Positions 1-64,000 of a stretch of DNA of 64,000 bases are shown piece by piece. Positions within the stretch are counted from its first letter, which is position 1. Each line of letters starts with the position of its first letter. Origin of the DNA: an uncultured Acidobacteriota bacterium (GTDB lineage Bacteria > Acidobacteriota > Blastocatellia > RBC074); contig CAWCKY010000006.1 in NCBI GenBank assembly GCA_963796275.1, positions 128,001 to 192,000 of the forward strand, read 5' to 3'. Below the pieces are notes generated by a model that did no database searches, was not told where the DNA came from, and worked only from the letters and a program-made list of their open reading frames with translations. A program made the position numbers and the translations under genes.

Positions 1-3000
1 GCCGCCTACCTCGGAAAGCTCGGGGTCGGGCCGGAAACGCCGGTGGGCTTTTGCCTGGAGCGTTCCCCGGAGATGGTCGTCGGTATCCTCGGCATCTTGA
101 AGGCCGGTGGAACCTACGTGCCGTTAGACCCGGCGTATCCCAAAGAGCGCCTGGCCTTCATGCTGGAAGATACTCGGACGCCGGTGATCCTGACTCAGCA
201 AAGGTTGATCGAGCACCTGCCGGAGCATCAGGCCAGTGTCGTTCGAATAGACGCAGACTGGGAATTGATGACAGAGGAGAGCGAGGCGAATCGGGCGAGC
301 GGGGCGACAGCCGGTCATCTGGCCTACATCATGTACACTTCAGGCTCGACCGGCAGGCCGAAAGGGATCGCCATCCAGCACCGGGCCATCAACCGGCTGG
401 TCTTCAATACCAACTACATCGAGATAACGCCCGAGGACCGGATGCTGCTGGCGTCGAACTCGGCCTTCGACGCGGCGACCTTCGAGTTGTGGGGCGCGCT
501 GCTGCACGGAGCGCGGCTGGTGGGGGTCAGCAGAGAGGCGGTCATATCGCCTCGGGAGCTCGCCGCCTCCATCCGCGATCACGGAATAAGCGCGATGTGG
601 CTGACGGCGGCCCTCTTCAATCAAATGACGCGCGAAGTCCCCAAGGCTTTCGGCGCCGTGAAACACCTGCTCATTGGGGGCGAGGCGCTTGATCCCCACC
701 GGGTGCGAGAGGCGCTCAAGAATGACCCGCCCGCTCGGTTGGTGAACGGGTATGGGCCGACGGAGGGCACGACCTTCACTACCTGGTACCTGGCGCAAGA
801 GGCAGCGGAAGGAGCGAGCTCCATTCCCATAGGTCGACCTATCTCTAACACGCAAACATATTTGTTGGATCGTAACCAACAGCCCACGCCCATAGGGATT
901 GCGGGCGAGTTATACATCGGTGGGGATGGACTGGCGCGCGGTTATTTCAATAGGCCGGAGCTGACGGCGGAGAAGTTCGTCCCGAATCCATATAGCGAGC
1001 GGCCGGGCGCGCGGCTCTACCGGACGGGAGACCTGGTCCGTTACCTGCCGGATGGCGCGATTGAGTTCCTGGGGCGGCTCGATCATCAGGTGAAGATCCG
1101 CGGTTTCCGCATAGAGTTGGGCGAGATCGAAGCTGCGCTCAACCGGCATCCGTCGGTGAGAGAGAGCATCGTTCTCCTCAGGGAGGATGCGCCGGGCGAG
1201 AAGCGGCTGGTAGCCTACCTCGCGACCGAGTCGAGGAAGGCGTTCACAGTTGATGATCTCCGTAACTTCTTGCGGCAAAAGTTGCCTGATTACATGACCC
1301 CTGCGGCCTTCGTGACACTGGACGCTCTACCCTTGACGCCGAACGGCAAGATAGACCGCCGCGCGCTGCCTGCGCCGGAACAGTCACGGCCGGAATTAGC
1401 CGAAGCCTTCGTCACGCCGCGTAATCAAGTGGAGGAATTGCTGGCTGCCGCCTGGGCGGACGCGCTGGAGATTGAGCGGGTAGGCGTTCACGACAACTTC
1501 TTCGACCTGGGCGGACACTCTTTGCTGGCGACGAAACTGTTCTCCCGGATCAGAGACACATTTCAAGTGGAGCTGCCGCTGGCCGCTCTGTTTGAGGCGC
1601 CCACGGTCGCCGCTCTGGCCGAGCGCATCGAATCGGCAAAGAGGACGGTGCCGGGTTCGTCGCTTCCGCCATTAACGCCCATCGTGCAGAGGGGTGGACA
1701 TCTACCACTCTCCTACACTCAGCAGCGTCTGTGGTTTTTAGATCAATTGGAGCCTGGTAGCTCCGCTTACAACATCCCGGCCGCCGTACGTCTGACCGGC
1801 GCGCTCGACACGGAAGCGTTCGCGCGAAGCTTCCACGAGATCGTGCGGCGACATGAATCGTTGCGCGCGACGTTCGTCACGGTAAATGGGCAGCCGGCGC
1901 AATTGATCGCTCCGGTGCGGCCGGTGGATTTAACCGTGACGGACTTAGGCGGGCTGACCGAAACACTGCGCGAGCTTGAGGCGGAACGGTTAGCCGACGA
2001 AGAGATGCGACGGTCGTTCGATCTGGCGCGCGGGCCTTTGATCCGCCTGCGCCTGTTGAAACTGGGCGACGAAGATCATATCGCGCTGATGACGATGCAT
2101 CACATCACCAGTGATGGCTGGTCAATCGGAATTCTCATCCGCGAATTCGCCGCGCTCTACCAAGCTTTCACAGCAGGGCTGCCGTCGCCGCTGCCTGAGC
2201 TGCCGATTCAGTATTCGGACTTCGCAGTCTGGCAGCAAGAGTGGTTGCAAGGCGAGGCGCTGAAGACTCAGCTCGCCTACTGGAAGCGGCAGCTTGCGGG
2301 TCTACCCATATTGGAATTGCCCACGGATCGCCCGCGTCCGCCCGTACAAACCTTCCGTGGAGCCTGGCAATCGTTGTTTCTGTCGGCCGAGCAGGCTGAT
2401 TCGCTCAAGGCGCTCAGCCGCCAGGAGGGCGTGACGCTGTTCATGACTTTGTTGGCGGCTTTCAAAACGTTGCTGCGCTATTACACGAATCAAGATGACA
2501 TCGTGGTTGGCTCCGACATCGCCAATCGCACCCGGCGCGAGACCGAAGATTTGATCGGGTTCTTCGTCAACCAACTGGTGCTTCGTACTGACCTGTCCGG
2601 CAATCCAACTTTCCGCGAATTGCTGGGACGGGTGCGCGAAATGACTCTGGGAGCATTCGGGCGTCAGGATATGCCGTTCGGGAAGCTGGTCGAAGAGGTG
2701 CAGCCGCACCGAGACCCGAGCCGTAACCCGCTCTTCCAGGTCATGTTCATTGTCCAAAACGCTCCGATGCCCGAGCTCAAACTTACGGGCCTGACCTTGA
2801 CGCCTCTCGACGTTAAAGGAGAGACCTCGGTGTTTGATCTGACACTGTCGTTTGTTGATGCGGAGCACGGGCGGATTCGTGTGTTGTGCCGCTATAACAC
2901 CGACTTGTTCGAACCTGCCACGATACGGCGAATGCTGGAGCGTCTGGAGGCGCTGTTGAATCGAATTGTGGCGAACCCCGAGGCGAAACTGAGCGACTTG

Positions 3001-4140
3001 AACCTTGAAGCTGAAGCGGAGAAAAAAGGGCGTCTTGGCGGCGTAGACGCGAGGCTGATGAAGCTGATGAACGTCAAGCCTAAGACCGTCAGCATGTCGC
3101 AGGAGAGATTAGTTAAGCTGAGTTACTTAAATTCGGAGCGGATGTTACCTCTGATAGCTCAACCCAGCGTGGAGGATGTTGATTTAGTAACCTGGGCTGG
3201 GTTCAACAAGGGGCTGATCGAAGAACAGTTACTGAAGCATGGCGCGATACTTTTTCGCAACTTCGGGGCCACCTCAATAACTAGATTCGAGCAATTCACC
3301 AGGACAATATCGCCCGAACTAATGCAATACGGCGAACGCTCGTCGCCACGCCACAAGGTGAGCGGCTCGATTTATACGTCGACCGACCACCCAGCCGATC
3401 AGCCCATAGTGCTTCATAACGAGCAATCGTACACGCTGAGCTGGATGATGAAACTTTGGTTCTTCTGCCTTCAGCCGGCGCAAACTGGCGGAGGCACGCC
3501 GATCGCAGACAGCCGTCTGATCTTCAGGCGTTTGAGTCCGAAGCTTGTAGAAAGGTTCGAGGAGAGACAGGTGATGTACCTGCGGAACTATGGCGCCGGC
3601 CTCGGGCTTCCCTGGCAGGAGGTTTTTCAGACCAGCGCAAAGTCGGAAGTGGAAGCGTATTGCAGCCAGGCTGGGATCAGGTACGAATGGTTGGACGGCG
3701 AGCGTCTGAGGACGCGACAGGTTCGCCCGGCGATCAGAAGACACCCGAAGACGGATGAGAAGGTGTGGTTCAACCATGCCCTCTTCTTCCACGTATCGAG
3801 CCTGGAGGCGGCTACTCGCGACTCGCTCCTGTCCGGGTTGGAGGAGGAAGACCTTCCGTTCAACACCTGTTACGGAGATGGCTCTCCCTTTGAAGCCGCG
3901 GCGCTGGGTGAAATTCGCGAAGCGTATCGGCGAGAGACGGTGAGTTTTCCCTGGCAGGCGGGGGACATCCTGATGGTAGACAACATGCTCGTGGCGCATG
4001 GGCGCGAGCCATATACAGGTCAGCGGCAGGTTGTGGTAGCCATGGCGGAGCCATTCAACACTGAGAAGGCGATCGACGCGCGTGTCTCCAACCGACGGCG
4101 GCGATGGCTTGAAACGGCGCGCAGGAGGTATCGAAGATGA
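1..4140 (+). CDS. NRPS, 5'-truncated: A(Val)-T-C(LCL)-TauD/SyrP-like Fe(II)/2-oxoglutarate hydroxylase
   Basis: Frame is open from base 1. A3 YIMYTSGSTGRPKG; code read as DAFWLGGTFK (Val); T FFDLGGHSL; C MHHITSDGWS; C-terminal TauD with LHNEQSY...VAHGREPY (H-x-E...H triad). Confidence 0.93.
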   Translation, partial: AAYLGKLGVGPETPVGFCLERSPEMVVGILGILKAGGTYVPLDPAYPKERLAFMLEDTRTPVILTQQRLIEHLPEHQASVVRIDADWELMTEESEANRASGATAGHLAYIMYTSGSTGRPKGIAIQHRAINRLVFNTNYIEITPEDRMLLASNSAFDAATFELWGALLHGARLVGVSREAVISPRELAASIRDHGISAMWLTAALFNQMTREVPKAFGAVKHLLIGGEALDPHRVREALKNDPPARLVNGYGPTEGTTFTTWYLAQEAAEGASSIPIGRPISNTQTYLLDRNQQPTPIGIAGELYIGGDGLARGYFNRPELTAEKFVPNPYSERPGARLYRTGDLVRYLPDGAIEFLGRLDHQVKIRGFRIELGEIEAALNRHPSVRESIVLLREDAPGEKRLVAYLATESRKAFTVDDLRNFLRQKLPDYMTPAAFVTLDALPLTPNGKIDRRALPAPEQSRPELAEAFVTPRNQVEELLAAAWADALEIERVGVHDNFFDLGGHSLLATKLFSRIRDTFQVELPLAALFEAPTVAALAERIESAKRTVPGSSLPPLTPIVQRGGHLPLSYTQQRLWFLDQLEPGSSAYNIPAAVRLTGALDTEAFARSFHEIVRRHESLRATFVTVNGQPAQLIAPVRPVDLTVTDLGGLTETLRELEAERLADEEMRRSFDLARGPLIRLRLLKLGDEDHIALMTMHHITSDGWSIGILIREFAALYQAFTAGLPSPLPELPIQYSDFAVWQQEWLQGEALKTQLAYWKRQLAGLPILELPTDRPRPPVQTFRGAWQSLFLSAEQADSLKALSRQEGVTLFMTLLAAFKTLLRYYTNQDDIVVGSDIANRTRRETEDLIGFFVNQLVLRTDLSGNPTFRELLGRVREMTLGAFGRQDMPFGKLVEEVQPHRDPSRNPLFQVMFIVQNAPMPELKLTGLTLTPLDVKGETSVFDLTLSFVDAEHGRIRVLCRYNTDLFEPATIRRMLERLEALLNRIVANPEAKLSDLNLEAEAEKKGRLGGVDARLMKLMNVKPKTVSMSQERLVKLSYLNSERMLPLIAQPSVEDVDLVTWAGFNKGLIEEQLLKHGAILFRNFGATSITRFEQFTRTISPELMQYGERSSPRHKVSGSIYTSTDHPADQPIVLHNEQSYTLSWMMKLWFFCLQPAQTGGGTPIADSRLIFRRLSPKLVERFEERQVMYLRNYGAGLGLPWQEVFQTSAKSEVEAYCSQAGIRYEWLDGERLRTRQVRPAIRRHPKTDEKVWFNHALFFHVSSLEAATRDSLLSGLEEEDLPFNTCYGDGSPFEAAALGEIREAYRRETVSFPWQAGDILMVDNMLVAHGREPYTGQRQVVVAMAEPFNTEKAIDARVSNRRRRWLETARRRYRR

Positions 4141-4265
4141 ATACTGGTACGAGTTTTTCTTCATATACACCTTTACACCTTGGCTGAGGACGAACAAGGC
4201 AACGAGATCATACCCATGGCGTAATAGTCAGCAACGTTATGGAAGGCAGGCGATGGAGCAGACAC

Positions 4266-7200
4266 ATGAGCGACTCGATTTTTGAATCCGACAATTTGTA
4301 TCCACTCTCACATGGTCAGCGGGCTTTATGGTTCGTGCAGCGGTTGGCGCCAAATGGCGTGGCTTACAATTTCGCGCATGCGGCCCGAATTCTGACTGAG
4401 TTGGACATCATCGCTTTTCAACGTGCGATCCAGCAGCTGGTGAGGCGCCATCCGGCGCTCAGGACGACCTTTCCCTCTCGTGACGGGGAGCCGGCGCAGC
4501 GGATTCACGATCACGCGGAGTTCCATTTCCGAACGGAGGACGCGACCTGGTGGAGCGAGGCGCAGTTGAACGAGCGCCTGGCCGAGGAGGTCTACCGCCC
4601 ATTCGATCTGGCGCACGGCCCGCTGCTGCGAATCTTCCTGTTCACTCGGTCAGATCGGGAACATGTCGTCCTCCTGGTGACTCATCACATTGTGGCCGAC
4701 CTCTGGTCGGTGGTGGTGGTTATGTCTGAGTTGGGGGCGCTGTATTCGGCGGAAAAGTCCGGCGGCCCCCTGGGTCTTTCCAGTCCGCCAACGCATGACA
4801 TCGATTATGTCCGCCAGCAAGCCGAGTCGATGACCGGCCCGGAGAGCGAACGACTCTGGGCGTTTTGGCGGAAGCAGTTGGCGGGAGCGCCGCCCATGCT
4901 GAATCTGCGGACCGACCGGCCGTGGCCGCCGGTACAAACCGACCGTGGCGCCTCCCGGACTTTGAGGCTAGGCCAGACGGTTTCGCAGGGACTTAAAGTC
5001 CTGGCCAGAACCCACGGGGCCACGCTGTTTATGACTCTGTTGGCCGCCTTTCAGGCACTGCTTCATCGTTACACCGGTCAAGAAGATATTCTGGTTGCCT
5101 CTCCGATGATCAGGAGGGGGCGTGAGGCGGCGAATCTGGTCGGTTATTTCATTAATCCGGTGGTATTGCGTGCGGATTTTTCGGGAGACCCGACATTCTC
5201 TTCCTTCCTCGATCAAGTGCGCCAGACCGCGCTCGAAGCCTTCGAACACAGCGCCTATCCGTTTCCGCTGCTCATTGAGCAATTGCAGCCGGCGCGGGAC
5301 CCTAGCCGGCCGCCGCTCGTTCAGGTCGCTTTTACCTGGCAGCAGACGACTCGCGTGATCAGCAATCAGGCGATGGCTGCATTTGCAGTGGGCGAAAAGG
5401 GAGGAGGGAGGCTGGAGTTGGGGAAGCTTCAGTTTGAATCCATGGCCCTCGAACCCCGGGTCGCTCCGTTCGAGTTGTTGTTGCTGATGGCCGAAGCGAG
5501 TGAAGAGCTGATAGCTACGGTGGAATACAACACCGACCTGTTCGACGGGGAGACGATGGAACGGATGCTGGAACATTTCCAGACTTTGCTGGAGGGAGTT
5601 GTCGCGGACCCGAAACGGCGAATCTCCGACGCCCCACTATTAACGGCGCGGGAGTTATCGCAAGAACTCGTCGAGTGGAATAGGGCCCCGGCCGAATGTA
5701 CTGAGAGTCAATGCGTCCACCAGCGGTTTGCCGAAGTGGCGGGAGAGAATCCGCAGGCCACCGCCCTGGTTAACGAAGAGGAACAGCTCACATACGAGCG
5801 GCTGAACGAGCGGGCCAATCAGTTGGCTCATTACCTGATGAAACGTGGAATCGGCCCGGAAGTATTGGTCGGCATCTGTATGGAGCGCTCAATCGATATG
5901 GCGGTGAGCTTGCTGGGAATCCTCAAAGCGGGTGGGGCATTTCTACCGCTGGACCCGGCATATCCGAGGGAACGACTGGCATACATGATCAAAGATAGCG
6001 GGGCGAGGATGATCCTGACGCGAGGAACAAGTGAAGGAGGAATATGGGAAAGAGAGGAGGAAATGATCCGGCTGGAGAGTGAATGGGAAATGATCGGGCG
6101 GGAAAGCACAGCTAATCCGGAGGCGGGGACGACGCCCGAGAATCTGGCGTATGTGATCTATACCTCGGGGTCGACGGGCCAACCCAAGGGGACGATGCTC
6201 CATCATCGAGGACTGCGCAATCTGATCGAGGGGCAAAGGCGAGGGTTCAATCCGGGAGCGAGCGATCGAATCCTGCAATTCTCATCGCTGAGCTTCGACG
6301 CGTCGGTATGGGAAGTGGTGATGGCGCTGATGGCAGGAGGAAGCCTGGTATTGCCGAGGCGGGAATCGCTGGCAACGGGTCAGGGGCTGGTGGGAACGAT
6401 GAGGGAGCAAGGGATCACGATAGTGACGTTGCCGCCGTCAATGCTGGGAGTGATGCCGGAGGAGGGGCTGCCGGAGTTACACACGATCATCACGGCGGGA
6501 GAGAAATGTCCTGGGGCATTGGCCGGGATTTGGGGGAAGGGGCGGCGATTCTTGAACGCCTACGGCCCGACGGAGACGACGGTATGCGCGTCAATATATG
6601 AGCTGGGGGAGAAGGATGTGATAGGGAGAGAGGGGAGAGGAGCTAACCCCGAAAACCCGCCGATCGGGCGGCCGATCACGAATTTCCAGATATATGTACT
6701 GGACGGGCAAATGAGACCGGCGGCGGTGGGAATAGCTGGGGAGTTGTATATCGGGGGAGTAGGGCTGGGGCGCGGGTATCTGAACCGGCCGGAGCAGACG
6801 GCCGAGAGGTTCATCCCGCATCCGTTCAGTGAGGAAGTGGGGGCGCGATTGTACAAGAGCGGGGATTTGGTGCGACGGCTGAGTGACGGGAATGTGGAAT
6901 ATGTGGGGCGAATCGATCATCAGGTAAAAGTTCGAGGATTTCGCATCGAGTTGGGAGAGATCGAAGCGGTGCTGAGAGGGCGGGAGGAAATACGTGAAGT
7001 GGTTGTGATGGCGAGGGAAGATGCGCCGGGAGAACGGCGACTGGTGGCGTATCTGGCGGTGGGACCTGGGCAATCTCCCCCGATAAACGAACTGCGAAAC
7101 CTGCTGCGGGAACGATTACCAGACTATATGGTGCCGTCGGCATTCGTCACACTGCAATCTTTCCCCTTGACCCCCAGCGGTAAAGTGGATCGCAGTGCGC

Positions 7201-7547
7201 TGCCGCCGCCCGAAAGACCGCGGCCGGAGTTGGAAGCCGGCTACGTGAGGCCCCGGAACGAGATAGAACGGGTCATCGCGGAAGTTTGGCAAAAGGTATT
7301 GGGCATTGAACGTGTGGGCGTCCATGACAACTTTTTCGACCTGGGCGGGCATTCGTTGATGCTGGCCAAGATCCACAGTCAAATGCAGGAAGTCCTCAAC
7401 CGCGAGTTACCCATGATCGAAATGTTCAAATATCCCACCATCAGTGCCCTGGCCGATTATTTGAGCCGGGAAGACGGCGGCCAACCCTCTTTTCAGATGA
7501 GTCGGCAGCGCGCCAGGGAGCAAATGGACGCGATGAATCTCGGGTAG
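4266..7547 (+). CDS. NRPS single module C-A(Phe)-T with an NRPS-to-PKS type C-terminal tail
   Basis: ATG 4266 has GGAG upstream (the track starts at 4239). C motif THHIVADLWS; code DAWTIAAVCK (GrsA-like Phe); T FFDLGGHSL; tail SRQRAREQ. Confidence 0.9.
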   Translation: MSDSIFESDNLYPLSHGQRALWFVQRLAPNGVAYNFAHAARILTELDIIAFQRAIQQLVRRHPALRTTFPSRDGEPAQRIHDHAEFHFRTEDATWWSEAQLNERLAEEVYRPFDLAHGPLLRIFLFTRSDREHVVLLVTHHIVADLWSVVVVMSELGALYSAEKSGGPLGLSSPPTHDIDYVRQQAESMTGPESERLWAFWRKQLAGAPPMLNLRTDRPWPPVQTDRGASRTLRLGQTVSQGLKVLARTHGATLFMTLLAAFQALLHRYTGQEDILVASPMIRRGREAANLVGYFINPVVLRADFSGDPTFSSFLDQVRQTALEAFEHSAYPFPLLIEQLQPARDPSRPPLVQVAFTWQQTTRVISNQAMAAFAVGEKGGGRLELGKLQFESMALEPRVAPFELLLLMAEASEELIATVEYNTDLFDGETMERMLEHFQTLLEGVVADPKRRISDAPLLTARELSQELVEWNRAPAECTESQCVHQRFAEVAGENPQATALVNEEEQLTYERLNERANQLAHYLMKRGIGPEVLVGICMERSIDMAVSLLGILKAGGAFLPLDPAYPRERLAYMIKDSGARMILTRGTSEGGIWEREEEMIRLESEWEMIGRESTANPEAGTTPENLAYVIYTSGSTGQPKGTMLHHRGLRNLIEGQRRGFNPGASDRILQFSSLSFDASVWEVVMALMAGGSLVLPRRESLATGQGLVGTMREQGITIVTLPPSMLGVMPEEGLPELHTIITAGEKCPGALAGIWGKGRRFLNAYGPTETTVCASIYELGEKDVIGREGRGANPENPPIGRPITNFQIYVLDGQMRPAAVGIAGELYIGGVGLGRGYLNRPEQTAERFIPHPFSEEVGARLYKSGDLVRRLSDGNVEYVGRIDHQVKVRGFRIELGEIEAVLRGREEIREVVVMAREDAPGERRLVAYLAVGPGQSPPINELRNLLRERLPDYMVPSAFVTLQSFPLTPSGKVDRSALPPPERPRPELEAGYVRPRNEIERVIAEVWQKVLGIERVGVHDNFFDLGGHSLMLAKIHSQMQEVLNRELPMIEMFKYPTISALADYLSREDGGQPSFQMSRQRAREQMDAMNLG
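5574..7201 (+). repeat. Phe A-domain repeat, copy 1 (near-identical to 58862-60489)
   Basis: Colinear at a constant offset of 53288 with only scattered substitutions (e.g. FDASVW vs FDAAVW). Confidence 0.92.
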
Positions 7548-7575
7548 ATGTATTGGAGTTAAAGGAGCGAATCAG

Positions 7576-10500
7576 ATGAATAGTGAACCAAAAGTTTCCG
7601 ATGCGAGTAACCGACTCGACATCGCCATTATCGGTATCGGTTGCCGTTTTCCGGGAGGCGCCAATAGTCCTGGGGCCTACTGGGAATTGCAGCGGAACGG
7701 CGTGGACGCGATCACCGAGGTTCCGGCTGACCGTTGGGACAGTAAAGCCTTCTATCATCCGGACTCGGGCCGGCCAGGCAAGATCAATTCACGTTGGGGG
7801 GGCTTCATCGAACGAATAGATCATTTTGATGCCCGCTTCTTTGGCATCTCCCCTCGGGAAGCCGCACGCATGGATCCCCAGCAGCGGATGCTGCTGGAGG
7901 TTGCCTGGGAGGCGTTGGAGGACGGCGGCCAGACGCTGGAGCGGTTGGCCGGCACGGGGGTCGGAGTTTTCATCGGCGTTTCGACGATGGACTACCAGGA
8001 GATAACTCGTTGCGTGAGTGATCGCGAATTCATTGATGCTCATACGAACACGGGAGGGGCGATGAGCATCGCCGCGAACCGCATTTCCTACGTTTTCGAT
8101 TTCAGAGGACCGAGTTTTGCCGTGGATACCGCTTGCTCATCGTCGCTGACCGCGGTCCATCTCGCCACCCGAAGTCTGCGGGATGGGGAATGCGAACTCG
8201 CCCTGGTCGGCGGTACAAACGCGCTGATCAAACCTGAAACAACAATGGGTTTCAGCCGGGCCTCCATGCTCTCCCCAGACGGACGCTGCAAGGCTTTCGA
8301 CGCCAGCGCCAATGGTTACACGCGCGGTGAAGGCGCCGGGATGGTCGTCTTAAAGCCTCTGAAAAAGGCATTGGCGGACGGCGACCCGATTTATGCCGTC
8401 ATCCGCGGAACCGCGATCAACGAGGATGGGCACACCAGCGGGATCACGGTTCCCGGTCGCCAGGCGCAGGAGGCGATGCTCCGGCAAGCGTACCGACAGG
8501 CCGGAGTGGTGCCAAGCGACGTGCAGTACGTCGAGGCGCACGGGACAGGCACGCCGGTGGGCGATCCAATAGAGGCGCAAGCCCTGGGCGCGGTGCTGGG
8601 CCAGGGGCGTCCTCCCGGTGATCATTGCGTAATCGGTTCGGTCAAAACCAACATCGGACACCTCGAAGCCGGCGCAGGCATCGCCGGATTGATCAAGGTC
8701 GCGCTGATGATGAGGCATCGAGCGATCCCGCCGACCCTGCACTTCCGGGATCCGAATCCAAACATCCCCTTCGAAGAGCTCCGATTGCGGGTTCCACGAA
8801 CGCTCGAACCGTGGCCCGACGGAAAGGGACTGGCCCGGGCGGGCGTAAATTCCTTCGGTTTCGGCGGGGCCAACGCGCACGTGGTCTTGGAAGAAGCTCC
8901 CCAAGAAGATCGAGGATCGGGGATTGAGGATCGAAGATCGCAATCCGCAATCCTCGATCAATCCTCGATCCACAATCCGCAGTCTGCCTATCTTCTGCCG
9001 CTGTCCGCTCGCAGTCCCGAGGCGCTTCGGGCCGTCGCGCAAGCGTACCAGAGTTTTCTGGCCGGCGATGGCGCTGGGACGCCCCTTTCTGACTTGTGCT
9101 ATTCCGCCAGTCTGCGGCGAAGCCACCACGACTACCGATTGGCGCTGGTTGGCCGCTCTCACGAAGAGTTGGCTGGAAGTCTGGCGGCGTTTCTGGCCGG
9201 AGAGACTCGTCACGGGCTCTCATCCGGCCATCCCGTTTTCGGCCATCGTCCCAGGATCGTCTTCGTCTTCTCCGGCATGGGGCCGCAGTGGTGGGCGATG
9301 GGACGGCAGATGCTGGAGCAGGAACCCGTCTTTCGGGAGGCTATAGAACGGTGTGACGAGTTGCTCCGGCGACACGCGAAATGGTCTTTGCTCGAAGAGC
9401 TGTTGGCCGATGAATCCCAATCACGAATGAGCGAAGCGGAGATCGCTCAACCGGCGAATTTCGCGCTCCAGGTCGCGCTCGCCGCCCTGTGGCGTTCCTG
9501 GGGGATTGAGCCGGATGCGATTATCGGCCATAGCGCGGGAGAAGTGGCGGCCATTCACGTGGCAGGGGTGATGAATCTGGAAGAGGCGGTCCGTGTCATC
9601 TTCCATCGCAGCCGATTGCAACAGCGGGCGACCGGGAAAGGGAAGATGGCGGCTGTCAGCCTGTCGTTGGCGGAGGCTGGGCGCGCAATCGAGGGATATG
9701 AAGATCGCGTCTCGATTGCAGCCATCAACAGCCCCATGTCAGTCACTTTGTCCGGCGACGCTGATGCTATCGAGGAGATTGTCCGAACTTTAGAGCTGAG
9801 GCAGGTCTTTTCTCGCATCTTGCAGGTAGAGGTCCCTTATCACAGCCGTCACATGGAGCCTTTCAAGGACGAGTTATCGCAGTCCTTGCGCGATTTGGAA
9901 CTACGGCCCGCTTCGATCCCTCTCTATTCCACTGTTAGCGGCCTGTGCATAGGGCTCGCCGATAGCCGGGAGTTGGACGCGGAATACTGGTGGCGCAATG
10001 TCAGGAACCCCGTTCGCTTCGCGGAAGCGATGGACCGGCTCATTCAAGACGGGCATAACGTTTTCGTCGAATTAAGCCCCCACCCCGTCCTTGCCGGCTC
10101 GATCTCTCAATGCTTGATGCAGAGCGGACAAAAGGGAACCATCCTTCCTTCGCTGCGTCGCCAGGAAGCGGAACGGGAGCAGATGTTAGGGTCTCTCGGC
10201 GTGCTCCACACGCTGGGCAATAAGGTGGAGTGGGAGAGACTATATCCCGAGGGCGGGCGATTCGTCAGGCTGCCGTCCTACCCCTGGCAACACGAGCGTT
10301 ATTGGCAAGAGTCCGAAGTGGCGGAACAGAGCAGACTGGGACGACAGATCCACCCGCTGTTGGGCCGCCGGATGGCTTCGGCCCACCCGTCGTGGGAACT
10401 CGATCTGGATATGCAACACCTGCCATATCTGGGCGACCATCGGGTGCAGGGGACCGTCACCTATCCCGGAGCGGCATACGTGGAATCGGCGCTGGCCGTC

Positions 10501-13500
10501 GCCAGGGAAGTCTTCGGAGACGGGCTTTGCGCGATAAAAGAGATAGAGTTTCAAAAAGCGCTTTTCCTGACTGAAGGCGAAACGACGAAGCTCCAGATGG
10601 TCTTCGATCCAGGAGCGGCCGCTTTCGAGGTCTTCAGCCGGATTAAAGACACCAAGCAGGCTGCCAGACAACCGTGGATTCGCCATTCGGCTGGCAAGCT
10701 ACTCCAGGAGCCCGGCGCCGCTCAACCGGTCGCGCCCTTTTCTATAGATAAGATTCGAAGTCGCTGCGACAAGGATTTCTCAGACATTTGCTATTCCGCT
10801 TTTCGGGGATTCGGCCTCGACTTCGGCCCGTCTTTTCAGGGGATCGAGCGGCTCTGGCGCGGAGACAGTGAAGCGCTGGCGCTGATACAAGTCCCTGAAT
10901 CGGTAGCCGAAGACATTCAGGGCTACCAACTCCACCCGACCCTGATCGACGCCTGCTTCCAATCGCTGCTCGCCTTTTTGCTTGCCGAAGGGGCGGATAA
11001 CAACCGGAAAGGCCCGCTCTATCTCCCCGTGTGGATAGAGCGGCTTCGGGTCTACGGCCGCCACGGCTCTAAACTGTGGAGCTATGCCCGTCTGATTGAG
11101 CTAACCGACGTCGGTCTGGAGGGAGATGTTTGGCTGCTTGACGAAGCCGGAAATGTCTTGATCGAGATACAGGGCTTCCGTCTCCAGGCTCTGGAAGCGG
11201 CGCGGTCCAGCGCTTCAGAGTCTATGACAGACTGGTTGTATGAGTTCGAATGGCAACTTGATCGGCCGGAAGCGCGAATCGGGGAACTGATCTCCTCAAC
11301 ACAGGAGATGCCGGGAAGCTGGATGATCTTCGCGGACAGCGGCGGCGTCGGAGAGAAACTGGCGGAGTTGCTGGCGGCGCGCGGCCAGAAGCCGATTTTG
11401 ATCACCGCGGCAAAATCCTATCGTCGCATCAGTGAGGATCGCTTCCAGCTATGCCCGGAACGAGTGGATGACATCCACCAGCTGTTTGAGGCCGTGTGCG
11501 CCGATGAGCCGGGCGGAGCAAACCGCGCTGGCGGAGCCGGCTGTCGCGGCGTGATACATCTCTGGAGTTTGGATACCGCTCCGCCCGAGGTATTGACGCA
11601 CATCTCGCTGGAGGCGGCGCAGAATCTCGGATGTGGGGCCGCGCTGCGCCTGGTTCAGGAGCTGGCCAAACGCCAATGGACAAATGCTCCCCGCCTCTGG
11701 CTAGTGACGCGTGGCGCGAACACGGTCAGGGCCGGCATTGAGCCAGCCTCGGTCGCTCAATCCCCGCTGTGGGGGCTCGGAAGAGTGATCATCAACGAGC
11801 ACCCGAACCTGCGCTGCCGGATGGTCGATTTGTGCCCGCCTGGCCGAATGGACTCCTCACAAGAGATTCAACTGCTCTTCGACGAGTTGTGGATGGACGA
11901 CCATGAAGAAGAGGTCGCTTTTCGGGATGGCATGCGCTACGTCCACAGGATGAACAAAATGGCGGCCAAAGTCTCCGAAGCTGAGTCGCAGGAAAGATTC
12001 AAAGCCGGGGATGATCAACCTTTCCGCCTGGAGATTTCAGAGCCAAGGCTCCTGGACGCCTTGACACTGCGTGCGACACGGCGTGAGGCGCCAGGCCCCG
12101 GAGAAGTTGAAATTAAAGTACACGCGGCTGGTCTCAACTTCATGGATGTAATGAAGGCGGTAGGCATCTATCCTGCCGAAGACTTCAGCGAAACGACCTG
12201 GCTCGGCAGCGAATGCGCTGGCACGGTCGTTGCCGTGGGAGAAGGCGTGAGCGAATTTCGCCTCGGAGACGAAGTCATAGCGGTGGCTAGCGGTTGCTTC
12301 AGCGCCTTCGTCAAGACCGACGCCAATCTGGTAGTCCGCAAAACATCTCATCTCAGCTTTGAGGAAGCAGCGACGATTCCGATTGTTTTCCTGACGGCTT
12401 ATTACGCGCTCAGTCATCTGGCGCGACTGCGGAAAGGCGAGCGAGTGCTTATTCACGCCGCTGCCGGGGGCGTCGGCCTGGCCGCCATCCAATACGCCCA
12501 ATACATCGGCGCGGAGGTCTTCGCCACGGCGGGAAGCCCCGAAAAACGTGAGCTGCTGCGATCTCTGGGGGTGCGGTGGGTGATGGATTCACGATCCCTT
12601 GATTTCGCCGATGAGGTAATGGAGATCACCGGCGGAACGGGCGTGGATGTCGTCTTGAACTCTTTAATCGGAGAGGCCATCCCAAAGAGCCTCTCGGTTC
12701 TGGGCGCCTACGGGCGTTTCCTGGAGATCGGCAAACGCGATATTTATCAGAACAGCAAGTTGGGGCTCCGGCCTTTCCGAAACAACCTGTCGTATTTCGC
12801 CATTGACATATCTCGGCTATGTTTCAGAACGCCTGAAGTGGCCGGCAAATTTTTCCGCGAGCTGATGCATTATTTCGAGGACGGAACTCTCCGCTCCGTC
12901 CCGTATCAACCCTTCTCTATTTCAGATGCCGTGAGCGCCTTCCGCTACATGGCCCAGGCGAAACACACGGGAAAGATCGTGCTGTCGCTGCAAGGCCAGG
13001 AGGTGTGGGTGGCGCCCGCCGTCCATCAGGAGGAAGGGCAGGTTCTCCCGTTCCGTTCCGATGGGACGTATCTCATCACAGGAGGCTTGGGCGGGTTCGG
13101 CTTGGCAATCGCCCGGTGGATGGTTGAGCGAGGAGCGCGGCATCTGGTCTTGATGGGAAGAAGCGGGGCGTCGTCTCGCGAAGCGGAGACAGCCCTGGAG
13201 GCAATGGAACAAGCCGGCGCCGAGGTCGTCGTCGCCCGGACGGATGTCAGTAAGGAGCGGCAGTTGGCCGAGGTTCTCGACAACATACATAGATTCATGC
13301 CGCCGTTGAGGGGCATCGTCCACGCGGCGATGGTTATTGACGATGGCTATCTGTTCCAACTCGATGAGGAGCGCTTCAAGAAAGTAATGGCGCCCAAAGC
13401 CGTGGGCGCCTGGAATCTGCACACCCAGACCTTGACCTGCCCGTTGGATTTCTTTGTGCTTTTCTCCTCGGTCACGTCACTGATCGGGAATCCGGGGCAG

Positions 13501-14226
13501 GCGAACTACTGCGCCGCAAACGCCTTTTTGGACGCTCTGGCGCACTACCGCCGGTCCCTGAACCTTCCTGCCCTGACCATCAATTGGGGCGCCATCGGTG
13601 AAGTCGGATACCTCGCCCGGCATGGTGAGGTCAGTGAGCAGCTGGAGCGGCAGGGACTGGCGCCATTATCCATCGCAGACGCCACAGAGATGCTGGAACA
13701 TCTGCTGCAACGGAACCCGGCTCAGGCGGGCGTGATCAACATTGACTGGCAAAAGTGGGGCCGGTTTATGCCTGAGGCGGCCGCCTCGCCGCGGTTTTCT
13801 CATCTGATTCGCACAAACGGAGATCAGCAGGCAATGGACGATCAGGGAGAAATCGGCGGTTCGCTCCTCAACTTGATCCTCGCCGCAAAACCGGAAGAGC
13901 GCCAGCAAGCGCTGGCGATGCGGTTGTGCGAGCAGGTGGCGAGAGTGCTGGGAGCCGCGGTGGCTGAGCTGGATACCGAGCAGCCTCTGACCAGCTTTGG
14001 ACTCGATTCGATTATGGCGGTCGAGATGAGCCATTGGATCGGAAATGAATTGAAGATGGACTTGCCGACCATAGCCCTCATCCGGACCCCGAATCTCTCC
14101 CACCTCGCGGGGCAGATCCTCGACCAACTGGACGCCCGATCAACCGCGACCTCCGCCTCTAACTTGGCGGCTGCGAGCGAGACGGCGGATGTTGGAAATC
14201 TAACGGCGGGCACGGCGGTGGGGTAG
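7576..14226 (+). CDS. Type I PKS single module KS-AT-DH-ER-KR-ACP (fully reducing)
   Basis: KS VDTACSSSL, EAHGTGT, NIGHLE; AT GHSAG with VPYHS; DH DHRVQGTVTYPG and LIDACFQ; ER LIHAAAGGVG; KR TGGLGGFG, VIDD, QANYCAAN; ACP FGLDSIMA. Confidence 0.95.
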   Translation: MNSEPKVSDASNRLDIAIIGIGCRFPGGANSPGAYWELQRNGVDAITEVPADRWDSKAFYHPDSGRPGKINSRWGGFIERIDHFDARFFGISPREAARMDPQQRMLLEVAWEALEDGGQTLERLAGTGVGVFIGVSTMDYQEITRCVSDREFIDAHTNTGGAMSIAANRISYVFDFRGPSFAVDTACSSSLTAVHLATRSLRDGECELALVGGTNALIKPETTMGFSRASMLSPDGRCKAFDASANGYTRGEGAGMVVLKPLKKALADGDPIYAVIRGTAINEDGHTSGITVPGRQAQEAMLRQAYRQAGVVPSDVQYVEAHGTGTPVGDPIEAQALGAVLGQGRPPGDHCVIGSVKTNIGHLEAGAGIAGLIKVALMMRHRAIPPTLHFRDPNPNIPFEELRLRVPRTLEPWPDGKGLARAGVNSFGFGGANAHVVLEEAPQEDRGSGIEDRRSQSAILDQSSIHNPQSAYLLPLSARSPEALRAVAQAYQSFLAGDGAGTPLSDLCYSASLRRSHHDYRLALVGRSHEELAGSLAAFLAGETRHGLSSGHPVFGHRPRIVFVFSGMGPQWWAMGRQMLEQEPVFREAIERCDELLRRHAKWSLLEELLADESQSRMSEAEIAQPANFALQVALAALWRSWGIEPDAIIGHSAGEVAAIHVAGVMNLEEAVRVIFHRSRLQQRATGKGKMAAVSLSLAEAGRAIEGYEDRVSIAAINSPMSVTLSGDADAIEEIVRTLELRQVFSRILQVEVPYHSRHMEPFKDELSQSLRDLELRPASIPLYSTVSGLCIGLADSRELDAEYWWRNVRNPVRFAEAMDRLIQDGHNVFVELSPHPVLAGSISQCLMQSGQKGTILPSLRRQEAEREQMLGSLGVLHTLGNKVEWERLYPEGGRFVRLPSYPWQHERYWQESEVAEQSRLGRQIHPLLGRRMASAHPSWELDLDMQHLPYLGDHRVQGTVTYPGAAYVESALAVAREVFGDGLCAIKEIEFQKALFLTEGETTKLQMVFDPGAAAFEVFSRIKDTKQAARQPWIRHSAGKLLQEPGAAQPVAPFSIDKIRSRCDKDFSDICYSAFRGFGLDFGPSFQGIERLWRGDSEALALIQVPESVAEDIQGYQLHPTLIDACFQSLLAFLLAEGADNNRKGPLYLPVWIERLRVYGRHGSKLWSYARLIELTDVGLEGDVWLLDEAGNVLIEIQGFRLQALEAARSSASESMTDWLYEFEWQLDRPEARIGELISSTQEMPGSWMIFADSGGVGEKLAELLAARGQKPILITAAKSYRRISEDRFQLCPERVDDIHQLFEAVCADEPGGANRAGGAGCRGVIHLWSLDTAPPEVLTHISLEAAQNLGCGAALRLVQELAKRQWTNAPRLWLVTRGANTVRAGIEPASVAQSPLWGLGRVIINEHPNLRCRMVDLCPPGRMDSSQEIQLLFDELWMDDHEEEVAFRDGMRYVHRMNKMAAKVSEAESQERFKAGDDQPFRLEISEPRLLDALTLRATRREAPGPGEVEIKVHAAGLNFMDVMKAVGIYPAEDFSETTWLGSECAGTVVAVGEGVSEFRLGDEVIAVASGCFSAFVKTDANLVVRKTSHLSFEEAATIPIVFLTAYYALSHLARLRKGERVLIHAAAGGVGLAAIQYAQYIGAEVFATAGSPEKRELLRSLGVRWVMDSRSLDFADEVMEITGGTGVDVVLNSLIGEAIPKSLSVLGAYGRFLEIGKRDIYQNSKLGLRPFRNNLSYFAIDISRLCFRTPEVAGKFFRELMHYFEDGTLRSVPYQPFSISDAVSAFRYMAQAKHTGKIVLSLQGQEVWVAPAVHQEEGQVLPFRSDGTYLITGGLGGFGLAIARWMVERGARHLVLMGRSGASSREAETALEAMEQAGAEVVVARTDVSKERQLAEVLDNIHRFMPPLRGIVHAAMVIDDGYLFQLDEERFKKVMAPKAVGAWNLHTQTLTCPLDFFVLFSSVTSLIGNPGQANYCAANAFLDALAHYRRSLNLPALTINWGAIGEVGYLARHGEVSEQLERQGLAPLSIADATEMLEHLLQRNPAQAGVINIDWQKWGRFMPEAAASPRFSHLIRTNGDQQAMDDQGEIGGSLLNLILAAKPEERQQALAMRLCEQVARVLGAAVAELDTEQPLTSFGLDSIMAVEMSHWIGNELKMDLPTIALIRTPNLSHLAGQILDQLDARSTATSASNLAAASETADVGNLTAGTAVG
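8905..8986. repeat. Heptamer tandem/inverted repeat (GAGGATC-type then CAATCCG/CAATCCT) translated in frame in the KS-AT linker
   Basis: gaagatc gaggatc ggggatt gaggatc gaagatc, then caatccg caatcct cgat caatcct cgatcca caatccg; encodes EDRGSGIEDRRSQSAILDQSSIHNPQS. Confidence 0.85.
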
Positions 14227-14231
14227 TGCGT

Positions 14232-14315
14232 AGTTTTAAGTTTTCAGTTTTAAGTTTTCAGTTTCGGTTCGGTGACCTCGACCGAAAACTAAAAACTTAA
14301 AACCAAAAACTTAAA
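14232..14315. repeat. Intergenic heptamer hairpin (AGTTTTA/C x4 ... AAAACT-type x4); may act as a terminator or RNA-stabilising stem
   Basis: agtttta agttttc agtttta agttttc agtttcggttcggt...accgaaaact aaaaact taaaacc aaaaact taaa, immediately after the PKS stop codon. Confidence 0.85.
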
Positions 14316-14335
14316 TCTATTTTCGGAGGAATGTC

Positions 14336-14941
14336 ATGGAGATAGTTATCAAACCGGCGATCAACAACGAAGAGCGCGACTCGATGTTCCGCGTACGGCA
14401 GGAAGTCTTCGAGCGCGAATGGGGGATCGGGCTCGCGCAATTGCGGGCTTATAACGAGACCGCCTTACATTTACTCGCCCTGGTCGAGCCTGGCGAATAT
14501 CCGGTCGCGGCGCTCACCGTGGTGGACACAAGCGGCGATCAACAGCTCCACGAGAGCTACCGTTTGGGCTTCGCACCGCACACTCGCGCGGCGCGCTATA
14601 CCCAACTCGCCGTGCTCAAGCCTTATCGCGGGATGGACGTCCCGGTGCGGATGATCCTCGAAGCGCATCACCGCTTCGTCGTCCCCGGCCGGTTCGATTA
14701 CACCTGGCTGTTATTCGACGCACGGCACGCCGCGTCGTCGTCGCTCTGCCAGTGGCTCGCTTTTTCCGCGAGCGAGCAAGCTTTCGCGTCCGAATACGGC
14801 TTCAGCCGCTCGTTGGTAAGAGACGAGCGCACGCAGCGCTGCAAACGAGCCATCCGGCGAGTAGAGCGGTATTTTGGGCAGAGCGCGTGGCCTTTATTGC
14901 TTGCGAAATCGCAGCGCGAGCAGGTCGGATCATCTAGATAA
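14336..14941 (+). CDS. GNAT-fold acyltransferase-like protein (FeeM/acyl-ACP-dependent N-acyltransferase-like)
   Basis: GGAGG RBS; N-terminal FRVRQEVFERE and motif-A-like TQLAVLKPYRG. The family assignment rests on motif resemblance only. Confidence 0.65.
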   Translation: MEIVIKPAINNEERDSMFRVRQEVFEREWGIGLAQLRAYNETALHLLALVEPGEYPVAALTVVDTSGDQQLHESYRLGFAPHTRAARYTQLAVLKPYRGMDVPVRMILEAHHRFVVPGRFDYTWLLFDARHAASSSLCQWLAFSASEQAFASEYGFSRSLVRDERTQRCKRAIRRVERYFGQSAWPLLLAKSQREQVGSSR

Positions 14942-14966
14942 CTGTTAAAGAAAGAGAAACAAGGAA

Positions 14967-17900
14967 ATGCAGCGGGAGATCATCAACGGATTCCGGCTTT
15001 CACCGCAACAAAGGCGGCTGTGGTTATTGCAGCAAGGGAGCTCCGCCTATTGCGCTCAATCCGCCATTCTGATTGAAGGCGGCCTCAGACCGGAGGTTTT
15101 AAAGGAAGCGGTGTATCGAATCGTCAGGCGGCACGAGATCCTCCGCACGACTTTTCACAGTCTGCCAGGCATGAAGCTGCCGGTTCAGGTGGTGGCTGAA
15201 GAGAGCTCGCCTTCGTCTCTCCCATTGTGGTGGGACGACGACCTGAGCGATCGGAGCGCGGCGGAACAGGCGGAGAAGATTGAGGAGCTTTCCCGGGAAT
15301 ATCTCTGCCACCCATTTGATTTGGGTCAGGGCCTGCTCCTGCGCGCGTTTTTGCTGAGGGTTTCGGTTGAGAGACATATTCTCTTTCTCAGCCTGCCTTC
15401 AATTTGCGCCGATGCCCGGACGCTCAAAAATCTGGCTATTGAAATCGGCCTGTCTTATCAAGCTTATTTGATGGATGAGGCGCTATCCGGCGAGCCGATA
15501 CAATATGCGCAATTCTCCGATTGGCAGAATGACTTGCTCGAGGACGAGGATGCCGAGGCGGGCAGGGAGTTCTGGCGCAAGCAAACTCTCGCGGCGCCGC
15601 CGGCTGTTGCGCTTCCGTTTGAAAACGAGCGCGCGGGGCAAAATGGCTTTGAGCCGGACTCTTTTATGTTGGCGCTGGATCGGGGGATAGTGGCCGGTCT
15701 CGAGACCGTCGCCGAAAGACAAGGCGTCTCGACCGATGTCTTCTTACTGGCCTGCTGGCAGACGTTGTTGTGGCGACTGACGGCGCAATCCCGCATCGTC
15801 ATTGGTTACGCCCACGATGGCCGACGGCACGAGATATTGCAGGGCGGCCTCGGATTGTTCGCCAGATGGTTGCCGATCGGCTCCCGCTTCGGGGCGAATC
15901 TTCGGTTCAGCGAGGTCTTGTCTCAGATCGCAGCCTCCAAACGGGCAGCTGACGAATGGCAGGAATATTTCGTCTGGGACGATGCCCTGGCCTCGGAGGT
16001 TTTAAGGGATGACACGCCGCCGTTCTTTCCCATCGGATTCGAGTTTGAAGAACGCTGGTCGCCGCATCTGGCCGGCGGCCTGTTATTTTCAATCCACCGA
16101 CAGAGTAGTTGTGCGGAACGGTTTCACATCAAGCTCTCCTGCCACCGGACGGGCGATCTGCTCATGGCGGAGGTTCATTTCGATCGCGAACGGTTTCGCC
16201 GCGCGGATATCGAACGCCTGGCAGGCCAATTCTACGCACTGTTGTCGTGCGCCGTCGAGCGCGTCGAGACGCCCATCTGCGCATTGGAGATGCTGAGCGA
16301 CGCGGATCGCCATCAGTTGCTGGTCGCGTTCAACGATACGAACGCCGATTATCCCAAAGACCAATGCGTTCACCAGCTTTTCGAGGAGCAGGCTCAGCGT
16401 ACTCCGGGAAACCTCGCGGTGGTCTTCTCTGAATCGTTCGGGCCGGAACCGGAACAGCGATTGACTTACGCCGAACTCAACGCCCGAGCCAATCAGTTGG
16501 CCCGTTACCTGCGGCGAATGGGAGTGAGGCCGGAAGCGATTGTCGGCCTTTGCCTGGAGCGTTCGGTGGAAGCGGTGGTGGGTATCTTGGGTATTCTGAA
16601 AGCGGGCGCCGCCTACCTTCCCTTGGACCCGGCCCTTCCACAAGAACGACTGGCGTTCATGTTGGCGGAGACGCAGGCGGTGGCGCTGCTGACTCAGGAG
16701 CGATTGGTCGAAAGAATGGGGGATGGGGATTGGGAAGCGAAGACTCAGAGCCAGACATTCCGCATTCCATATTTCGCATTCGGCACTCGGGTGGTTTGCC
16801 TGGATGTGGATTGGGAGAACATCGCGCAGGAGAGCGAAGAGAATTTGGCCAGTGAGGCGACCGCCCGGGACCTGGCTTATGTGATCTATACCTCCGGCTC
16901 CACGGGAGAGCCGAAAGGGGTGATGATCGAGCATCGCTCGGTCGTGAATCTGGCCAATGGCCTCATGCGGACTGTTTACGCCGGTCAAGGCTCGCCTCTG
17001 CGGGTGAGTCTCAACGCGCCGTTGACCTTCGACGCGTCGGTCAAGCAACTGCTGCAATTGCTCTACGGCCACACGCTATGCATATTGCCGGAAGAAGTCC
17101 GGCTCGACGGGAAAGAACTGTTCTCCTATCTGAATCGCCACTCGCTCGATGCGCTCGATTGTACGCCAGCCCAGTTGCAGCTTTTGCTGGGGGCCGGATT
17201 TGGCACTCGCCCGGATGCGGCTACGAAGTTGGCGCTGGTGGGCGGAGAGGCGATTGACGACGCGACTTGGGGATCACTGGTCGAGAAGGGCGAGACGAAT
17301 TTCCATAACGTCTATGGTCCGACTGAATGCACGGTAGACGCCACGGTGTGCAGTGTGCGAGAGGCGGCGGAGCCTGTGATCGGACGGCCCATCGCAAACG
17401 CGAAAATTTTTCTGCTTGACGAACGCCTCAATCCCGTTCCCCTTGGTGTTCCCGGCGAGTTGCACATCGGCGGCGATGGGCTGGCCCGCGGTTATCTCAA
17501 TCGAGCGAATTTGACGGCCGAGAAGTTCATTCCGAACCCGTTCAACGCAGAGCCGGGCGCGCGCCTCTATAAGACGGGCGATCTGGCCAGCTACCTGCCC
17601 GATGGGATGATCAAGTTTCTCGGCCGCACGGATCATCAGGTGAAGCTCCGCGGCTTTCGCATCGAATTGGGGGAGATTGAAGCGGCGTTGAAGAGGGCCC
17701 CGGACGTGCGGGACGGCGTGGTCGTAGTCCGAGAGGACACACCCGGCGATAAACGCCTGGTCGCTTATGTCGTCCAGGCCCGGGGGCGTGCATTATCTAT
17801 CGGCGAGTTGAGAGATTTCCTCAAAGAAAAGCTGCCAGAGTACATGATCCCTTCGGCTTTTGTCCGGCTAAATGATCTGCCTTTGACGCGACACGGGAAA

Positions 17901-18272
17901 GTAGACCGCCAGTCGCTGCCTGCTCCCGAAAGCGATCGCCCGGAGTTGCGCGCGTCTTATGTGGCGCCCAAGACCAGCATCGAAGGAACCATCGCCGCTA
18001 TCTGGCAGGAGGTGTTGCGGGTCGAGAAGGTCGGAGTAAACGACAACTTCTTCGATCTAGGCGGCCATTCATTACTGATGGTTCAGGTTCACAGCAAGCT
18101 TCGCGAAGCTTTCAGCAAGGAGATTTCTCTGATCGAGATGTTCAGAAACGCTACTGTTGGCTCACTCGCCCGGTACTTTGCCGGGGAGGGAGACCAGCAA
18201 CCCTTGCTTCAGAAGGCTCATGACCGCGCTCAAAAGCGGAGAAGGGCGCGGGGTAGGCAGACGCAGATTTAA
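14967..18272 (+). CDS. NRPS: interface (I, non-catalytic C-like) domain-A(Glu)-T
   Basis: N-terminus GFRLSPQQRRLW; SLPSICADART replaces HHxxxDG; code DAKDLGVVDK (SrfA-A1-type Glu); T FFDLGGHSL; basic tail DRAQKRRRAR. Confidence 0.9.
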   Translation: MQREIINGFRLSPQQRRLWLLQQGSSAYCAQSAILIEGGLRPEVLKEAVYRIVRRHEILRTTFHSLPGMKLPVQVVAEESSPSSLPLWWDDDLSDRSAAEQAEKIEELSREYLCHPFDLGQGLLLRAFLLRVSVERHILFLSLPSICADARTLKNLAIEIGLSYQAYLMDEALSGEPIQYAQFSDWQNDLLEDEDAEAGREFWRKQTLAAPPAVALPFENERAGQNGFEPDSFMLALDRGIVAGLETVAERQGVSTDVFLLACWQTLLWRLTAQSRIVIGYAHDGRRHEILQGGLGLFARWLPIGSRFGANLRFSEVLSQIAASKRAADEWQEYFVWDDALASEVLRDDTPPFFPIGFEFEERWSPHLAGGLLFSIHRQSSCAERFHIKLSCHRTGDLLMAEVHFDRERFRRADIERLAGQFYALLSCAVERVETPICALEMLSDADRHQLLVAFNDTNADYPKDQCVHQLFEEQAQRTPGNLAVVFSESFGPEPEQRLTYAELNARANQLARYLRRMGVRPEAIVGLCLERSVEAVVGILGILKAGAAYLPLDPALPQERLAFMLAETQAVALLTQERLVERMGDGDWEAKTQSQTFRIPYFAFGTRVVCLDVDWENIAQESEENLASEATARDLAYVIYTSGSTGEPKGVMIEHRSVVNLANGLMRTVYAGQGSPLRVSLNAPLTFDASVKQLLQLLYGHTLCILPEEVRLDGKELFSYLNRHSLDALDCTPAQLQLLLGAGFGTRPDAATKLALVGGEAIDDATWGSLVEKGETNFHNVYGPTECTVDATVCSVREAAEPVIGRPIANAKIFLLDERLNPVPLGVPGELHIGGDGLARGYLNRANLTAEKFIPNPFNAEPGARLYKTGDLASYLPDGMIKFLGRTDHQVKLRGFRIELGEIEAALKRAPDVRDGVVVVREDTPGDKRLVAYVVQARGRALSIGELRDFLKEKLPEYMIPSAFVRLNDLPLTRHGKVDRQSLPAPESDRPELRASYVAPKTSIEGTIAAIWQEVLRVEKVGVNDNFFDLGGHSLLMVQVHSKLREAFSKEISLIEMFRNATVGSLARYFAGEGDQQPLLQKAHDRAQKRRRARGRQTQI
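16716..16790. repeat. Heptamer inverted-repeat insertion in frame inside the Glu A domain
   Basis: atggg ggatggg gattggg ... cattccg cattcca tatttcg cattcgg; encodes MGDGDWEAKTQSQTFRIPYFAFGTR between LLTQERLVER and VVCLD. Confidence 0.8.
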
Positions 18273-18317
18273 AGTTTGAGGATCGAGAATTGAGGATAGA
18301 CTCAAACCTCGATCTTC

Positions 18318-18532
18318 CTGACCCCCCCGGATTTTGTGGCTTAGCCCTGACGGGCGGAATATTTATAGCTGTTCGCTTATCGAAAAGTTGTCTTTAGTTC
18401 CAGCGGGGCGGCATCTTCACGGCTAGATGTCGCTCCGCTGGTAGTTTGAGAGCTTTTCCTTGCTGGAACTATAAACATTCCGCGCCGCTGGCGTTCCCCA
18501 GATGCTTAACTCACAAAATCCGGCGGGATCAG
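18318..18532. mobile_element. MITE-like non-autonomous element (215 bp) with 21-bp terminal inverted repeats, an 8-bp target-site duplication and internal REP-like palindromes
   Basis: Left end ctgacccccccggattttgtg vs reverse complement of the right end ctgatcccgccggattttgtg (19/21). Flanks are CGATCTTC at 18310-18317 and 18533-18540. Internal stems: cggaatatttatag/ctataaacattccg and cagcggggcggcatct/agatgtcgctccgctg. Confidence 0.82.
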
Positions 18533-18569
18533 CGATCTTCAATCATTGATCTCGGAGGAAGGAAGAACG

Positions 18570-21500
18570 GTGAGTAAATCGAAGACACACAATTCAGCAG
18601 ATGGCGTTGCCATCATCGGCTTGGCCGGACGGTTTCCCGGCGCCAGAAATATAAACGAGTTTTGGCAGAACCTGCGCGATGGGATGGAGACGATATCATT
18701 CTACTCCGACGAAGAGCTGAAGGCTTCGGGCGTGGATCCCGCGCTACTTGATGACCCTGGCTACGTCAAAGCGCACGGCGCCATCGATGGAATCGAGTGG
18801 TTCGATGCACCGTTCTTCGGCGTCAATCCGCGCGAAGCCGGGATCATGGATCCTCAACAACGCCTCTTCCAGGAGTGCGCCTGGGAGGCGCTTGAGGACG
18901 CGGGCTACAACCCTGAGAAATACGAAGGGTCGATCGCCGTCTATGCCGGCGTCGGTGTGCCCACATACGCAATGGTCAACGTTTTTTCAAACCCCGGCCT
19001 CAGACAATCCGTGGGCGCGCTACAGACTTCCATTCGCAATCGAACCGATCACCTGGCGACACAGGTCTCTTACAAACTCAATCTGAGGGGGCCGGGGGTC
19101 ACCGTTCAGACCGCCTGTTCTACTTCGCTGGTTGCTGTTCATCTCGCCTGCCAGAGCTTACTAGGCGGCGAATGCGATATCGCTATGGCCGGCGGCGTTA
19201 CCATCGCAATTCCCCAAAAAGCCGGGTATCTCTATCAAGAGGGAGGCATTCTTTCTCCCGATGGACACTGCCGAGCTTTTGATGCCAGGGCTCAGGGAAC
19301 GGTCCCGGGCAGCGGCGCCGGCGTCGTCGTCTTGAAGCGATTGGGAGATGCCCTGGCAGATGGCGATTGCATCCACGCCGTGATCAGAGGATCGGCGATC
19401 AACAACGACGGTTCTATGAAAGTCGGTTACACCGCACCGGGCGTGGACGGCCAGGCCCAGGTTATCGCTGAAGCTATGGCGGTGGCCGACGTTGAGCCTG
19501 AGACGATCTCCTATATCGAGACGCACGGAACGGGAACAAATCTGGGCGATCCGATCGAGATCGAAGCCCTGGCGCGCGCCTTTCGCGGCGACTCTGATAA
19601 AAAGGGATTCTGCGCTGTCGGTGCGGTCAAGAGCAATATCGGGCATTTAGACACGGCCGCCGGCGTGGCGGGGTTGATCAAGACTGTGCTCGCGCTCAGA
19701 CACAAACAGATTCCGCCCAGCCTCCATTACGATCAACCCAATCCGAGGATCGATTTCGAGAACAGCCCTTTCTACGTCAACACCAGGCTTTCCGAGTGGA
19801 AAAGGGGAGAGACGCCGCGCCGGGCCGGCGTCAGCTCTTTCGGGCTCGGCGGGACCAATGCCCACATCGTGCTTGAAGAGGCGCCCGACGAGCTTGATCT
19901 GTCCGGCGCGTCCGATGTCGTGGATTCAGGCGATGGTAGAGCCTGGCGGGCGCTGTTGCTTTCGGCCAGAACGAGCTCCGCGCTGGAGAATGCGACCGCA
20001 CAATTGGCCGAATATCTGCAGGGACACGCGGAAGCCAATCTCGCCGATATCGCTTACACGTTGCAGGTCGGCCGAAAGGCTTTCGGACGGCGTCGGGCAG
20101 TTATTTGCCGCAATGGCGACGCGGTTGTTTCGCTTGAGACATTAGACCCCAAGCGGGTTTACACCGGCGTTCAAGAAGCCAGGGAAAGACCGGTGGTCTT
20201 CATGTTCCCCGGGCAGGGCGCGCAATACGTGAATATGGGGTTGGACCTTTACCAGGTGGAGCCGGTTTTCCGTGAGCATGTCGCTCGATGCTGCGAACTG
20301 CTCAAGACTCATATTGGGTTTGATCTGCGTGATGTGCTTTATCCAAGTCAGGATCCGCTCAGCGATGATTGGCCAGGTCAGGATTGGCCGAGTCAGAATT
20401 GGCGCGGTCAGGATTGGATCGAGGAGGCTGCGGAGTTATTGAAGCAGACCTGGGTCACGCAGCCGGCGTTGTTCGTGATCGAGTACGCGCTGGCCCGGTT
20501 GTGGATGGAGTGGGGAGTGCACCCGCGGGCGATGATCGGCCACAGCGTCGGAGAATACGTGGCGGCCTGTCTATCGGGAGTTCTCTCGCTGAAGGACGCT
20601 CTGGCGCTGGTGGCTGCGCGAGGGCGATTGATGCAGAGCCTTCCCGAAGGCGCCATGCTCGTGGTTCCGCTTTCGGAGCCGGAGTTACTGCCGCTGCTCA
20701 CGCGACGGCTTTCACTGGCTGCGGTCAACGGCTCGGCGACGTGCGTGATCTCCGGTCCTACTGACGACGTAGTCGAATTGGAGCGGCGACTGACGGCACG
20801 GGGATTGGGTTGCCGCCGCCTGCATACCTCGCACGCGTTTCATTCGCAGATGATGGACCCCATCCTGGATCCATTTGCCGAAGAGGTGAAAAAGATCAAG
20901 CTGAGTCCGCCGAATATCCCATATCTGTCCAATGTCACCGGCTCATGGATCAGGGCTGATGAGGCGACCGACCCCAACTATTGGGCGAAACATCTGCGCC
21001 AGACTGTGCGATTCGCCGATGGATCGCGGGAATTGGTCAAGGATCAGGATTGGGTTCTGCTGGAGGTAGGCCCGGGTAAGACGTTGATGACGCTGGTCAG
21101 ATGGCATCCCGAAAGAGTTGCCGGGCAGATCGCGCTGACTTCGCTGCCGCAGCCGGCGCCGGCGGCGCAGGATGTGACCCAGCGAATCCATGGAAGTTTA
21201 CCGGAAGATTTGGTTGAAAATGTGGATTCCGCGTTCTTGCTGAAGACCCTGAGCCGGCTCTGGATTGCGGGCGCGGAGGTGGATTGGACCGCGTATTACT
21301 CCAACGAGCAACGACGCCGCGTCCCGCTTCCGACGTATCCATTCGAGCGTCAACGTTACTGGGTAGAACCGCAGACTCAGACATATGGGGGCGTTCACAC
21401 GCAAACGGCGTTGCTCAAGAAGCCGAACATCGCCGATTGGTTTTATGTACCCTCCTGGAGGAGGTCGGCGCCGCATTCGCCCGTTGAGGCTCTTGAATTG

Positions 21501-24500
21501 GCGGATCGGGAAGCGCCATGGCTGTTGTTCGTCGATGAATGTGGGCTGGGCAATCAAATGACGCGCCGTCTGGAGCAGATGGGCCAGGATGTTATTTGCG
21601 TGGCGATGGGAGAGGAGTTTGGCGAACGCGGCGATGGCGCATACATGATTAACCCGCGACAAGGCGCCGACTATCAAGCTCTGCTGCAATTGCTGCGAGC
21701 GCGGAAAAAGCTTCCGCAAAAGATAGTTCACCTGTGGGGCGTCGCGCAGGACGCGGAACCCGAGCAGGCGTTAAACAACGGCTTCCATAGCCTGCTGTTA
21801 CTGGCCCAGGCGATCGGCGCGGAGAAGATAACTGATCAACTCCAAATCGAAATCGTTACCAATAACATGCAAGAAGTTGTCGGCGGCGAGACCCTCTACC
21901 CGGAGAAGGCCGCCGCCATCGGCGCCTGCCGAGCCATTTCGCAGGAATACCAGAACATCGCCTGCCGGAGTATAGATATTGCCCTGCCAGGTTCGGCCCT
22001 GACAGATAGCGAGGGATTGCCGAAGGAGCGATTGGTTGACCAACTCATCTCGGAAGTCGCAGCCGGGCCGAAGCCATCTGAAAGTGTAATAGCCTACCGC
22101 GGCCATCATCGCTGGTCGCAGACCTTTGAACCTATGTCACTGCGTGGTTCGGCCGAGCGCTGGTTGCGGCTGCAGACGGGCGGCGCCTATCTCATTACCG
22201 GTGGGATGGGCGGGATCGGTCTCGAGCTGGCGGAACATCTGGCGCGCGCCGTGCGTGCCAAGCTGATCTTGACCGGACGTTCTGCTTTTCCAGAGAGAGA
22301 GACTTGGGATGAATGGCTGGCCGCGCACGATGAACAGGACGCGGTGAGCTATAAGATTCGGAAGCTCAGGTCTATCGAAAATCTTGGGGCGGAAGTATCG
22401 GTCCTCTGCGCAGATGTAACTGATAAAGAGCGGATGCGAGATGTGATCGAGCGTTTCGGCCCGATTCACGGCGTAATCCACTCAGCGGGCGTGGCCGGCG
22501 GCGGCATGATCCAGTTGAAGACGCCGGAGGCGGCGGCCGGCGTTCTGGCTCCCAAGGTACAAGGAACGCGCGTGCTCGAAGAGATATTAAAAGACCAGAA
22601 GATGGATTTCCTCGTGCTCTGTTCCTCGCGCAGCTCGATCCTAGGGGGATTTGGCCAGGCGGATTATTGCGCCGCCAACGCGTTTCTCGACGCATTCGCC
22701 CACTACCACAATGCCAGCAGCGATACCTTCACTGTCTCGATCAATTGGGCTGGCTGGCAGGAAGTAGGCATGCGCGCTGACACACTGGCCCAACTGGGAG
22801 TCAAGACGAATCAGCAACCATCCACAGTTATAGAGATCGGGCATCCGTTGCTGGAGAGATGTATAGAAGCTACGCCTGAACGCGCAACCTATTCCACCCA
22901 ATTCGGCGTCAGCACTCACTGGGTTTTGGATGACCATCGTATTATGCGCCAGCCAGTCATTCCCGGAACGACATATCTGGAGATGATTCGCGCCGCGTTG
23001 GAGAGGCACGCGGATGGCCGCACCCCGGAACTGCGCGATGTCTTTTTCCTCTCAGCCCTGCCCGTCAGAGAAGACGAGACCAGGGAGGTTCGGGCTGTCA
23101 TAGAAAAAAGCGGAGACAAGAATGAAGACGAATTCGAGTTCAGGGTCTTGAGCAAAATGCAGTCGGCCGGCGACGAAACCTGGCAGGAGTTCGTGATCGG
23201 CAAAGCCCGCTTGACAGAGCCGGAGCCGCCGAAGCGTCACGACATCAAAGCGCTCATCGAAAAGTGTAACATCAGGGAAGTCATTATCACGGACGACAAT
23301 CCAATCGTCACCTACGAAGACTTGGGTCCCAGGTGGCAAAGTCTCAAACAGGTCTTCATCGGCCACAACGAACTGGTCGCTGTGTTGGAGTTGCCAGAAG
23401 CCTTCGCGGCGGATGTCGAGACGTACAAACTGCATCCCGCCCTGCTGGACAAGGCCAATTTCACAGCTAAAGTCTTCCTGGCAGCCGAGGGGTTGCACCT
23501 GCCGATGTCATACCGGGGGCTGCGGATCAAACGGCCATTACCCAGCAAGATCTATGCGTACGCCAGATACAAACCGAACGGCGATCCATTGTTCGAAACG
23601 ATCACCTTCGACGTCATCCTGATGGATGAAGACGGACTGGAACTGGTGGAGATTGACGAGTTCAGTCAGAAACGGGTGAGAGAAGTCGCCGAGTCAATTA
23701 AAGCGATGGGCATTCAGGAAGCCCGCCGCAATGTTGCCAATCGTAACGGCGCGAACCGCTATAGTAGCGCGAATGGAGGGACCAGCAGTGATGGGCGCGA
23801 GATACTCAACGAAGGAATGTCGCTCCGCGAAGGGGTCGAAGCGTTCAGACGTATTCTGGCCTACAACACGTCGCCGCAGGTGATCGTCTCGCCCAATGAT
23901 TTAATGGCCGTAATCGAGCAGTCGCAGGCCGTGAGAGAAATGCGCCTGACGGAAGATCTGGGGAGTCTCGATGTAGCCCGGCCCAGGCATGCGCGGCCCG
24001 ATGTGCAAACCGCCTATGCCGCTCCGCGCAACGAACTGGAACAGACCCTGGCCGATATCTGGCAAGAGACGCTCGGGATCGAGCAAGTAGGCGTCCACGA
24101 CAACTTTTTCGAGCTGGGCGGTGATTCCGTGGTCGGCATTCAAATGACCGCCCGTTTCAAACGGGCGGGCTATCAGTTATCGCCGCTGCAGCTTTTCCAG
24201 AATCAGACCATCGCCGAGTTGGCTGTGGCTCTTGGCTCAACCCTGCCCGTAAAGATCGAGCAGGGAGTGGTCACAGGGCTGGTCCCATTGACGCCAAGCC
24301 AGCGATGGTTCTTTGAACAGAACTTGCCGGACCCGCAATATTTCAACCAGGCGTTGCTCTTGGATGTGCGGCAAGGTATAGACCCCATTTTGTTGAAGGC
24401 TGTCGTTCATAAGCTGCTGGAGCATCACGACGCGTTGCGCCTGCGCTTTGAACAAAATGAGTCTGGCTGGACACAGATCAACAATGGAACCGATGAGACG

Positions 24501-25808
24501 ATCCCGTTCATGCGGATTGATCTGTCACAAACGCCCGTGTCGAAGCGAGAATCGGCCATCAGGACCAAAGCCGCCGAATTGCAGGCTGGCCTGGATCTCA
24601 GCAGCGGCCCGCTTGTGCGATTCGCTCTCTTTGAGTTTGAAACTCTAGATTTCAATAAAAAGGAATTTGGAGCTCCGCCTTCAGGCGGTGAGTTTGTCGG
24701 GTCACAAAGACTGGCTGAAGCAGGAACTCCCAACCGGTTACTGATCGTCGCTCACAATCTGGTCATTGACAGCGTCTCGTGGGGGATTCTGCTGTCGGAT
24801 ATGGACACGGCGTATCAGCAACTTGCCCAAAGTGGCAGGGGCGAGCCATTTCTACTTCCGCCCAAAACCAGTTCGTTCAAGCAATGGGCCGAAAATTTGG
24901 CGAAGTATGCGCAATCGGATGCGCTGCGGCAAGAGGGCGACTACTGGCTGTTGGAATCGAGCAGGCGCGTCGATCCTCTGCCCATTGAGCGCTTTTCGGG
25001 CGCCAATACGGAGGCGTCTGCAAATGTCGTTTCGGTCTCGTTGGAGGTCGAAGAGACTCAAGCCTTGCTGCAAGAGGCGCCGCAGGCTTATCACGCCACG
25101 GTCAATGACCTGCTGCTGACTGCCGTCGCGCAGGCTTTCGCTCGGTGGACGGGAAATGGCTCGCTGCTGATCGAGCTGGAGGACCACAGTCGTGATGCCC
25201 TGGTCGGAGGCCTGGACCTTTCCCATACGGTGGGTTCGTTCAGTGCGGTCTATCCGATAGTACTCGAATTGGCGGATGGCGGCGATCCGATGGAAGCGTT
25301 GGGCGAATCGTTGAAGGCGATCAAAGAACAACTGCGCCGCGTTCCCGGGGGCGGCTTCGGCTACGGCCTGTTGCGCTATCTGAGCGGGAATGAAGAGATA
25401 GCGGAGAGGCTACGATCTTTACATCAGGCGGAGGTGAGATTCAGCTACCTGGGCCAGTTCGATCAGGTTTTGCAGGAATCTTCTCCGTTTATGCCGAGCC
25501 GCCGCACTATAGGCGCGCTCCGCAGCCCGCGAAGAGATCGCAGTCATTTGCTGGAGATCAACGGCGTCACCCAGCGAGGGCGGCTGCGACTGGATTGGAC
25601 TTACAGCGAAAATTTGCATCGCCGTGCGACGATCGAGCGTCTCGCTCAGGATTTCGTCGAAGCGTTGCGGCGATTGATCGCGCATTGCCAGAGCCCAGAA
25701 GTTGGTGGCTATACCCCATCCGATTTTCCGCTGGCCAATGTCAGCCAGAGACAGCTTGACGGCCTGATAGCCAGATTCAGTAAGACGCAGACTTCAGTTA
25801 AGCGCTGA
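18570..25808 (+). CDS. Hybrid PKS: KS(NRPS-accepting)-AT(malonyl)-KR with embedded DH-ACP/PCP-degenerate E domain plus COM tail
   Basis: GTG 18570 follows GGAGG. KS NRTDHLAT...VQTACSTSL (hybrid-type); AT GHSVG/HAFH; KR TGGMGGIG, QADYCAAN; DH DDHRIMRQPVIPG; carrier FFELGGDSV; E-like domain with HNLVIDS; tail GGYTPSDFPLA. Confidence 0.92.
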   Translation: MSKSKTHNSADGVAIIGLAGRFPGARNINEFWQNLRDGMETISFYSDEELKASGVDPALLDDPGYVKAHGAIDGIEWFDAPFFGVNPREAGIMDPQQRLFQECAWEALEDAGYNPEKYEGSIAVYAGVGVPTYAMVNVFSNPGLRQSVGALQTSIRNRTDHLATQVSYKLNLRGPGVTVQTACSTSLVAVHLACQSLLGGECDIAMAGGVTIAIPQKAGYLYQEGGILSPDGHCRAFDARAQGTVPGSGAGVVVLKRLGDALADGDCIHAVIRGSAINNDGSMKVGYTAPGVDGQAQVIAEAMAVADVEPETISYIETHGTGTNLGDPIEIEALARAFRGDSDKKGFCAVGAVKSNIGHLDTAAGVAGLIKTVLALRHKQIPPSLHYDQPNPRIDFENSPFYVNTRLSEWKRGETPRRAGVSSFGLGGTNAHIVLEEAPDELDLSGASDVVDSGDGRAWRALLLSARTSSALENATAQLAEYLQGHAEANLADIAYTLQVGRKAFGRRRAVICRNGDAVVSLETLDPKRVYTGVQEARERPVVFMFPGQGAQYVNMGLDLYQVEPVFREHVARCCELLKTHIGFDLRDVLYPSQDPLSDDWPGQDWPSQNWRGQDWIEEAAELLKQTWVTQPALFVIEYALARLWMEWGVHPRAMIGHSVGEYVAACLSGVLSLKDALALVAARGRLMQSLPEGAMLVVPLSEPELLPLLTRRLSLAAVNGSATCVISGPTDDVVELERRLTARGLGCRRLHTSHAFHSQMMDPILDPFAEEVKKIKLSPPNIPYLSNVTGSWIRADEATDPNYWAKHLRQTVRFADGSRELVKDQDWVLLEVGPGKTLMTLVRWHPERVAGQIALTSLPQPAPAAQDVTQRIHGSLPEDLVENVDSAFLLKTLSRLWIAGAEVDWTAYYSNEQRRRVPLPTYPFERQRYWVEPQTQTYGGVHTQTALLKKPNIADWFYVPSWRRSAPHSPVEALELADREAPWLLFVDECGLGNQMTRRLEQMGQDVICVAMGEEFGERGDGAYMINPRQGADYQALLQLLRARKKLPQKIVHLWGVAQDAEPEQALNNGFHSLLLLAQAIGAEKITDQLQIEIVTNNMQEVVGGETLYPEKAAAIGACRAISQEYQNIACRSIDIALPGSALTDSEGLPKERLVDQLISEVAAGPKPSESVIAYRGHHRWSQTFEPMSLRGSAERWLRLQTGGAYLITGGMGGIGLELAEHLARAVRAKLILTGRSAFPERETWDEWLAAHDEQDAVSYKIRKLRSIENLGAEVSVLCADVTDKERMRDVIERFGPIHGVIHSAGVAGGGMIQLKTPEAAAGVLAPKVQGTRVLEEILKDQKMDFLVLCSSRSSILGGFGQADYCAANAFLDAFAHYHNASSDTFTVSINWAGWQEVGMRADTLAQLGVKTNQQPSTVIEIGHPLLERCIEATPERATYSTQFGVSTHWVLDDHRIMRQPVIPGTTYLEMIRAALERHADGRTPELRDVFFLSALPVREDETREVRAVIEKSGDKNEDEFEFRVLSKMQSAGDETWQEFVIGKARLTEPEPPKRHDIKALIEKCNIREVIITDDNPIVTYEDLGPRWQSLKQVFIGHNELVAVLELPEAFAADVETYKLHPALLDKANFTAKVFLAAEGLHLPMSYRGLRIKRPLPSKIYAYARYKPNGDPLFETITFDVILMDEDGLELVEIDEFSQKRVREVAESIKAMGIQEARRNVANRNGANRYSSANGGTSSDGREILNEGMSLREGVEAFRRILAYNTSPQVIVSPNDLMAVIEQSQAVREMRLTEDLGSLDVARPRHARPDVQTAYAAPRNELEQTLADIWQETLGIEQVGVHDNFFELGGDSVVGIQMTARFKRAGYQLSPLQLFQNQTIAELAVALGSTLPVKIEQGVVTGLVPLTPSQRWFFEQNLPDPQYFNQALLLDVRQGIDPILLKAVVHKLLEHHDALRLRFEQNESGWTQINNGTDETIPFMRIDLSQTPVSKRESAIRTKAAELQAGLDLSSGPLVRFALFEFETLDFNKKEFGAPPSGGEFVGSQRLAEAGTPNRLLIVAHNLVIDSVSWGILLSDMDTAYQQLAQSGRGEPFLLPPKTSSFKQWAENLAKYAQSDALRQEGDYWLLESSRRVDPLPIERFSGANTEASANVVSVSLEVEETQALLQEAPQAYHATVNDLLLTAVAQAFARWTGNGSLLIELEDHSRDALVGGLDLSHTVGSFSAVYPIVLELADGGDPMEALGESLKAIKEQLRRVPGGGFGYGLLRYLSGNEEIAERLRSLHQAEVRFSYLGQFDQVLQESSPFMPSRRTIGALRSPRRDRSHLLEINGVTQRGRLRLDWTYSENLHRRATIERLAQDFVEALRRLIAHCQSPEVGGYTPSDFPLANVSQRQLDGLIARFSKTQTSVKR
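20367..20417 (+). repeat. 15-bp tandem repeat (3.4 units) in frame in the AT domain, encoding DWPGQ-DWPSQ-NWRGQ-DW
   Basis: gattggccaggtcag gattggccgagtcag aattggcgcggtcag gattgg. Confidence 0.9.
24666..24733. repeat. REP-like palindromic doublet inserted in frame in the degenerate E domain
   Basis: tttggagctccgccttcaggcgg ... ctggctgaagcaggaactcccaa (imperfect inverted pair). It encodes FGAPPSGGEFVGSQRLAEAGTPN, which is absent from the two other E domains. Confidence 0.78.
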
Positions 25809-25835
25809 CGGAAAAGTTTCGAGGCGCAATTGTCT

Positions 25836-25947
25836 TTCATTTTACATTTATCATTTTACATATGTCATTTGTCGTTGATTGCATCATTCAGGGGCGAATG
25901 AATGACGAATGACAAAATTACGAATGACAAATGGAAAATGAAAAATA
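25836..25947. repeat. Intergenic AT-rich heptamer hairpin (TCATTTT/TCATTTG ... AATGACG/AATGACA)
   Basis: ttcattttacatttatcattttacatatgtcatttgtcg ... gaatgacgaatgacaaaattacgaatgacaaatggaaaatgaaaaata. Confidence 0.82.
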
Positions 25948-25980
25948 CCGAACAATTTTTGCCTGACCGCTTAGGTGAGT

Positions 25981-28900
25981 ATGGAAATTCAAGATTTGTA
26001 TCCTCTGTCTCCGTTGCAACAGGGGATGCTCTTTCATGATCTCTACGCCCCGGAGTCTGGGATGTATGTCGAACGTCTCAGGTACACGATCCGGGGAGAC
26101 CTGAACGTGGCGGCGTTCGAGCAGGCCTGGCGACAAGTGGTGGAGCGTCACCCGGTCTTGCGTTCGGCTTTCATTTGGGAAGAAGTGGATGAGCCGCTGC
26201 AGGCCGTATTCCGCGAAGTAGAGACCCCCCTGGAATTCCAGGATTGGCGCGGTGCGCCTGTCGCCGAGCAGGAAGAGCGGTTGCAGGCTCATCTTGCTGG
26301 GATATTGCAGAGAGGATTCAAACTCTCCCGGCCGCCGCTTCAGATGTTGACTCTGATCCAAATGTCGGACCGGATCAGCGAGTTTATCTGGAGCTATCAC
26401 CACCTGCTGCTTGATGGGTGGTCGGTCTCCTTGATTCTGGGCGAGATCATCACGCTCTACGAAGCCTTCTGCCAGAGACAGAATGCGCAATTGGAAAAGA
26501 TCCGCCCCTATCGCGACTACATCGCCTGGCTGAAGCGCCAGGATCAAGCCGAAGCCGAGGCCTTCTGGCGCAAAGCGTTGAAGGGGTTTACCCCTCCAGC
26601 TGCTATCTCGATGAACGGAGCGCACGACGACCTGACTGGACGGCAAGAGGACTACGAATCGCTGCAGATGCGCCTTTCAATAGAGACGGGTGAAAGATTG
26701 GATGCTTTCGCCCGCCGGCATCGTTTGACAGTGAATACCGTGGTGCAGGGGGGCTGGGCGTTGCTGCTGAGCTGCTATAGCGGGGAGCAGGACGTGGTCT
26801 TTGGAGAGGTTGTCTCCGGCCGCCCGCCTGATTTGGCTGGGTCGGAGTCGATGGTGGGCATGTTCATCAATACCTTGCCAGTGCGGACGCAGGTATCCCC
26901 TGAAACTTCGGTGTTGTCCTGGCTGGAGCGACTCCAGGCGCGGCAAATCGAGGCGCGCCGGTACGAATACAACCCGTTGGTCAAAGTGAGGGAGTGGAGT
27001 GAAGCGCCGCGCGGGCTGCCATTGTTTGAGAGCATCGTCGTCTTTGAAAACCCGACAATGGGCGTCCGGTTAGGCCGTCAGGAAGGAAGCCCGGAGATCA
27101 GCTATTCGACCCATTACGCCACTATCACAGGCTATCCGCTCACCGTGGTGATCGAGCCAGGCCCCGAGGGTGTGTTGGTGGTATTTACCTATGATCGCCG
27201 TCGCTTCAAGTCCGACGTGATACAGCGAATGCAGATGCGTTTCCAAACCTTGTTAGATGGCGTCCTGGCCGATCCCGAACGACGCCTCTCGGATTTGCCG
27301 CTGTTGACGAAGGCCGAAGAGCGGCAGCTTGTTCGAGAGTGGAATCGCGCTCAGGCTGAGCATTCGACAGAGGCATGCTTTCATCAGTTGTTTGAGGCGC
27401 AGACCGAGCGCACGCCCGATGCGGTGGCCGTCGTTTTTGAAGATAACCAACTGGATTATCAGGAGCTGAATAAACGTGCGAATGAGTTGGCGCATCATTT
27501 GCGCAACCTAGGCGTGGGGCCGGAGGTGTTGGTGGGCGTCTGTCTGGAGCCTTCCATCGAAATGATGGTGGGCTTGTTGGGCACACTTAAAGCAGGTGGC
27601 GCTTATGTGCCGTTGGATCCGAGCTATCCGGAAGAGCGTCTGGCTTTTATGCTGGAAGATGCCGACGTGGCGGTTTTGCTCACGCAACAAAAATTGGCGG
27701 AGCGACTGCCCAAGCGTCAGGCCCAAGTCGTTTGCCTCGATGCCGACTGTGAGAGCATCGCTAAACGGAGTGGAAGGAATCCGGCCAACCAATCGGGACC
27801 AGATAATCTGGCTTATGTGATTTATACCTCTGGGTCCACGGGCAAGCCTAAAGGAACATTGATCACGCATCGCGGATTGACCAATTACTTACACTGGTGT
27901 CTTTCTGCTTACCCGTTGCAGGAAGGTCGCGGTTCGCTGGTTAACTCCACCATTGCCTTTGACGCCACCATCACCGCGATCTTCAGCCCATTATTGGCCG
28001 GACGTACCGTCAGATTGCTTCCTGACATTATCGACGTCGAAGCGCTGGGGACCGCGCTGGGCCAGGAAGGAAATTACAGTCTGATCAAAATTACTCCGGC
28101 GCACCTGGAAATTCTCAGCCACCAATTGTCGCCGGAAAAAGCTGGCGCACTTGCCAGGTCATTCATCATCGGAGGAGAAAACCTGGTGGCGGATCGAGTC
28201 GCCTTTTGGCAAGAACATGCGCCCGATACGCTTTTATTTAACGAATATGGTCCTACCGAGACCGTGGTGGGCTGCGCGGTCTTCGAGGCGCGCCAATGGC
28301 GGGGAAGAGGCTCGGTGCCCATCGGCCGGCCAATTCACAACACGCAGGTTTATGTTCTGGATGGTCACCGACGGCCGGTTCCGATCGGGGTGGCAGGTGA
28401 ATTATTCATCGGCGGCGTTGGTGTGGCGCGCGGCTATTTGAATCTGCCCGGGCTGACCGCCGAAAAGTTCGTCCCCGATCCATTTTCTGATGAGCCGAAG
28501 GCCCGACTGTATCGGACTGGAGATATGGTGCGTTATCACGCTGACGGGAATATGGAATTCCTGGGACGCGCTGATGAACAAGTCAAGATTCGAGGTTACC
28601 GTATCGAGTTGGGAGAGATCGAATCGGTGCTGAACCAGCACCCCGCGGTGTGTGAGAGCGCGGTCATCGCTCAAGATGACAAACGCGGTAATAAGCGTCT
28701 GGTAGCTTACCTCGTCACCGATCCCGCGGCCTCGCTTTCCGAGCTTTCAAGCAAAGAGTTGCGCGGATTCATCAAGACGAAGCTGCCAGACTATATGGTG
28801 CCTTCGGCCTTTGCATTGCTGGATGCTTTGCCCCTGACGCCGAACGGTAAAGTTGATCGCCGGGCGCTGCCCTCGTTGCATGAATCACGGTCTGATTCGC

Positions 28901-31900
28901 GCGATTCGTCAGGAGGCGCCCGCGACCCCCGCAATAGGGTGGAAGAGATTCTGGCCGGGGTCTGGGCTCAGGTTCTCGGCATTAAGCAGGTGGGAATACA
29001 CGATGACTTCTTCGAGATGGGCGGCGATTCCATTCTCAGTATTCAGGTAGTCAGCAAAGCTAATCAGGAGGGGCTGCGTGTAACTCCCAGGCATATCTTC
29101 CAGCATCCGACTATCGCCGAGCTGGCCTTGGTGGTGGATACAGCCGTGACGATCCAGGCCGAGCAGGGGCTGGTGAAGGGGCAATTCCCGCTGACGCCGA
29201 TCCAGCATTGGTTCTTTGAACAGAATCTTCCTGAACCGCATTATTGGAACCAGGCGATTTTGCTAGATGTGCGGCAGGCGCTGGACCCCTCGCTCTTGCA
29301 GCGGGCTGTCGGGCTATTGCTTGCGCATCACGACGCTCTGAGGCTGCGCTTCGAGCGATATGAATCGGGTTGGCGCCAGAACAATGCCGGATGGGATGAA
29401 GCGGATCGATCCTTGATCACATTCGCCCGCGTCGATCTGGCGGACGTTACCGAACGTGAACGAAGCGCGGCTATTGAAGCCAAGGCGGCAGAGTGGCAGG
29501 AGAGTTTGAATTTATCGCAAGGGCCGCTGCTGCGTGTGGTGCTCTTCGATCTCGGACCACGGCAATCCAGCCGTCTGCTGATCTTGATTCATCATCTGGC
29601 GATTGATGGAGTCGCCTGGCGCATCCTGGTGGAAGACTTGATGACCGCCTACCAGCAATTGAGCCGGGGCGAGAATGCGCAACTGCCGCCCAAGACGACT
29701 TCCTTCGGAGATTGGGCCCAAAAATTGGCGGCGTATGCGCGAACGACCGAGCTGAAACAGGAGTTGGGGTATTGGCTGGCACCGGCCCGCGTCAGGGTGC
29801 CTCGCCTGCCAATGGATTATCCGGAGGGGCCCTGGGCCAACACTGAAGTCTCCGCCCGCGTCGTGTCGGTCTCGTTGACCGTTGAAGAAACACAGGCTCT
29901 GTTGCATGAAATTCCGAGCGCATATCGGACTCAGATCAACGATCTATTATTGACGGCTCTCGCACAATCCTTCTCGCAAATGACCGAGTCGCGAGCGCTG
30001 TTGGTTGATCTGGAAGGCCACGGACGGGAAGCGATATTTGACGACGTGGACCTCTCGCGCACCGTGGGCTGGTTCACGGCGATCTTTCCGGTGCTCTTGA
30101 ATCTGGAAGCTTGGGAGCCGGGAGAGGCTTTAAAGTCGATCAAAGAGCAGCTTCGCGCCATTCCGAACCGAGGCGTCGGCTATGGTCTGCTGCGTTACTT
30201 GAGTGGAGATGAAGAGATCGCCGCGCAGTTGCGACAATTGCCGCAAGCCGAAGTGAGCTTCAACTATCTGGGCCAGTTCGATCAACTGCTGCCTGAAGGG
30301 GCGCTGTTCGGGCCAGCCACGGAATCCGTCGGGCCGGCACGTAGCCCGCGGGATCTCGCCGCTATCCGCTGGAAATCAATGCATTCATCACCGGAGGCAG
30401 ATTGCAGTTGGAGTGGACCTACAGCGAGCGCATTCATCGCCCCGAGACAATCGAATATCTGGCCCAAAGTTATGCTTCGGCCCTGCGCGCGCTCATCTCC
30501 CATTGCCTGTCTGCAGAAGCAGGCGGTTACACTCCCTCGGACTTCCCGCTGGCGAATTTGAAGCAGTCGAAGCTGGATTGGCTGACCGGCGCGGATCGCG
30601 AAATCGAAGACATTTATCCGCTGGCGTCCGTGCAGGAGGGGATGCTCTTCTACACTCTTTTAACGCCGGAGTCCGGAGCTTATGTCACTCAGATGATCTA
30701 TCAACTGGAAGGCTTAAACGTCGAAGCGATGAAGCGGGCCTGGCAACGGGTCTTGGACCGTCATCCGGTTTTGCGAACCGCCTTCGTCTGGAAGAACCTC
30801 GATAACCCGCTTCAGATAGTCCGCCGGCGGGTGGATTTGGGCATAGAGGAAGAAGACTGGCGCGGGATATCTCCTGATGAGCGAAAAGAGCGCTTTGACA
30901 ACTTTTTGAAAGCGGAGTCCTCGCGCGGTTTCCCGCTTTCCCAGGCGCCGCTGATGCGGATGACGCTTTTCCGGGCGTCGGAGACTAGCTATCAATTAGT
31001 CTGGACCTACCACCATCTATTACTTGACGGTTGGTCTGTGCCATTGCTGGTCAAAGAATTTCTGAGTTTCTATGAAGCTTTTGACAAAGGGCAGGAGTTA
31101 CAAGCGGAGCGCGGCCGTCCCTATCGTGACTATATCGAATGGCACAGGCGGCAAGCCCATTCCAGTGCTGAGGCGTTCTGGCGGAGGTTGCTCAAAGGCT
31201 TCGCCTCACCCACACCACTGGGGTCGCTCGGGGCGATAACGGATCAATCGCTGAAGGAGAGCGGGTATGCCGAGCAAGAAGTCAGGCTGGATGAAGCGAC
31301 GACGGACGCCCTTTATTTCTTTGTTCGAAGTCAGCGGCTGACCCTGAACATTCTATCGCAGGCGGTTTGGTCATTGATGTTGTCCCATTACAGCGGCAGC
31401 AAGGATGTTGTTTTCGGCGCTACCCTTTCGGGACGGCCGGTCGATTTACCGGGCGCGGAGACGATGATCGGTTTGTTCATCAACACGCTGCCGGTTAGGG
31501 CGCGAGTCGCGCCGGAGATGCCATTGACGCAGTGGCTGAGAGAACTGCAAGCGCAGCAAGCGGAGATACTGCCATATGAGAGCAGCCCGCTCAATGAGGT
31601 CCAGCGGTGGAGCGATGTTCCACAGGATAAGCCTCTGTTTGAAAGCATCGTAGTTTTCGAGAACTTTCCGATGGATGGCGTCCAGTCGCTCCAGGACCGA
31701 GGTCTGAAGTTTGTCAACACCGGCTTCATTATTAGGAACAACTTCCCTCTCACGCTGAGAGTCGTGCCTGGTTCACGGTTGTTATTGAATATTCTGTATG
31801 ACAACGGACGATTTGCGGCCGATACCATCGCCGGGGCGCTGGCGCAGTTTGAAATGCTGTTGCGGAACATCGTCGCTCAGCCCGAGGTCAAACTGTCAGA

Positions 31901-32045
31901 GTGCCTGGAAACGCTGGCCGAAGCCGACCGCCGCCGCCGGGGCATGAAAGAGGAAGAATTCAAAGCTGTCAGCCGTCAGAAATTGCGAAATATCAGGCGG
32001 AAAACGATGGACAGCACCCAATCGAGTAATGGTGATGAAAGGTAA
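25981..32045 (+). CDS. NRPS C(DCL)-A(Asn)-T-E-C(DCL); one apparent frameshift near 30350 joins track ORFs 25975..30561 and 30402..32045
   Basis: YPLSPLQQGMLFH and YHHLLLDGWS (DCL); code DATKIGEVGK (Asn); T GGDSI; E HHLAIDG/LEGHGRE/RTVGWFT. Adding one G at 30350-30352 restores SPRGSRRYPLEIN, which aligns with the paralogous E domains. Terminal C YHHLLLDGWS. Confidence 0.88.
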
Positions 32046-32052
32046 AGCATAT

Positions 32053-35000
32053 ATGTTCAGCTCTAGTGTAGAAGTACGAGATAAGAACATTGAAAAGGAA
32101 AGCAAGGCGACGATCGAGGGATTCAGGCTGTCCCCGCAACAGGCGCATCTGTGGTTGTTGCAGCAAGAGGCCCAATATCCACCTTACAATTCCGAATGTG
32201 TCGTGTTGATCAAGGGACCCCTGGATGCGCAGTTGTTAGAGGCGGTCCTCAATCAGGTCGTGAGGCGGCATGAAATCTTGCGTACCACCTTTCGCCGCTT
32301 GCCCGCGATGACCCTGCCACTACAGGTCATCTCCGAAAAGGGGCAGGTGATGATGCGGACTTGCAATTTGAACGGCCCGGTGGCTCACGCGCAAGAAGGC
32401 TCGATCGAATCATTACTTAAAGAGACCGGCCTTGACGAAGCCGGTCGGACGCCCTTCGATTTTGAACGGGGACCGATGTTGCAAACTACACTGGCGCGAC
32501 TCACGCCGGAGACGCATCTGTTGTCGCTCAGGCTGCCGGCGTTGTGCGCCGATGCGGCGTCGCTCGAAAATCTGGCGCGGGAAATCAGCCGCGATTACGC
32601 GGCTCACTTCAATGGCGCTGAGGCGCCCGATGAGCCGTCGCAATACGCCGATCTTGCCGAATGGCAGAATGAATTGCTGGAATCGGCGGAGACAAAGGCC
32701 GGCCGGGATTATTGGCGCGAGCGATCGTTGGCTGCGCCTCTCGTCGCGCCTCTTCCTTTTGAAAATCGGCGCGCGGAAAAGAATAAGACCGGATCGGCGC
32801 TGGGCCGCTTTACCCCGCGATCTCTGCCGGCCGCGGTGGATCCGGATCTGGCGGCGCAAATCGCAGCATTGGCTCATAGACACGGAACTTCAATCAAGAT
32901 CGTACTGCAAGCCTGCTGGCAAATCCTGCTCTGGCGCGGCGCCGGAGAGATTCCCATCGGCGTCTCTTACGACGGTAGAAATTATGAAGGGCTGCAAGAC
33001 GCACTGGGATTGTTTGTACGCTTCCTGCCAATAAATTGCCACCTGGAAGAAGACTTCACATTCGTTGAGGTTCTGAACCAACTCGGTGAATCGGCGCGTG
33101 AGGCGCAGGCGTGGCAGGAATGCTACACCTGGGAACAGAAAGATGATAACGGTCTTACATTCTTCCCGCTTTGTTATGAATACTCGGACCTGCACACCGG
33201 CTATCAAGCAGGTTCGAGCGCTTTTTCAGTCGTGCATCTGTCCGCTTGCACGGACCGTTTTAAACTCAAGCTCGCCGCGCTCCATCATGCCGATCGCTTG
33301 ATCCTGGACATCCACTACGACGCCGACCTCTTCACGCGCGATGACATCGCCCTACTGGCTCGGCAGTATCTGACTTTACTCGGCAACGCCGTCGCGGCTC
33401 CCGGCGCCGCGCTCGAGGAGTTGAGCCTGCTCGGAGAGACACAGCGGGAGCGTATCCTGCGCCAGTTCAATCCGGCGCCCACCAGCTTCTCGCCCCGTCC
33501 CATCCATCATCTAATCGAGGCTCAGGCAGCGCTCAGGCCCGAAGCCACGGCGGTGGTGGTGGAAGACCAGCAACTGAGTTACGGCGAACTCAACCGTCGC
33601 GCCAACCAACTGGCCCATCACTTGCAAATGCTGGGCGTCGGTCCTGAAGAGGTGGTGGGCTTGAGCCTCGAACGCTCGGTGGAGTTGGTGGTGGGGATGC
33701 TGGCGATTCTGAAAGCTGGAGGGGCATACCTGCCGCTGGACCCGGCTCTGCCGGCCGAGCGGCTGGCGGGCATGATGGCGGCCGCGAGGCCGCGGGTGGT
33801 GGTGACGCAGGAGAGATTGCGGATAGGGGATTGGGCGGCCTCCACCACAGAAAATGATGACTGGGGATTGGGGGCTGAGGACTGGGAATGTACAGATATG
33901 TTGCGCCAGCTCCGAGTCCCCATATTCGTTGTATCCGGGCGTCGCGCACGAGCAGAAGGGTCCACGGCAATCCTCAATCCGCAATCTGCAAACCGCAAAC
34001 CCGTGATGGTTTGTCTGGATGCGGAGGGGGAGATGATAGGGAGTGAAAGCGATGAAAACCCCGGCAGCCAGGTGGGGCCGGAGCATCTGGTTTACGTGCT
34101 GTTCACCTCGGGTTCGACCGGGAGGCCGAAAGGAGTGGCGGTCGAGCACCGGCAGCTGCACGCATATCTGGAAGGAGTGCGGGAGCGGTTGGGACTGCCG
34201 GAAGAGGCGAGCTATGCGACGGTGACGACCTTCGCGGCCGATTTGGGGCACACGGCGATCTTTCCGGCGCTGTGCGGGGGAGGGACGCTGCACGTGGTGA
34301 GTAAGGAGCGAGCGGCAGACGCGTGGGGGATGAGTGAGTATTTCAGGCGGCATCGGATCGACTGCCTGAAGATAGTGCCGTCGCACTTGAAGGCGCTGTT
34401 GGGGGTGAAGGATGGGGCGCAGGCATTGCCTGGGCGGCGGCTGGTGTTGGGGGGAGAAGCGTCGAGCTGGGAGTTGATCGGGCGTGTGCGGGGGTTGGCG
34501 CCGGAGCTGAGGATAATGAATCACTACGGGCCGACGGAGACGACGGTGGGAGTGTTGACCTGTGAGGTGGAGCAAGAGGGAGAGCAAGAGAGTGGGAATG
34601 TGCCGTTGGGGCGACCGCTGAAGGGAGCGCGGGTGTACGTGCTGGACCGGCGGATGGAGCCAGCGGCGGTGTGGGTAGTGGGAGAGGTGTACGTGGGAGG
34701 GGAGCAGGTGGCGCGCGGCTATTTGAATGAAGCGGAGCAGACGGCGGTGCGATTCGTGCCGGATCCATACAGTGAGGAGGAGGGGAAGAGGTTGTACCGG
34801 ACGGGAGATTTGGGGAGGTACATGCCGGATGGACGAGTGGAGTTTCTGGGACGAGCGGATGATCAGGTGAAGATAAGAGGGTACCGGATCGAGTTGGGAG
34901 AGATCGAGGAGGCGCTCAAAGAGCATGCGGGAGTGGGAGAGAGCGTGGTGGTGATAAGCGAGAGCGCGGATGGGGAGAAGCGGCTGGTGGCGTATGTGGC

Positions 35001-36906
35001 GGCGAGAGAGGGGATGGAGATCGAGGGGAGCGAGTTGCGGCGATATATGAGTGAGAGATTGCCCGAGTACATGGTACCTGGAGCGATAGTGAAGTTGGAG
35101 CGGATGCCGTTGACGGCGAACGGGAAGTTGGATCGAGGGGCGTTGCCGGAGCCTGAGAGTGAGATGGAGGGAGAGTATGTGGCGCCGCGGACGCAGATCG
35201 AAGAACTGGTAGCCGGCGCCTGGGCCGAGGTTTTAAAGCTAGATGAGATTGGTGCTCACGATGATTTTTTCGAATTGGGCGGGCACTCTCTGCTGGTTAC
35301 CCGCGTCGCTTCTCGTTTGTCCGAAGCCATTCAGATAGAGATCCCTTTTCAAATCTTCTTCGAGAAGCGGACGGTGGCCGAGCTCGCCGAGAGCATCGAG
35401 GCAGCCCTTCGAGGAGAACAAGGTTTGCGAATGCCGCCCATACTGCCGGTAGCGCGAGATCGGGAATTACCTCTCTCTTTCGCCCAGCAACGGCTCTGGT
35501 TTTTCGATCAATTGGAGCCGAACAGCTCCGCCTACAACATTCAAGATGCGGTTCGCCTCGCGGGGCGGCTCGACTCGCGAGCCTTGGAGCAAACGCTCAG
35601 TGAGATCGTGCGGCGCCATGAGGTCTTGCGAACCAGTTTCCCGGCGGTCAACGGGCGTCCGGCGCAGGTGATCGCCGAAGCCAGGCCGATGAGGTTGCCG
35701 ATAGTCGATCTAAGCGATCTGCCGCAGTCGCAACGGGAGGCTGAAGCGAGTCGGCTTGTTGCGGAGGAGGCCGTGCGGCCCTTCCGCTTGGATCAGGGAC
35801 CGTTGTTGCGAGGCGGATTATTAAGGCTCCAGGAGGATGATCACATCCTGATATTCACAGTGCATCACATTATCAGCGATGCCTGGTCAATGGGCGCGCT
35901 GGTTCGAGAAGTGGCGGCGCTCTACGCGGCTTTCTCCGCAGGGAGCCCCTCGCCCTTGCTCGAGCCACGCGTCCAGTACGCGGACTACGCGCATTGGCAG
36001 CGCGAGTGGTTGCGCGGAGAGGTTCTGGATCGTCATGTGTCTTACTGGAAGGAACGGCTCGACGGCATTCCAGCGGCGCTGCTACTGCCCACCGACCGGC
36101 CCCGACCGGCGACGCAGACGTTTCGCGGCGAGCGGCATTTCCTGGAGCTTTCTCGACCGATGACCGATGCCATCAAAGCGCTGAGCCGCCACGAAGGTGC
36201 GACTCTTTTCATAACACTGCTGGCGGCCTTTAAAGTTCTGATGCGCTACTACGCTTCGCAGGACGACATCGTGGTGGGGACCAACGTCGCCAATCGCAAT
36301 CACTCTGAGACCGGGGACATGGTGGGGTTCTTCGTCAACCAGCTGGTGTTGCGCTCCGATCTGTCGGGCGATCCAGGGTTTCGAGAGTTGCTGAGCCGCG
36401 TTCGTCGCGTAGCGTTGGAAGCGTACAGTCATCAGGACCTGCCTTTTGAGAAGCTGGTTGAAGAGCTACAGCCGCGCCGAGATATGAGCCGCTCGTTGTT
36501 GTTTCAGGTCAAATTCGAGATGCAAGAAGGCATCAGTCGCATCCTCGAGCTTCCGGGCTTGACGCTGTCACCTATGGAGAGCGAGCACAAAGTGGTGAGA
36601 CACGATCTGCACCTTTCAATGTGGGAGCGCGAGCAAAGGTTGAGCGGCGCGTTGCAGTACAACATCGACCTCTTCAGCGCCGGCGCGATAGAGAGGATCG
36701 CGCGCGATTTCGTTGCCCTTCTTGAAATGATCATGGAAGAGCCGGACGCCAGGCTGAGTGTGTTGGAAGAAAGGCTGCTTGAAAAGGGCAGGCACCAAAA
36801 GATGAAGGAAGAGAAAGAATTGGAAGAAGCCAGCCTGAAGATGCTGAGAAGCAAGAGACGAAAAGCCGCATTAAGCGCGAAGGATAGCCAATATCCTATA
36901 TCTTGA
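32053..36906 (+). CDS. NRPS I-A(Asp)-T-C(LCL); start uncertain (32029 or 32053)
   Basis: TIEGFRLSPQQAHLW; RLPALCADAAS replaces HHxxxDG; code DLTKVGHVGK (Asp); T FFELGGHSL; terminal C VHHIISDAWS. Confidence 0.9.
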   Translation: MFSSSVEVRDKNIEKESKATIEGFRLSPQQAHLWLLQQEAQYPPYNSECVVLIKGPLDAQLLEAVLNQVVRRHEILRTTFRRLPAMTLPLQVISEKGQVMMRTCNLNGPVAHAQEGSIESLLKETGLDEAGRTPFDFERGPMLQTTLARLTPETHLLSLRLPALCADAASLENLAREISRDYAAHFNGAEAPDEPSQYADLAEWQNELLESAETKAGRDYWRERSLAAPLVAPLPFENRRAEKNKTGSALGRFTPRSLPAAVDPDLAAQIAALAHRHGTSIKIVLQACWQILLWRGAGEIPIGVSYDGRNYEGLQDALGLFVRFLPINCHLEEDFTFVEVLNQLGESAREAQAWQECYTWEQKDDNGLTFFPLCYEYSDLHTGYQAGSSAFSVVHLSACTDRFKLKLAALHHADRLILDIHYDADLFTRDDIALLARQYLTLLGNAVAAPGAALEELSLLGETQRERILRQFNPAPTSFSPRPIHHLIEAQAALRPEATAVVVEDQQLSYGELNRRANQLAHHLQMLGVGPEEVVGLSLERSVELVVGMLAILKAGGAYLPLDPALPAERLAGMMAAARPRVVVTQERLRIGDWAASTTENDDWGLGAEDWECTDMLRQLRVPIFVVSGRRARAEGSTAILNPQSANRKPVMVCLDAEGEMIGSESDENPGSQVGPEHLVYVLFTSGSTGRPKGVAVEHRQLHAYLEGVRERLGLPEEASYATVTTFAADLGHTAIFPALCGGGTLHVVSKERAADAWGMSEYFRRHRIDCLKIVPSHLKALLGVKDGAQALPGRRLVLGGEASSWELIGRVRGLAPELRIMNHYGPTETTVGVLTCEVEQEGEQESGNVPLGRPLKGARVYVLDRRMEPAAVWVVGEVYVGGEQVARGYLNEAEQTAVRFVPDPYSEEEGKRLYRTGDLGRYMPDGRVEFLGRADDQVKIRGYRIELGEIEEALKEHAGVGESVVVISESADGEKRLVAYVAAREGMEIEGSELRRYMSERLPEYMVPGAIVKLERMPLTANGKLDRGALPEPESEMEGEYVAPRTQIEELVAGAWAEVLKLDEIGAHDDFFELGGHSLLVTRVASRLSEAIQIEIPFQIFFEKRTVAELAESIEAALRGEQGLRMPPILPVARDRELPLSFAQQRLWFFDQLEPNSSAYNIQDAVRLAGRLDSRALEQTLSEIVRRHEVLRTSFPAVNGRPAQVIAEARPMRLPIVDLSDLPQSQREAEASRLVAEEAVRPFRLDQGPLLRGGLLRLQEDDHILIFTVHHIISDAWSMGALVREVAALYAAFSAGSPSPLLEPRVQYADYAHWQREWLRGEVLDRHVSYWKERLDGIPAALLLPTDRPRPATQTFRGERHFLELSRPMTDAIKALSRHEGATLFITLLAAFKVLMRYYASQDDIVVGTNVANRNHSETGDMVGFFVNQLVLRSDLSGDPGFRELLSRVRRVALEAYSHQDLPFEKLVEELQPRRDMSRSLLFQVKFEMQEGISRILELPGLTLSPMESEHKVVRHDLHLSMWEREQRLSGALQYNIDLFSAGAIERIARDFVALLEMIMEEPDARLSVLEERLLEKGRHQKMKEEKELEEASLKMLRSKRRKAALSAKDSQYPIS
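33253..35225 (+). repeat. I-end/Asp A-domain repeat, copy 1 (almost identical to 44283-46255)
   Basis: Constant offset of 11030; only a few differences seen by eye (e.g. agggacgctg vs aggaacgctg). Confidence 0.95.
33814..34000. repeat. Nested heptamer inverted-repeat insertion (~60 codons) in frame in the Asp A domain; duplicated at 44844-45030
   Basis: Outer arms agattgcggataggggattg / caatcctcaatccgcaatct (18/20 complementary); inner gactggggattgggggctgaggactggg / gagtcccca. It sits between VVTQER and MVCLD. Confidence 0.82.
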
Positions 36907-36942
36907 AATCTATATCTTCATATCTCAGCCCTGAAAAGAAGA

Positions 36943-38757
36943 ATGTATATCCTAAGTATTTCCGGCCACCATCACGACGCGGCGGCTGCGCTTCTTAAGG
37001 ATGGCTGCGTCATCGCCGCCATTGAAGAGGAGAAACTCGCCCGCATCAAGCGCGTCGGAATGAATCAGTGCGGCGGCCTGCCCTATAAAGCTATTAAATA
37101 TTGCCTGGCGGAGGCCGAGATAGGGATCGAGGATGTCGATTACGTTACGTATTACCTCAAGCCACAGCGCTTATTGCGTCGGCAGTATAAGCTCAATGAG
37201 CGGTTTGCGCGGGGCAGCCTTTCTGAGTTGGGCGACCGCAACGCCGCCAGCGTCCATGAGTTTCGCGACAGGATGTGGACGCGGCGACTGATCAAGCGAT
37301 TGTTGAGCGAATCCTCGAAGGTCTTCGCCGTGGATCATCAGCTTGCCCATGCGGCCAGCTCTTTCTATATGTCCGGCTTTGACCGCGCCGCTATTTTGAC
37401 GCTCGGCGGGAGGGGAGATCTGACCCCGATCGCATCGGGGATCGGCGAAGGAGGGAAGATTCGTCTTTTCAACCGCATCGAATTTCCCAACTCCCTGGGC
37501 TGGGTCTACAGCCTGGTGACGGAATATCTCGGCTTTCATTCCAACGGCGGAGAGCACAAGACGCAATGGCTCAGCGTAACCGGCGAGCCGGAATTCCTTC
37601 CGGCCTTCGGTGACCTGATCAGACTTGATAAAACCGGCATTCCGGCGGTGGAGACTTCCTACTTTGCCACTTCCTTCGAAGAGCCGAGCGAAAAGCCGGG
37701 CGAAGGGCCGGATCCGTTTTCAGAGGCGTTCTATCGAAGATTTGGCGACTGTTTGCGGTGGAAAGATCGGCGGTTCAATGGAGCGAGGCGATGCTCCTGG
37801 GTGGAGAGAATCGAAGATTTGAGCCTGGAATCCCGAATTGGGCCGCGGGCGCCCAGCTATTGCCGGAACCTGGCTCACAGTCTTCAACAGCGCTTGGAGC
37901 AAGTCGTCCTGGCATTGGCGGAGAATGTCCGGTTGAAGTCGGGGGTGAATTCTTTATGCCTCGCCGGCGGAGTCGCCCTCAACAGCCTGCTCGTGTCGAG
38001 GCTGGTGCGAGAAAGCGGCTATAAACACGTGTTCGTTCAACCAGCGGCCGGGAACGCCGGTTGCAGCCTGGGCGCGGGGCTCTTCCTCTGGCATCACCAG
38101 CTTAACGGAGGCGAGCCCCATCCGCTGGAGCACGTCTTCTTCGGACCTCAGTATTCGGACGAGGAGGTGAAGCCGGTTCTCGACAATTGTAAGTTGATCT
38201 ATCGCTGCATTGTCAGCGATGAAAAGCTCCTGGGCGAGACGGTCGAACTGCTCAGGAAAGGAAACATCGTCGCGTGGTTTCAAGGCCGCGCCGAATTCGG
38301 GCCTCGCTCGCTCGGCGCCAGAAGCATCCTGGCCAGCCCGTTGCAGGATTACATGAAAGAGAACCTCAATCTGTTCGTGAAACATAGAGAGGCATTCTGC
38401 CCATTCGCGGCCTCGATCCCGGAAGAGAGGGCGGGGGAATTCTTCGAGAGCTGCGGCCCGCTGTCGCGGTTTCTCCTCACCGTCTCGCGGGTCAGAGACG
38501 AGAAGCGCCATCTGATTCCCGCCGCTTATTTTGCCAGCGGACTCGCACGCGTCCATACGGTGAGTCGTAAGACAAACCCGCTCTTTTGGCGGTTGCTCAA
38601 TAAGTTCGGTGAGATGACGGGTGTTCCTATTCTCCTCAACACGTCATTCAACCTCTTCGGCGAGCCGGTTGTTTGCACGCCTCGGGAAGCGGTTCGCGGA
38701 TATTCCTGTTCAGGGATAGATGCGCTGGTGATCAATAGATTCCTTCTCCGGAAATAA
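36943..38757 (+). CDS. NodU/CmcH/TobZ-family carbamoyltransferase (atypical active-site residues)
   Basis: HHDAAAALLKDG, EEEKLARIK, DHQLAHAASSF, LAGGVALNS, WFQGRAEFGPRSLGARSILA, LLNTSFN...GEPVVCTP. Confidence 0.88.
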   Translation: MYILSISGHHHDAAAALLKDGCVIAAIEEEKLARIKRVGMNQCGGLPYKAIKYCLAEAEIGIEDVDYVTYYLKPQRLLRRQYKLNERFARGSLSELGDRNAASVHEFRDRMWTRRLIKRLLSESSKVFAVDHQLAHAASSFYMSGFDRAAILTLGGRGDLTPIASGIGEGGKIRLFNRIEFPNSLGWVYSLVTEYLGFHSNGGEHKTQWLSVTGEPEFLPAFGDLIRLDKTGIPAVETSYFATSFEEPSEKPGEGPDPFSEAFYRRFGDCLRWKDRRFNGARRCSWVERIEDLSLESRIGPRAPSYCRNLAHSLQQRLEQVVLALAENVRLKSGVNSLCLAGGVALNSLLVSRLVRESGYKHVFVQPAAGNAGCSLGAGLFLWHHQLNGGEPHPLEHVFFGPQYSDEEVKPVLDNCKLIYRCIVSDEKLLGETVELLRKGNIVAWFQGRAEFGPRSLGARSILASPLQDYMKENLNLFVKHREAFCPFAASIPEERAGEFFESCGPLSRFLLTVSRVRDEKRHLIPAAYFASGLARVHTVSRKTNPLFWRLLNKFGEMTGVPILLNTSFNLFGEPVVCTPREAVRGYSCSGIDALVINRFLLRK

Positions 38758-38812
38758 CGGAAGAGGAAATTCTGCAAACCAACAACCTGGAGCAAGAAGG
38801 AGGAGAAAGACT

Positions 38813-39829
38813 ATGGTTAATACGGAGCAAATCAGACTGGACGAGCAACCGTCACAACGGCCCGTCCTTTACACCAATGCGAGAAATGGAGCGCCGGCGG
38901 TAAGACACCTGCTCTCCCTGGCGGAACTGGGGGAGGCGGAACTCGCCCGTCTGGTGGATCGATCCATAAAGTTCGCGGAGACCCGCGGCGAGGGGCCGAA
39001 ACCACTGACCGACAAGATCGTCGGTATATACTTTCGTAAACCGTCCACTCGCACCCGCAGCTCGTTTACCGTCGGGGCGATGAAACTCGGCGCGCGAACC
39101 ATCGCCTACGGCCCGAATGACCTGCAACTGGTCACTGGCGAAACCATCGAAGATACGGCTCGGGTCTTGTCTGGCTACCTGGACGCGCTCGTCATCCGCA
39201 CCAACGGCAGCATCGCCGAGATGCGGGATTTGGCCGATCAGAGCGAAATGGCTGTGATCAACGCCATGAGCGAGAATGAGCATCCCACGCAAGCGATCGC
39301 CGATCTGGCGACGATCAAAGAGCGGTTCGGCCGGCTGGCGGACATTCATATCCTCTACCTCGGCGAGGGCAACAATACGGCTACCGCGTTGGCGCTCGCC
39401 GTCGCCCAAACGCCTGGCATGAGGGTCACATTCGTGACTCCCGAAGGTTACGGCCTGTCGGAGCCGTTCCTGGAAGAGGCTTGCCAGTTGGCAGGCAAAC
39501 ACGGCGCAATGATCGAGCATCATCACAGCCCGGACGAACTGCCTAGAAACGTCGACGCCGTCTACGCCACGCGCTGGCAAACCATGGGCGAGACTCATTC
39601 CGATTTGAACTGGCGCGAGAAGTTCTGGTCCTACCGCGTCACTCCGGCAGTGATGGCGAAGGTCTCTCAACCCGACACAGTCTTTCTACACGACCTGCCC
39701 GCAGTGCGCGGCGAGGATGTTGATTCCGAAGTGCTCGACGGCCCGCAGAGCCTCGCCTGGCAACAGGCGCGCCATAAGATGTTCAGCGCCATGGCCGTCC
39801 TGGAATGGTGTTTGGCTGCCGGAGCCTAA
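38813..39829 (+). CDS. Ornithine-carbamoyltransferase-like N-transcarbamylase, probably acting on 2,3-diaminopropionate (VioL/ZmaT-like)
   Basis: STRT and HPTQ carbamoyl-phosphate motifs; WQTMG and HDLP in place of SMG/HCLP; adjacent to sbnAB. Confidence 0.85.
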   Translation: MVNTEQIRLDEQPSQRPVLYTNARNGAPAVRHLLSLAELGEAELARLVDRSIKFAETRGEGPKPLTDKIVGIYFRKPSTRTRSSFTVGAMKLGARTIAYGPNDLQLVTGETIEDTARVLSGYLDALVIRTNGSIAEMRDLADQSEMAVINAMSENEHPTQAIADLATIKERFGRLADIHILYLGEGNNTATALALAVAQTPGMRVTFVTPEGYGLSEPFLEEACQLAGKHGAMIEHHHSPDELPRNVDAVYATRWQTMGETHSDLNWREKFWSYRVTPAVMAKVSQPDTVFLHDLPAVRGEDVDSEVLDGPQSLAWQQARHKMFSAMAVLEWCLAAGA

Positions 39830-39915
39830 GGCCTGGGTAAGGGCCGTAGAAATTGGAAATGGGAGAAAAACTTTTTCCATTTCGCGGTCCGCTGAAGGTT
39901 GGGGTGAAGAAAATT

Positions 39916-40932
39916 ATGAGCGAAGGTATCTTGTCCACGATCGGTAACACTCCGTTGGTCAGATTGAAGCGGGTATTCAAGGATCTCCAATTTCAGCTCT
40001 TCGCCAAGCTGGAGGGGTTCAACCCGGGTGGCAGCGCCAAAGACAGGCCGGCCTTGAACATTCTCGAAGAAGCGATAGAAGCGGGAGTCATTGGGCCGAG
40101 AACCGTGATCGTCGAATCGAGTTCCGGAAATCTGGGCATCGGTCTGGCGCAGGTCTGCCGGTATTTTGGATTGCGCTTTATCTGCGTGGTGGATCCAAAG
40201 ACCACTCAACAAAACATCCGCATCCTCAGGGCTTATGGCGCCGAAATTGATCTCGTCTCGGAATCCGATCCTAAAACCGGGGAGTTTCTTCAATCCCGGA
40301 TTGATCGTGTCCGGACGCTCCTTCGAACGATCAAAGACAGTTTCTGGCCCAACCAATACGCCAATCTGGCCAATGCGGGCGCCCATTACAAAACAACCAT
40401 GCGCGAGATAGCCGAGGAATTGGGGGCATTGGGCGGGAAGATTGATTACCTGTTCTGCGCCACCAGCACCTGCGGCACGCTCAGAGGCTGCGCCGAATAC
40501 GCGCGAGATCACAATCTCGGCGCCAAGATTGTCGCGGTTGACGCGGTGGGCAGCGTGATCTTCGGCGGAAGGCCGGCCAAACGGCTCGTCCCGGGGCATG
40601 GCGCGTCGCGACGCCCCGCGCTTTATCGACCGGGACTGGCTGACGACCTCATCCGAGTCACGGATCTGGATTGTGTGGTCGGCTGCCGCCGCATTATGCG
40701 CACCGAAGCCATCCTGGTGGGCGGCTCATCGGGCGGCGTGCTGATGGCGGTGAATAAGATCAGGCCACGTATCCCACGCGGCGCGACGTGTGTCGCTATT
40801 TTTCACGACCGCGGGGAGCGTTACCTCGACACGATCTATTCGGACGATTGGGTCGAAGAGCATTTCGGTGAAGTGTCAAATCTCTGGCATAGCCAGGTGG
40901 GAGTGGAACAATGCACAGTTGCGACATTCTGA
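39916..40932 (+). CDS. sbnA: SbnA-family PLP enzyme (2,3-diaminopropionate biosynthesis)
   Basis: IGNTPLV, KLEGFNPGGSAKDR (PLP Lys), ESSSGNLG, NQYAN, ATSTCGT; overlaps the sbnB start. ATG 39916 is preferred to the track start 39853. Confidence 0.92.
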   Translation: MSEGILSTIGNTPLVRLKRVFKDLQFQLFAKLEGFNPGGSAKDRPALNILEEAIEAGVIGPRTVIVESSSGNLGIGLAQVCRYFGLRFICVVDPKTTQQNIRILRAYGAEIDLVSESDPKTGEFLQSRIDRVRTLLRTIKDSFWPNQYANLANAGAHYKTTMREIAEELGALGGKIDYLFCATSTCGTLRGCAEYARDHNLGAKIVAVDAVGSVIFGGRPAKRLVPGHGASRRPALYRPGLADDLIRVTDLDCVVGCRRIMRTEAILVGGSSGGVLMAVNKIRPRIPRGATCVAIFHDRGERYLDTIYSDDWVEEHFGEVSNLWHSQVGVEQCTVATF

Positions 40933-41948
40933 TTTTGAAAGGTCCTGACGTCCAGACGCTGCTTGCCGGACGCGAGATCGAGATTATAAAGGCGGCGCAG
41001 AGCGCTTACGAGACGCACGCCCGAGGCGAGAGTTCATTGCCTCACTCCACGTTTCTGCGCTTTCCCGATAATCAGCGGGACAGGATCATCGCCTTGCCTG
41101 CTTACCTGGGCGGTCCATTCGGGGTCGCCGGCGTCAAATGGGTGGCCTCATTTCCCGGCAATCTGGAAAGAGAGTTGGAACGGGCTTCGGCGCTGGTGGT
41201 ATTGAATTCGACGGAAACTGGCAGGCCCCAAGCCATCCTCGAAGGATCCATCATCAGCGCGAAGCGAACCGCCGGGAGCGCTGCTCTGGCTGCGCAATGG
41301 TTGCACAACGGCAAAGACGCCAATCCCGCAGGCTTGATCGGATGCGGGTTGATCAATTTCGAAATCGCCAGGTTCCTCCTGGCGGCGACGCCTGAGATCG
41401 GTCATTTCGTCGTTCAAGATTTGGACCTGGCCCGCGCAGAGCTGTTCAAGGCCAGGCTCCAACAGACATTCGGTAAGGTCGAGGTGGAGATCGCCAAAGA
41501 CGTGAAGACAGTTCTGCGACGCTGCCCGCTCATCTCGCTGGCGACCACGGCGATAACGCCGCACATCGGCGACCTACGGGATGTCTCTCCAAACGCGACG
41601 ATCCTCCACGTCTCGCTGCGAGACCTCTCGCCCCAGGTCATTCTCTCCTGCGACAACGTGGTGGACGACATTGATCACGTCTGCCGCGCCCAGACTTCTA
41701 TCCACCTGGCAGAACAGCTCACTGGTGGTAGGGATTTCATCCGCTGCTCTCTGGCCGACATTCTGATGGGCAAGACCGCCGCCCGCAGCGACGCCGAGAG
41801 CATCGCCGTCTTCACCCCGTTCGGCCTGGGAGTGCTCGACCTGGCAGTTAGCCAGCTCGTCCGGGACCTTGCGCTCGAACAGGGATGTGGAACTTTCATC
41901 CGGTCGTTTCTGCCCGAACCATGGGTTGGGTCTACGCCGAACTGTTAG
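40911..41948 (+). CDS. sbnB: SbnB-family ornithine-cyclodeaminase-like enzyme (2,3-diaminopropionate biosynthesis)
   Basis: LPHSTFLRFP, RIIALPAYLGG, KWVASFPGN, ISAKRTAGSA, GLIGCGLIN, PFGLGVLDLA. Confidence 0.92.
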   Translation: MHSCDILILKGPDVQTLLAGREIEIIKAAQSAYETHARGESSLPHSTFLRFPDNQRDRIIALPAYLGGPFGVAGVKWVASFPGNLERELERASALVVLNSTETGRPQAILEGSIISAKRTAGSAALAAQWLHNGKDANPAGLIGCGLINFEIARFLLAATPEIGHFVVQDLDLARAELFKARLQQTFGKVEVEIAKDVKTVLRRCPLISLATTAITPHIGDLRDVSPNATILHVSLRDLSPQVILSCDNVVDDIDHVCRAQTSIHLAEQLTGGRDFIRCSLADILMGKTAARSDAESIAVFTPFGLGVLDLAVSQLVRDLALEQGCGTFIRSFLPEPWVGSTPNC

Positions 41949-42036
41949 TTGGCTTCTTTGGAAAGCCCATAGAAGATCAGTCGGTCTGGTGGCGAAAGCA
42001 GCGCGAACTAACAGTTCGCCAAACATCAAGGTAGTT

Positions 42037-43089
42037 ATGCAAAAAACAAAATCAACGGCGCCCGGCTTGGGAAAAATGGGCGCCGTCAAGCGTAAGACTG
42101 TCAGCGTTTCAACGGAAAGGTTGATTGTGATGGAACCGCTCAGGCCGGGCGTTTCGCTTCCATTGGTAATTAGCCCCGCTTATCCCGGGGTAGACATAAT
42201 CGAATGGGCGCAGCGTAATCCCGAGTCTATCGATATGTGGTTGCTCAAACACGGCGCAATACTTTTCCGGGATTGGCGGATGAACTCCGTTGACGAATTC
42301 GAGCGGTTTGCGGCTGCCGTCGCCGGGGAAGATTTGATGGATTATTCCTATCGCTCCACGCCCCGGAGCGCGGTGAGCGGCAAAATCTTCACTTCAACCG
42401 AGTACCCCGCAGATCAATCCATTCCTCTGCACAACGAGATGGCGTACTCGCGCGTCTGGCCAATGAAGATCTGGTTTCATTGCGTGAAAGCCGCCGAAGT
42501 GGGCGGGGAGACGCCGATAGCCGACAGCCGGGAAGTCTTCGCGCGCATTGACCCGCGAGTTCGCGAGCAGTTCATGCGGAAGCAGGTGCTCTACGTTCGC
42601 AACTATGGGGGCGGACTGGACCTCTCCTGGCAAAACGTGTTCCAGACCACAAGCAGATCGGAAGTTGAGGCGTTCTGTCTCAGAGCCGGAATCGAATTTG
42701 AGTGGAGGGGCGGAGACCGTTTGAGGACGCGCCAGGTCTGTCAGGCCGTCGCTAGGCACCCGAGGACTGGCGAGATGGTCTGGTTCAATCAGGCGCATCT
42801 CTTCCATGTGTCGAGCCTCACGCCGGAAATGCGCGACCTGTTTCTTGCGGAATTCAAAGAAGAAGAACTCGCGCGCAACGTCTATTACGGCGACGGATCT
42901 TCGATCGAACCGTCAGCCCTGGAAGCGATTCGTCAGGCTTACCGGCAAGAGACGGTCACCTTCCCGTGGCAATCGGGTGACATTTTGATGCTCGACAATA
43001 TGCTTGCCGCACATGGACGAACCCCATTCGCCGGCTCGCGAAAGGTCATCGTGGCAATGGCCGAGTCTTTCGCCAGCCAAGACATTTAG
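42037..43089 (+). CDS. Stand-alone TauD/SyrP-like Fe(II)/2-oxoglutarate hydroxylase (probable aminoacyl-PCP beta-hydroxylase)
   Basis: HGAILFR, YRSTPRS, IPLHNEMAY, GGETPIADSR, WFNQAHLFH, DNMLAAHGR. ATG 42037 avoids the overlap with sbnB. Confidence 0.9.
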   Translation: MQKTKSTAPGLGKMGAVKRKTVSVSTERLIVMEPLRPGVSLPLVISPAYPGVDIIEWAQRNPESIDMWLLKHGAILFRDWRMNSVDEFERFAAAVAGEDLMDYSYRSTPRSAVSGKIFTSTEYPADQSIPLHNEMAYSRVWPMKIWFHCVKAAEVGGETPIADSREVFARIDPRVREQFMRKQVLYVRNYGGGLDLSWQNVFQTTSRSEVEAFCLRAGIEFEWRGGDRLRTRQVCQAVARHPRTGEMVWFNQAHLFHVSSLTPEMRDLFLAEFKEEELARNVYYGDGSSIEPSALEAIRQAYRQETVTFPWQSGDILMLDNMLAAHGRTPFAGSRKVIVAMAESFASQDI

Positions 43090-43121
43090 GCTGATGCTGA
43101 TGAAGTGATGGAGTAAGTAAG

Positions 43122-46100
43122 GTGCATAAGAAAAACCACACAACCATAGAAGGATTTCGTCTTTCGCCTCAACAAGCGCGCCTCTGGATGTTGCAGCAGG
43201 ATGTCCGATCGGCGCCGTACACGGCCCGATGTTCCATCTCGATCGAGGGCGCGCTTGATGCGCAGCTTTTGGAGGCGGCGCTCAATCAGGTAGTTCAGCG
43301 GCATGAAATCCTACGCACCACATTTCACCGTTTGCCCGCAATGATGCTCCCGCTGCAGGTGATCGCGGGCGATGGCAGGCTGGTGATCCGGACGCAAGAT
43401 TATAGCGGATGGGCGGAGGAGGAGCAGAATGCCGGGCTCGAGTTGTTGGAGCGCGAGGCGGACCAGACGCCGTTCGACCTTGAGCGAGGGCCGCTGGCGC
43501 GTGCTCATCTCATCAAACTGGCGCCGGATCGGCACCTGCTACTTCTGCTGCTGTCGGCGTTGTGCGCGGATCGGGCGAGCTTGGAGAACCTGGCGCGGGA
43601 GATCGGGTTCTGTTACGCCGCTTACCTGAACGGCGACGAACTGCCAGCCGCGCCAGCGCAATACGCCGACCTGGCCGAATGGCAGAACGAGTTGCTCGAA
43701 TCGGAGGAGACGGAAGCCGGCCGGGAGTATTGGCGGCGGCGTGATCTTTCGAGCCTCTTGCGTATCAAGGCGCCGTTCGAGAACCGGCGCGGGGACGGCG
43801 AGGGTGAGCTGGCGGAATTTGCGCCGCGGCTTCTGTCCGCGACGGTAAATGCCGAACTGGCGGCGAAGGTCGAGGCGCTGGCCCGCGAGCTGCATAGTTC
43901 TGAATCGAACATTCTGCTGGCCTGCTGGCAAGCATTGCTCTGGCGACTTACCGGTCAGACAGAGATCATCGCCGGCGTCGCTTATGAGCAGCGGAAACAC
44001 GACGAACTCAAGGGGGCGCTCGGACTCTTTACCAAGTATTTACCGGTTCATTGCCTCCTGGGAGCGGACAGGCGATTGATCGACGTTTTAGAGCAGATCA
44101 ACAACTCAGCGCGCGAGCTATATAAATGGCAAGAGTATTTCACCTGGGAACAGATCGCCGGATCGAATGGACATCTCAATGCCACGCCTTTCTTCCACGT
44201 CTGCTTCGAGTTTTCAGAACAACCCGCGATTTACCGGGCGGGCGCAGGCGCCTTCTCGATCTCGCGTCAAGACGCCTGCGTTGACCGTTTCAAACTCAAG
44301 CTCGCCGCGCTCCATCGCGCCGATCGCTTGATCCTGGACATCCACTACGACGCCGACCTCTTCACGCGCGATGACATCGCCCTACTGGCTCGGCAGTATC
44401 TGACTTTACTCGGCAACGCCGTCGCGGCTCCCGGCGCCGCGCTCGAGGAGTTGAGCCTGCTCGGAGAGACACAGCGGGAGCGTATCCTGCGCCAGTTCAA
44501 TCCGGCGCCCACCAGCTTCTCGCCCCGTCCCATCCATCATCTAATCGAGGCTCAGGCAGCGCTCAGGCCCGAAGCCACGGCGGTGGTGGTGGAAGACCAG
44601 CAACTGAGTTACGGCGAACTCAACCGTCGCGCCAACCAACTGGCCCATCACTTGCAAATGCTGGGCGTCGGTCCTGAAGAGGTGGTGGGCTTGAGCCTCG
44701 AACGCTCGGTGGAGTTGGTGGTGGGGATGCTGGCGATTCTGAAAGCTGGAGGGGCATACCTGCCGCTGGACCCGGCTCTGCCGGCCGAGCGGCTGGCGGG
44801 CATGATGGCGGCCGCGAGGCCGCGGGTGGTGGTGACGCAGGAGAGATTGCGGATAGGGGATTGGGCGGCCTCCACCACAGAAAATGATGACTGGGGATTG
44901 GGGGCTGAGGACTGGGAATGTACAGATATGTTGCGCCAGCTCCGAGTCCCCATATTCGTTGTATCCGGGCGTCGCGCACGAGCAGAAGGGTCCACGGCAA
45001 TCCTCAATCCGCAATCTGCAAACCGCAAACCCGTGATGGTTTGTCTGGATGCGGAGGGGGAGATGATAGGGAGTGAAAGCGATGAAAACCCCGGCAGCCA
45101 GGTGGGGCCGGAGCATCTGGTTTACGTGCTGTTCACCTCGGGTTCGACCGGGAGGCCGAAAGGAGTGGCGGTCGAGCACCGGCAGCTGCACGCATATCTG
45201 GAAGGAGTGCGGGAGCGGTTGGGACTGCCGGAAGAGGCGAGCTATGCGACGGTGACGACCTTCGCGGCCGATTTGGGGCACACGGCGATCTTTCCGGCGC
45301 TGTGCGGGGGAGGAACGCTGCACGTGGTGAGTAAGGAGCGAGCGGCAGACGCGTGGGGGATGAGTGAGTATTTCAGGCGGCATCGGATCGACTGCCTGAA
45401 GATAGTGCCGTCGCACTTGAAGGCGCTGTTGGGGGTGAAGGATGGGGCGCAGGCATTGCCTGGGCGGCGGCTGGTGTTGGGGGGAGAAGCGTCGAGCTGG
45501 GAGTTGATCGGGCGTGTGCGGGGGTTGGCGCCGGAGCTGAGGATAATGAATCACTACGGGCCGACGGAGACGACGGTGGGAGTGTTGACCTGTGAGGTGG
45601 AGCAAGAGGGAGAGCAAGAGAGTGGGAATGTGCCGTTGGGGCGACCGCTGAAGGGAGCGCGGGTGTACGTGCTGGACCGGCGGATGGAGCCAGCGGCGGT
45701 GTGGGTAGTGGGAGAGGTGTACGTGGGAGGGGAGCAGGTGGCGCGCGGCTATTTGAATGAAGCGGAGCAGACGGCGGTGCGATTCGTGCCGGATCCATAC
45801 AGTGAGGAGGAGGGGAAGAGGTTGTACCGGACGGGAGATTTGGGGAGGTACATGCCGGATGGACGAGTGGAGTTTCTGGGACGAGCGGATGATCAGGTGA
45901 AGATAAGAGGGTACCGGATCGAGTTGGGAGAGATCGAGGAGGCGCTCAAAGAGCATGCGGGAGTGGGAGAGAGCGTGGTGGTGATAAGCGAGAGCGCGGA
46001 TGGGGAGAAGCGGCTGGTGGCGTATGTGGCGGCGAGAGAGGGGATGGAGATCGAGGGGAGCGAGTTGCGGCGATATATGAGTGAGAGATTGCCCGAGTAC

Positions 46101-49100
46101 ATGGTACCTGGAGCGATAGTGAAGTTGGAGCGGATGCCGTTGACGGCGAACGGGAAGTTGGATCGAGGGGCGTTGCCGGAGCCTGAGAGTGAGATGGAGG
46201 GAGAGTATGTGGCGCCGCGGACGCAGATCGAAGAACTGGTAGCCGGCGCCTGGGCTGAATTGCTGGGGTTGGAGCGGGTGGGGGTGAATAACAACTTCTT
46301 CGAGCTGGGCGGACACTCGCTGATGGCCACACAGCTCATCTCTCGCGTGCGGGAAGCCTGCGGTGTCGAGCTGCTGCTCCGCAGTCTGTTTGAGGCGCCG
46401 ACAGTGGCCGGTATGGCCGCAAGTCTTGAAGCGGCGATCAGAGCCGGAAAGTGGGCACCCCCCACCTCAATCGAAAGATATCCGAGGGACGTGGAATTGC
46501 CACTTTCATTCGCCCAGCAGCGGCTGTGGTTCCTTGATCAGTTGGAGTCGGGCAGCCCCTTCTACAACATCTTCGCACCCGTGCGGTTGAAAGGGCGGCT
46601 CGATCTACAGGCGCTGGAATGTACGCTCACGGAGATTGTACGGCGCCACGAAGCGCTGCGGACAACCTTCCGGACGGTGGAAGGGCGCGCCGTTCAGGTG
46701 ATCGCCGAGGCCAGACCGCTTAGTTTGCCGGTGACTGACTTGAGCTATTTGCCGCCGGAGCGAAGAGAAGCCGAAGCGCGGCGAATGGCCGAAGAGGAAT
46801 CGCAGCGGCCTTTCGATCTGGCTCGCGGTCCGTTGCTGCGGGCGCGGTTGTTACGGCTGGATGAAGACGAGCATCTGGCGATGCTAACTCTGCACCACAT
46901 CATTTCGGATGGTTGGTCGGCCGGGATTCTGATCCGTGAGCTCGCCGCGCTCTACCAGGCCTTCAATGCGGGGCTGCCCTCGCCGCTCGCGGAGCTGCCC
47001 ATTCAGTACGCAGACTTCGCCGCGTGGCAGCGTCGGTGGTTGCAGGGCGAGACGTTGGACATACAGCTTGCGTACTGGAAACGGAAGTTGGGCGGCGACA
47101 GGGCGGCGTTGCAACTGCCCACGGATAGACCGCGTCCGGCGGTTCAGAGATTTCGCGGAGCGCATGAAGCTTTGGCGCTGGGCGCGGGCCTCTCTCAGGC
47201 TCTCAAGGCGTTCAGCCAACAGGAGAATGTCACGCTGTTTATGACGCTGCTCGCAGCGTTCAAAGCGTTGCTCCATCGTTATACCGGGCAGGACGACATC
47301 ATCATCGGCTCGCCAATCGCCAACCGCAACCGCATCGAGATCGAGGGGATGGTCGGATTCTTCGTCAACACACTGGCGCTGCGCGGCGATCTATCAGGAG
47401 ATCCGAGTTTTCGAGAGCTGGTAAGCCGGGTGCGAGAGGTAGCGCTGGAGGCGTCCGCTTATCAGGGATCTGCCTTTTGAGAAGCTGGTTGATGAATTGC
47501 AACTCGCGCGTGACCTGAGCCGTGCTCCGTTATTCCAGGTGGTATTCGTGTTACAGAATGCGCCGAGGCAGGTTCTGGAGCTGCCGGGGCTGACTCTGAC
47601 TCCGATGGAGATCGAGGGCGAGACGGCGAAATTCGATCTGATTCTGGGCCTCAGCGAGACGGATCAGGGGCTGATGGCGAAGGTCGAATACAACACGGAC
47701 TTGTTCGAAGGCGCGACGATACGCCGGATGCTTACGCATTTTCAAAACCTGCTTGAAAGCGTGGTCGTTGAGCCACGCCAGCGACTCTCCGAATTGCCGC
47801 TGCTCGGCGAAGTCGAGCGCCGGCAATTGTTGGAATGGAACGCGTCGAGCGTCCGTTACCCGGCGAAGACTTGCCTGCATCAACTCTTTGAAGCCCAGGC
47901 GGCGCGAACGCCCAATGCTGTCGCGGTCACTTTTGATGATGAGCGATTCAGCTACCAACAGCTCAACGCCCGCGCCAATCAATTGGCCCACCACTTGCGC
48001 GCGCTGGGAGTTGGGCCGGATGTTCTGGTCGGTCTCTGCCTGGAACGTTCCCTCGATCTGGTTGTCGCAATCCTGGCCGTTCTCAAGGCCGGCGGAGCTT
48101 ACTTGCCACTCGATATGGCCTATCCCAAAGATCGGCTGGCCTTCATGTTGGAGGACAGTCAGGCGCCGGTGCTGTTGACTCAACAGCGCCTGCTGGAGCA
48201 ATTGCCTGAACATCGGTCGGGGGCGAACTGCCCGCATCTGATTTGTATAGACAGCGAATGGGAGTTGATTGAGCGGGAGAGTGCGGAGAATCCGACAAAC
48301 GAGGCGACGGCCGATAACCTGGCCTATGTGATCTATACCTCAGGGTCGACCGGCAGACCGAAAGGAGCGCTGGTCAGTCACGCCAACGTCGTACGCCTCT
48401 TTTCAGCAACGCAGGATTGGTATCACTTCGATGAACGCGATGTATGGACGCTCTTCCACTCATATGCCTTCGACTTCTCGGTCTGGGAGTTATGGGGTGC
48501 GCTGCTCTATGGCGGGCGGTTGGTTGTGGTTCCTTACTGGGTGAGCCGTTCGCCGGAAGCCTTCCACGAATTGTTGCGCCGCGAGCATGTGACCGTGTTG
48601 AACCAGACGCCATCGGCCTTCCGCCAATTGATTCGCTCGGCAGCGCTGCCGTCAGCCCCGGTGGAAGAGCAGGCCGAGACCGCGCCGGCGCTGGCGTTGC
48701 GGTTGGTCATCTTCGGCGGAGAAGCGCTTGAGCTGAACAGTCTGAAGCCCTGGTTTGACCGCTACGGAGACGAGCTCCCGCAACTGGTCAATATGTACGG
48801 GATCACTGAGACGACGGTGCACGTCAGTTTCCGGCCGATTCGGGCGGCAGATTTGGACGAAGGCAAGGGAAGCGTGATCGGCGGATCGATTCCTGACCTG
48901 TGGGTCTACGTGTTGGACGCGCATTTACGGCCCACGCCGATCGGCGTTCCAGGGGAGATGTATGTGGGCGGTGCCGGAGTGGTGCGCGGCTATCTCAACC
49001 GTCCGGAGTTGACCGTGGAGCGGTTCATCCCCGATCCATTCGGAGCTGAACCGGGGGCGCGTTTATACCGGACGGGAGAATCTGGCGCGTTACTTGGCGG

Positions 49101-51139
49101 ACGGCGATCTGGAGTATCTAGGCAGGATCGATCATCAGGTCAAGATTCGCGGCTTTCGCATCGAACTGGGCGAGATCGAAGCCATGCTCAATACACATCC
49201 GCTGATTGGCGAGGCTGTTGTTTTGGCTAGAGAGGACACGCCCGGCGAGAAACGCCTGGTCGCTTATCTTGTGACGAAGCCGGACACAGCGCCTTCGATT
49301 AGCGAGTTGCGCGAATTCCTGAGACAGAAACTGCCTGAGTACATGACGCCGGCAGCATTTGTGACGCTCGACGCCTTGCCGTTGACGGAAAACGGCAAGT
49401 TGGATCGCCGCGCGTTGCCCGCCCCCGACGTTACGAGACCCGAGTTGGAAGAAATCTATGCCGCTCCGAGCAATGCTCGCGAGGAAATGCTGGCGGAGAT
49501 TTGGGCCAAGGTGCTTGGGCTTGAGCGAGTCGGCATTCACGACAATTTCTTCGAGCTCGGCGGGGATTCCATCCTCAGCATTCAGATCATCGCCCGAGCG
49601 AACCAGGCAGGTTTCCGATTGTCTCCCAAGCAGGTCTTTCAATGCCAAACAGTCGCGGAGTTGGCGGCGGCGGCCGAGACGGTTCCGTCCATTGAAGCCG
49701 AGCAGGGCTTGGTTACAGGCCCGGCGCCGCTCACTCCGATCCAGCGCTGGTTCTTCGAACATCGGTTGCCCGAGCATGACCACTGGAATCAGGCGTTGTT
49801 GTTTGAAACGCGGCAGGCGTTATCACCCGCGCTACTGGAACAGGCGGTTCAGCGATTGATTGAGCATCACGACGCTCTGAGGCTGCGATTCACGCCGGAG
49901 GAAGCGGGCTGGCGCCAAACTATCGCCGAATCGGGCGTATCGACGACTTTCACCGTTATCGAACTGTCCGGCTTACCCGAAGCGGAACGATTATCAACCC
50001 TCGAAGCGAAGGCGGCCGAACTACAGGCCAGCCTGAGCCTGTCTGAAGGGCCGCTGTTGCGGGTCGTCTATTTTGATCTTGGGAATCAGGAAGCGGGCCG
50101 CCTGCTGATCATTATTCATCATCTCGCCGTTGACGGCGTGTCGTGGCGGATTCTGTTGGAAGACTTGCAGATGGCGTACCGGCAGTTGAGTCATGGCGAA
50201 GCGATCGCGCTCCCGCCCAAGACGACTTCATTCAAGCGCTGGGCTGAGAGACTCTCCGAATATGCGCGATCCGAAACGGTAATGGCGGAGCAATTTTATT
50301 GGCTGGACGAAATCCGCGCGCAAGCCGCCAGGCTGCCAGTGGACTATTCCGGCGGCGCGAACACTGAAGCGTCGGCGCGTAGCGTCGCTGTCTCGCTCAC
50401 CGTTGAAGAGACCAGAGCGCTTTTGCAGGAGGCGCCTGAAGCCTATCACACGCAGATCAACGATATATTGCTGACCGCTCTGGGACAGTCTTTAAGGGAG
50501 TGGACGGGCGCCCGCTCGTTGCTCGTGGACATGGAAGGGCATGGCCGCGAGGACATATTCGATAACGCTGACCTGTCGCGCACGGTGGGCTGGTTCACCA
50601 CGATCTATCCCGCATTCCTGCGATTGGAGAAGGCGTTCAATCCGGGAGAGGTTTTGAAGTCGGTCAAGGAGCAGTTGCGAGCCATTCCCCAACGCGGCCT
50701 TGGTTACGGATTGCTACGTTACCTAAGCGGAGATGAAGAGATTGCCCAGGCGTTGCGGCGCCTGCCGCAGGCCGAAGTGAGCTTCAACTATCTGGGGCAG
50801 TTGGATCAGGCGCTGCCGGCGGATTCGCTGCTGGCGCCGGCGCGCGAATCAAGCGGGCCGGTTCACAGCCCGCATGGGCTCCGCAAACATTTACTGGATG
50901 TGCGTGGAAGCGTCGCGCGGGGTCAATTGCATCTGGTCTGGACTTACAGTGAAAACGCACATCGCCGCGCCACTATCGAGCGCCTGGCCCGGAGCTATAT
51001 CGAGGCACTGCGGGGGCTCATCGCGCATTGTCAGTCTCCCGAAGTGGGAGGCCACACACCATCGGATTTCCCGTTGGCGCAACTCGATCAGGTCGAACTT
51101 GATCAGGCGTTCGCGGAATTTGAGTTTGAAGAGAGTTAG
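43122..51139 (+). CDS. NRPS I-A(Asp)-T-C(LCL)-A(Thr)-T-E; two apparent frameshifts (~47466, ~49080) join three track ORFs
   Basis: I motif LSALCADRAS; Asp code DLTKVGHVGK; C LHHIISDGWS; removing one G restores YQDLPFE; Thr code DFWNIGMVHK; removing one A restores YRTGDLARY; T GGDSI; E HHLAVDG/MEGHGRE; COM tail HTPSDFPLA. Confidence 0.88.
44283..46255 (+). repeat. I-end/Asp A-domain repeat, copy 2
   Basis: Matches 33253-35225 at offset 11030; the reverse-strand shadow ORFs in the track are essentially identical for both copies. Confidence 0.95.
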
Positions 51140-51144
51140 ACCAA

Positions 51145-54100
51145 GTGAGCACAAAAAGCAGAACCATTGAAGATACCTATCCGCTCTCTCCGCTGCAGGA
51201 AGGGTTGTTGTTCCACAGCCTGCTCGCTCCGGATTCCGGCGTTTACGTCACTCAGGTCACGTGTACGCTGCGCAACTTGAACGTCCCGGCGCTGGAGCGC
51301 GCCTGGCGCCAGGTTACCGACCGGCAACCGATTTTGCGCACGGCCTTCGTCTGGAAAAATCTGGACCGACCGCTTCAGGTGGTGGGACGTAAAGTGGGCG
51401 TGCCGTTGGAACGGCAAGACTGGCGCGGCATGTCGGCGCTGGATCAGGCAGAGCGGTTCGCCGCCTATCTGGAGGCCGATCGTCGTCGCGGTTTTAAAAT
51501 CTCTAAAGCCCCGTTGATGCGCCTGGCCTTATTCCAGGTGGCTGAAGATACCTACCGCTTTGTGTGGAGCCATCATCACATCCTGCTGGATGGGTGGTCT
51601 GTTCATCACCTGATCAAAGAAGTATTCGTTTTGTATGAAGGCTTATGCCGCGGCCAAGCTATTCGCCTTGAACCAATCCGCACTTATCGCGACTACATCG
51701 CCTGGCTCCGGCAGCAGGATCTGGCTTTGGCTGAAAGCTACTGGCGGCGGGCACTGCGGGGCTTTCAGGCCCCGACTTCCCTGGGCGTGGGTCGAGCTAA
51801 TGGCTGCGCCTCTACCCGGGATGAGTCACCTGGCGAACAACGAGTCAGGCTCTCAGCAGATACCACAGCTGCTTTACAGTCCCTGGCGCGGCGGAGCCAG
51901 CTGACACTGAATACCCTGGTCCAGGGCGCTTGGGCGTTGCTGCTCAGTCGCTATAGTGGAGAAGAGGATGTGACCTTTGGAGCGGTTGTTTCAGGTCGCC
52001 CGGCGGAACTTCCAGGGGTTGAGAAGATAGTGGGGCTCTTCATCAATACGCTACCGGTGCGGGTAAAGGTAGAGCCCGGGGCGCAGCTCTTGAGCTGGTT
52101 GCGGGAATTACAGGAGCAACAGGTTGAGATGCGGCGATTTGAGTATAGTCCGTTGGTTCAGGTGCAGGGATGGAGCGGAGCCCCACGAGACTTACCGCTG
52201 TTCGAAAGCCTGTTCGCCTTTGAGAACTACCCGGTGGAGGCGCCAGCCCTGGGGAGTCAAATGAGTCTGGAGGCGTATGATTATCATGTTATTGAAAAGG
52301 TCAACTATCCCCTGGCTCTCATAGCCGGACCAGGCCAGGAATTGGCGCTCAAGATCCTTTACGATCCTCACCGTTTTGACTCAGCGACAACTGCGAGAAC
52401 GCTGAAGCATTTGCAAAATTTGCTGGAAGACATTGTGGCCAATCCTGAGCAGCGGCTCTCAGATATAAGACTCCTGACCGAGACTGAGCGGCGCCAGCTG
52501 CTGGTAGAGTGGAACGATACCGAGACTCACTACCCCAAAGATCGATGTATCCAGGATTTGTTTGAGGAGCAAGTCGAGCGCAATCCAGAAGCGATTGCGG
52601 TGGTCTTTCAGGACGAGCAGCTAAGTTATTACGAACTGAACCGCCGGGCCAATCAACTCGCCGCTTACCTCGGAAATCTGGGAGTCGGCCCGGAAACGCC
52701 GGTGGGCTTTTGCCTGGCGCGTTCCCCGGAGATGGTCGTCGGGATTCTCGGCATCTTGAAGGCCGGCGGAACCTATGTGCCGTTAGACCCGGCATATCCC
52801 AAAGAGCGCCTGGCCTTCATGCTCGAGGATACCCGGACGCCGGTGATCCTGGTTCAGCAAAAGTTGATCGAGCGCCTGCCGGAGCATCAGGCTCGTGTCG
52901 TTCGAATAGACGCAGACTGGGGATTGATGGCGCGGGAGAGCGAGGCGAACCGGGCGAGCGGGGCGACAGCCGGTCATCTGGCCTACGTTATGTACACCTC
53001 GGGCTCGACCGGCAGGCCGAAAGGGATCGCCATCCCGCACCGGGCCATCAACCGGCTGGTCTTCAATACCAACTACATCGAGATGACGTCCGAGGACCGG
53101 ATGGCATTGGCGTCGAATTCCGCCTTCGACGCGGCGACCTTCGAGCTGTGGGGCGCGCTGCTGCACGGGGCGCGGCTGGTGGGGATCAGCAGAGATGTGG
53201 CGTTGTCGCCCGCCGATCTGGCGACGGAGATTCGCGCGCAGGGGATCAGCGCGATGTTTTTGACCACGGCTCTGTTCAATCAAATAGCGCGCGAAGTCCC
53301 GGCGGCGTTCGGGTCGGTGAGGAGCGTGTTGTTCGGCGGCGAAGCGGTAGACCTCAATTCGGTGAAAGAGGTTCTGAAGCATAACCCTCCGGCACGATTG
53401 CTACATGTCTATGGGCCGACCGAGAGCACAACCTTCACCACCTGGTATCCGGTGCAAGGGCTGCCGGAAGGGGCCGTAACCGCGCCGATTGGCCGCCCGC
53501 TGGCCAACACGCAGGTCTACTTGCTGGATGGTAGTTTACAACCCGCGCCGGTGGGCGTCGGGGGCGAGTTATACATCGGCGGCGATGGACTGGCGTGGGG
53601 ATATTTCATGCGGCCGGAGCTGACGGCTGAGAAGTTCATTCCGAATCCGTTCAGCCAGGAACCGGGAGCGCGGCTCTATCGGACTGGAGACCTGGCGCGT
53701 TACTGGCCGGATGGCGCCATCGAGTTCCTGGAGCGGCTCGACCAACAGGTGAAGATTCGCGGCTTCCGGATTGAGCTGGGAGAGATTGAAGCCGTGTTGG
53801 ACGGGCATCCGGCTGTCCGGGAGACCGTGGTCCTTGCCCAGGAAGAAAGACCTGGGGAGAAGCGCCTGGTGGCGTATCTGATCGCTAACCAGAACGCTGA
53901 ATTGTCCATCAGTGAATTGCGCGATCTTGTCGGTGAGAAGTTGCCAGATTACATGATGCCTTCGGTGTTTATGACGTTGGAATCCTTGCCGTTGACGCCA
54001 AATGGCAAAGTGGATCGGAAAGCGCTGCCCCAGCCTGAGTGGACCCGGCCTGAATTGGAAAGCGCCTTTAAAGCGTCGCGTAACGCCACAGAGGAGATGT

Positions 54101-57100
54101 TGACGGGAATTTGGACCGTCGTCCTCGGACTTGATCGGGTAGGTGTCCATGACAACTTCTTCGAGTTGGGGGGGCATTCATTAGTTGCTATCCGGATTAT
54201 CTCCCGCGTTCGCGAAGCCTTTAAGGTGGAGCTAGCTCTGCGCGACCTGTTTGAAATACCTACTGTTGCCGGCCTGACCAAAAAGATCGAGACGCTGATG
54301 AGGGTCGATCAAGGTCTGCAGGCGCCTCCAATTGAGCGCGTTACACGGGACGGAAAGTTACCGCTTTCATTCGGCCAACAGCGGCTGTGGTTCCTCGACA
54401 AACTGGCGCAAGGTAGTTCTTTCTATAATGTTTCATCCCTATTCCGGGTAAATGGAAAATTGGATGTGGCAGCTATGGAGTGGAGTCTGAACGAGATCGT
54501 GCGGCGCCACGAAGTGCTGAGGACCACTTTTTCGAGCGTGGGCGGGCAACCGATTCAGGCCATCTCGCCGGCCGTGTCGCTGACGTTACCATTGATTGAT
54601 TTGACTGAGTTGTCGGAAGGCGATCGCGATGCAGAAGGGCGGCGGTTGACTGTTGAAAATACGAACCTCCCTTTTGATTTAGCTCGAGGCCCATTGTTCA
54701 GAGCTACCCTGCTACGTCTTGGAGCAGAGGATCACATATTTCTCTTTACCACGCATCACATTATCTTCGATGGCTGGTCCTCAGGAGTTCTCGTTCGGGA
54801 GTTTTCAACCCTCTACAAGGTTTTTACCGAAGGGAGTTCTTCACCGCTTCCTGATTTGCCGCTTCAGTATGCCGATTTTGCCCATTGGCAGCGCCACTGG
54901 GTGCAGGGCGAGGTTTTAGAAAATCTATTGTCGTACTGGAAAACGCAATTAAGTGGAAGCACACCCGTTTTGGAATTGCCGACGGATCGGCCTCGACCGG
55001 CATTTCAAACTTTTCGAGGCGCCACGCAACCGATAAATCTTCCCAAGGGATTGAGCGAGTCATTAAAAGAGCTGAGTCGTTGTGAGGGCGCGACCTTGTT
55101 CATGACGCTGCTGGCGGCTTTCCAGACCTTACTACATCGTTACAGTGGTCAGAACGATATCCTGGTGGGTTCTCCCATTGCCGGCCGCACCCAAGCGCCG
55201 ATTGAGGATCTCATCGGGTTTTTTGTGAATACCTTGGTATTACGTACTGACTTCTCCGGCGATCCGACATTTCAAGAAATGTTGGGAGAGGTACGCAAGG
55301 TAACGCTTGAGGCGTATGCCCATCAGGATTTGCCTTTTGAACAGTTGGTGGACGCCTTGCAACCCGACCGGGCTTTGAGCCATTCACCTTTATTTCAAGT
55401 CATGTTCGTTCTCCAGAACACGACGCGTCAGACATTAGAGTTGCCGGGTTTGACTTTGAGTAGTTTGCAGACAGAAGGAAGAACCGCGAAGTTTGATTTG
55501 ACCTTGTACTTGACCGACACCGAGCGAGGATTAAGCGGAATTCTGGAATACAACACCGACCTGTTTGACCCGGCCACGGCCACTCAGATGGAGAGACATT
55601 TCCAAACCTTGCTGGCCCACATCATTGCTGACCCGCAGCAGCGGATTTCAAACTTGACGCTGATGGCGGAACCAGAACAGCGGCAATTGATCGTCGAGTG
55701 GAATGACACCGAAAGCGATTACCCACTGGATCAGTGCATCCATCAATTGTTTGAAGCTCAGGTGGCGCGAACGCCTGAGGCCATTGCGGCAGTATTTGAG
55801 GATGAGCAATTAACCTATAACGAACTGAGCCAACGTGCCAATCAATTGGCGCGTCACCTGCAGAAGCTTGGGGTGGGGCCCGCGGCCCTCGTCGGAATTT
55901 GCGTGGAGCGCAGCCCGGAGATGCTGATAGGGCTTTTGGGGATTCTCAAAGCCGGAGGCGCTTACGTGCCTCTCGACCCGGCGTATCCGAAGGAGCGCTT
56001 AGCCTTCATGTTGCAGGATACTCAGGCACCGGTTTTGTTGACGAACCACCGGCTGGTTGAAAGGATGATCGAGGATCGAGGATCGAAGGTCGAGGGTAGT
56101 GATTCTCAATCATCGAATATCACGTCCATCCTCGATCATAGTTGCCAGGTGGTCTGCTTGGACAACGATTGGCAGACGATCTCACAAAATAGCCGGCAAA
56201 ACCTGGTCTGTGAGGTGAGGGCTGACAACCTGGCATACGTCATATATACGTCTGGCTCGACAGGTAAGCCCAAAGGGGTTCAAATTCCCCATCGTGCCGT
56301 GGCCAACTTCCTGGAATCCATGCGCAAGCAGCCTGGGCTGACAGCCATGGATACACTTCTTTCCGTCACCACCTTATCCTTCGATATTGCCGCGCTCGAG
56401 CTTTTCTTACCTATTACCGTGGGCGCTCGTGTGGTTGTGGTCAGTCGCGAAGTCGCCGCTGATGGAGACCGATTGAAGGAACTGATCGCTTCTGGTGTTA
56501 CGGTCATGCAAGCGACTCCGGCTACCTGGAGACTGCTTCTGGAAGCCGATTGGCAGGGCAGCAAACGACTGAAAATACTCTGCGGCGGAGAAGCGCTTTC
56601 GCGAGAATTGGCGGATCACTTGTTAGAGATGGGTCTTTCTCTGTGGAATTTATATGGCCCTACGGAAACCACCATCTGGTCCGCTGTTAATGAAGTCGGA
56701 CCCGGTCATGGCCTTGTCTCTATCGGACGTCCGATCCCCAACACGCAGATTTATATATTAGATCGCCATTTGCAGCCTCTACCAATCGGTGTGCCCGGCG
56801 AACTACACATTGGCGGCGACGGCCTTTCTGAAGGCTATCTCAAACGACCCGAGCTGACGGCCGAGAAGTTCGTCCCGAATCCTTATAGCCGCGAGCCGGG
56901 GGCGCGCCTGTATAAGACCGGAGATATGGCCCGCTTTCTCTCCAATGCCGATATCGAAGTCCTTGGCCGTATCGACCATCAGGTGAAGATTCGAGGCTTT
57001 CGCATTGAATTGGGAGAGATAGAAGCCACGCTAAGCCAACACCCGGCTGTTCAGCATGTTGTCGTCCTGGCTCAGGAGGATAAGCCTGGCGACTTGGCAT

Positions 57101-60100
57101 CCCATCCGGGTGGGATCGGAGCAAGCAAGCGCCTGGTGGCCTATGTCGTTCCAAATCAGGAATCAGTGCCCACTCCTGGTGAGTTGCGTAGCTTTCTTAA
57201 GGAAAAGCTGCCCGAGTACATGACCCCCTCGGCCTTTTTGATATTGGAGAAGTTGCCTTTGACACCCAACGGCAAGGTAGATCGGCATGCGCTACCTAAG
57301 GACGACGGAATCATATCGGACCAGAAAGGTTTAATAGCGCCGCGCAGCCCGGTGGAAGAGATGCTGGCAGAAATTTGGACGGAGGTACTTGGGCTTGAGC
57401 AGTTCAGCGTTCACGATAATTTTTTCGAGCTAGGAGGGCATTCCTTGCTGGCAACTCGAAGTGATCTCCCGGCTGCGCGATACTTTCCAAGTCGATTTGC
57501 CTGTACGCCGAATTTTTGAAGCCTCTACCATAGCCGGGCTGGCCGAGCGCATTGAAATGGTCTTGCGCGCAGGTGAGGATTCGCAGAATTCACCGATTGA
57601 GCGCGTTTCAAGAGACCAGGATTTGCCCTTATCCTTTGCCCAACAGCGCTTGTGGTTTATCGATCAGTTAGACCGCGGCAATCCCGCATATAATTTTCCC
57701 ATTGCCGTTCGCCTGACGGGCTCACTCAACGTGGCGGCGCTAGAACGAAGCCTTAATGAAATCGTGAGGCGTCATGAAGCGCTACGCACGATCTATAGTG
57801 AGCTCAAGGGCCAACCGGTCCAGATTATCGCTACCATTCTAACCCTGCCTCTACCGGTGCTGGATCTCAGGGCGTTGTCTGAGAGCAACCGAGAGGCGCA
57901 AGCCATGCGGTTGGCAGTGGAAGAGAGCAGGCGGCCTTTTAACCTCGCCCAAGGCCCATTGTTACGCGTTGGCTTATTGAAATTGGACGACGAGGAGCAC
58001 GTGCTGTTGCTGACTGTGCATCATATCGTCACTGACGGTTGGTCCATGGGGGTGCTCTTCCGGGAAATCGCAACGCTTTATGAAGCCTACGCAACTGGAA
58101 TCCCCTCCCGATTGCCTGAGCTTCTGATTCAGTATGCGGACTTTGCTCATTGGCAACGGCAATGGCTCCAGGACGAAGTTTTGCAGACGCAGCTTTCCTA
58201 CTGGAAGCAACAACTCAAAGGCATCCCTGCCATCTTAGAGCTGCCTACAGACTATCCGCGCCCAGCAGTTCGAACTTTCCGAGGCGCGCGTCAAGCACTG
58301 GCGCTGCCCAAGGCACTTTCCGAGGCGCTTAAAAGTTTGAGCCGCCAGGAAGGCGTTACTCTATTCATGACTCTGATGGCAGCATTCCAGACCTTGCTGT
58401 ACCGTTATACGGAACAAGAAGACATCCTCGTAGGCACGCCAATCGCCAATCGCAATCGGACCGAGATAGAAGGCCTTATTGGGTTCTTCGTCAATACCTT
58501 ACTCCTACGCGCTCATTTTTTCAGCAATCTGAATTTCCAGGAATTGTTGGCTCAGGTCCGCGAAACGGCGCTGGGAGCCTATGCTCATCAAGACCTGCCT
58601 TTCGAAAAGTTGGTGGAGGAGCTGGACCCGCAACGGGATTTAAGCAGCACACCACTGTTTCAGGTGATGTTCGTTCTTCAGAATGCTCCGCGGGAAGCGT
58701 TGGATGTACCCGGTTTAAAGTTGAGCATGCTGCCGTTTGATAATGAGCTGGCAAAATTTGACTTGACGCTATCGCTGGTCGATCGATCGGACGGATTGAC
58801 CGGGTCGTTTGAGTATAATGCCGATCTTTTCGACGCCACCACCATCAGCCGGATGATCGAGCATTTCCAGACTTTGCTGGAGGGAGTTGTCGCGGACCCG
58901 AAACGGCGAATCTCCGACGCCCCACTATTAACGGCGCGGGAGTTATCGCAAGAACTCGTCGAATGGAATAGCGCCCCGGCCGAATGTACCGAGAGTCAAT
59001 GCGTCCACCAGCGGTTTGCCGAAGTGGCGGGAGCGAATCCGCAGGCCACCGCCCTGGTTTACGAAGAGGAACAGCTCACATACGACCGGCTGAACGAGCG
59101 GGCCAATCAGCTGGCTCATTACCTGATGAAACGTGGAATCGGCCCGGACGTATTGGTCGGCATCTGCATGGAGCGCTCAATCGATATGGCGGTGAGCTTG
59201 CTGGGAATCCTCAAAGCGGGTGGGGCATTTCTACCGCTGGACCCGGCATATCCGAGCGAACGTCTGGCATACATGATCAAAGATAGCGAGGCGAAGGTGA
59301 TCCTGACGCGAGGAACGAGTGAAGGACGAATATGGGAAAGAGAGGAGGAAATGATCCGGCTGGAGAGTGAATGGGAAATGATCGGGCGGGAAAGCACAGC
59401 CAATCCGGAGGCGGGGGCGACGCCCGAGAATCTGGCGTATGTGATCTATACCTCGGGGTCGACGGGCCAACCCAAGGGGACGATGCTCCATCATCGAGGC
59501 CTGCGCAATCTGATCGAGGGGCAAAGGCGAGGGTTCAATCCGGGAGCGAGCGATCGAATCCTGCAATTCTCATCGCTGAGCTTCGACGCGGCGGTATGGG
59601 AAGTGGTGATGGCGCTGATGGCGGGAGGAAGCCTGGTATTGCCGAGGCGGGAATCGCTGGCAACGGGTCAGGGACTGGTGGGGACGATGAGGGAGCAAGG
59701 GATCACGATAGTGACGTTGCCGCCGTCAATGCTGGGAGTGATGCCGGAGGAGGGGCTGCCGGAGTTACACACGATCATCACGGCGGGAGAGAAATGTCCT
59801 GGGGCATTGGCCGGGATTTGGGGGAAGGGGCGGCGATTCTTGAACGCCTACGGCCCGACGGAGACGACGGTATGCGCGTCAATATATGAGCTGGGGGAGA
59901 AGGATGTGATAGGGAGAGAGGGGAGAGGAGCTAACCCCGAAAACCCGCCGATCGGGCGGCCGATCACGAATTTCCAGATATATGTACTGGACGGGCAAAT
60001 GAGACCGGCGGCGGTGGGAATAGCTGGGGAGTTGTATATCGGGGGAGTAGGGCTGGGGCGCGGGTATCTGAACCGGCCGGAGCAGACGGCCGAGAGGTTC

Positions 60101-60922
60101 ATCCCGCATCCGTTCAGTGAGGAAGTGGGGGCGCGATTGTACAAGAGCGGGGATTTGGTGCGACGGCTGAGTGACGGGAATGTGGAATATGTGGGGCGAA
60201 TCGATCATCAGGTAAAAGTTCGAGGATTTCGCATCGAGTTGGGAGAGATCGAAGCGGTGCTGAGAGGGCGGGAGGAAATACGTGAAGTGGTTGTGATGGC
60301 GAGGGAAGATGCGCCGGGAGAACGGCGACTGGTGGCGTATCTGGCGGTGGGACCTGGGCAATCTCCCCCGATAAACGAACTGCGAAACCTGCTGCGGGAA
60401 CGATTACCAGACTATATGGTGCCGTCGGCATTCGTCACCCTGCAATCTTTCCCCTTAACCCCCAGCGGTAAAGTGGATCGCAGTGCGCTTCCGAAACCGG
60501 AATACACCCGATCGGATTTGGGCGTTGAATTCGCCTCACCACGCACACCGATGGAAGAGCAGGTGGCCGAGATTTGGACTCAGCTTCTTGGCGTTGATCG
60601 GGTCGGAATCTATGACAACTTTTTTGAATTGGGCGGTCATTCGTTGTTGGCCACCAAAGTTGTTTCCCGCGTTCGCGAGACCTTTGAAGTCGAGTTGCCC
60701 GTGCGCAGCCTTTTTGAGACGCCGAGGATGGTGGATTTGACGACAACGATATCGCAACTGCAACTCGCCACGGGAACAGACGGCTCGCGAATAGAAAGAT
60801 CAGAACGGGGAGAGAAAAACATCGAGGAGCTTGTCGCCGAATTGGCCCATCTATCGGATGACGATGTGCAGGCTATGCTTGCTGAGGAAATGAATTTAGC
60901 CGGAGAAATCTATAATGACTGA
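51145..60922 (+). CDS. NRPS C(DCL)-A(Ile)-T-C-A(Gly)-T-C-A(Phe)-T; one apparent frameshift (~57460) inside the second T domain
   Basis: HHHILLDGWS; codes DAFFLGVTFK (Ile), DILQLGLIWK (Gly), DAWTIAAVCK (Phe); removing one base restores GGHSLLATRVISR; docking tail LSDDDVQAML. Confidence 0.88.
52638..53765 (+). repeat. Ile A-domain repeat, copy 1 (near-identical to 62480-63607; 5' part also matches 1-535)
   Basis: Constant offset of 9842 to copy 2, with few substitutions. Confidence 0.92.
56065..56139. repeat. GAGGATC-heptamer hairpin inserted in frame in the Gly A domain
   Basis: Perfect 12-bp arms atgatcgaggat / atcctcgatcat; encodes MIEDRGSKVEGSDSQSSNITSILDH between NHRLVER and SCQVVCLD. 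Confidence 0.85.
58862..60489 (+). repeat. Phe A-domain repeat, copy 2
   Basis: Matches 5574-7201. Confidence 0.92.
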
Positions 60923-63900
60923 TATCGCCAGGACAATCTCTTCTCTGTCTCCGGAGAAACGGGCGCTGCTGGCGCTCAAACTCAAGGAGCGAGGCAGCCA
61001 GTTCAATACGTTTCCTCTCTCATTCGCCCAGCAGCGGTTGTGGTTCCTCGACCAGTTGACGCCCGGAAGCCCTGTTTACAACATTCACGCCGCGGTACGG
61101 CTCACCGGCAGCCTCGACTCGTGGGCTCTGGAGCGATGCTTTGACGAGATCGTCCGCCGCCACGAAGCTCTGCGGACCACATTTACCATCGTGGATGGAA
61201 ATCCAGCGCAAATTGTAGGAAGGCATCGACCAGTCAGACTGAGGCTGGTGGATTTGAGCGAACTGCCGCCTGATGAAAGCGAGGCGCAAGCTACACAACT
61301 GATCGCTGAGGAGAGCCAGTGGCCCTTCGATCTTACATCCGGCCCGCTTCTGCGAGTGACGTTGTACCGGATGAGCGAGGTGGATCATGTTCTGCTCTTT
61401 GGCGTCCATCACATTATCTCCGACGGATGGTCTACAGGCGTACTGATCCGGGAGGTGGCGGCTTTGTATAGCGCTTTTTTACTTGGCAAACCCTCGCCGC
61501 TCGGCGAACTGCCGATTCAGTACGCCGATTATGCCCGGTGGCAGCGCAAACATTTGCAAGGCGAGAGGATCGATTCGCTGCTCGATTATTGGAAGCGTCG
61601 CCTGGAAGGATACTCGCAGGTGTTGGATCTGCCGACCGATCGGCCTCGCCCGGCTGTGGCTTCTTTCCGGGGAGCGCATCGGTCGATAGCGCTGTCCAGG
61701 AAGCTTTCAGATGCGGTCAAAGCTCTGGGTCTGCAAGAAAAAGCCACGCCATTTATGACGCTCCTGGCGGCCTTACAAACGCTGCTCTATCGCTACACCG
61801 GACAGGAGGATATTTGCGTCGGGTCGCCCATCGCCGGCCGCAATCGAGGAGAGACCGAAGGACTGATCGGATTTTTTGTCAACACGCTGGTCATTCGCAC
61901 CGATCTGGGCGGCGATCCGAGTTTCTGCGATCTGTTGGGGCGAGTGCGTGAGAGCGCTTTAGGCGCTTACGCGCATCAGGAACTGCCTTTTGAGACGCTG
62001 GTGGAGAAGATCCAGCCGGAACGAAGCATGAGCCACACTCCAATCTTCCAGGTGGCTTTCGCTTATCAAAACGTGTTTACGGAAGCGTTAGAACTGCCGG
62101 GGCTGACGCTACGCCGCGTGGAACTGGAGCATCGGACGACGAAGTTCGATCTGACTGTGGCCGTGACTGAAACGCCGGATGGGTTGAACGTTTCAGTCGA
62201 GTACAACACCGATCTACTCAACGACGATACCATCGCCCGTCTGCTCGAACATTATCGAATTCTGTTGGAAGACGCCGTCGCATATCCGGATCGTCGTATT
62301 TCAGATTTGCCCCTCCTGAATGAGGCGGAGCAACGCCTGCTCTTGTCCACGTGGAATGATACGAGGACGGAGTATCCGCGCGACAAATGCGTGCATGAGT
62401 TGTTCGAGGCGCAGGTGGAGAGATGCCCCGACACGATTGCGTTGGTGGTCGAGGAGGAGCAGCTTACCTACCGGGAGTTGAACCGCCGGGCCAATCAACT
62501 CGCCGCTTACCTCGGAAATCTGGGAGTCGGGCCGGAAACGCCGGTGAGCTTTTGCCTGGAGCGTTCCCCGGAGATGGTCGTCGGGATTCTCGGCATCTTG
62601 AAGGCCGGCGGAACCTATGTGCCGTTAGACCCGGCATATCCCAAAGAGCGCCTGGCCTTCATGCTCGAGGATACCCGGACGCCGGTGATCCTGGTTCAGC
62701 AAAAGCTGATCGAGCGCCTGCCGGAGCATCAGGCTCGTGTCGTTCGAATAGACGCAGACTGGGAATTGATGGCACGGGAGAGCGAGGCGAACCGGGCGAG
62801 CGGGGCGACAGCCGGTCATCTGGCCTACGTTATGTACACCTCGGGCTCGACCGGCAAGCCGAAAGGGATCGCCATCCCGCACCGGGCCATCAACCGGCTG
62901 GTCTTCAATACCAACTACATCGAGATGACGTCCGAGGACCGGATGGCATTGGCGTCGAATTCCGCCTTCGACGCGGCGACCTTCGAGTTGTGGGGCGCGC
63001 TGCTGCACGGGGCGCGGCTGGCGGGGATCAGCAGAGATGTGGCGTTGTCGCCCGCCGATCTGGCGACGGAGATTCGCGCGCAGGGGATCAGCGCGATGTT
63101 TTTGACCACGGCTCTGTTCAATCAAATGGCGCGCGAAGTCCCGGCGGCGTTCGGGTCGGTGAGGAGCGTGTTGTTCGGCGGCGAAGCGGTAGACCTCAAT
63201 TTGGTGAAAGAGGTTCTGAAGCATAACCCTCCGGCACGATTGCTACATGTCTATGGGCCGACCGAGAGCACAACCTTCACCACCTGGTATCCGGTGCAAG
63301 GGCTGCCGGAAGGGGCCGTAACCGCGCCGATTGGCCGCCCGCTGGCCAACACGCAGGTCTACTTGCTGGATGGTAGTTTACAACCCGCGCCGGTGGGCGT
63401 CGGGGGCGAGTTATACATCGGCGGCGATGGACTGGCGTGGGGATATTTCATGCGGCCGGAGCTGACGGCTGAGAAGTTCATTCCGAATCCGTTCAGCCAG
63501 GAACCGGGAGCGCGGCTCTATCGGACTGGAGACCTGGCGCGTTACTGGCCGGATGGCGCCATCGAGTTCCTGGGGCGGCTCGACCAACAGGTGAAGATTC
63601 GCGGCTTTCGCATCGAATTGACGGAGATCGAAGCGGTATTGGCTCAACACCCGACCGTCCGGGAAGCCGCCGTGTTGGCTCGCGAGGACGTGGCCGGCGA
63701 GAAACGACTGGTGGCGTACGTCGCGCTCGATCCTATCGAGAGGGGTGCCGCGCCAACCGGCATAGAACTGAGAAGCTACTTACGGCAAAAGCTACCTGAG
63801 TATATGACACCTTCCGTCTTCGTCGAGTTGGACGCCCTGCCGCTGACGCCAAACGGGAAGGTGGATCGCCGGGCGCTGCCCGCACCCGACCCGGCTAACA

Positions 63901-64000
63901 TGGCGCGACCCGAGTTGGCGGGAGTCTATGTCGCGCCTCGAACCCTGGTCGAAGAGACGCTGGCCGGAATCTGGTCGAAGGTTGTGGGCGTCGCTCAAGT
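60915..64000 (+). CDS. NRPS, 3'-truncated: C(LCL)-A(Ile)-T(start); missing from the ORF track because it has no stop codon in the window
   Basis: ATG overlaps the previous stop (ATGACTGA). Translates MTDIARTISSLSPEKRALL...FPLSFAQQRLWFLDQ, then GVHHIISDGW and an Ile-type A domain; the frame is kept to base 64000. Confidence 0.92.
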   Translation, partial: MTDIARTISSLSPEKRALLALKLKERGSQFNTFPLSFAQQRLWFLDQLTPGSPVYNIHAAVRLTGSLDSWALERCFDEIVRRHEALRTTFTIVDGNPAQIVGRHRPVRLRLVDLSELPPDESEAQATQLIAEESQWPFDLTSGPLLRVTLYRMSEVDHVLLFGVHHIISDGWSTGVLIREVAALYSAFLLGKPSPLGELPIQYADYARWQRKHLQGERIDSLLDYWKRRLEGYSQVLDLPTDRPRPAVASFRGAHRSIALSRKLSDAVKALGLQEKATPFMTLLAALQTLLYRYTGQEDICVGSPIAGRNRGETEGLIGFFVNTLVIRTDLGGDPSFCDLLGRVRESALGAYAHQELPFETLVEKIQPERSMSHTPIFQVAFAYQNVFTEALELPGLTLRRVELEHRTTKFDLTVAVTETPDGLNVSVEYNTDLLNDDTIARLLEHYRILLEDAVAYPDRRISDLPLLNEAEQRLLLSTWNDTRTEYPRDKCVHELFEAQVERCPDTIALVVEEEQLTYRELNRRANQLAAYLGNLGVGPETPVSFCLERSPEMVVGILGILKAGGTYVPLDPAYPKERLAFMLEDTRTPVILVQQKLIERLPEHQARVVRIDADWELMARESEANRASGATAGHLAYVMYTSGSTGKPKGIAIPHRAINRLVFNTNYIEMTSEDRMALASNSAFDAATFELWGALLHGARLAGISRDVALSPADLATEIRAQGISAMFLTTALFNQMAREVPAAFGSVRSVLFGGEAVDLNLVKEVLKHNPPARLLHVYGPTESTTFTTWYPVQGLPEGAVTAPIGRPLANTQVYLLDGSLQPAPVGVGGELYIGGDGLAWGYFMRPELTAEKFIPNPFSQEPGARLYRTGDLARYWPDGAIEFLGRLDQQVKIRGFRIELTEIEAVLAQHPTVREAAVLAREDVAGEKRLVAYVALDPIERGAAPTGIELRSYLRQKLPEYMTPSVFVELDALPLTPNGKVDRRALPAPDPANMARPELAGVYVAPRTLVEETLAGIWSKVVGVAQ
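62480..63607 (+). repeat. Ile A-domain repeat, copy 2
   Basis: Matches 52638-53765. Confidence 0.92.

Follow-up and report, generated by a model that had tools for sequence, protein, structure and literature searches.

As papers citing Reitz et al. 2019 (PNAS 116:19805) present that study, the nonribosomal peptide synthetases (NRPSs) of proteobacterial siderophores carry interface (I) domains together with IβH or TβH hydroxylases; the I domain is a histidine-less member of the condensation (C) superfamily that lies before the A domain of the hydroxylated residue and beside an Fe/2OG β-hydroxylase, and the family was originally one of Asp and His. The cluster for cyanochelin B (ccs; Leptolyngbya sp. 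NIES-3755 plasmid 2, AP017310.1) has two I modules, arranged as E-DCL / TauD / I-A-T-E and LCL-TauD / I-A-T, and the cyanochelin B paper assigned β-hydroxy-Asp to both. In the myxoglucamide proteins MxgA-MxgD (Cystobacterineae sp. MCy9003; PMC13638107), a C-dioxygenase end is followed by I-A(Glu)-PCP, KS-AT-KR-DH-CP-E, and DCL; hydroxylation of Glu-S-PCP and condensation were mutually dependent there, and the I domain was dispensable in vitro. Published results on the need for the I domain conflict, as the same paper (PMC13638107) quotes the I domain of glidomide as indispensable for His hydroxylation. The X domain of glycopeptide NRPSs is likewise a dead C fold working with tailoring oxygenases whose substrate is carrier bound, although it is found C-terminally in the last module and its recruits are Oxy P450s rather than TauD enzymes.

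The stretch of DNA analyzed here (64,000 nucleotides; the window) is the central part of an ~110-kb hybrid PKS-NRPS region of a soil acidobacterium, with Blastocatellales and Pyrinomonadaceae MAGs as the closest relatives. The window shows only part of the whole, which comprises five C-to-I pairs and three TauDs; three of the five I modules are Asp coded, two of these inside the window. A second small cluster of the same I/TauD kind lies elsewhere in the host genome, and all 5 TauD genes of that genome fall in the two regions with I-like domains. The features discussed below are as follows.

1..4140, + strand: ORF1, A-T-C-TauD within the window and 5′ open (it begins 1.6 kb before the first window base); C-A(Val-type code)-T-LCL-TauD at full length (Pfam)
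1669-3042, + strand: LCL of ORF1 (HHITSDG; domain map)
3139-4137, + strand: TauD fused in ORF1 (Pfam)
4239..7547, + strand: C(HHIVADL)-A(Phe-type code)-T (Pfam, alignment, code)
7576..14226, + strand: fully reducing PKS module KS-AT-DH-ER-KR-ACP (Pfam)
14336..14941, + strand: 201-residue protein, no Pfam or NCBIfam match
14967..18272, + strand: I-A(code DAKDLGVVDK, presumably Glu type)-T (Pfam, motif, tree, code), with I at 14967-16346, A at 16362-17921, and T at 17973-18182 (domain map)
18546..25808, + strand: PKS KS-AT-KR-DH-ACP with a terminal E-type domain at 24255-25739 (Pfam, TIGR01720)
25975..32045, + strand: DCL-A(Asn-type code)-T-E-DCL once a frameshift at ~30345-30357 within the E domain is read through
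30582-31958, + strand: terminal DCL-type C (HHLLLDG) of the 25975 gene (Pfam; uncorrected ORF 30402-32045)
32053..36906, + strand: I-A(Asp code DLTKVGHVGK)-T-LCL (Pfam, motif, tree, code; ORF from 32029)
32089-33483, + strand: I domain of the 32053 protein (LPALCAD; motif, domain map)
33253..35225, + strand: direct repeat of 1,973 nt, 99.8% identical to 44283-46255 (blastn)
35434-36771, + strand: terminal LCL of the 32053 protein (HHIISDA; domain map)
36943-38757, + strand: carbamoyltransferase (Pfam)
38813-39829, + strand: OTCase-like protein (Pfam)
39853-40932, + strand: SbnA, 2,3-diaminopropionate precursor gene (NCBIfam 442.6, cut-off 350)
40911-41948, + strand: SbnB, 2,3-diaminopropionate precursor gene (NCBIfam 410, cut-off 327)
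41869..43089, + strand: free-standing TauD-family Fe(II)/2-oxoglutarate hydroxylase (Pfam; domain 42139-43086)
43122..51139, + strand: I-A(Asp code DLTKVGHVGK)-T-LCL-A(Thr type)-T-E, read through frameshifts at ~47465 and ~49080
43122-44513, + strand: I domain of the 43122 protein (LSALCAD; motif, domain map)

A preliminary description of the window had reported three proteins that share a GFRLSPQQ start and have HHxxxDG replaced, and both a motif scan and an alignment of the 16 C-superfamily domains in the window agreed with it. GFRLSPQQ opens the 14967, 32053, and 43122 proteins, and the place of HHxxxDG is taken by LPSICAD in the first (residue 143), LPALCAD in the second (residue 161 when numbered from the 32053 Met, 169 in the ORF from 32029), and LSALCAD in the third (residue 144); just these 3 of the 16 domains lack both histidines. 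The N-terminal domain of 14967 scored 205 bits against Pfam Condensation (PF00668), versus 318 to 400 bits for ordinary C domains, and the 43122-47480 ORF likewise opens with a weakly scoring Condensation domain. When a profile made from the three domains was searched against the complete set of 40,805 stop-to-stop ORFs in the genome (96 domain matches), the seeds scored 836 to 882 bits, three further domains 460 to 481 bits, and the remaining matches no more than 235 bits, and because of this gap we do not regard the set as a product of chance. An AlphaFold model of the I domain (pLDDT 90.4, pTM 0.90) matched solved C domains in Foldseek with TMq 0.75 to 0.83 and the glycopeptide X domain (4tx3) with TMq 0.76, so that the X domain is no nearer in fold score than ordinary C domains. 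Among 63 aligned family members none has a His at either HH position, whereas the Asp is retained in 62, and the family-specific motifs GFRLSPQQ, CWQxLLWR, and LPxLCAD (consensus) are strongly conserved. The C domain of the 4239 protein was also considered as an I domain and rejected, its histidines being intact (HHIVADL).

In a quick-search tree of 81 C-superfamily domains, whose groups were first labeled by custom profiles and are to that extent partly circular, 31 I-like rows were set apart by a branch of SH-aLRT 98, and the LCL, DCL, and E clades each had 99. Besides the three window domains, the I-like clade includes the cyanochelin B domains of CcsL and CcsI and a Janthinobacterium plasmid domain that follows a C-TauD fusion and joins as a long sister branch. 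That plasmid domain is the one proteobacterial example in a tree built without the Reitz reference sequences and without those of cupriachelin or alterobactin, so the link to the named I family runs via cyanochelin, this one Janthinobacterium locus, and published statements. The cyanochelin B I domains are ~36% identical to those of the window (35.6% and E 2e-69 for CcsL in tblastn), and the noncyanobacterial matches listed (H12-H40) reached at most 31% identity, with E values of 1e-39 or weaker. Beyond the Asp and His of the original family, the wider clade also has Asn-, Gln-, and Glu-type codes, as well as codes of no assigned type. By sequence and modeled fold, the three N-terminal domains of the window are thus probably interface-type domains of the condensation fold that are predicted to be catalytically dead, and their identification as such in the preliminary description is supported, because the I-like clade is separate from the LCL and starter-like C domains. 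That they are instead decayed starter or ordinary C domains, each I-A-T starting its own assembly line, would fit their N-terminal position and missing catalytic histidines, but we consider it extremely improbable given the well-supported separate clade, the strong conservation of the three motifs, the occurrence of the same arrangement in a cluster with a known product (cyanochelin B), and the fact that the preceding C-ending proteins would be left without an acceptor module.

The modules are split, as had been proposed, with the C domain of each I-A-T module on the preceding protein. The three proteins said to be the only ones ending in a C domain (those ending at 4140, with its fused TauD, at 32045, and at 36906) were all recovered, but the second depends on reading through a frameshift, the 18546 PKS ends in an E-type domain, and a fourth terminal C domain belongs to ORF 60915, which ends just beyond the window. 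Pairing three such ends with three I modules gives a sensible order, with 32045 to 32053 and 36906 to 43122 as direct neighbors and 4140 to 14967 linked via the TauD tree and a related locus (L003); the "exactly" of the earlier 3:3 count did not survive the five pairs and three TauDs of the region and the second cluster. Similarly, the assignment to Asp/His hydroxylase modules fits the Asp codes of 32053 and 43122 but not the Glu-type code of 14967.

The TauD fused to ORF1 has its closest relative in L003 (79% identical; sister, support 98), where the next NRPS gene after the TauD encodes I-A-T with the same Glu-type code as 14967, followed by KS..T-E and then DCL. The tree and this locus suggest that the ORF1 TauD pairs with the 14967 I module. 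Three genes (C-A-T, PKS, and the 201-residue protein) lie between the two in the host genome; the same is at least partly true of L001, the closest relative, where an ORF 75.9% identical to the 201-residue protein occupies the equivalent place beside an I module, and L003 is collinear. The 4239 module, which sits between ORF1 and its proposed partner, has a C domain that falls in the tree, with weak support (83), beside the first-module C domains from two NRPSs of proteobacteria. The 14967 code is probably of Glu type; 9 of its 10 positions agree with a published Glu and Gln signature. ORF1, 14967, 18546, and 25975 match MxgA-MxgD (OR000721) in domain order, but here three genes intervene before the I module, and the window chain continues through many more NRPS modules, whereas that of myxoglucamide ends. 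No MxgE-like C-FMN monooxygenase didomain was noticed in the Pfam scans. The domain ending the 18546 PKS is of the E type (TIGR01720, 157 bits; cut-off 74), yet its HH motif reads HN, and the second histidine is absent from all four such Glu-cassette domains seen (HN, HY, HY, and HC). It could represent a new functional subtype acting on a γ-amino-acyl chain, for example in double-bond migration or vinylogous epimerization.

The counterparts of the Asp modules are CcsFGH/CcsI and CcsK/CcsL of cyanochelin B. Both systems are hybrid PKS-NRPSs with C-fused and free TauDs, and in both a TauD is followed by a protein that starts as I-like domain-A(Asp)-T. The co-occurrence of fused and free hydroxylases, earlier called unusual, is therefore not so: cyanochelin B has both with I modules, and two or more are found in many of the related loci. 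The free TauD of the window, which ends 32 nt before the 43122 module, groups with free Asp hydroxylases including CcsK (TauD tree, support 81), and residues H98, E100, H292, R294, and R301 (iron and 2OG) are invariant in 62 of 62 aligned TauDs, both window copies included. The code DLTKVGHVGK, an Asp/Asn signature (mostly Asp) in a published survey, is one position off those of CcsL and CcsI. Cyanochelin B differs in having no Glu-type module and two I modules, compared with five in the window region. The 1,973-nt repeat spans the final portion of the I domain plus the entire Asp A domain in both window modules, with identical protein sequence, but the I domains of 32053 and 43122 are only 62% identical overall. 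The upstream neighbor of 32053 is a DCL-type C without a TauD, the free TauD lying 5 kb downstream of the 32053 gene; a block of tailoring and precursor genes (36943..41948, +) fills the space between.

We then surveyed 93 I-like domains in 79 related loci of ~20 kb each. Immediately upstream, 38 had a fused C-TauD, 16 a C and then a free TauD, 6 a pair of TauDs, and 4 a TauD whose own upstream was unread; 18 had a C but no TauD, 7 lay at a contig edge, and 4 had some other neighbor. Thus, for the 86 domains with readable upstream sequence, a TauD was directly upstream in 64 and a C or TauD in 82; in-frame fusion to an upstream C or TauD was found in none of the 93. Mapped onto the TauD tree, the class of code in the module that follows required 10 changes, versus 28.2 in shuffles (0 of 200 as low), i.e., the hydroxylase clade tracks the substrate code of the downstream module.

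These counts also bear on whether the I domain serves chiefly for docking, as an adaptor between the C domain of one protein and the A-T of the next, with hydroxylase recruitment a frequent add-on. The lack of in-frame fusions and the 82 of 86 neighbors fit such a role, as do the 18 of 86 domains that follow a C without a TauD (12 with no TauD anywhere in the ~20-kb locus), the modules coded DARHMGVID of Binatia and deltaproteobacterial MAGs (7 of 7 without a TauD in their ~20-kb locus), the TauD-less DCL before 32053, the contrast between 99.8% identical A domains and 62% identical I domains, as if the latter were tuned to the upstream partner, and the dispensability of the myxoglucamide I domain for hydroxylation (PMC13638107). 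Against it stand the TauD directly upstream in 64 of 86, the limited span of the loci, beyond which a TauD could lie, the free TauD just 5 kb downstream of the 32053 gene, and glidomide, whose I domain is quoted in PMC13638107 as indispensable for His hydroxylation. We regard this alternative as unlikely but not negligible; were it true, the 32053 module would add a plain Asp.

Taken together, these results favor, with a probability of about 0.8, three split modules in which tethered β-hydroxylation is coupled to condensation in trans. A C domain, with or without a fused TauD, ends one protein and the next NRPS protein opens with I-A-T; the amino acid on that T domain is probably β-hydroxylated on the carrier, in concert with the condensation in trans. 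The ORF1 TauD would act on the Glu loaded by the 14967 module, and the Glu chain would pass to the 18546 PKS with its E-type end domain and then to a DCL domain, a domain logic like that of MxgA-B-C-D. The free TauD would act on the Asp of the 43122 module, matching CcsK/CcsL, and may also serve the near-identical 32053 module. Hydroxylation, its link with condensation, and the choice of TauD for 32053 are inferred, and "hydroxylase-gated," as the preliminary description had it, may be an apt term for the assembly line, with an experimental precedent in myxoglucamide. Points that sit less easily with this reading are the I-like domains without a TauD directly upstream, 32053 itself following a TauD-less C, the three genes between ORF1 and 14967, the tentative Glu call, the myxoglucamide I domain being dispensable in vitro, and the four NRPS frameshifts.

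Those four frame breaks lie inside NRPS domains (~30350, 47465, 49080, and 57457), and three more occur downstream. If they were real, the cluster would be decaying and the assembly line would not be made, a view with which X1, the best-covering soil run, agrees at 49081, where it has the same sequence as the window. However, the contigs of 4 of 4 soil runs have one base fewer at 47465 (one contig, of 151 nt, is otherwise identical), a related soil contig carries an additional base at 30350, one X3 contig has one base fewer at 49081, and these differences fall exactly at the frame breaks, every one of which is flanked by full-length, well-conserved domains. The host genome (9.46 Mb in 7 contigs) moreover suggests a long-read assembly. 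The four frameshifts look like assembly errors, and decay seems to us improbable.

Whether the product is an iron-binding metallophore that uses β-hydroxy-Asp, as for cyanochelins and cupriachelin, or an antibiotic-type lipopeptide is a separate matter. Three Asp-coded I modules in the region (two in the window), a siderophore cluster as the nearest characterized relative (cyanochelin B), and a gene for an Nramp metal transporter, located 3.6 kb before the first PKS gene, point to a metallophore. Yet β-hydroxy-Asp also occurs in nonsiderophore lipopeptides, for which the metallophore rule needs a counterprofile, and a scan of ORFs on the contig at 108 to 248 kb, which took in only part of the small and minus-strand ORFs, turned up no TonB-dependent receptor, no periplasmic binding protein, and no FecCD-type permease, in line with the earlier remark that no siderophore uptake genes are in view. 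What the scanned ORFs included instead were exporters (two MacB-type permeases, an HlyD, an ABC ATPase, and an MFS exporter), whereas the cyanobacterial, plasmid-borne ccs cluster is flanked by ferric-siderophore receptor and iron ABC transporter genes. We regard the metallophore assignment as tentative and somewhat doubtful.

The design of I domain plus Fe hydroxylase is already described; here it occurs within a large uncharacterized acidobacterial cluster. For the family as a whole, the I domain may be a general split-module adaptor tuned to the upstream C domain rather than a dedicated hydroxylase recruiter, with part of the family TauD free. We consider this unlikely, but if it were so, the same Asp A domains behind I domains that are 62% identical would yield one plain and one hydroxylated Asp.

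The + strand carries all the large genes of the window, which lies in a 9.46-Mb genome of seven contigs with 53-55% G+C. We mapped domains on stop-to-stop ORFs with Pfam, motif scans and our own profiles; NCBIfam gave a specific name to neither the Fe(II)/2-oxoglutarate hydroxylases (TauD), the interface (I) domain nor the 201-residue protein.

Genes and domains of the window (E*, PKS-terminal E-type domain)
1-4140, start upstream of the window, +: ORF1, C-A-T-LCL-TauD
4239-7547, +: NRPS, C(HHIVADL)-A-T
7576-14226, +: PKS, KS-AT-DH-ER-KR-ACP
14336-14941, +: 201-residue protein, no family
14967-18272, +: I module, I-A-T
18546-25808, +: PKS, KS-AT-KR-DH-ACP-E*
25975-32045, +: NRPS, DCL-A-T-E-DCL
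32053-36906, +: I module protein, I-A-T-LCL
36943-41948, +: carbamoyltransferase, OTCase-like protein, SbnA and SbnB (SbnA/SbnB above NCBIfam cut-offs)
41869-43089, +: free TauD
43122-51139, +: I module protein, I-A-T-LCL-A-T-E
51145-60922, +: NRPS, DCL-A-T-LCL-A-T-LCL-A-T
60915 onward, ending 1.65 kb beyond the window, +: NRPS, LCL-A-T-LCL

The preliminary description had reported three terminal C domains and three N-terminal C-like domains that lack the catalytic histidines and share a GFRLSPQQ start, and all of this was confirmed. Beyond that list, the PKS that runs to 25808 terminates in an E-type domain, a frameshift interrupts the gene whose end is at 32045, and a fourth terminal C domain lies past the window end. 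A profile of the three drew a sharp divide among the genome's C-superfamily domains, with 836-882 bits for the seeds themselves, 460-481 bits for domains at C6:194211, C6:206425 and C4:26813 (C6 being the window's contig and C4 another of the same genome) and at most 235 bits for other domains; the divergent domain at C4:32601 scored 219 bits and falls inside the I-like group on the C-domain tree. A search with the first I-like domain matched 124 stretches, 98 of them confirmed, and the best 80 were kept as 79 loci; the closest relatives among the matches listed were Blastocatellales and Acidobacteria MAGs, at 68-69% identity.

The C-domain tree (81 rows, IQ-TREE quick search, LG+C20) drew on C6:118-245 kb and C4:10-50 kb for every unbroken C-type domain with 380 residues or more; to these came every fourth remaining genome domain, all domains of this kind in four reference loci, and I-like domains from 20 loci that we picked among the 79, with frameshift-cut domains excluded. 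All 31 I-like rows are united by a branch with an SH-aLRT of 98, and the DCL, E and main LCL groups (99 each) are separate. CcsL and CcsI from the cyanochelin B (ccs) cluster each have their N-terminal domain in this clade. A domain located behind a C-TauD fusion on a Janthinobacterium lividum plasmid belongs to it too, on a long branch and as sister to all other members. The original reading of the three window domains as interface domains was right. Neither HH position is occupied by His in any of 63 aligned members (the three window domains and the first 60 of 80 qualifying domains), and the Asp is retained in 62. AlphaFold predicted a complete C fold for the 43122 I domain (pLDDT 90.4). 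A PDB sequence search returned no solved I domain, the best match being the teixobactin Txo2 C domain (E 4e-43), and the predicted complex of the 43122 I domain with the free TauD scored 0.00 in both runs, which speaks neither for nor against binding.

Two known systems bear on this arrangement. The cyanochelin B paper places β-hydroxyaspartate at the positions built by CcsI, behind the fused hydroxylase of CcsFGH, and by CcsL, behind the free hydroxylase CcsK; mapped here, the ccs record reads ..LCL-TauD followed by I-A-T, and E-DCL, TauD and then I-A-T-E. In the myxoglucamide pathway (PMC13638107), MxgA ends ..ACP-C-Ox, MxgB is I-A(Glu)-PCP, MxgC is a PKS with KR, DH and E domains, and MxgD begins with DCL. 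There, Glu-S-PCP is fully hydroxylated only when condensation takes place as well, and vice versa, and the I domain is dispensable in vitro, which is said to differ from glidomide. The domain order of ORF1, 14967, 18546 and 25975 is that of MxgA-D, so that the putative hydroxylase-gated assembly line has a direct precedent. antiSMASH 8 has new profiles for siderophore β-hydroxylases and interface domains, and a metallophore-mining paper distinguishes the classes TBH_Asp, IBH_Asp, IBH_His and two cyanobacterial ones, with detection confounded by non-siderophore lipopeptides containing β-hydroxyaspartate. Because the design of C or C-TauD followed by I-A-T is present in the literature and in antiSMASH 8, the split modules are in themselves ordinary.

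At 280 bits or more, the 79 loci contained 93 I-like domains. Upstream of them we found a fused C-TauD (38/93), C and then a free TauD (16), two TauDs (6), a TauD with the sequence beyond it not readable (4), C only (18), a contig edge or no domain (7), or another arrangement (4; split I domains, and a PKS in locus L001). In no case was the I-like domain fused in frame with a C or TauD preceding it. All five TauD genes of the genome lie within the two regions containing I-like domains. Across C6:126-216 kb, five proteins end in C, two of them with fused TauD, and five begin with I, giving the following pairs.

C-terminal and I-initial proteins, in order
Pair 1: ORF1, then 14967
Pair 2: 32045, then 32053
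Pair 3: 36906, then 43122
Pair 4: the protein from 60915, then C6:194217
Pair 5: the DCL-TauD protein at C6:201401, then C6:206425

The proposed pairing of C with I is reasonable, and the 3:3 count gives way to five pairs. The same design recurs in a second cluster, a smaller one, at C4:17624-46940 on the minus strand (L088, L089), in the order free TauD, divergent I-A(Gln-type code)-T-LCL-TauD and I-A(Asn-type code)-T; on the TauD tree, each TauD of this cluster falls among hydroxylases preceding the same code class. The 201-residue protein directly upstream of the Glu-type I module, without a Pfam or NCBIfam match, is 75.9% identical to an ORF in the equivalent place of L001, the only locus with a homologue among eight compared that have C-TauD-to-I gaps of 1.3-2.1 kb. 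No conserved accessory gene was found in these eight gaps, whose contents vary and, from their N-terminal sequences, presumably resemble a radical-SAM enzyme, asparagine synthetase, thioesterase and KAS III.

Ten-residue A-domain codes were taken from the profile alignment, anchored on the motifs of one window A domain, at positions that we take to follow GrsA numbering. The code of 14967, DAKDLGVVDK, is presumably a Glu code. A signature reported for Glu and Gln is identical to it at 9/10 positions. Modules 32053 and 43122 share DLTKVGHVGK, one residue off the CcsL/CcsI code and in a survey an Asp/Asn signature, mostly Asp. By our own class assignments, the 93 I modules of the 79 loci carry Asp-like (35), Gln-like (12), Glu-like (10), Asn-like (8), His-like (2), DARHMGVID (7), DxKNxGxAN (5), other (3) or unreadable (11) codes.

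On an 82-row TauD tree, the code class of the downstream module changed 10 times, against a shuffled mean of 28.2 (0/200 shuffles as low), a pattern that indicates clustering and is not proof, because relatedness inflates such counts. The TauD residues H98, E100, H292, R294 and R301 are invariant in all 62 aligned sequences. The ORF1 TauD and the fused L003 TauD are sisters (98) with 79% identity; in L003 the next NRPS gene, after a 1.8-kb gap with two small ORFs, is I-A(DAKDLGVVDK)-T, followed by KS..T-E and then DCL. The window's free TauD falls with free Asp hydroxylases including CcsK (support only 81). The TauD clade would offer a practical rule for predicting the code of the module served. 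The sole mismatch to it is in L081 (C6:201401-203806), where a two-domain DCL-TauD protein, separated by an Ig-like-repeat protein from the I-A(Asp)-T-E protein before it, precedes the I module at C6:206425; this TauD lies inside the fused-Asp clade (86% identical to the L009 TauD), and the module's code, DFWHFGQVDK, was assigned to no class.

In all four examples examined, the second His of HHxxxD is missing from the E-type domain at the end of the PKS behind I-A-T: window 24255-25808 (HN), L001:18925-20301 (HY), L003:18763-20139 (HY) and L011:9401-10846 (HC). HH is present in the window's two NRPS E domains. The PKS-terminal domain may represent a functionally separate subtype that acts on the γ-amino-acyl chain.

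Four genes contain in-domain frame breaks, at ~30350 (E), 47465 (LCL), 49080 (A) and 57457 (T). We compared soil-metagenome contigs over 30001-50000, a range that the break at 57457 lies outside; the runs X1-X5 contain small shares of the stretch only, and no habitat reading is drawn from them. At 47465, contigs of 4/4 soil runs have one base fewer, one such contig being 151 nt long and otherwise identical. One related contig has an additional base at 30350, and at 49081 one X3 contig has one base fewer and run X1 is the same as the window. The breaks are probably long-read consensus errors. A free-standing C protein at 30402-32045 was rejected, as the E domain runs on in that frame. Three direct repeats, 33253-35225 and 44283-46255 (99.8% over 1,973 nt), 5562-7205 and 58850-60493 (98.2% over 1,644 nt), and 52592-53800 and 62434-63642 (96.9% over 1,209 nt), span whole A domains, and the adjoining I or C domains remain divergent, which points to recent gene conversion between same-substrate modules. 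At C6:210351 and C6:213553 (L081/L086), tandem near-identical LCL domains have a frame break at an equal profile position (247/249), which a systematic consensus error within a repeat may explain. In L086, at C6:222297-229859 (L086:10297-17859), a 440-residue DUF3326 frame (Pfam, 301 bits) apparently interrupts an NRPS A domain close to its N-terminus and overlaps the ORFs on both sides; this could be an embedded domain or the result of more frameshifts.

The first PKS gene is preceded by genes for a TPR protein, an Nramp transporter and central metabolism; downstream are two MacB-type permeases, an MFS exporter, MbtH, HlyD, an ABC ATPase and a type II thioesterase, and then unrelated genes. 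The ORFs scanned, mostly on the + strand and of at least 130-150 residues, included neither a TonB-dependent receptor nor a siderophore-binding protein.

The I-module family extends far past Asp and His. In seven loci of Binatia and deltaproteobacterial MAGs (L023, L025, L042, L044, L047, L050 and L069), KS, LCL and I-A-T-LCL-A-T recur as separate proteins, the I codes are DARHMGVIDK or DMKNLGIANK, and no TauD was found within the ~15-21 kb covered; this TauD-less subgroup is relevant to the dispute over what I domains do. The value of the present cluster is as a well-documented acidobacterial case that joins two known versions within one assembly line, which its sequence suggests to be cyanochelin-type Asp modules and a myxoglucamide-type cassette converting Glu to a γ-amino acid.

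Follow-up and report, generated by a model that had tools for sequence, protein, structure and literature searches.

Statine- and Ahppa-type acyl peptides such as the ahpatinins, thalassospiramides and tasiamides are short and neutral; a Phe module followed by KS-AT-KR gives a γ-amino-β-hydroxy unit, and where a KR-DH module extends an amino acid, the residue becomes vinylogous. Interface domains, in the definition of Reitz et al. from 2019, are reportedly C-like domains without the HHxxxDG motif that head an A-T unit, with an active C domain and a TauD enzyme just upstream. β-Hydroxylases have been described in the subtypes IBH, TBH and CyanoBH (PMC12971057). Such a layout, E/DCL/TauD/interface(LPSLCAD)-A(DLTKIGHVG)-T-E, is seen in the cyanochelin B cluster of a Leptolyngbya sp. 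NIES-3755 plasmid (AP017310.1; comparison with the last 14 kb of the record). The zwittermicin A cluster of Bacillus cereus/thuringiensis plasmids, also a hybrid NRPS-PKS, carries genes for an OTCase-like protein, SbnA and SbnB (zmaTUV) that serve β-ureidoalanine (PMC9586298). Ureidoalanine also occurs in the lipodiscamides, lipodepsipeptides from sponges (PMC12426817). The DUF3326 protein PavB has a tested role in the pavettamine pathway, being required together with PavA for the lysine/cadaverine condensation product (bioRxiv 10.64898/2026.06.12.731819). The Acidobacteriota, common in soil, hold many biosynthetic clusters, but confirmed metabolites are few (PMC13712943).

The locus described here, from an uncultured soil member of the Acidobacteriota, has points in common with all of these systems. 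The window, a stretch of 64,000 nt, is the core of a cluster of ~115 kb with all genes on one strand (+) and 17 NRPS and 3 PKS modules in total. We read it, with a probability of about 0.6, as an intact, partly non-collinear hybrid NRPS-PKS that would make a linear, acidic, exported lipopeptide of ~17 residues. Domain content, A-domain codes and orthology were observed directly; the order and the substrates are inferred from them. The predicted product has the same γ-amino-β-hydroxy unit as the statine/Ahppa-type peptides as generally described, but is acidic and hydroxylated and reaches ~17 residues. Compared with the cyanochelin B cluster, which has the same layout with TauD enzymes 52–58% identical, the present one has five interface modules (one for Glu, one for a residue of unassigned code), three PKS modules, carbamoyl-transfer and ureidoalanine genes, and no receptor match nearby. 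With zwittermicin A it shares the cassette alone, in the same gene order (50/38/29% identity), whereas A codes and architecture differ. The dehydronorvaline, citrulline and dilactone ring reported for the lipodiscamides have no match in the predicted backbone (PMC12426817), and PavB has no NRPS link in the preprint, whereas here DUF3326 lies within a split A domain.

Overall architecture and predicted backbone

The cluster is finite and contiguous, extending from ~7.1 kb before the window to ~43.9 kb beyond its end (Table 1). Like cis-AT hybrid systems, it holds both C-A-T and KS-AT-ACP modules side by side, and their catalytic motifs are intact. Within the window Pfam finds 11 A domains, one of which begins just 5′ of base 1, and two PKS modules, every one of them on the + strand. 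This bears out the at least 11 NRPS and 2 PKS modules of the original prediction. Its statement that the 64 kb contain no start is right for gene order only, because the predicted biosynthetic start falls within the window, at 4239–14226. Docking tails match in pairs along the assembly line, and the KS, C-domain (from a quick tree only) and docking signatures together suggest a non-collinear order with its start inside the window.

Table 1. Genes and domains of the cluster; plain positions refer to the window, those with a contig prefix to the source genome (G000).
Feature	Position	Strand	Basis or remark
PKS1: KS-AT(malonyl)-KR-ACP, no loading domain	G000:C6:121606-126360 (just upstream of g2, outside window)		KS type, AT motif
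g2: C-A(Val)-T-C-TauD	1..4140 (begins 1.7 kb before window)	+	TauD HxE...H motif intact
g3: C*-A(Phe)-T, predicted first amino-acid module	4239..7547	+	C* type, code
g4, PKS2: KS-AT-DH-ER-KR-ACP, predicted acyl-tail (starter) synthase	7576..14226	+	Fully reducing, non-hybrid KS
GNAT-fold protein	14336..14941	+	Atlas look-alikes: FeeM-type acyl-ACP N-acyltransferases
g6: interface-type domain-A(Glu)-T, predicted β-hydroxy-Glu	14967..18272	+	LPSICAD replaces HHxxxD
g7, PKS3: KS-AT(malonyl)-KR-DH-ACP-E0	18546..25808	+	KR ahead of DH; E domain without second His
g8: DCL-A(Asn)-T-E-DCL	25975..32045	+	One apparent frameshift near 30351
g9: interface-A(Asp)-T-C	32029..36906	+	Code, interface motif
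NodU/CmcH-type carbamoyltransferase	36943..38757	+	Pfam; NCBIfam NodU below cut-off
OTCase-like carbamoyltransferase, SbnA, SbnB	38813..41948	+	SbnA and SbnB above NCBIfam cut-offs
Stand-alone TauD-family β-hydroxylase (predicted)	41869..43089	+	Pfam, TauD motif
g10: interface-A(Asp)-T-C-A(Thr)-T-E	43122..51139	+	Apparent frameshifts at 47467 and 49079
g11: DCL-A(Ile)-T-C-A(Gly)-T-C-A(Phe)-T	51145..60922	+	Apparent frameshift near 57456, in T domain
g13: C-A(Ile)-T-C	60915..64000 (extends 1.65 kb beyond window)	+	
Beyond window, in order (1): interface-A(Asp)-T-E; Ig-like protein; DCL-TauD; two membrane proteins	G000:C6:194187-235914		
Beyond window (2): interface-A(DFWHFGQVD)-T-C-A(DATQIALID)-T-C-A(DFFHHGGVN)-T; two MacB; C-A(Val)-T			
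Beyond window (3): TubC_N-C-starter-type C-split A(DFFHHGGIN), DUF3326 inserted at split-T-terminal E-like domain			
Beyond window (4): MFS, MbtH fusion, MacA, ABC ATPase, stand-alone thioesterase			

The nine-residue A-domain codes, with positions anchored on GrsA/1AMU numbering, are in order DAFWLGGTF, DAWTIAAVC, DAKDLGVVD, DATKIGEVG, DLTKVGHVG, DLTKVGHVG, DFWNIGMVH, DAFFLGVTF, DILQLGLIW, DAWTIAAVC and DAFFLGVTF. Position 239 of DAKDLGVVD was placed by eye at an alignment gap; the orthologue gives the same code. DAWTIAAVC corresponds to Phe by its match to GrsA, and DLTKVGHVG to Asp by its near identity to a code of the cyanochelin B plasmid; the others we take to be Val (DAFWLGGTF), Glu (DAKDLGVVD), Asn (DATKIGEVG), Thr (DFWNIGMVH), Ile (DAFFLGVTF) and Gly (DILQLGLIW). 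All 11 codes agree with the series originally given (Val, Phe, Glu, Asn, Asp, Asp, Thr, Ile, Gly, Phe, Ile), and E domains follow both the Asn and the Thr modules, as had been stated. The backbone proposed from them, Val-(OH)Glu-ketide-D-Asn-(OH)Asp-(OH)Asp-D-allo-Thr-Ile-Gly-Phe-Ile, is consistent with the domain logic. Its jump from Val to Glu, bypassing the reducing PKS and the Phe module in front of it, is backed by the KS type and by the orthologous cluster of genome G014, in which C-TauD is followed directly by the interface-Glu module with no Phe module, PKS2 or GNAT between. With the codes that lie past the window (Table 1), the predicted chain would run from an acyl tail (PKS2) through Phe, a statine-like unit (PKS1), Val, the (OH)Glu-ketide and D-Asn to (OH)Asp, (OH)Asp, D-allo-Thr, Ile, Gly, Phe, Ile and D-β-OH-Asp, and would end in a hydroxylated residue, ureidoalanine, a DUF3326-linked monomer, Val and the DUF3326-linked monomer again; four A codes of the line carry no substrate assignment.

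Interface domains and β-hydroxylation

The five interface domains form one clade, and all carry L[PS]x[LI]CAD, a motif that the cyanochelin B plasmid also has in its Asp module. They are C-like and lack HHxxxDG, with an active C domain and a TauD enzyme directly upstream. TauD domains number two in the window and three in the whole cluster, and no informative solved relative was found for them. From the five interface modules and the three TauD enzymes we predict β-hydroxylation. Three of the modules are interface-Asp modules, predicted to yield β-OH-Asp, where β-OH-Asp siderophore clusters of the cyanochelin type have two or more. For Glu, the interface domain of g6, itself catalytically dead, would be served by the terminal C domain of g2 as its partner, the fused TauD hydroxylating the residue; PKS3 would then add malonate to β-OH-Glu, with reduction and probably dehydration.

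Carbamoyl and ureidoalanine genes

The OTCase-like/SbnA/SbnB trio resembles zmaTUV and predicts the supply of diaminopropionate and ureidoalanine. SbnA and SbnB are accompanied by a second, cluster-borne OTCase homologue; identity is 29–31% for the other OTCase/ATCase homologues in the genome. The ureidoalanine chemistry originally proposed is supported by the cassette, while the candidate loading module lies outside the window; carbamate chemistry is matched in the window by the NodU-type carbamoyltransferase, which would carbamoylate one hydroxyl of the product. DATQIALID is a candidate ureidoalanine code from its co-occurrence in related genomes: codes of the form DA[ST]QIA[LF][IV]D are found in 5/12 loci of OTCase-positive genomes compared with 0/18 of OTCase-negative genomes. 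As counter-evidence, the other seven OTCase-positive loci did not show one, and genome G207 has no such code in 119 kb. DATQIALID is partly like DAQDIAAVD, a code in the zwittermicin cluster, but the zwittermicin A domains are not the nearest relatives of this domain.

Start of the assembly line

Several features point to PKS2 as the start. Its KS has the motif VDTACSSS and is joined in the tree (support 100) by two KSs that follow acyl-ACPs, separate from the 19 other rows, which are KS1, KS3 and KSs that follow a peptidyl carrier; its AT motif is VPYH. Among the best 12 matches to the C* domain of g3, four are gene-initial relatives in genomes G020 and G014, and the remaining eight all follow a GLDS-type ACP, the type also present in PKS2. 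Sequence matches in the PDB gave no classification of C*. The C-terminal tail of g3 is of the same kind as in the modules preceding PKS1 in G020 and G014. PKS2 would build or extend a reduced acyl chain, the FeeM-like GNAT may load or unload acyl groups, and C* would transfer the chain onto Phe; PKS1 would then add malonate to Phe and reduce it to a statine-like unit, with Val next. The GNAT gene accompanies PKS2 in G020 and was not found in G014.

Some observations count against this start. PKS2 has neither a loading domain nor a recognisable docking tail at its end, and there is no FAAL in the cluster, the sole FAAL match in the genome being on another contig. G020 likewise keeps a Phe module ahead of PKS2, and it has two C*-Phe modules, one ahead of each PKS, of which the source genome G000 lacks the first and so may have lost the true starter.

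Alternative explanations and probable role of the product

These points raise the possibility, which we consider unlikely, that the line is collinear or branched, PKS2 extending Phe to 4-amino-5-phenylpentanoyl and the main chain starting from the module lost in G000. The unit could lie in the main chain, with the GNAT replacing a C domain, or form a side branch, in which case either the GNAT or the starter-type C domain of the final module would attach it to an amine. Consistent with this are the position of g3 directly before PKS2 in G000 and G020, the likeness of the GNAT to FeeM, the C domain ahead of the split A, which is nearest to starter C domains, and the separate C*-A-T gene before PKS1 in G020 and G014, in place of which G000 has a 1.26 kb tandem duplication. 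KS2, however, is not of the PCP-accepting type, the relatives of C* accept acyl-ACP, and with a PKS2 unit in the chain there would be no active C domain for the interface-Glu module. The missing first module, the seven apparent frameshifts in the cluster and a TPR gene apparently 5′-truncated relative to G020 could also mean that the cluster is decaying into pseudogenes in G000, but this is very improbable: the frameshifts concentrate at one motif, two extra bases are absent from short-read contigs, and catalytic motifs are retained. Six of the seven lie at RGATCY-type sites, the exception being that at 57456. The extra base is missing from short-read contigs at 47465 in 3/3 runs and at 49079 in 2/3, the third run having no depth there, so that an error origin is seen directly for at least two. 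Genome-wide ratios are 0.84 for GAGAATCT/GAGATCT and 0.47 for GAGAATCC/GAGATCC, compared with 0.12–0.14 for two control contexts, and the G020 orthologue of g8 is a single 2058-aa frame. Because of the motif and the short reads, the frameshifts look like sequencing errors, and the 'broken' appearance of the assembly is mostly motif-linked error.

The product is most likely secreted and antagonistic, a metal-binding antimicrobial or protease inhibitor rather than an iron-uptake siderophore, although its activity is a guess until isolation. Against this, three β-OH-Asp would form an iron site, and a metallophore that chelates Fe(III) through these residues and β-OH-Glu as in cyanochelins, its receptor encoded elsewhere, would account for the interface/TauD/Asp layout shared with the cyanochelin B plasmid and for an Nramp gene that G000 has ~3 kb ahead of the cluster. 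We regard this as improbable. The nearest matches to TonB-dependent receptors (PF00593) in G000 are 85 kb upstream and 58 kb downstream of the cluster, whereas 5/6 large NRPS loci on its other contigs have one within ~10 kb (by arithmetic); the transport genes of the cluster are export pumps only; and hydroxylases of this type are also known for compounds that are not metallophores, among them turnercyclamycin and the syringomycin family (PMC12971057). In G020 a CarboxypepD_reg and outer-membrane β-barrel gene lies 4 kb downstream, which leaves the receptor question unsettled for the family as a whole, but barrel genes are common, with 112 matches in G000. The product itself is probably undescribed, although most of the enzymes belong to known types. 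That it or a close congener family has been described from another producer is quite unlikely: there is precedent for every sub-pathway, and a phylum-wide study groups seven acidobacterial clusters with MIBiG entries, but this is a very low base rate, 7/3,865 (PMC13712943), and the matches to PKS3 and PKS2 include no close characterised pathway. The best 120 matches to the KR-DH-ACP region of PKS3 carry no characterised pathway gene name beyond automatic labels, the 13 at ≥62% coming from metagenomes or unnamed records, and PKS2 matches named cultured producers at ~39–53% only. Protein, plasmid and literature searches (few subscription journals; MIBiG and NORINE outside their scope) found no matching pathway.

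The cluster is not a new kind of system, and nearly every enzyme type in it is known. It is possible, though we hold this tentatively, that it represents a compound family of uncultured soil Acidobacteriota whose chemistry is new in sum, through an out-of-order lipid starter (loader-less PKS2 with a FeeM-like GNAT), interface-Glu and non-Asp hydroxylation, a DUF3326 monomer, TE-free release and a protease-directed product. If so, Glu would be β-hydroxylated, then ketide-extended and dehydrated beside a conserved dead epimerase; DUF3326 would make the monomer that the split A loads; the E-like domain would release the chain without a thioesterase; and the statine-like and vinylogous units would direct the product to proteases. 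The candidate glutamyl β-hydroxylase, the candidate ureidoalanine code, DUF3326 and the terminal E-like domain are small and testable.

Downstream end and relatives of the cluster

No in-line TE or reductase release domain is present in the cluster, only a stand-alone thioesterase. The last NRPS gene ends T-E-like with no docking tail, as in G020 and G002, and the terminal E-like domain most likely releases the chain, which MacAB-type ABC and MFS pumps would export. The predicted DUF3326-linked monomer would occur twice near the end, flanking Val. For the predicted DUF3326 model (pLDDT 87) Foldseek gave nothing at E ≤ 0.001; its best structural match (Z 6.3, rmsd 3.5, over 138 residues) assigns no fold. 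A contig profile search with DUF3326 gave four loci, three of them cyanobacterial without NRPS genes. Neither of the two membrane proteins past the window matches a Pfam or NCBIfam family; HTTM was considered for them and set aside (lead score 0.87, 13% of members), and no carboxylation chemistry is claimed.

Among 87 genomes of the order, two others from uncultured relatives (G020 and G014) have orthologous clusters, and G002 carries the DUF3326 end only. When 38.5 kb of the window were searched as DNA against two same-genus genomes (completeness 87% and 73%), the only matches were generic NRPS/PKS ones, and an orthologous cluster was not found. Relative to G000, the C-domain scaffold of the orthologues is conserved and their A domains are swapped; these differences provide natural controls, both for A-domain swaps on a fixed scaffold and for gain or loss of the PKS2-GNAT cassette.

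Novelty and extent of the cluster

The product family encoded here is probably undescribed (about 0.85). The individual parts are already known; it is their combination, together with a predicted out-of-order start, a Glu interface module, a dead E domain following a KR-DH PKS, a putative DUF3326 monomer and a thioesterase-free end, that makes the cluster a novel variant of the hybrid NRPS-PKS line. Among the 120 best matches of PKS3, and as many for PKS2, no name points to a characterised counterpart; the names are automatic labels or distant PKSs. Plasmid matches have single cassettes in common with the cluster, and no description of this cluster family was found in the literature searched. 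In a survey of 618 Acidobacteriota genomes, only 7 of 3,865 clusters grouped with MIBiG entries (PMC13712943).

The window (G000:C6:128001-192000, in a 9.46 Mb genome of 7 contigs) carries NRPS and PKS genes, by Pfam match, in an uninterrupted + strand series with a tailoring block in the middle. It contains 11 A domains and two PKS modules, and the A-domain codes are those of the original prediction. The whole cluster, of ∼115 kb, extends from a TPR gene (∼−7.1 kb) to a stand-alone thioesterase (+107.9 kb) and comprises 17 A domains and three PKS modules; positions beyond 1-64000 are C6 positions minus 128000. The substrates named for its codes are mostly predictions. Close homologues that bear names are labelled Acidobacteria or Blastocatellales.

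Coordinates of cluster features, repeats and further NRPS loci
Feature	Position	Remark
PKS1 (KS-AT-KR-ACP)	−6394 to −1640	
Interface module, Glu	14967	
Interface modules, Asp	32122, 43155, 66226	
Interface module, DFWHFGQVD	78458	
A domain, Asp	67585	past window
A domain, DFWHFGQVD	79865	past window
A domain, DATQIALID	83058	past window
A domain, DFFHHGGVN	86221	past window
A domain, Val	92562	past window
A domain, DFFHHGGIN	98788	past window
Near-identical A-domain-sized repeats	33253-35225 / 44283-46255	window
Near-identical A-domain-sized repeats	5562-7205 / 58850-60493	window
Near-identical A-domain-sized repeats	52592-53800 / 62434-63642	window
Near-identical A-domain-sized repeats	G000:C6:127700-129193 / 220381-221874	
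Near-identical A-domain-sized repeats	G000:C6:208765-210961 / 211967-214164	
Further large NRPS loci, G000	C1 1186-1217 kb; C4 20-47, 130-191 kb; C2 2-15 kb; C7 431-438, 1053-1071 kb	

The NRPS operon also holds a secreted-looking choice-of-anchor D Ig-like protein (L002:10838-12406 = G000:C6:198838-200406), present at the same place (65%) in G020, a relative of the same order. DCL-TauD is separated from the interface module that follows it by two membrane-protein-like ORFs without a family match (L002:16676-18342 = G000:C6:204676-206342); neither is seen in G020, and the first gives a weak HTTM lead. The DFFHHGGVN A domain holds a repetitive insertion of ∼80 residues (G000:C6:214531-214800), and in G020, too, several A domains are broken up or displaced by short repeat insertions.

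Order of the assembly line

Read in gene order, the line would run Val, Phe, PKS2, Glu, but the interface-Glu module would then have no active C domain to serve it, and PKS1 no donor. Three tests argue instead for a non-collinear order, in which PKS2 would be followed by Phe, PKS1, Val and Glu. KS1 and KS3 fall inside the clade of KS domains downstream of peptidyl carriers, and KS2 (VDTACSSS) clusters with two KSs downstream of acyl-ACPs; the Phe-gene C domain lies in a separate clade, its 8 best non-orthologous matches among the loci compared all following a PKS2-type ACP; and the Phe gene tail resembles that of the gene feeding PKS1 in G020 and in G014, a second relative of the order. Against a start at PKS2 stand the lack of a loader on it, the absence of FAAL from the cluster, and a second Phe gene that lies ahead of PKS1 in G020 and is missing from G000. 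Additional docking tails pair off along the assembly line. The GNAT adjoining PKS2 resembles FeeM-type acyl-ACP transferases; it accompanies PKS2 in G020 and was not found in G014.

In PKS3 the KR lies ahead of the DH, and a DCL-type C domain is next in line. The DH His and Asp are kept in 25/25 aligned proteins, and the E domain lacks its second His in all of the 15 closest proteins, PKS3 among them, as well as in 7 of a further 10 that are more distant. The last gene closes with a tail-less E-like domain (HHLAVDVVSA) and the line lacks an in-line thioesterase, as is also the case in G020.

Predicted beta-hydroxylation and unusual monomers

Five modules are headed by a C-like interface domain with L[PS]x[LI]CAD instead of HHxxxD. 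The gene before each in the assembly line ends in an active C domain, fused in two cases to TauD; the third TauD stands alone, and all three keep the HxE...H triad. From its position, the Glu residue is predicted to be beta-hydroxylated. In G014, C-TauD precedes the interface-Glu gene with merely two short ORFs intervening. The interface motif, Asp code and layout are shared with the cyanochelin B plasmid, which is named with its producer in bioRxiv 10.64898/2026.07.27.740964; interface domains are listed alongside siderophore-associated hydroxylases by antiSMASH 8 (PMC12230676). An unannotated hybrid cluster on Nostoc sp. UHCC 0926 plasmid NZ_CP117772.1 (350-391 kb, L207) combines two TauD domains with modules of the interface-Asn and interface-Asp types.

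SbnA and SbnB score above NCBIfam cut-offs, and among plasmids the OTCase-like protein is best matched by 40 Bacillus and 3 Streptomyces records. In the one Bacillus plasmid record examined, the OTCase-like/SbnA/SbnB trio, common to both systems, lies within the zwittermicin cluster, where it produces beta-ureidoalanine according to PMC9586298. Among 30 loci from 46 matching genomes, one per genome and the genomes being kin, DA[ST]QIA[LF][IV]D codes occur in 5/12 loci of OTCase-positive genomes (not seen in 7/12) vs 0/18 of OTCase-negative ones. A module of this clade takes the Asn module's place in G020 and G014. A different cluster family, from another family of the class (G339:C2 ∼2163-2224 kb, G235:C13:31-93 kb), also has OTCase/SbnA/SbnB, TauD, interface modules whose codes are Gln-type and DASQIAL[IV]D, and a PKS that follows a Tyr-type module.

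A split A domain encloses DUF3326, and in another genome (G002) the same shortened A domain comes after DUF3326. Metagenome DUF3326 loci have a DFFHHGG-type A domain in 27/80 cases and any A-domain match in 48/80. The C domain at 96022, ahead of the split A, has starter C domains as its nearest relatives, which hints at a second acylation. A NodU-type carbamoyltransferase is also encoded.

Relatives and exchange of A domains

Of 401 genomes in the class, 20 (G000 counted) have a match to the OTCase-like gene; the PKS3 DH region is matched in 3 of 87 of the order, namely G000, G020 and G014, three genera of one family; sequence collections hold 13 more PKS3 homologues (62-93%). G020 (contigs C60 and C13) has the entire cluster in unchanged order, G014 its first half. 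C, E and interface domains of the orthologous clusters match one to one in a quick tree of 77 rows that excludes the C-domain halves produced by frameshifts. Between G000 and G020, C-type domains are 62-84% identical at 13 compared positions; for A domains, identity is 69-86% where the code is the same or nearly so (7 positions) and 42-53% where it has changed (6 positions). Within G000, entire A domains (Asp, Phe, Val, Ile) are duplicated at 95-99.8% identity, and we read these repeats as probable recent gene conversion or module duplication. A domains have thus been exchanged on a constant scaffold.

A 1.26 kb stretch that has no long ORFs and occurs nowhere else in G000 is tandemly duplicated upstream of the window (G000:C6:118380-120914), at the place of the first C*-A(Phe)-T gene of G020; the adjacent TPR gene lacks the N-terminal part known from G020. 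At G020:C13:19319-30190, two successive genes have the same docking tail at the N terminus, and each finishes with the C type serving the next interface module; they are probably alternative modules yielding congeners.

Function of the product

Exporters of the MacAB and MFS types are encoded in the cluster, PF00593 matches are absent for 58 kb around it, and beta-hydroxylases of this kind are also used in non-metallophores (PMC12971057); we therefore favour a secreted, antagonistic, metal-binding compound. A siderophore would agree with the barrel gene 4 kb beyond the G020 cluster, but is unlikely given the lack of a nearby PF00593 match in G000, where such a match lies within ∼10 kb of 5 of 6 large NRPS loci on other contigs. 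Apart from this cluster, G000 has at least six large NRPS loci, one of them holding an open frame of 9,359 aa.

Frameshifts and intactness

The cluster is probably intact. Seven frameshifts break modules (30351, 47467, 49079, 57456, 68501, 82356, 85558). GGATCT lies at four, two of these being copies inside one 2.2 kb repeat; one is at AGA(A)TCT, one sits 7 bases from a GGATCC start, and that at 57456 is not at an RGATCY-type site. With 64 RGATCY sites per 116 kb of cluster, ∼0.7% of positions are equally close. Across the genome, the ratio of GAGAATCT to GAGATCT is 0.84, compared with 0.12-0.14 for two control contexts. Contigs of 3/3 public runs lack the extra base at 47465, and those of 2/3 lack the one at 49079; for 30351, the matches listed include no covering contig. 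We infer methylation-linked long-read error. RGATCY sites are depleted across the G000 genome, and one-base insertions at them look systematic, so that many other genes in the assembly will probably look broken.

Follow-up and report, generated by a model that had tools for sequence, protein, structure and literature searches.

The window analysed here, a stretch of 64,000 nucleotides, is part of a soil acidobacterium's very large NRPS-PKS hybrid cluster, which reaches beyond it (Table 1). ORF1 enters across the left edge; read past the window, its whole frame has 1940 aa, starts ~1.6 kb upstream and encodes C-A-T-C-TauD, and pocket read-out gives its own A domain the Val code DAFWLGGTFK. Behind it stand ORF2 to ORF4, the interface (I) module ORF5, the PKS gene ORF6 and, further downstream, two Asp-coded I modules and a stand-alone TauD gene. 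The first-pass annotation had placed a fused C-TauD at 1-4140 and a Glu code, DAKDLGVVDK, in the I-A-T gene at 14967. Pfam likewise gives T-C-TauD at the end of ORF1, and an alignment of the 17 A domains of the cluster returned the same code, which we take to mean Glu. That annotation had also placed the other two terminal C domains upstream of Asp I modules, and we find them before 32029 and 43122, both coded DLTKVGHVGK.

Table 1. Features of the window discussed in the text, with the basis for each
Feature	Position	Strand	Basis or remark
ORF1 3' part: ...A-T-C-TauD	1..4140	+	Pfam; 5' end open at window edge
ORF1 terminal C domain, catalytic HHITSDGWS, LCL-like	1696..3027	+	Pfam Condensation, aa 566-1009
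TauD/TfdA-type Fe(II)/2-oxoglutarate dioxygenase domain, behind C domain of ORF1	3166..4038	+	Pfam PF02668, 166.9 bits, aa 1056-1346
ORF2: C(HHIVADLWS)-A(Phe code DAWTIAAVCK)-T	4239..7547	+	Pfam, code read-out
ORF3: fully reducing PKS module KS-AT-DH-ER-KR-ACP	7576..14226	+	Domain search
ORF4: 201-aa protein	14336..14941	+	Language-model lead to GNAT / FeeM-like N-acyl amino acid synthases
ORF5: I-A(Glu)-T	14967..18272	+	Pfam; orthologues in G020, G014, G006
ORF5 interface-type non-catalytic C-like domain	14994..16322	+	LPSICAD replaces HHxxxDG
ORF5 A domain, code DAKDLGVVDK	16380..17900	+	Pocket read-out; A4 motif FDASVKQ begins at 17028
ORF5 T (carrier) domain, GGHSL	17988..18176	+	Pfam
ORF6: KS-AT-KR-DH-ACP-(E-like domain, HN)	18546..25808	+	Domain search; conserved behind Glu module in relatives
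I-A(Asp, DLTKVGHVGK)-T-C	32029..36906	+	Terminal C (about 30618-31935) precedes
Stand-alone TauD	41869..43089	+	33 nt upstream of I-A(Asp) gene at 43122
I-A(Asp, DLTKVGHVGK)-T-C...	43122..47480	+	Stand-alone TauD precedes

The fused hydroxylase and the Glu-coded module

The iron triad H-x-E...H of the ORF1 TauD (HNE, AHGR) is invariant in our TauD alignment. Across the TauD superfamily, a retained carboxylate ligand points to a hydroxylase rather than a halogenase, and we read the ORF1 TauD as a hydroxylase on that general ground because the triad is kept. Database matches said little more: NCBIfam gave weak partial matches only, and the nearest PDB chains, At3g21360 (1y0z) and the TauD/TfdA protein 9yut (E about 1e-34), are uninformative on substrate. 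A homologue search returned 7059 matches at E<=1e-10 among 8000 scored, and the 120 matches listed carry generic names only, with no characterised relative among them.

ORF5 opens with a domain homologous to NRPS condensation domains (PF00668, only 205 bits, aa 10-452) and directly N-terminal to the A domain. Its nearest solved chains are the C domains of Txo1 and Txo2, and NCBIfam returned generic NRPS models only. The second His is kept in 0 of 82 related I-type domains, whereas 180 of the 187 ordinary C domains at these loci have it; absence of the catalytic His of HHxxxDG is the feature by which Reitz and colleagues reportedly recognised interface domains in 2019. By the accessible text of PMC12230676, antiSMASH 8 carries profiles for such domains.

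To read pocket codes, all 17 cluster A domains were aligned and nine positions were read against the A domain of ORF2, which has the A4-A5 spacing of GrsA-PheA; for the positions we assume PheA numbering. The register appears valid because other A domains of the cluster give canonical codes (DLTKVGHVGK, DILQLGLIWK, DFWNIGMVHK and DAFWLGGTFK). For ORF5 all 10 positions of the read-out, Lys at position 239 among them, equal what we take to be the Glu entry of the Stachelhaus table. ORF5 orthologues are 76% (G020), 63% (G014) and 75% (G006, partial) identical; the full code is kept in the first two, and the partial G006 copy reads DAKD at its contig end.

Between the C-TauD gene and ORF5 lie 10.8 kb of DNA. 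G020 and G006 have ORF2 here but G014 does not, ORF3 has orthologues only in those two genomes, and ORF4 has homologues there at 73-76% identity and none in G014. The three-gene insert is, judged by gene content, a lineage-specific addition. Strict collinearity is broken, since the gene right after the C-TauD begins with a catalytic-His C domain; we rejected ORF2 as an interface or partner module because this domain keeps HHxxxD and the gene is absent here in G014. ORF4 yielded zero Pfam or NCBIfam matches, and a kinship to the 331-aa ORF preceding the other C-TauD-associated I module was also rejected, the two sequences being unrelated.

Gene order and TauD phylogeny in relatives

We surveyed 79 loci around TauD relatives, comprising 97 TauD domains. 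An I-type domain follows 84 of the 97, at a median gap of 49.5 nt; eight others run off the locus end and five differ, one of these being L023, the G006 orthologue of the window with the same insert. On contig C53 of G014, an Acidobacteriota MAG (locus L024), an orthologous C-A-T-C-TauD gene is followed by an I-A(DAKDLGVVDK)-T gene and then by a KS gene. There the TauD is 76% and the I-A-T gene 63% identical to the window, and ORF2-4 are absent between them. The same adjacency of C-TauD and Glu I module recurs in eight further acidobacterial loci and, across a 2.9-kb gap, in a ninth. Upstream of the C-TauD the module codes vary: Val in the window, Thr in G020 and G014, DAWFLGNVVK in five loci, and DAWFLGVIVK and DVWHISLVDQ in one each. 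The Glu code downstream is constant across these loci. Outside the Acidobacteriota, the TauDs of the window have their nearest relatives in cyanobacteria, at 52-58% identity.

In a quick tree of TauD domains with 102 rows, the ORF1 TauD fell in a 13-row clade (SH-aLRT 97) made up of eight Glu-partnered domains, four with unread partners and the query. Thinning at 88% identity and removal of one very long row and of rows shorter than 250 aa left 81 rows for a careful tree. This tree recovered the clade (bootstrap 100, SH-aLRT 97) with 11 rows: six Glu-partnered, four unread and the query. By hand, the partner of L049 reads DAKDLGVVD and that of L025, which is truncated, DAK; of the other two rows, L023 is the orthologue from G006 and L097 could not be read. 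No TauD with an Asp-, His-, Gln- or SSRD-coded partner lies inside the clade in either tree, and two Glu-partnered TauDs, L088 and L096, lie outside it in the quick tree. All Glu-clade loci are acidobacterial and resemble one family of related clusters, and the Glu-only clade may reflect common descent of the whole cluster, not substrate specificity. Only two alignment columns cleanly separate the Glu clade from Asp-partnered TauDs, with H for Y/F at ORF1 aa 1130 and R for A/T at aa 1246; we set these aside as substrate determinants, as they are not interpretable without a structure.

Probable pairing of the ORF1 C-TauD with ORF5 and alternative targets

We propose that the ORF1 C-TauD and the ORF5 I-A-T probably form one functional module across three genes, with the TauD as candidate glutamyl-S-T hydroxylase and the terminal C domain of ORF1 acting in trans to condense onto the Glu module. 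Support for the pairing comes from the gene order of the G014 type, the Glu-only TauD clade and the varying upstream residue next to a constant Glu. The ORF5 A domain would load L-Glu onto its T domain, and the His-less interface domain would serve as docking platform for the C-TauD didomain. The TauD would then hydroxylate Glu-S-T, most likely at C-3, the beta position. The catalytic C domain of ORF1 would join the upstream chain to this residue, and the KS of ORF6 would receive the product for a single round of polyketide extension. Prediction of a complex between the I domain and the TauD scored 0.00 in both runs, a result that counts neither for nor against the pairing.

The last step concerns a further claim of the first-pass annotation, that the Glu product passes to a PKS. 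In 9 of 9 readable clade loci the gene behind I-A(Glu)-T is a PKS gene that starts with a KS, in keeping with that claim, and the ORF6 module would extend the (hydroxy)glutamyl thioester. ORF6 itself ends in a C-superfamily domain that is E-like, with HN instead of HH.

The annotation had matched the ORF1 TauD to the Glu module by elimination among three terminal C domains. The match gained support from G014 and the nine other loci and from the clade, whereas the elimination proved incomplete: the cluster continues past the window with five I modules in all, a second C-TauD protein and the stand-alone TauD. Genome-wide, I-type domains number seven among 55 C-superfamily domains, five in this cluster and two in a separate cluster on C4. 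Redone over the whole cluster, the elimination still leaves the ORF1 C-TauD for ORF5, because every other I module has its own upstream terminal C. Tailoring genes lie between the terminal C at about 35452-36769 and the I-A(Asp) gene that it precedes, at 43122.

With five I modules and three TauDs (ORF1, the second C-TauD protein and the stand-alone enzyme), at least one TauD serves several modules or some I modules stay unhydroxylated. This count leaves room for an alternative in which the ORF1 TauD hydroxylates the Asp I modules of the cluster, alone or with the stand-alone TauD, and the ORF5 I domain only docks a C domain in trans, leaving Glu unmodified. The Asp I modules at 32029 and at about 66200 (outside the window) have no adjoining TauD, the ORF1 TauD shares 55% identity with the stand-alone TauD preceding an Asp module, and the families described in the accessible text of PMC12971057 cover Asp and His. 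We nevertheless consider this alternative unlikely, given that all readable partners in the ORF1 TauD clade are Glu-coded and none Asp-coded, that the clade TauD stands before the Glu module in G014 and nine loci (directly, save for the one 2.9-kb gap), and that the cluster already has an Asp-type TauD. The stand-alone TauD is likely this Asp hydroxylase: it groups (support 99) with a TauD preceding an I-A(Asp) module at L064, another contig of the assembly that holds the orthologous cluster of G014. Its true start is probably near 42037, because its first ~55-100 aa have no match in relatives.

Should the ORF5 A domain instead load Gln, 2-aminoadipate or a substituted Glu, the hydroxylated residue would not be Glu. 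Specificity codes are predictions, and we did not find an assayed acidobacterial A domain with DAKDLGVVDK in the literature covered; against this stand the complete match to the code taken as canonical for Glu, Lys 239 included, and its retention in orthologues of only 61-74% overall identity, which make another substrate quite improbable. Least probable is action on a neighbour in gene order, Val on the T domain of ORF1 or Phe on ORF2: the Val-loaded T domain is in cis and ORF2 sits directly downstream, in the position that the partner holds in 84 of 97 surveyed cases, yet the first domain of ORF2 is a C domain with its His in place and no I domain, and G014 lacks ORF2 here. Orthologues of the ORF1 module also differ in the residue they load (codes for Val and Thr, others Leu-like or Ser-like), against a conserved TauD clade.

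The pairing of the ORF1 C-TauD with ORF5 could be part of a broader arrangement, which we put forward tentatively and doubt would hold in all its parts together. The C-TauD would be a portable, trans-acting unit for condensation and hydroxylation that any I-A-T could recruit via its interface domain, with specialised clades not only for Asp but also for Glu, Gln, His-like and other residues. The C-A(Phe)-T, reducing PKS and GNAT-like cassette would have been inserted between this unit and its I module, so that the terminal C of ORF1 takes its donor from the ORF3 ACP and not from its own T domain. The product would contain beta-hydroxy-Glu and as many as three residues of beta-hydroxy-Asp, which might serve as metal ligands. 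If true, this would be a case of natural module insertion enabled by docking in trans.

Comparison with known hydroxylases and significance

KtzO and KtzP of kutzneride biosynthesis are reported to be non-heme iron enzymes that form beta-hydroxy-Glu on carrier-bound glutamate (Strieker and colleagues, JACS, 2009). Both are stand-alone enzymes and are not known to have an interface domain partner. Compared by description, they share with the ORF1 TauD the proposed Glu-S-T target, for which the latter is a candidate, and differ from it in that the ORF1 TauD is fused behind a C domain. For Asp, Reitz and colleagues reportedly described IBH_Asp together with the interface domain of siderophore NRPSs (PNAS, 2019).

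The accessible text of PMC12971057 describes the partnership of interface domain and beta-hydroxylase for Asp and His in siderophores, and also gives two cyanobacterial Asp classes plus 'several unreported clades'. As in IBH_Asp, by the portions available of PMC12971057, PMC12230676 and PMC10212144, the TauD-type dioxygenase of ORF1 is fused behind a terminal C domain at the NRPS C terminus, and a C-like domain without the catalytic His forms the start of the partner module, directly before the A domain, the partner gene being next in relatives. Unlike IBH_Asp, compared here by description and not by published profile, the partner code is Glu (DAKDLGVVDK) in the window and in every readable clade member. 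The host is an acidobacterium, the cluster a very large NRPS-PKS hybrid, and three genes separate hydroxylase and partner in the window. The layout [C-TauD][I-A-T][KS...] is shared by many cyanobacterial TauD loci, where the partner A domains, unlike that of ORF5, carry Asp-type codes, DLTK[IV]G[EH]VGK. CyanoBH_Asp1 and CyanoBH_Asp2, which the accessible text of PMC12971057 places in cyanochelin clusters, are among the closest described systems, and the surveyed Nostoc loci may be such clusters. In the literature covered, to which most subscription journals do not belong, we found neither an interface-type Glu hydroxylase nor a product of this cluster family.

Our analysis delineates a clade of fused hydroxylases with good tree support, whose gene order links them to Glu I modules that each feed a PKS; at least 10 acidobacterial clusters show this. 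The Glu-type pairing, which we consider most likely, would extend to Glu a mode of docking-domain hydroxylation known from Asp and His. The ORF1 TauD and ORF5 offer a concrete candidate enzyme-substrate pair, and the code of the partner A domain a rule for genome mining that predicts the hydroxylated residue. If true, the pairing would widen the substrate range of docking-based tailoring, potentially useful in NRPS engineering. It would also give access to the chemistry of Ca. Angelobacter and of uncultured Pyrinomonadaceae, groups without a characterised peptide product in the literature covered.

Interface domains and the Glu code of ORF5

The host genome (9.46 Mb, 7 contigs, 54.5% G+C) carries an NRPS-PKS cluster of roughly 110 kb around the window, with every gene on the + strand. 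The cluster opens with a KS-AT-KR-ACP gene some 6.4 kb ahead of the window and closes with MacB/FtsX, MFS and MbtH-like genes about 40 kb downstream. Interface (I) domains are C-like docking domains without the catalytic His. At the position of the HHxxxDG motif the N-terminal domain of ORF5 reads LPSICAD, a motif that recurs with small variations in four further cluster domains (those at 32107 and 43143 within the window and those at about 66217 and 78449 beyond it); the ORF2 C domain reads HHIVADLWS, and its score is that of an ordinary C domain. The first-pass description of the two proteins thus stands with small corrections, ORF5 being a His-less C-like-A-T protein and ORF1 ending in C-TauD. 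The ORF1 TauD keeps an intact H-x-E...H triad in an alignment of eight TauD domains (A1).

Pocket positions were taken from an alignment of all 17 A domains in the cluster, with reference to the ORF2 A domain, whose A4-A5 stretch is spaced as in GrsA-PheA. This register is valid because the other domains yield recognised canonical codes: Val in ORF1, Phe in ORF2, Asn at 27376, Asp (DLTKVGHVGK) at 33502 and 44532, and Thr, Ile, Gly and Phe further on. For ORF5 the alignment recovered the same string as the first-pass annotation, DAKDLGVVDK, which the Stachelhaus table reads as Glu. In the A domains of the Asp I modules some 40 aa are inserted between the N-terminal core motifs.

Features of the cluster and host genome (window coordinates unless prefixed)
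Feature	Position	Strand	Content
ORF1	1-4140, 5' open	+	C-A-T-C-TauD; whole frame 1940 aa (Pfam)
ORF2	4239-7547	+	C-A-T (Pfam)
ORF3	7576-14226	+	KS-AT-DH-ER-KR-ACP (Pfam)
ORF4	14336-14941	+	no Pfam or NCBIfam match
ORF5	14967-18272	+	weak C-like domain (205 bits)-A-T (Pfam)
ORF6	18546-25808	+	KS-AT-KR-DH-ACP and C-superfamily domain (Pfam)
ORF6 last domain	24282-25805		E-like (TIGR01720), HN instead of HH
Frame breaks	30402-30561; 47480-47497; 49094-49230		mid-domain
Terminal C and following I	30618; 32107		
Terminal C and following I	35452; 43143		
Terminal C and following I	64200; 66217		
C of free-standing C-TauD and following I	about 73400; 78449		
A-domain insertions	about 33900-34010; 44930-45040; outside the window, about 86600		split match to ORF5 A domain
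Tailoring cassette	36943-41948		carbamoyltransferase, Asp/Orn carbamoyltransferase-like protein, PALP enzyme, ornithine cyclodeaminase-like protein
Stand-alone TauD	41869-43089		
Repeat protein	L002:6838-8403 (about 70838-72403)		522 aa, Ig-like/DUF1573-type repeats
Free-standing C-TauD	L002:9377-11803 (about 73377-75803, outside the window)		no T domain
I-A-T-C gene	L002:14338-18651 (about 78338-82651)		code DFWHFGQVDK
Separate small NRPS cluster	G000:C4:17627-39813 (L005, L006)	-	two TauDs, two I-type modules

ORF6 has a DH-like domain after its KR, an unusual order, and this layout is kept in two related genomes (G020 and G014); the gene following its E-like domain begins with a C domain of the type that follows E domains in the cluster. 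Between the two Asp I modules lies a cassette of four tailoring proteins, whose PALP enzyme and ornithine cyclodeaminase-like protein resemble the SbnA/SbnB pair, which makes 2,3-diaminopropionate; the cassette points to a diamino acid, perhaps carbamoylated, as a building block. The repeat protein sits amid synthetase genes. Synthetase frames break mid-domain at three places and resume in another frame, one C domain being divided between 43122-47480 and 47497-49230; indels in the assembly or true frameshifts would account for these breaks. G020 has one uninterrupted frame for 25975-32045 but a split one for ORF2.

Partner assignment within the cluster and its orthologues

The genome encodes 55 C-superfamily domains, seven of them His-less, and five NRPS-type TauDs. 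Five of the His-less domains and three of the TauDs belong to the cluster, the other two of each to a separate one on contig C4, so that the cluster sets five I modules against three TauDs. A protein terminating in a catalytic C domain precedes every I module of the cluster except ORF5, upstream of which lie an ACP-ending PKS and then ORF4. ORF1 therefore has the sole terminal C left unallotted. The first-pass argument by elimination had used an incomplete inventory, but its outcome, that the ORF1 C falls to ORF5, holds over the whole cluster.

Searching 60 relatives yielded ORF5 orthologues in G020 (76% identity), G006 (75%, partial) and G014 (63%), whose contigs we cut out and annotated by querying them with domains from the window. 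G020 and G006 share the gene order of the window (C-TauD, C-A(Phe)-T, PKS, ORF4 homologue, I-A-T). In G014, C-A-T-C-TauD is followed by 1.8 kb without any synthetase gene, then by I-A-T and a KS gene. The Glu code is the same in G020 and G014. Orthologues of ORF0, ORF1, ORF5 and ORF6 occur in both of these genomes, those of ORF2, ORF3 and ORF4 in G020 and G006 only. ORF4 forms, together with ORF2 and ORF3, a three-gene insert missing from G014; in a protein atlas it maps close to clusters of GNAT/FeeM-like N-acyl amino acid synthases (scores 0.94-0.97).

A gap of 33 nt separates the stand-alone TauD from the Asp I module at 43122 that follows it. This TauD is sister (support 99) to a TauD (L064) that precedes an I-A(Asp) module on another contig of the MAG carrying the G014 cluster; the Asp modules therefore have their own candidate enzyme. 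The 55-100 aa that appear to extend the N terminus of the stand-alone TauD (41869-42036) have no match in its relatives, and they overlap the gene before it; the ORF call is probably at fault here, and the protein would start near 42037. The free-standing C-TauD is followed by a 331-aa ORF without known family and then the I-A-T-C gene; its TauD clusters (99) with fused TauDs of cyanobacteria, the partner modules of which fall outside the fetched flanks. The C4 cluster runs from a stand-alone TauD through a divergent I-like (LPRLSVD)-A(DAWQYGLIDK, a Gln-type code)-T-C-TauD to I-A(DLTKVGEVGK), two consecutive TauD/I pairs, one apparently on a Gln-coded module.

TauD/I-module pairs in 79 loci

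We searched one genome per species with A1 and annotated the 79 loci returned, which hold 97 TauD domains. An I-type domain came next after 84 of these (median gap 49.5 nt); eight ran off the locus and five had something else next, among them the G006 orthologue (L023), which bears the same insert as the window. The TauD was fused in frame to a C domain in 36 of 97 cases, and in 75 a C domain ended at most 600 nt upstream. The second His was kept in none of 82 I-type domains, compared with 180 of 187 ordinary C domains of the same loci. Partner codes of the 84 modules were Asp-type (39), Glu-type DAKDLG[VL]VD (10), DS[AV]LIAEVW, which we take to be a His code (9), SSRD[LV]AMGI, without an acidic residue at position 235 (7), Gln-type DAWQ[FY]GLID (6) and others (2), with 11 unreadable. 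Non-Asp pairs occur in loci L041-L095, from cyanobacteria and Acidobacteriota, with codes that also include DAKNFGLANK and DPWYIGSIA.

A quick tree, built from 102 TauD rows, placed the ORF1 TauD in a 13-row clade (SH-aLRT 97) of eight rows with Glu-coded partners, four with unread partners and the query. A careful LG+G4 tree of 81 rows, leaving out any row that shared 88% identity or more with a retained one, the very long row L034_18236 and rows below 250 aa, gave the clade a support of 100/97 with 11 rows (six Glu, four unread, the query). Read by hand, one unread partner (L049) is DAKDLGVVD and another (L025) is truncated after DAK; the rest are the G006 orthologue and the unreadable L097. 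Neither tree placed an Asp-, His-, Gln- or SSRD-partnered TauD inside the clade, and two Glu-partnered TauDs (L088, L096) fell outside it. The gene after I-A(Glu)-T begins with KS in all nine clade loci where it is visible. This downstream Glu code is constant while the module upstream of C-TauD varies: Val in the window, Thr in G020 and G014, DAWFLGNVVK in five loci, and DAWFLGVIVK and DVWHISLVDQ in one each. All Glu-clade loci are acidobacterial with flanking PKS in common and probably form one family of related clusters; clade and substrate are therefore confounded with descent.

The gene order of G014, the Glu-only clade and the redone elimination together support the proposed partnership of the ORF1 C-TauD with ORF5, which we regard as very likely. 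The predicted pairing is conserved in at least ten acidobacterial clusters.

A proposed mechanism and its relation to known systems

We propose that the I domain of ORF5 would dock the C-TauD didomain of ORF1, whose TauD would hydroxylate Glu-S-T (at C-3, judging from its enzyme family) and whose C domain would condense onto the Glu-S-T of ORF5, with ORF6 extending the product. This full sequence of steps is probable, less firmly so than the pairing itself. That ORF2-ORF4 are skipped in the hand-over from ORF1 to ORF5, as first suggested, is one possibility. Alternatively, the ORF2 C domain would take the chain from the ORF1 T domain and the terminal C of ORF1 would then accept from the ORF3 ACP. 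Such a route is conceivable because C-TauD also occurs as a protein of its own that lacks a T domain, in this cluster and in six surveyed loci (L033, L050, L068, L075, L087, L100).

The proposed ORF1/ORF5 pair resembles the IBH_Asp/I-domain system in its hydroxylase fused behind a C domain, its His-less docking domain and, in relatives, its adjoining partner, but it differs in the defining feature of that system, an Asp-loading partner, as ORF5 carries the Glu code. In the kutzneride pathway KtzO/KtzP reportedly hydroxylate Glu; the ORF1 TauD would do the same chemistry, differing in being fused and tied to an I domain. A literature search of incomplete coverage showed neither an interface-type Glu hydroxylase nor a product of these clusters to have been described, which is weak evidence. 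The hydroxylase tree of PMC12971057 may already include the clade of the ORF1 TauD. Judging from the partner codes, the substrates of TauD/I-module pairs seem to extend far beyond the Asp and His classes described so far, and the Glu pairing belongs to a wider, mostly undescribed spread of such pairing to Gln-, His-like and other codes.
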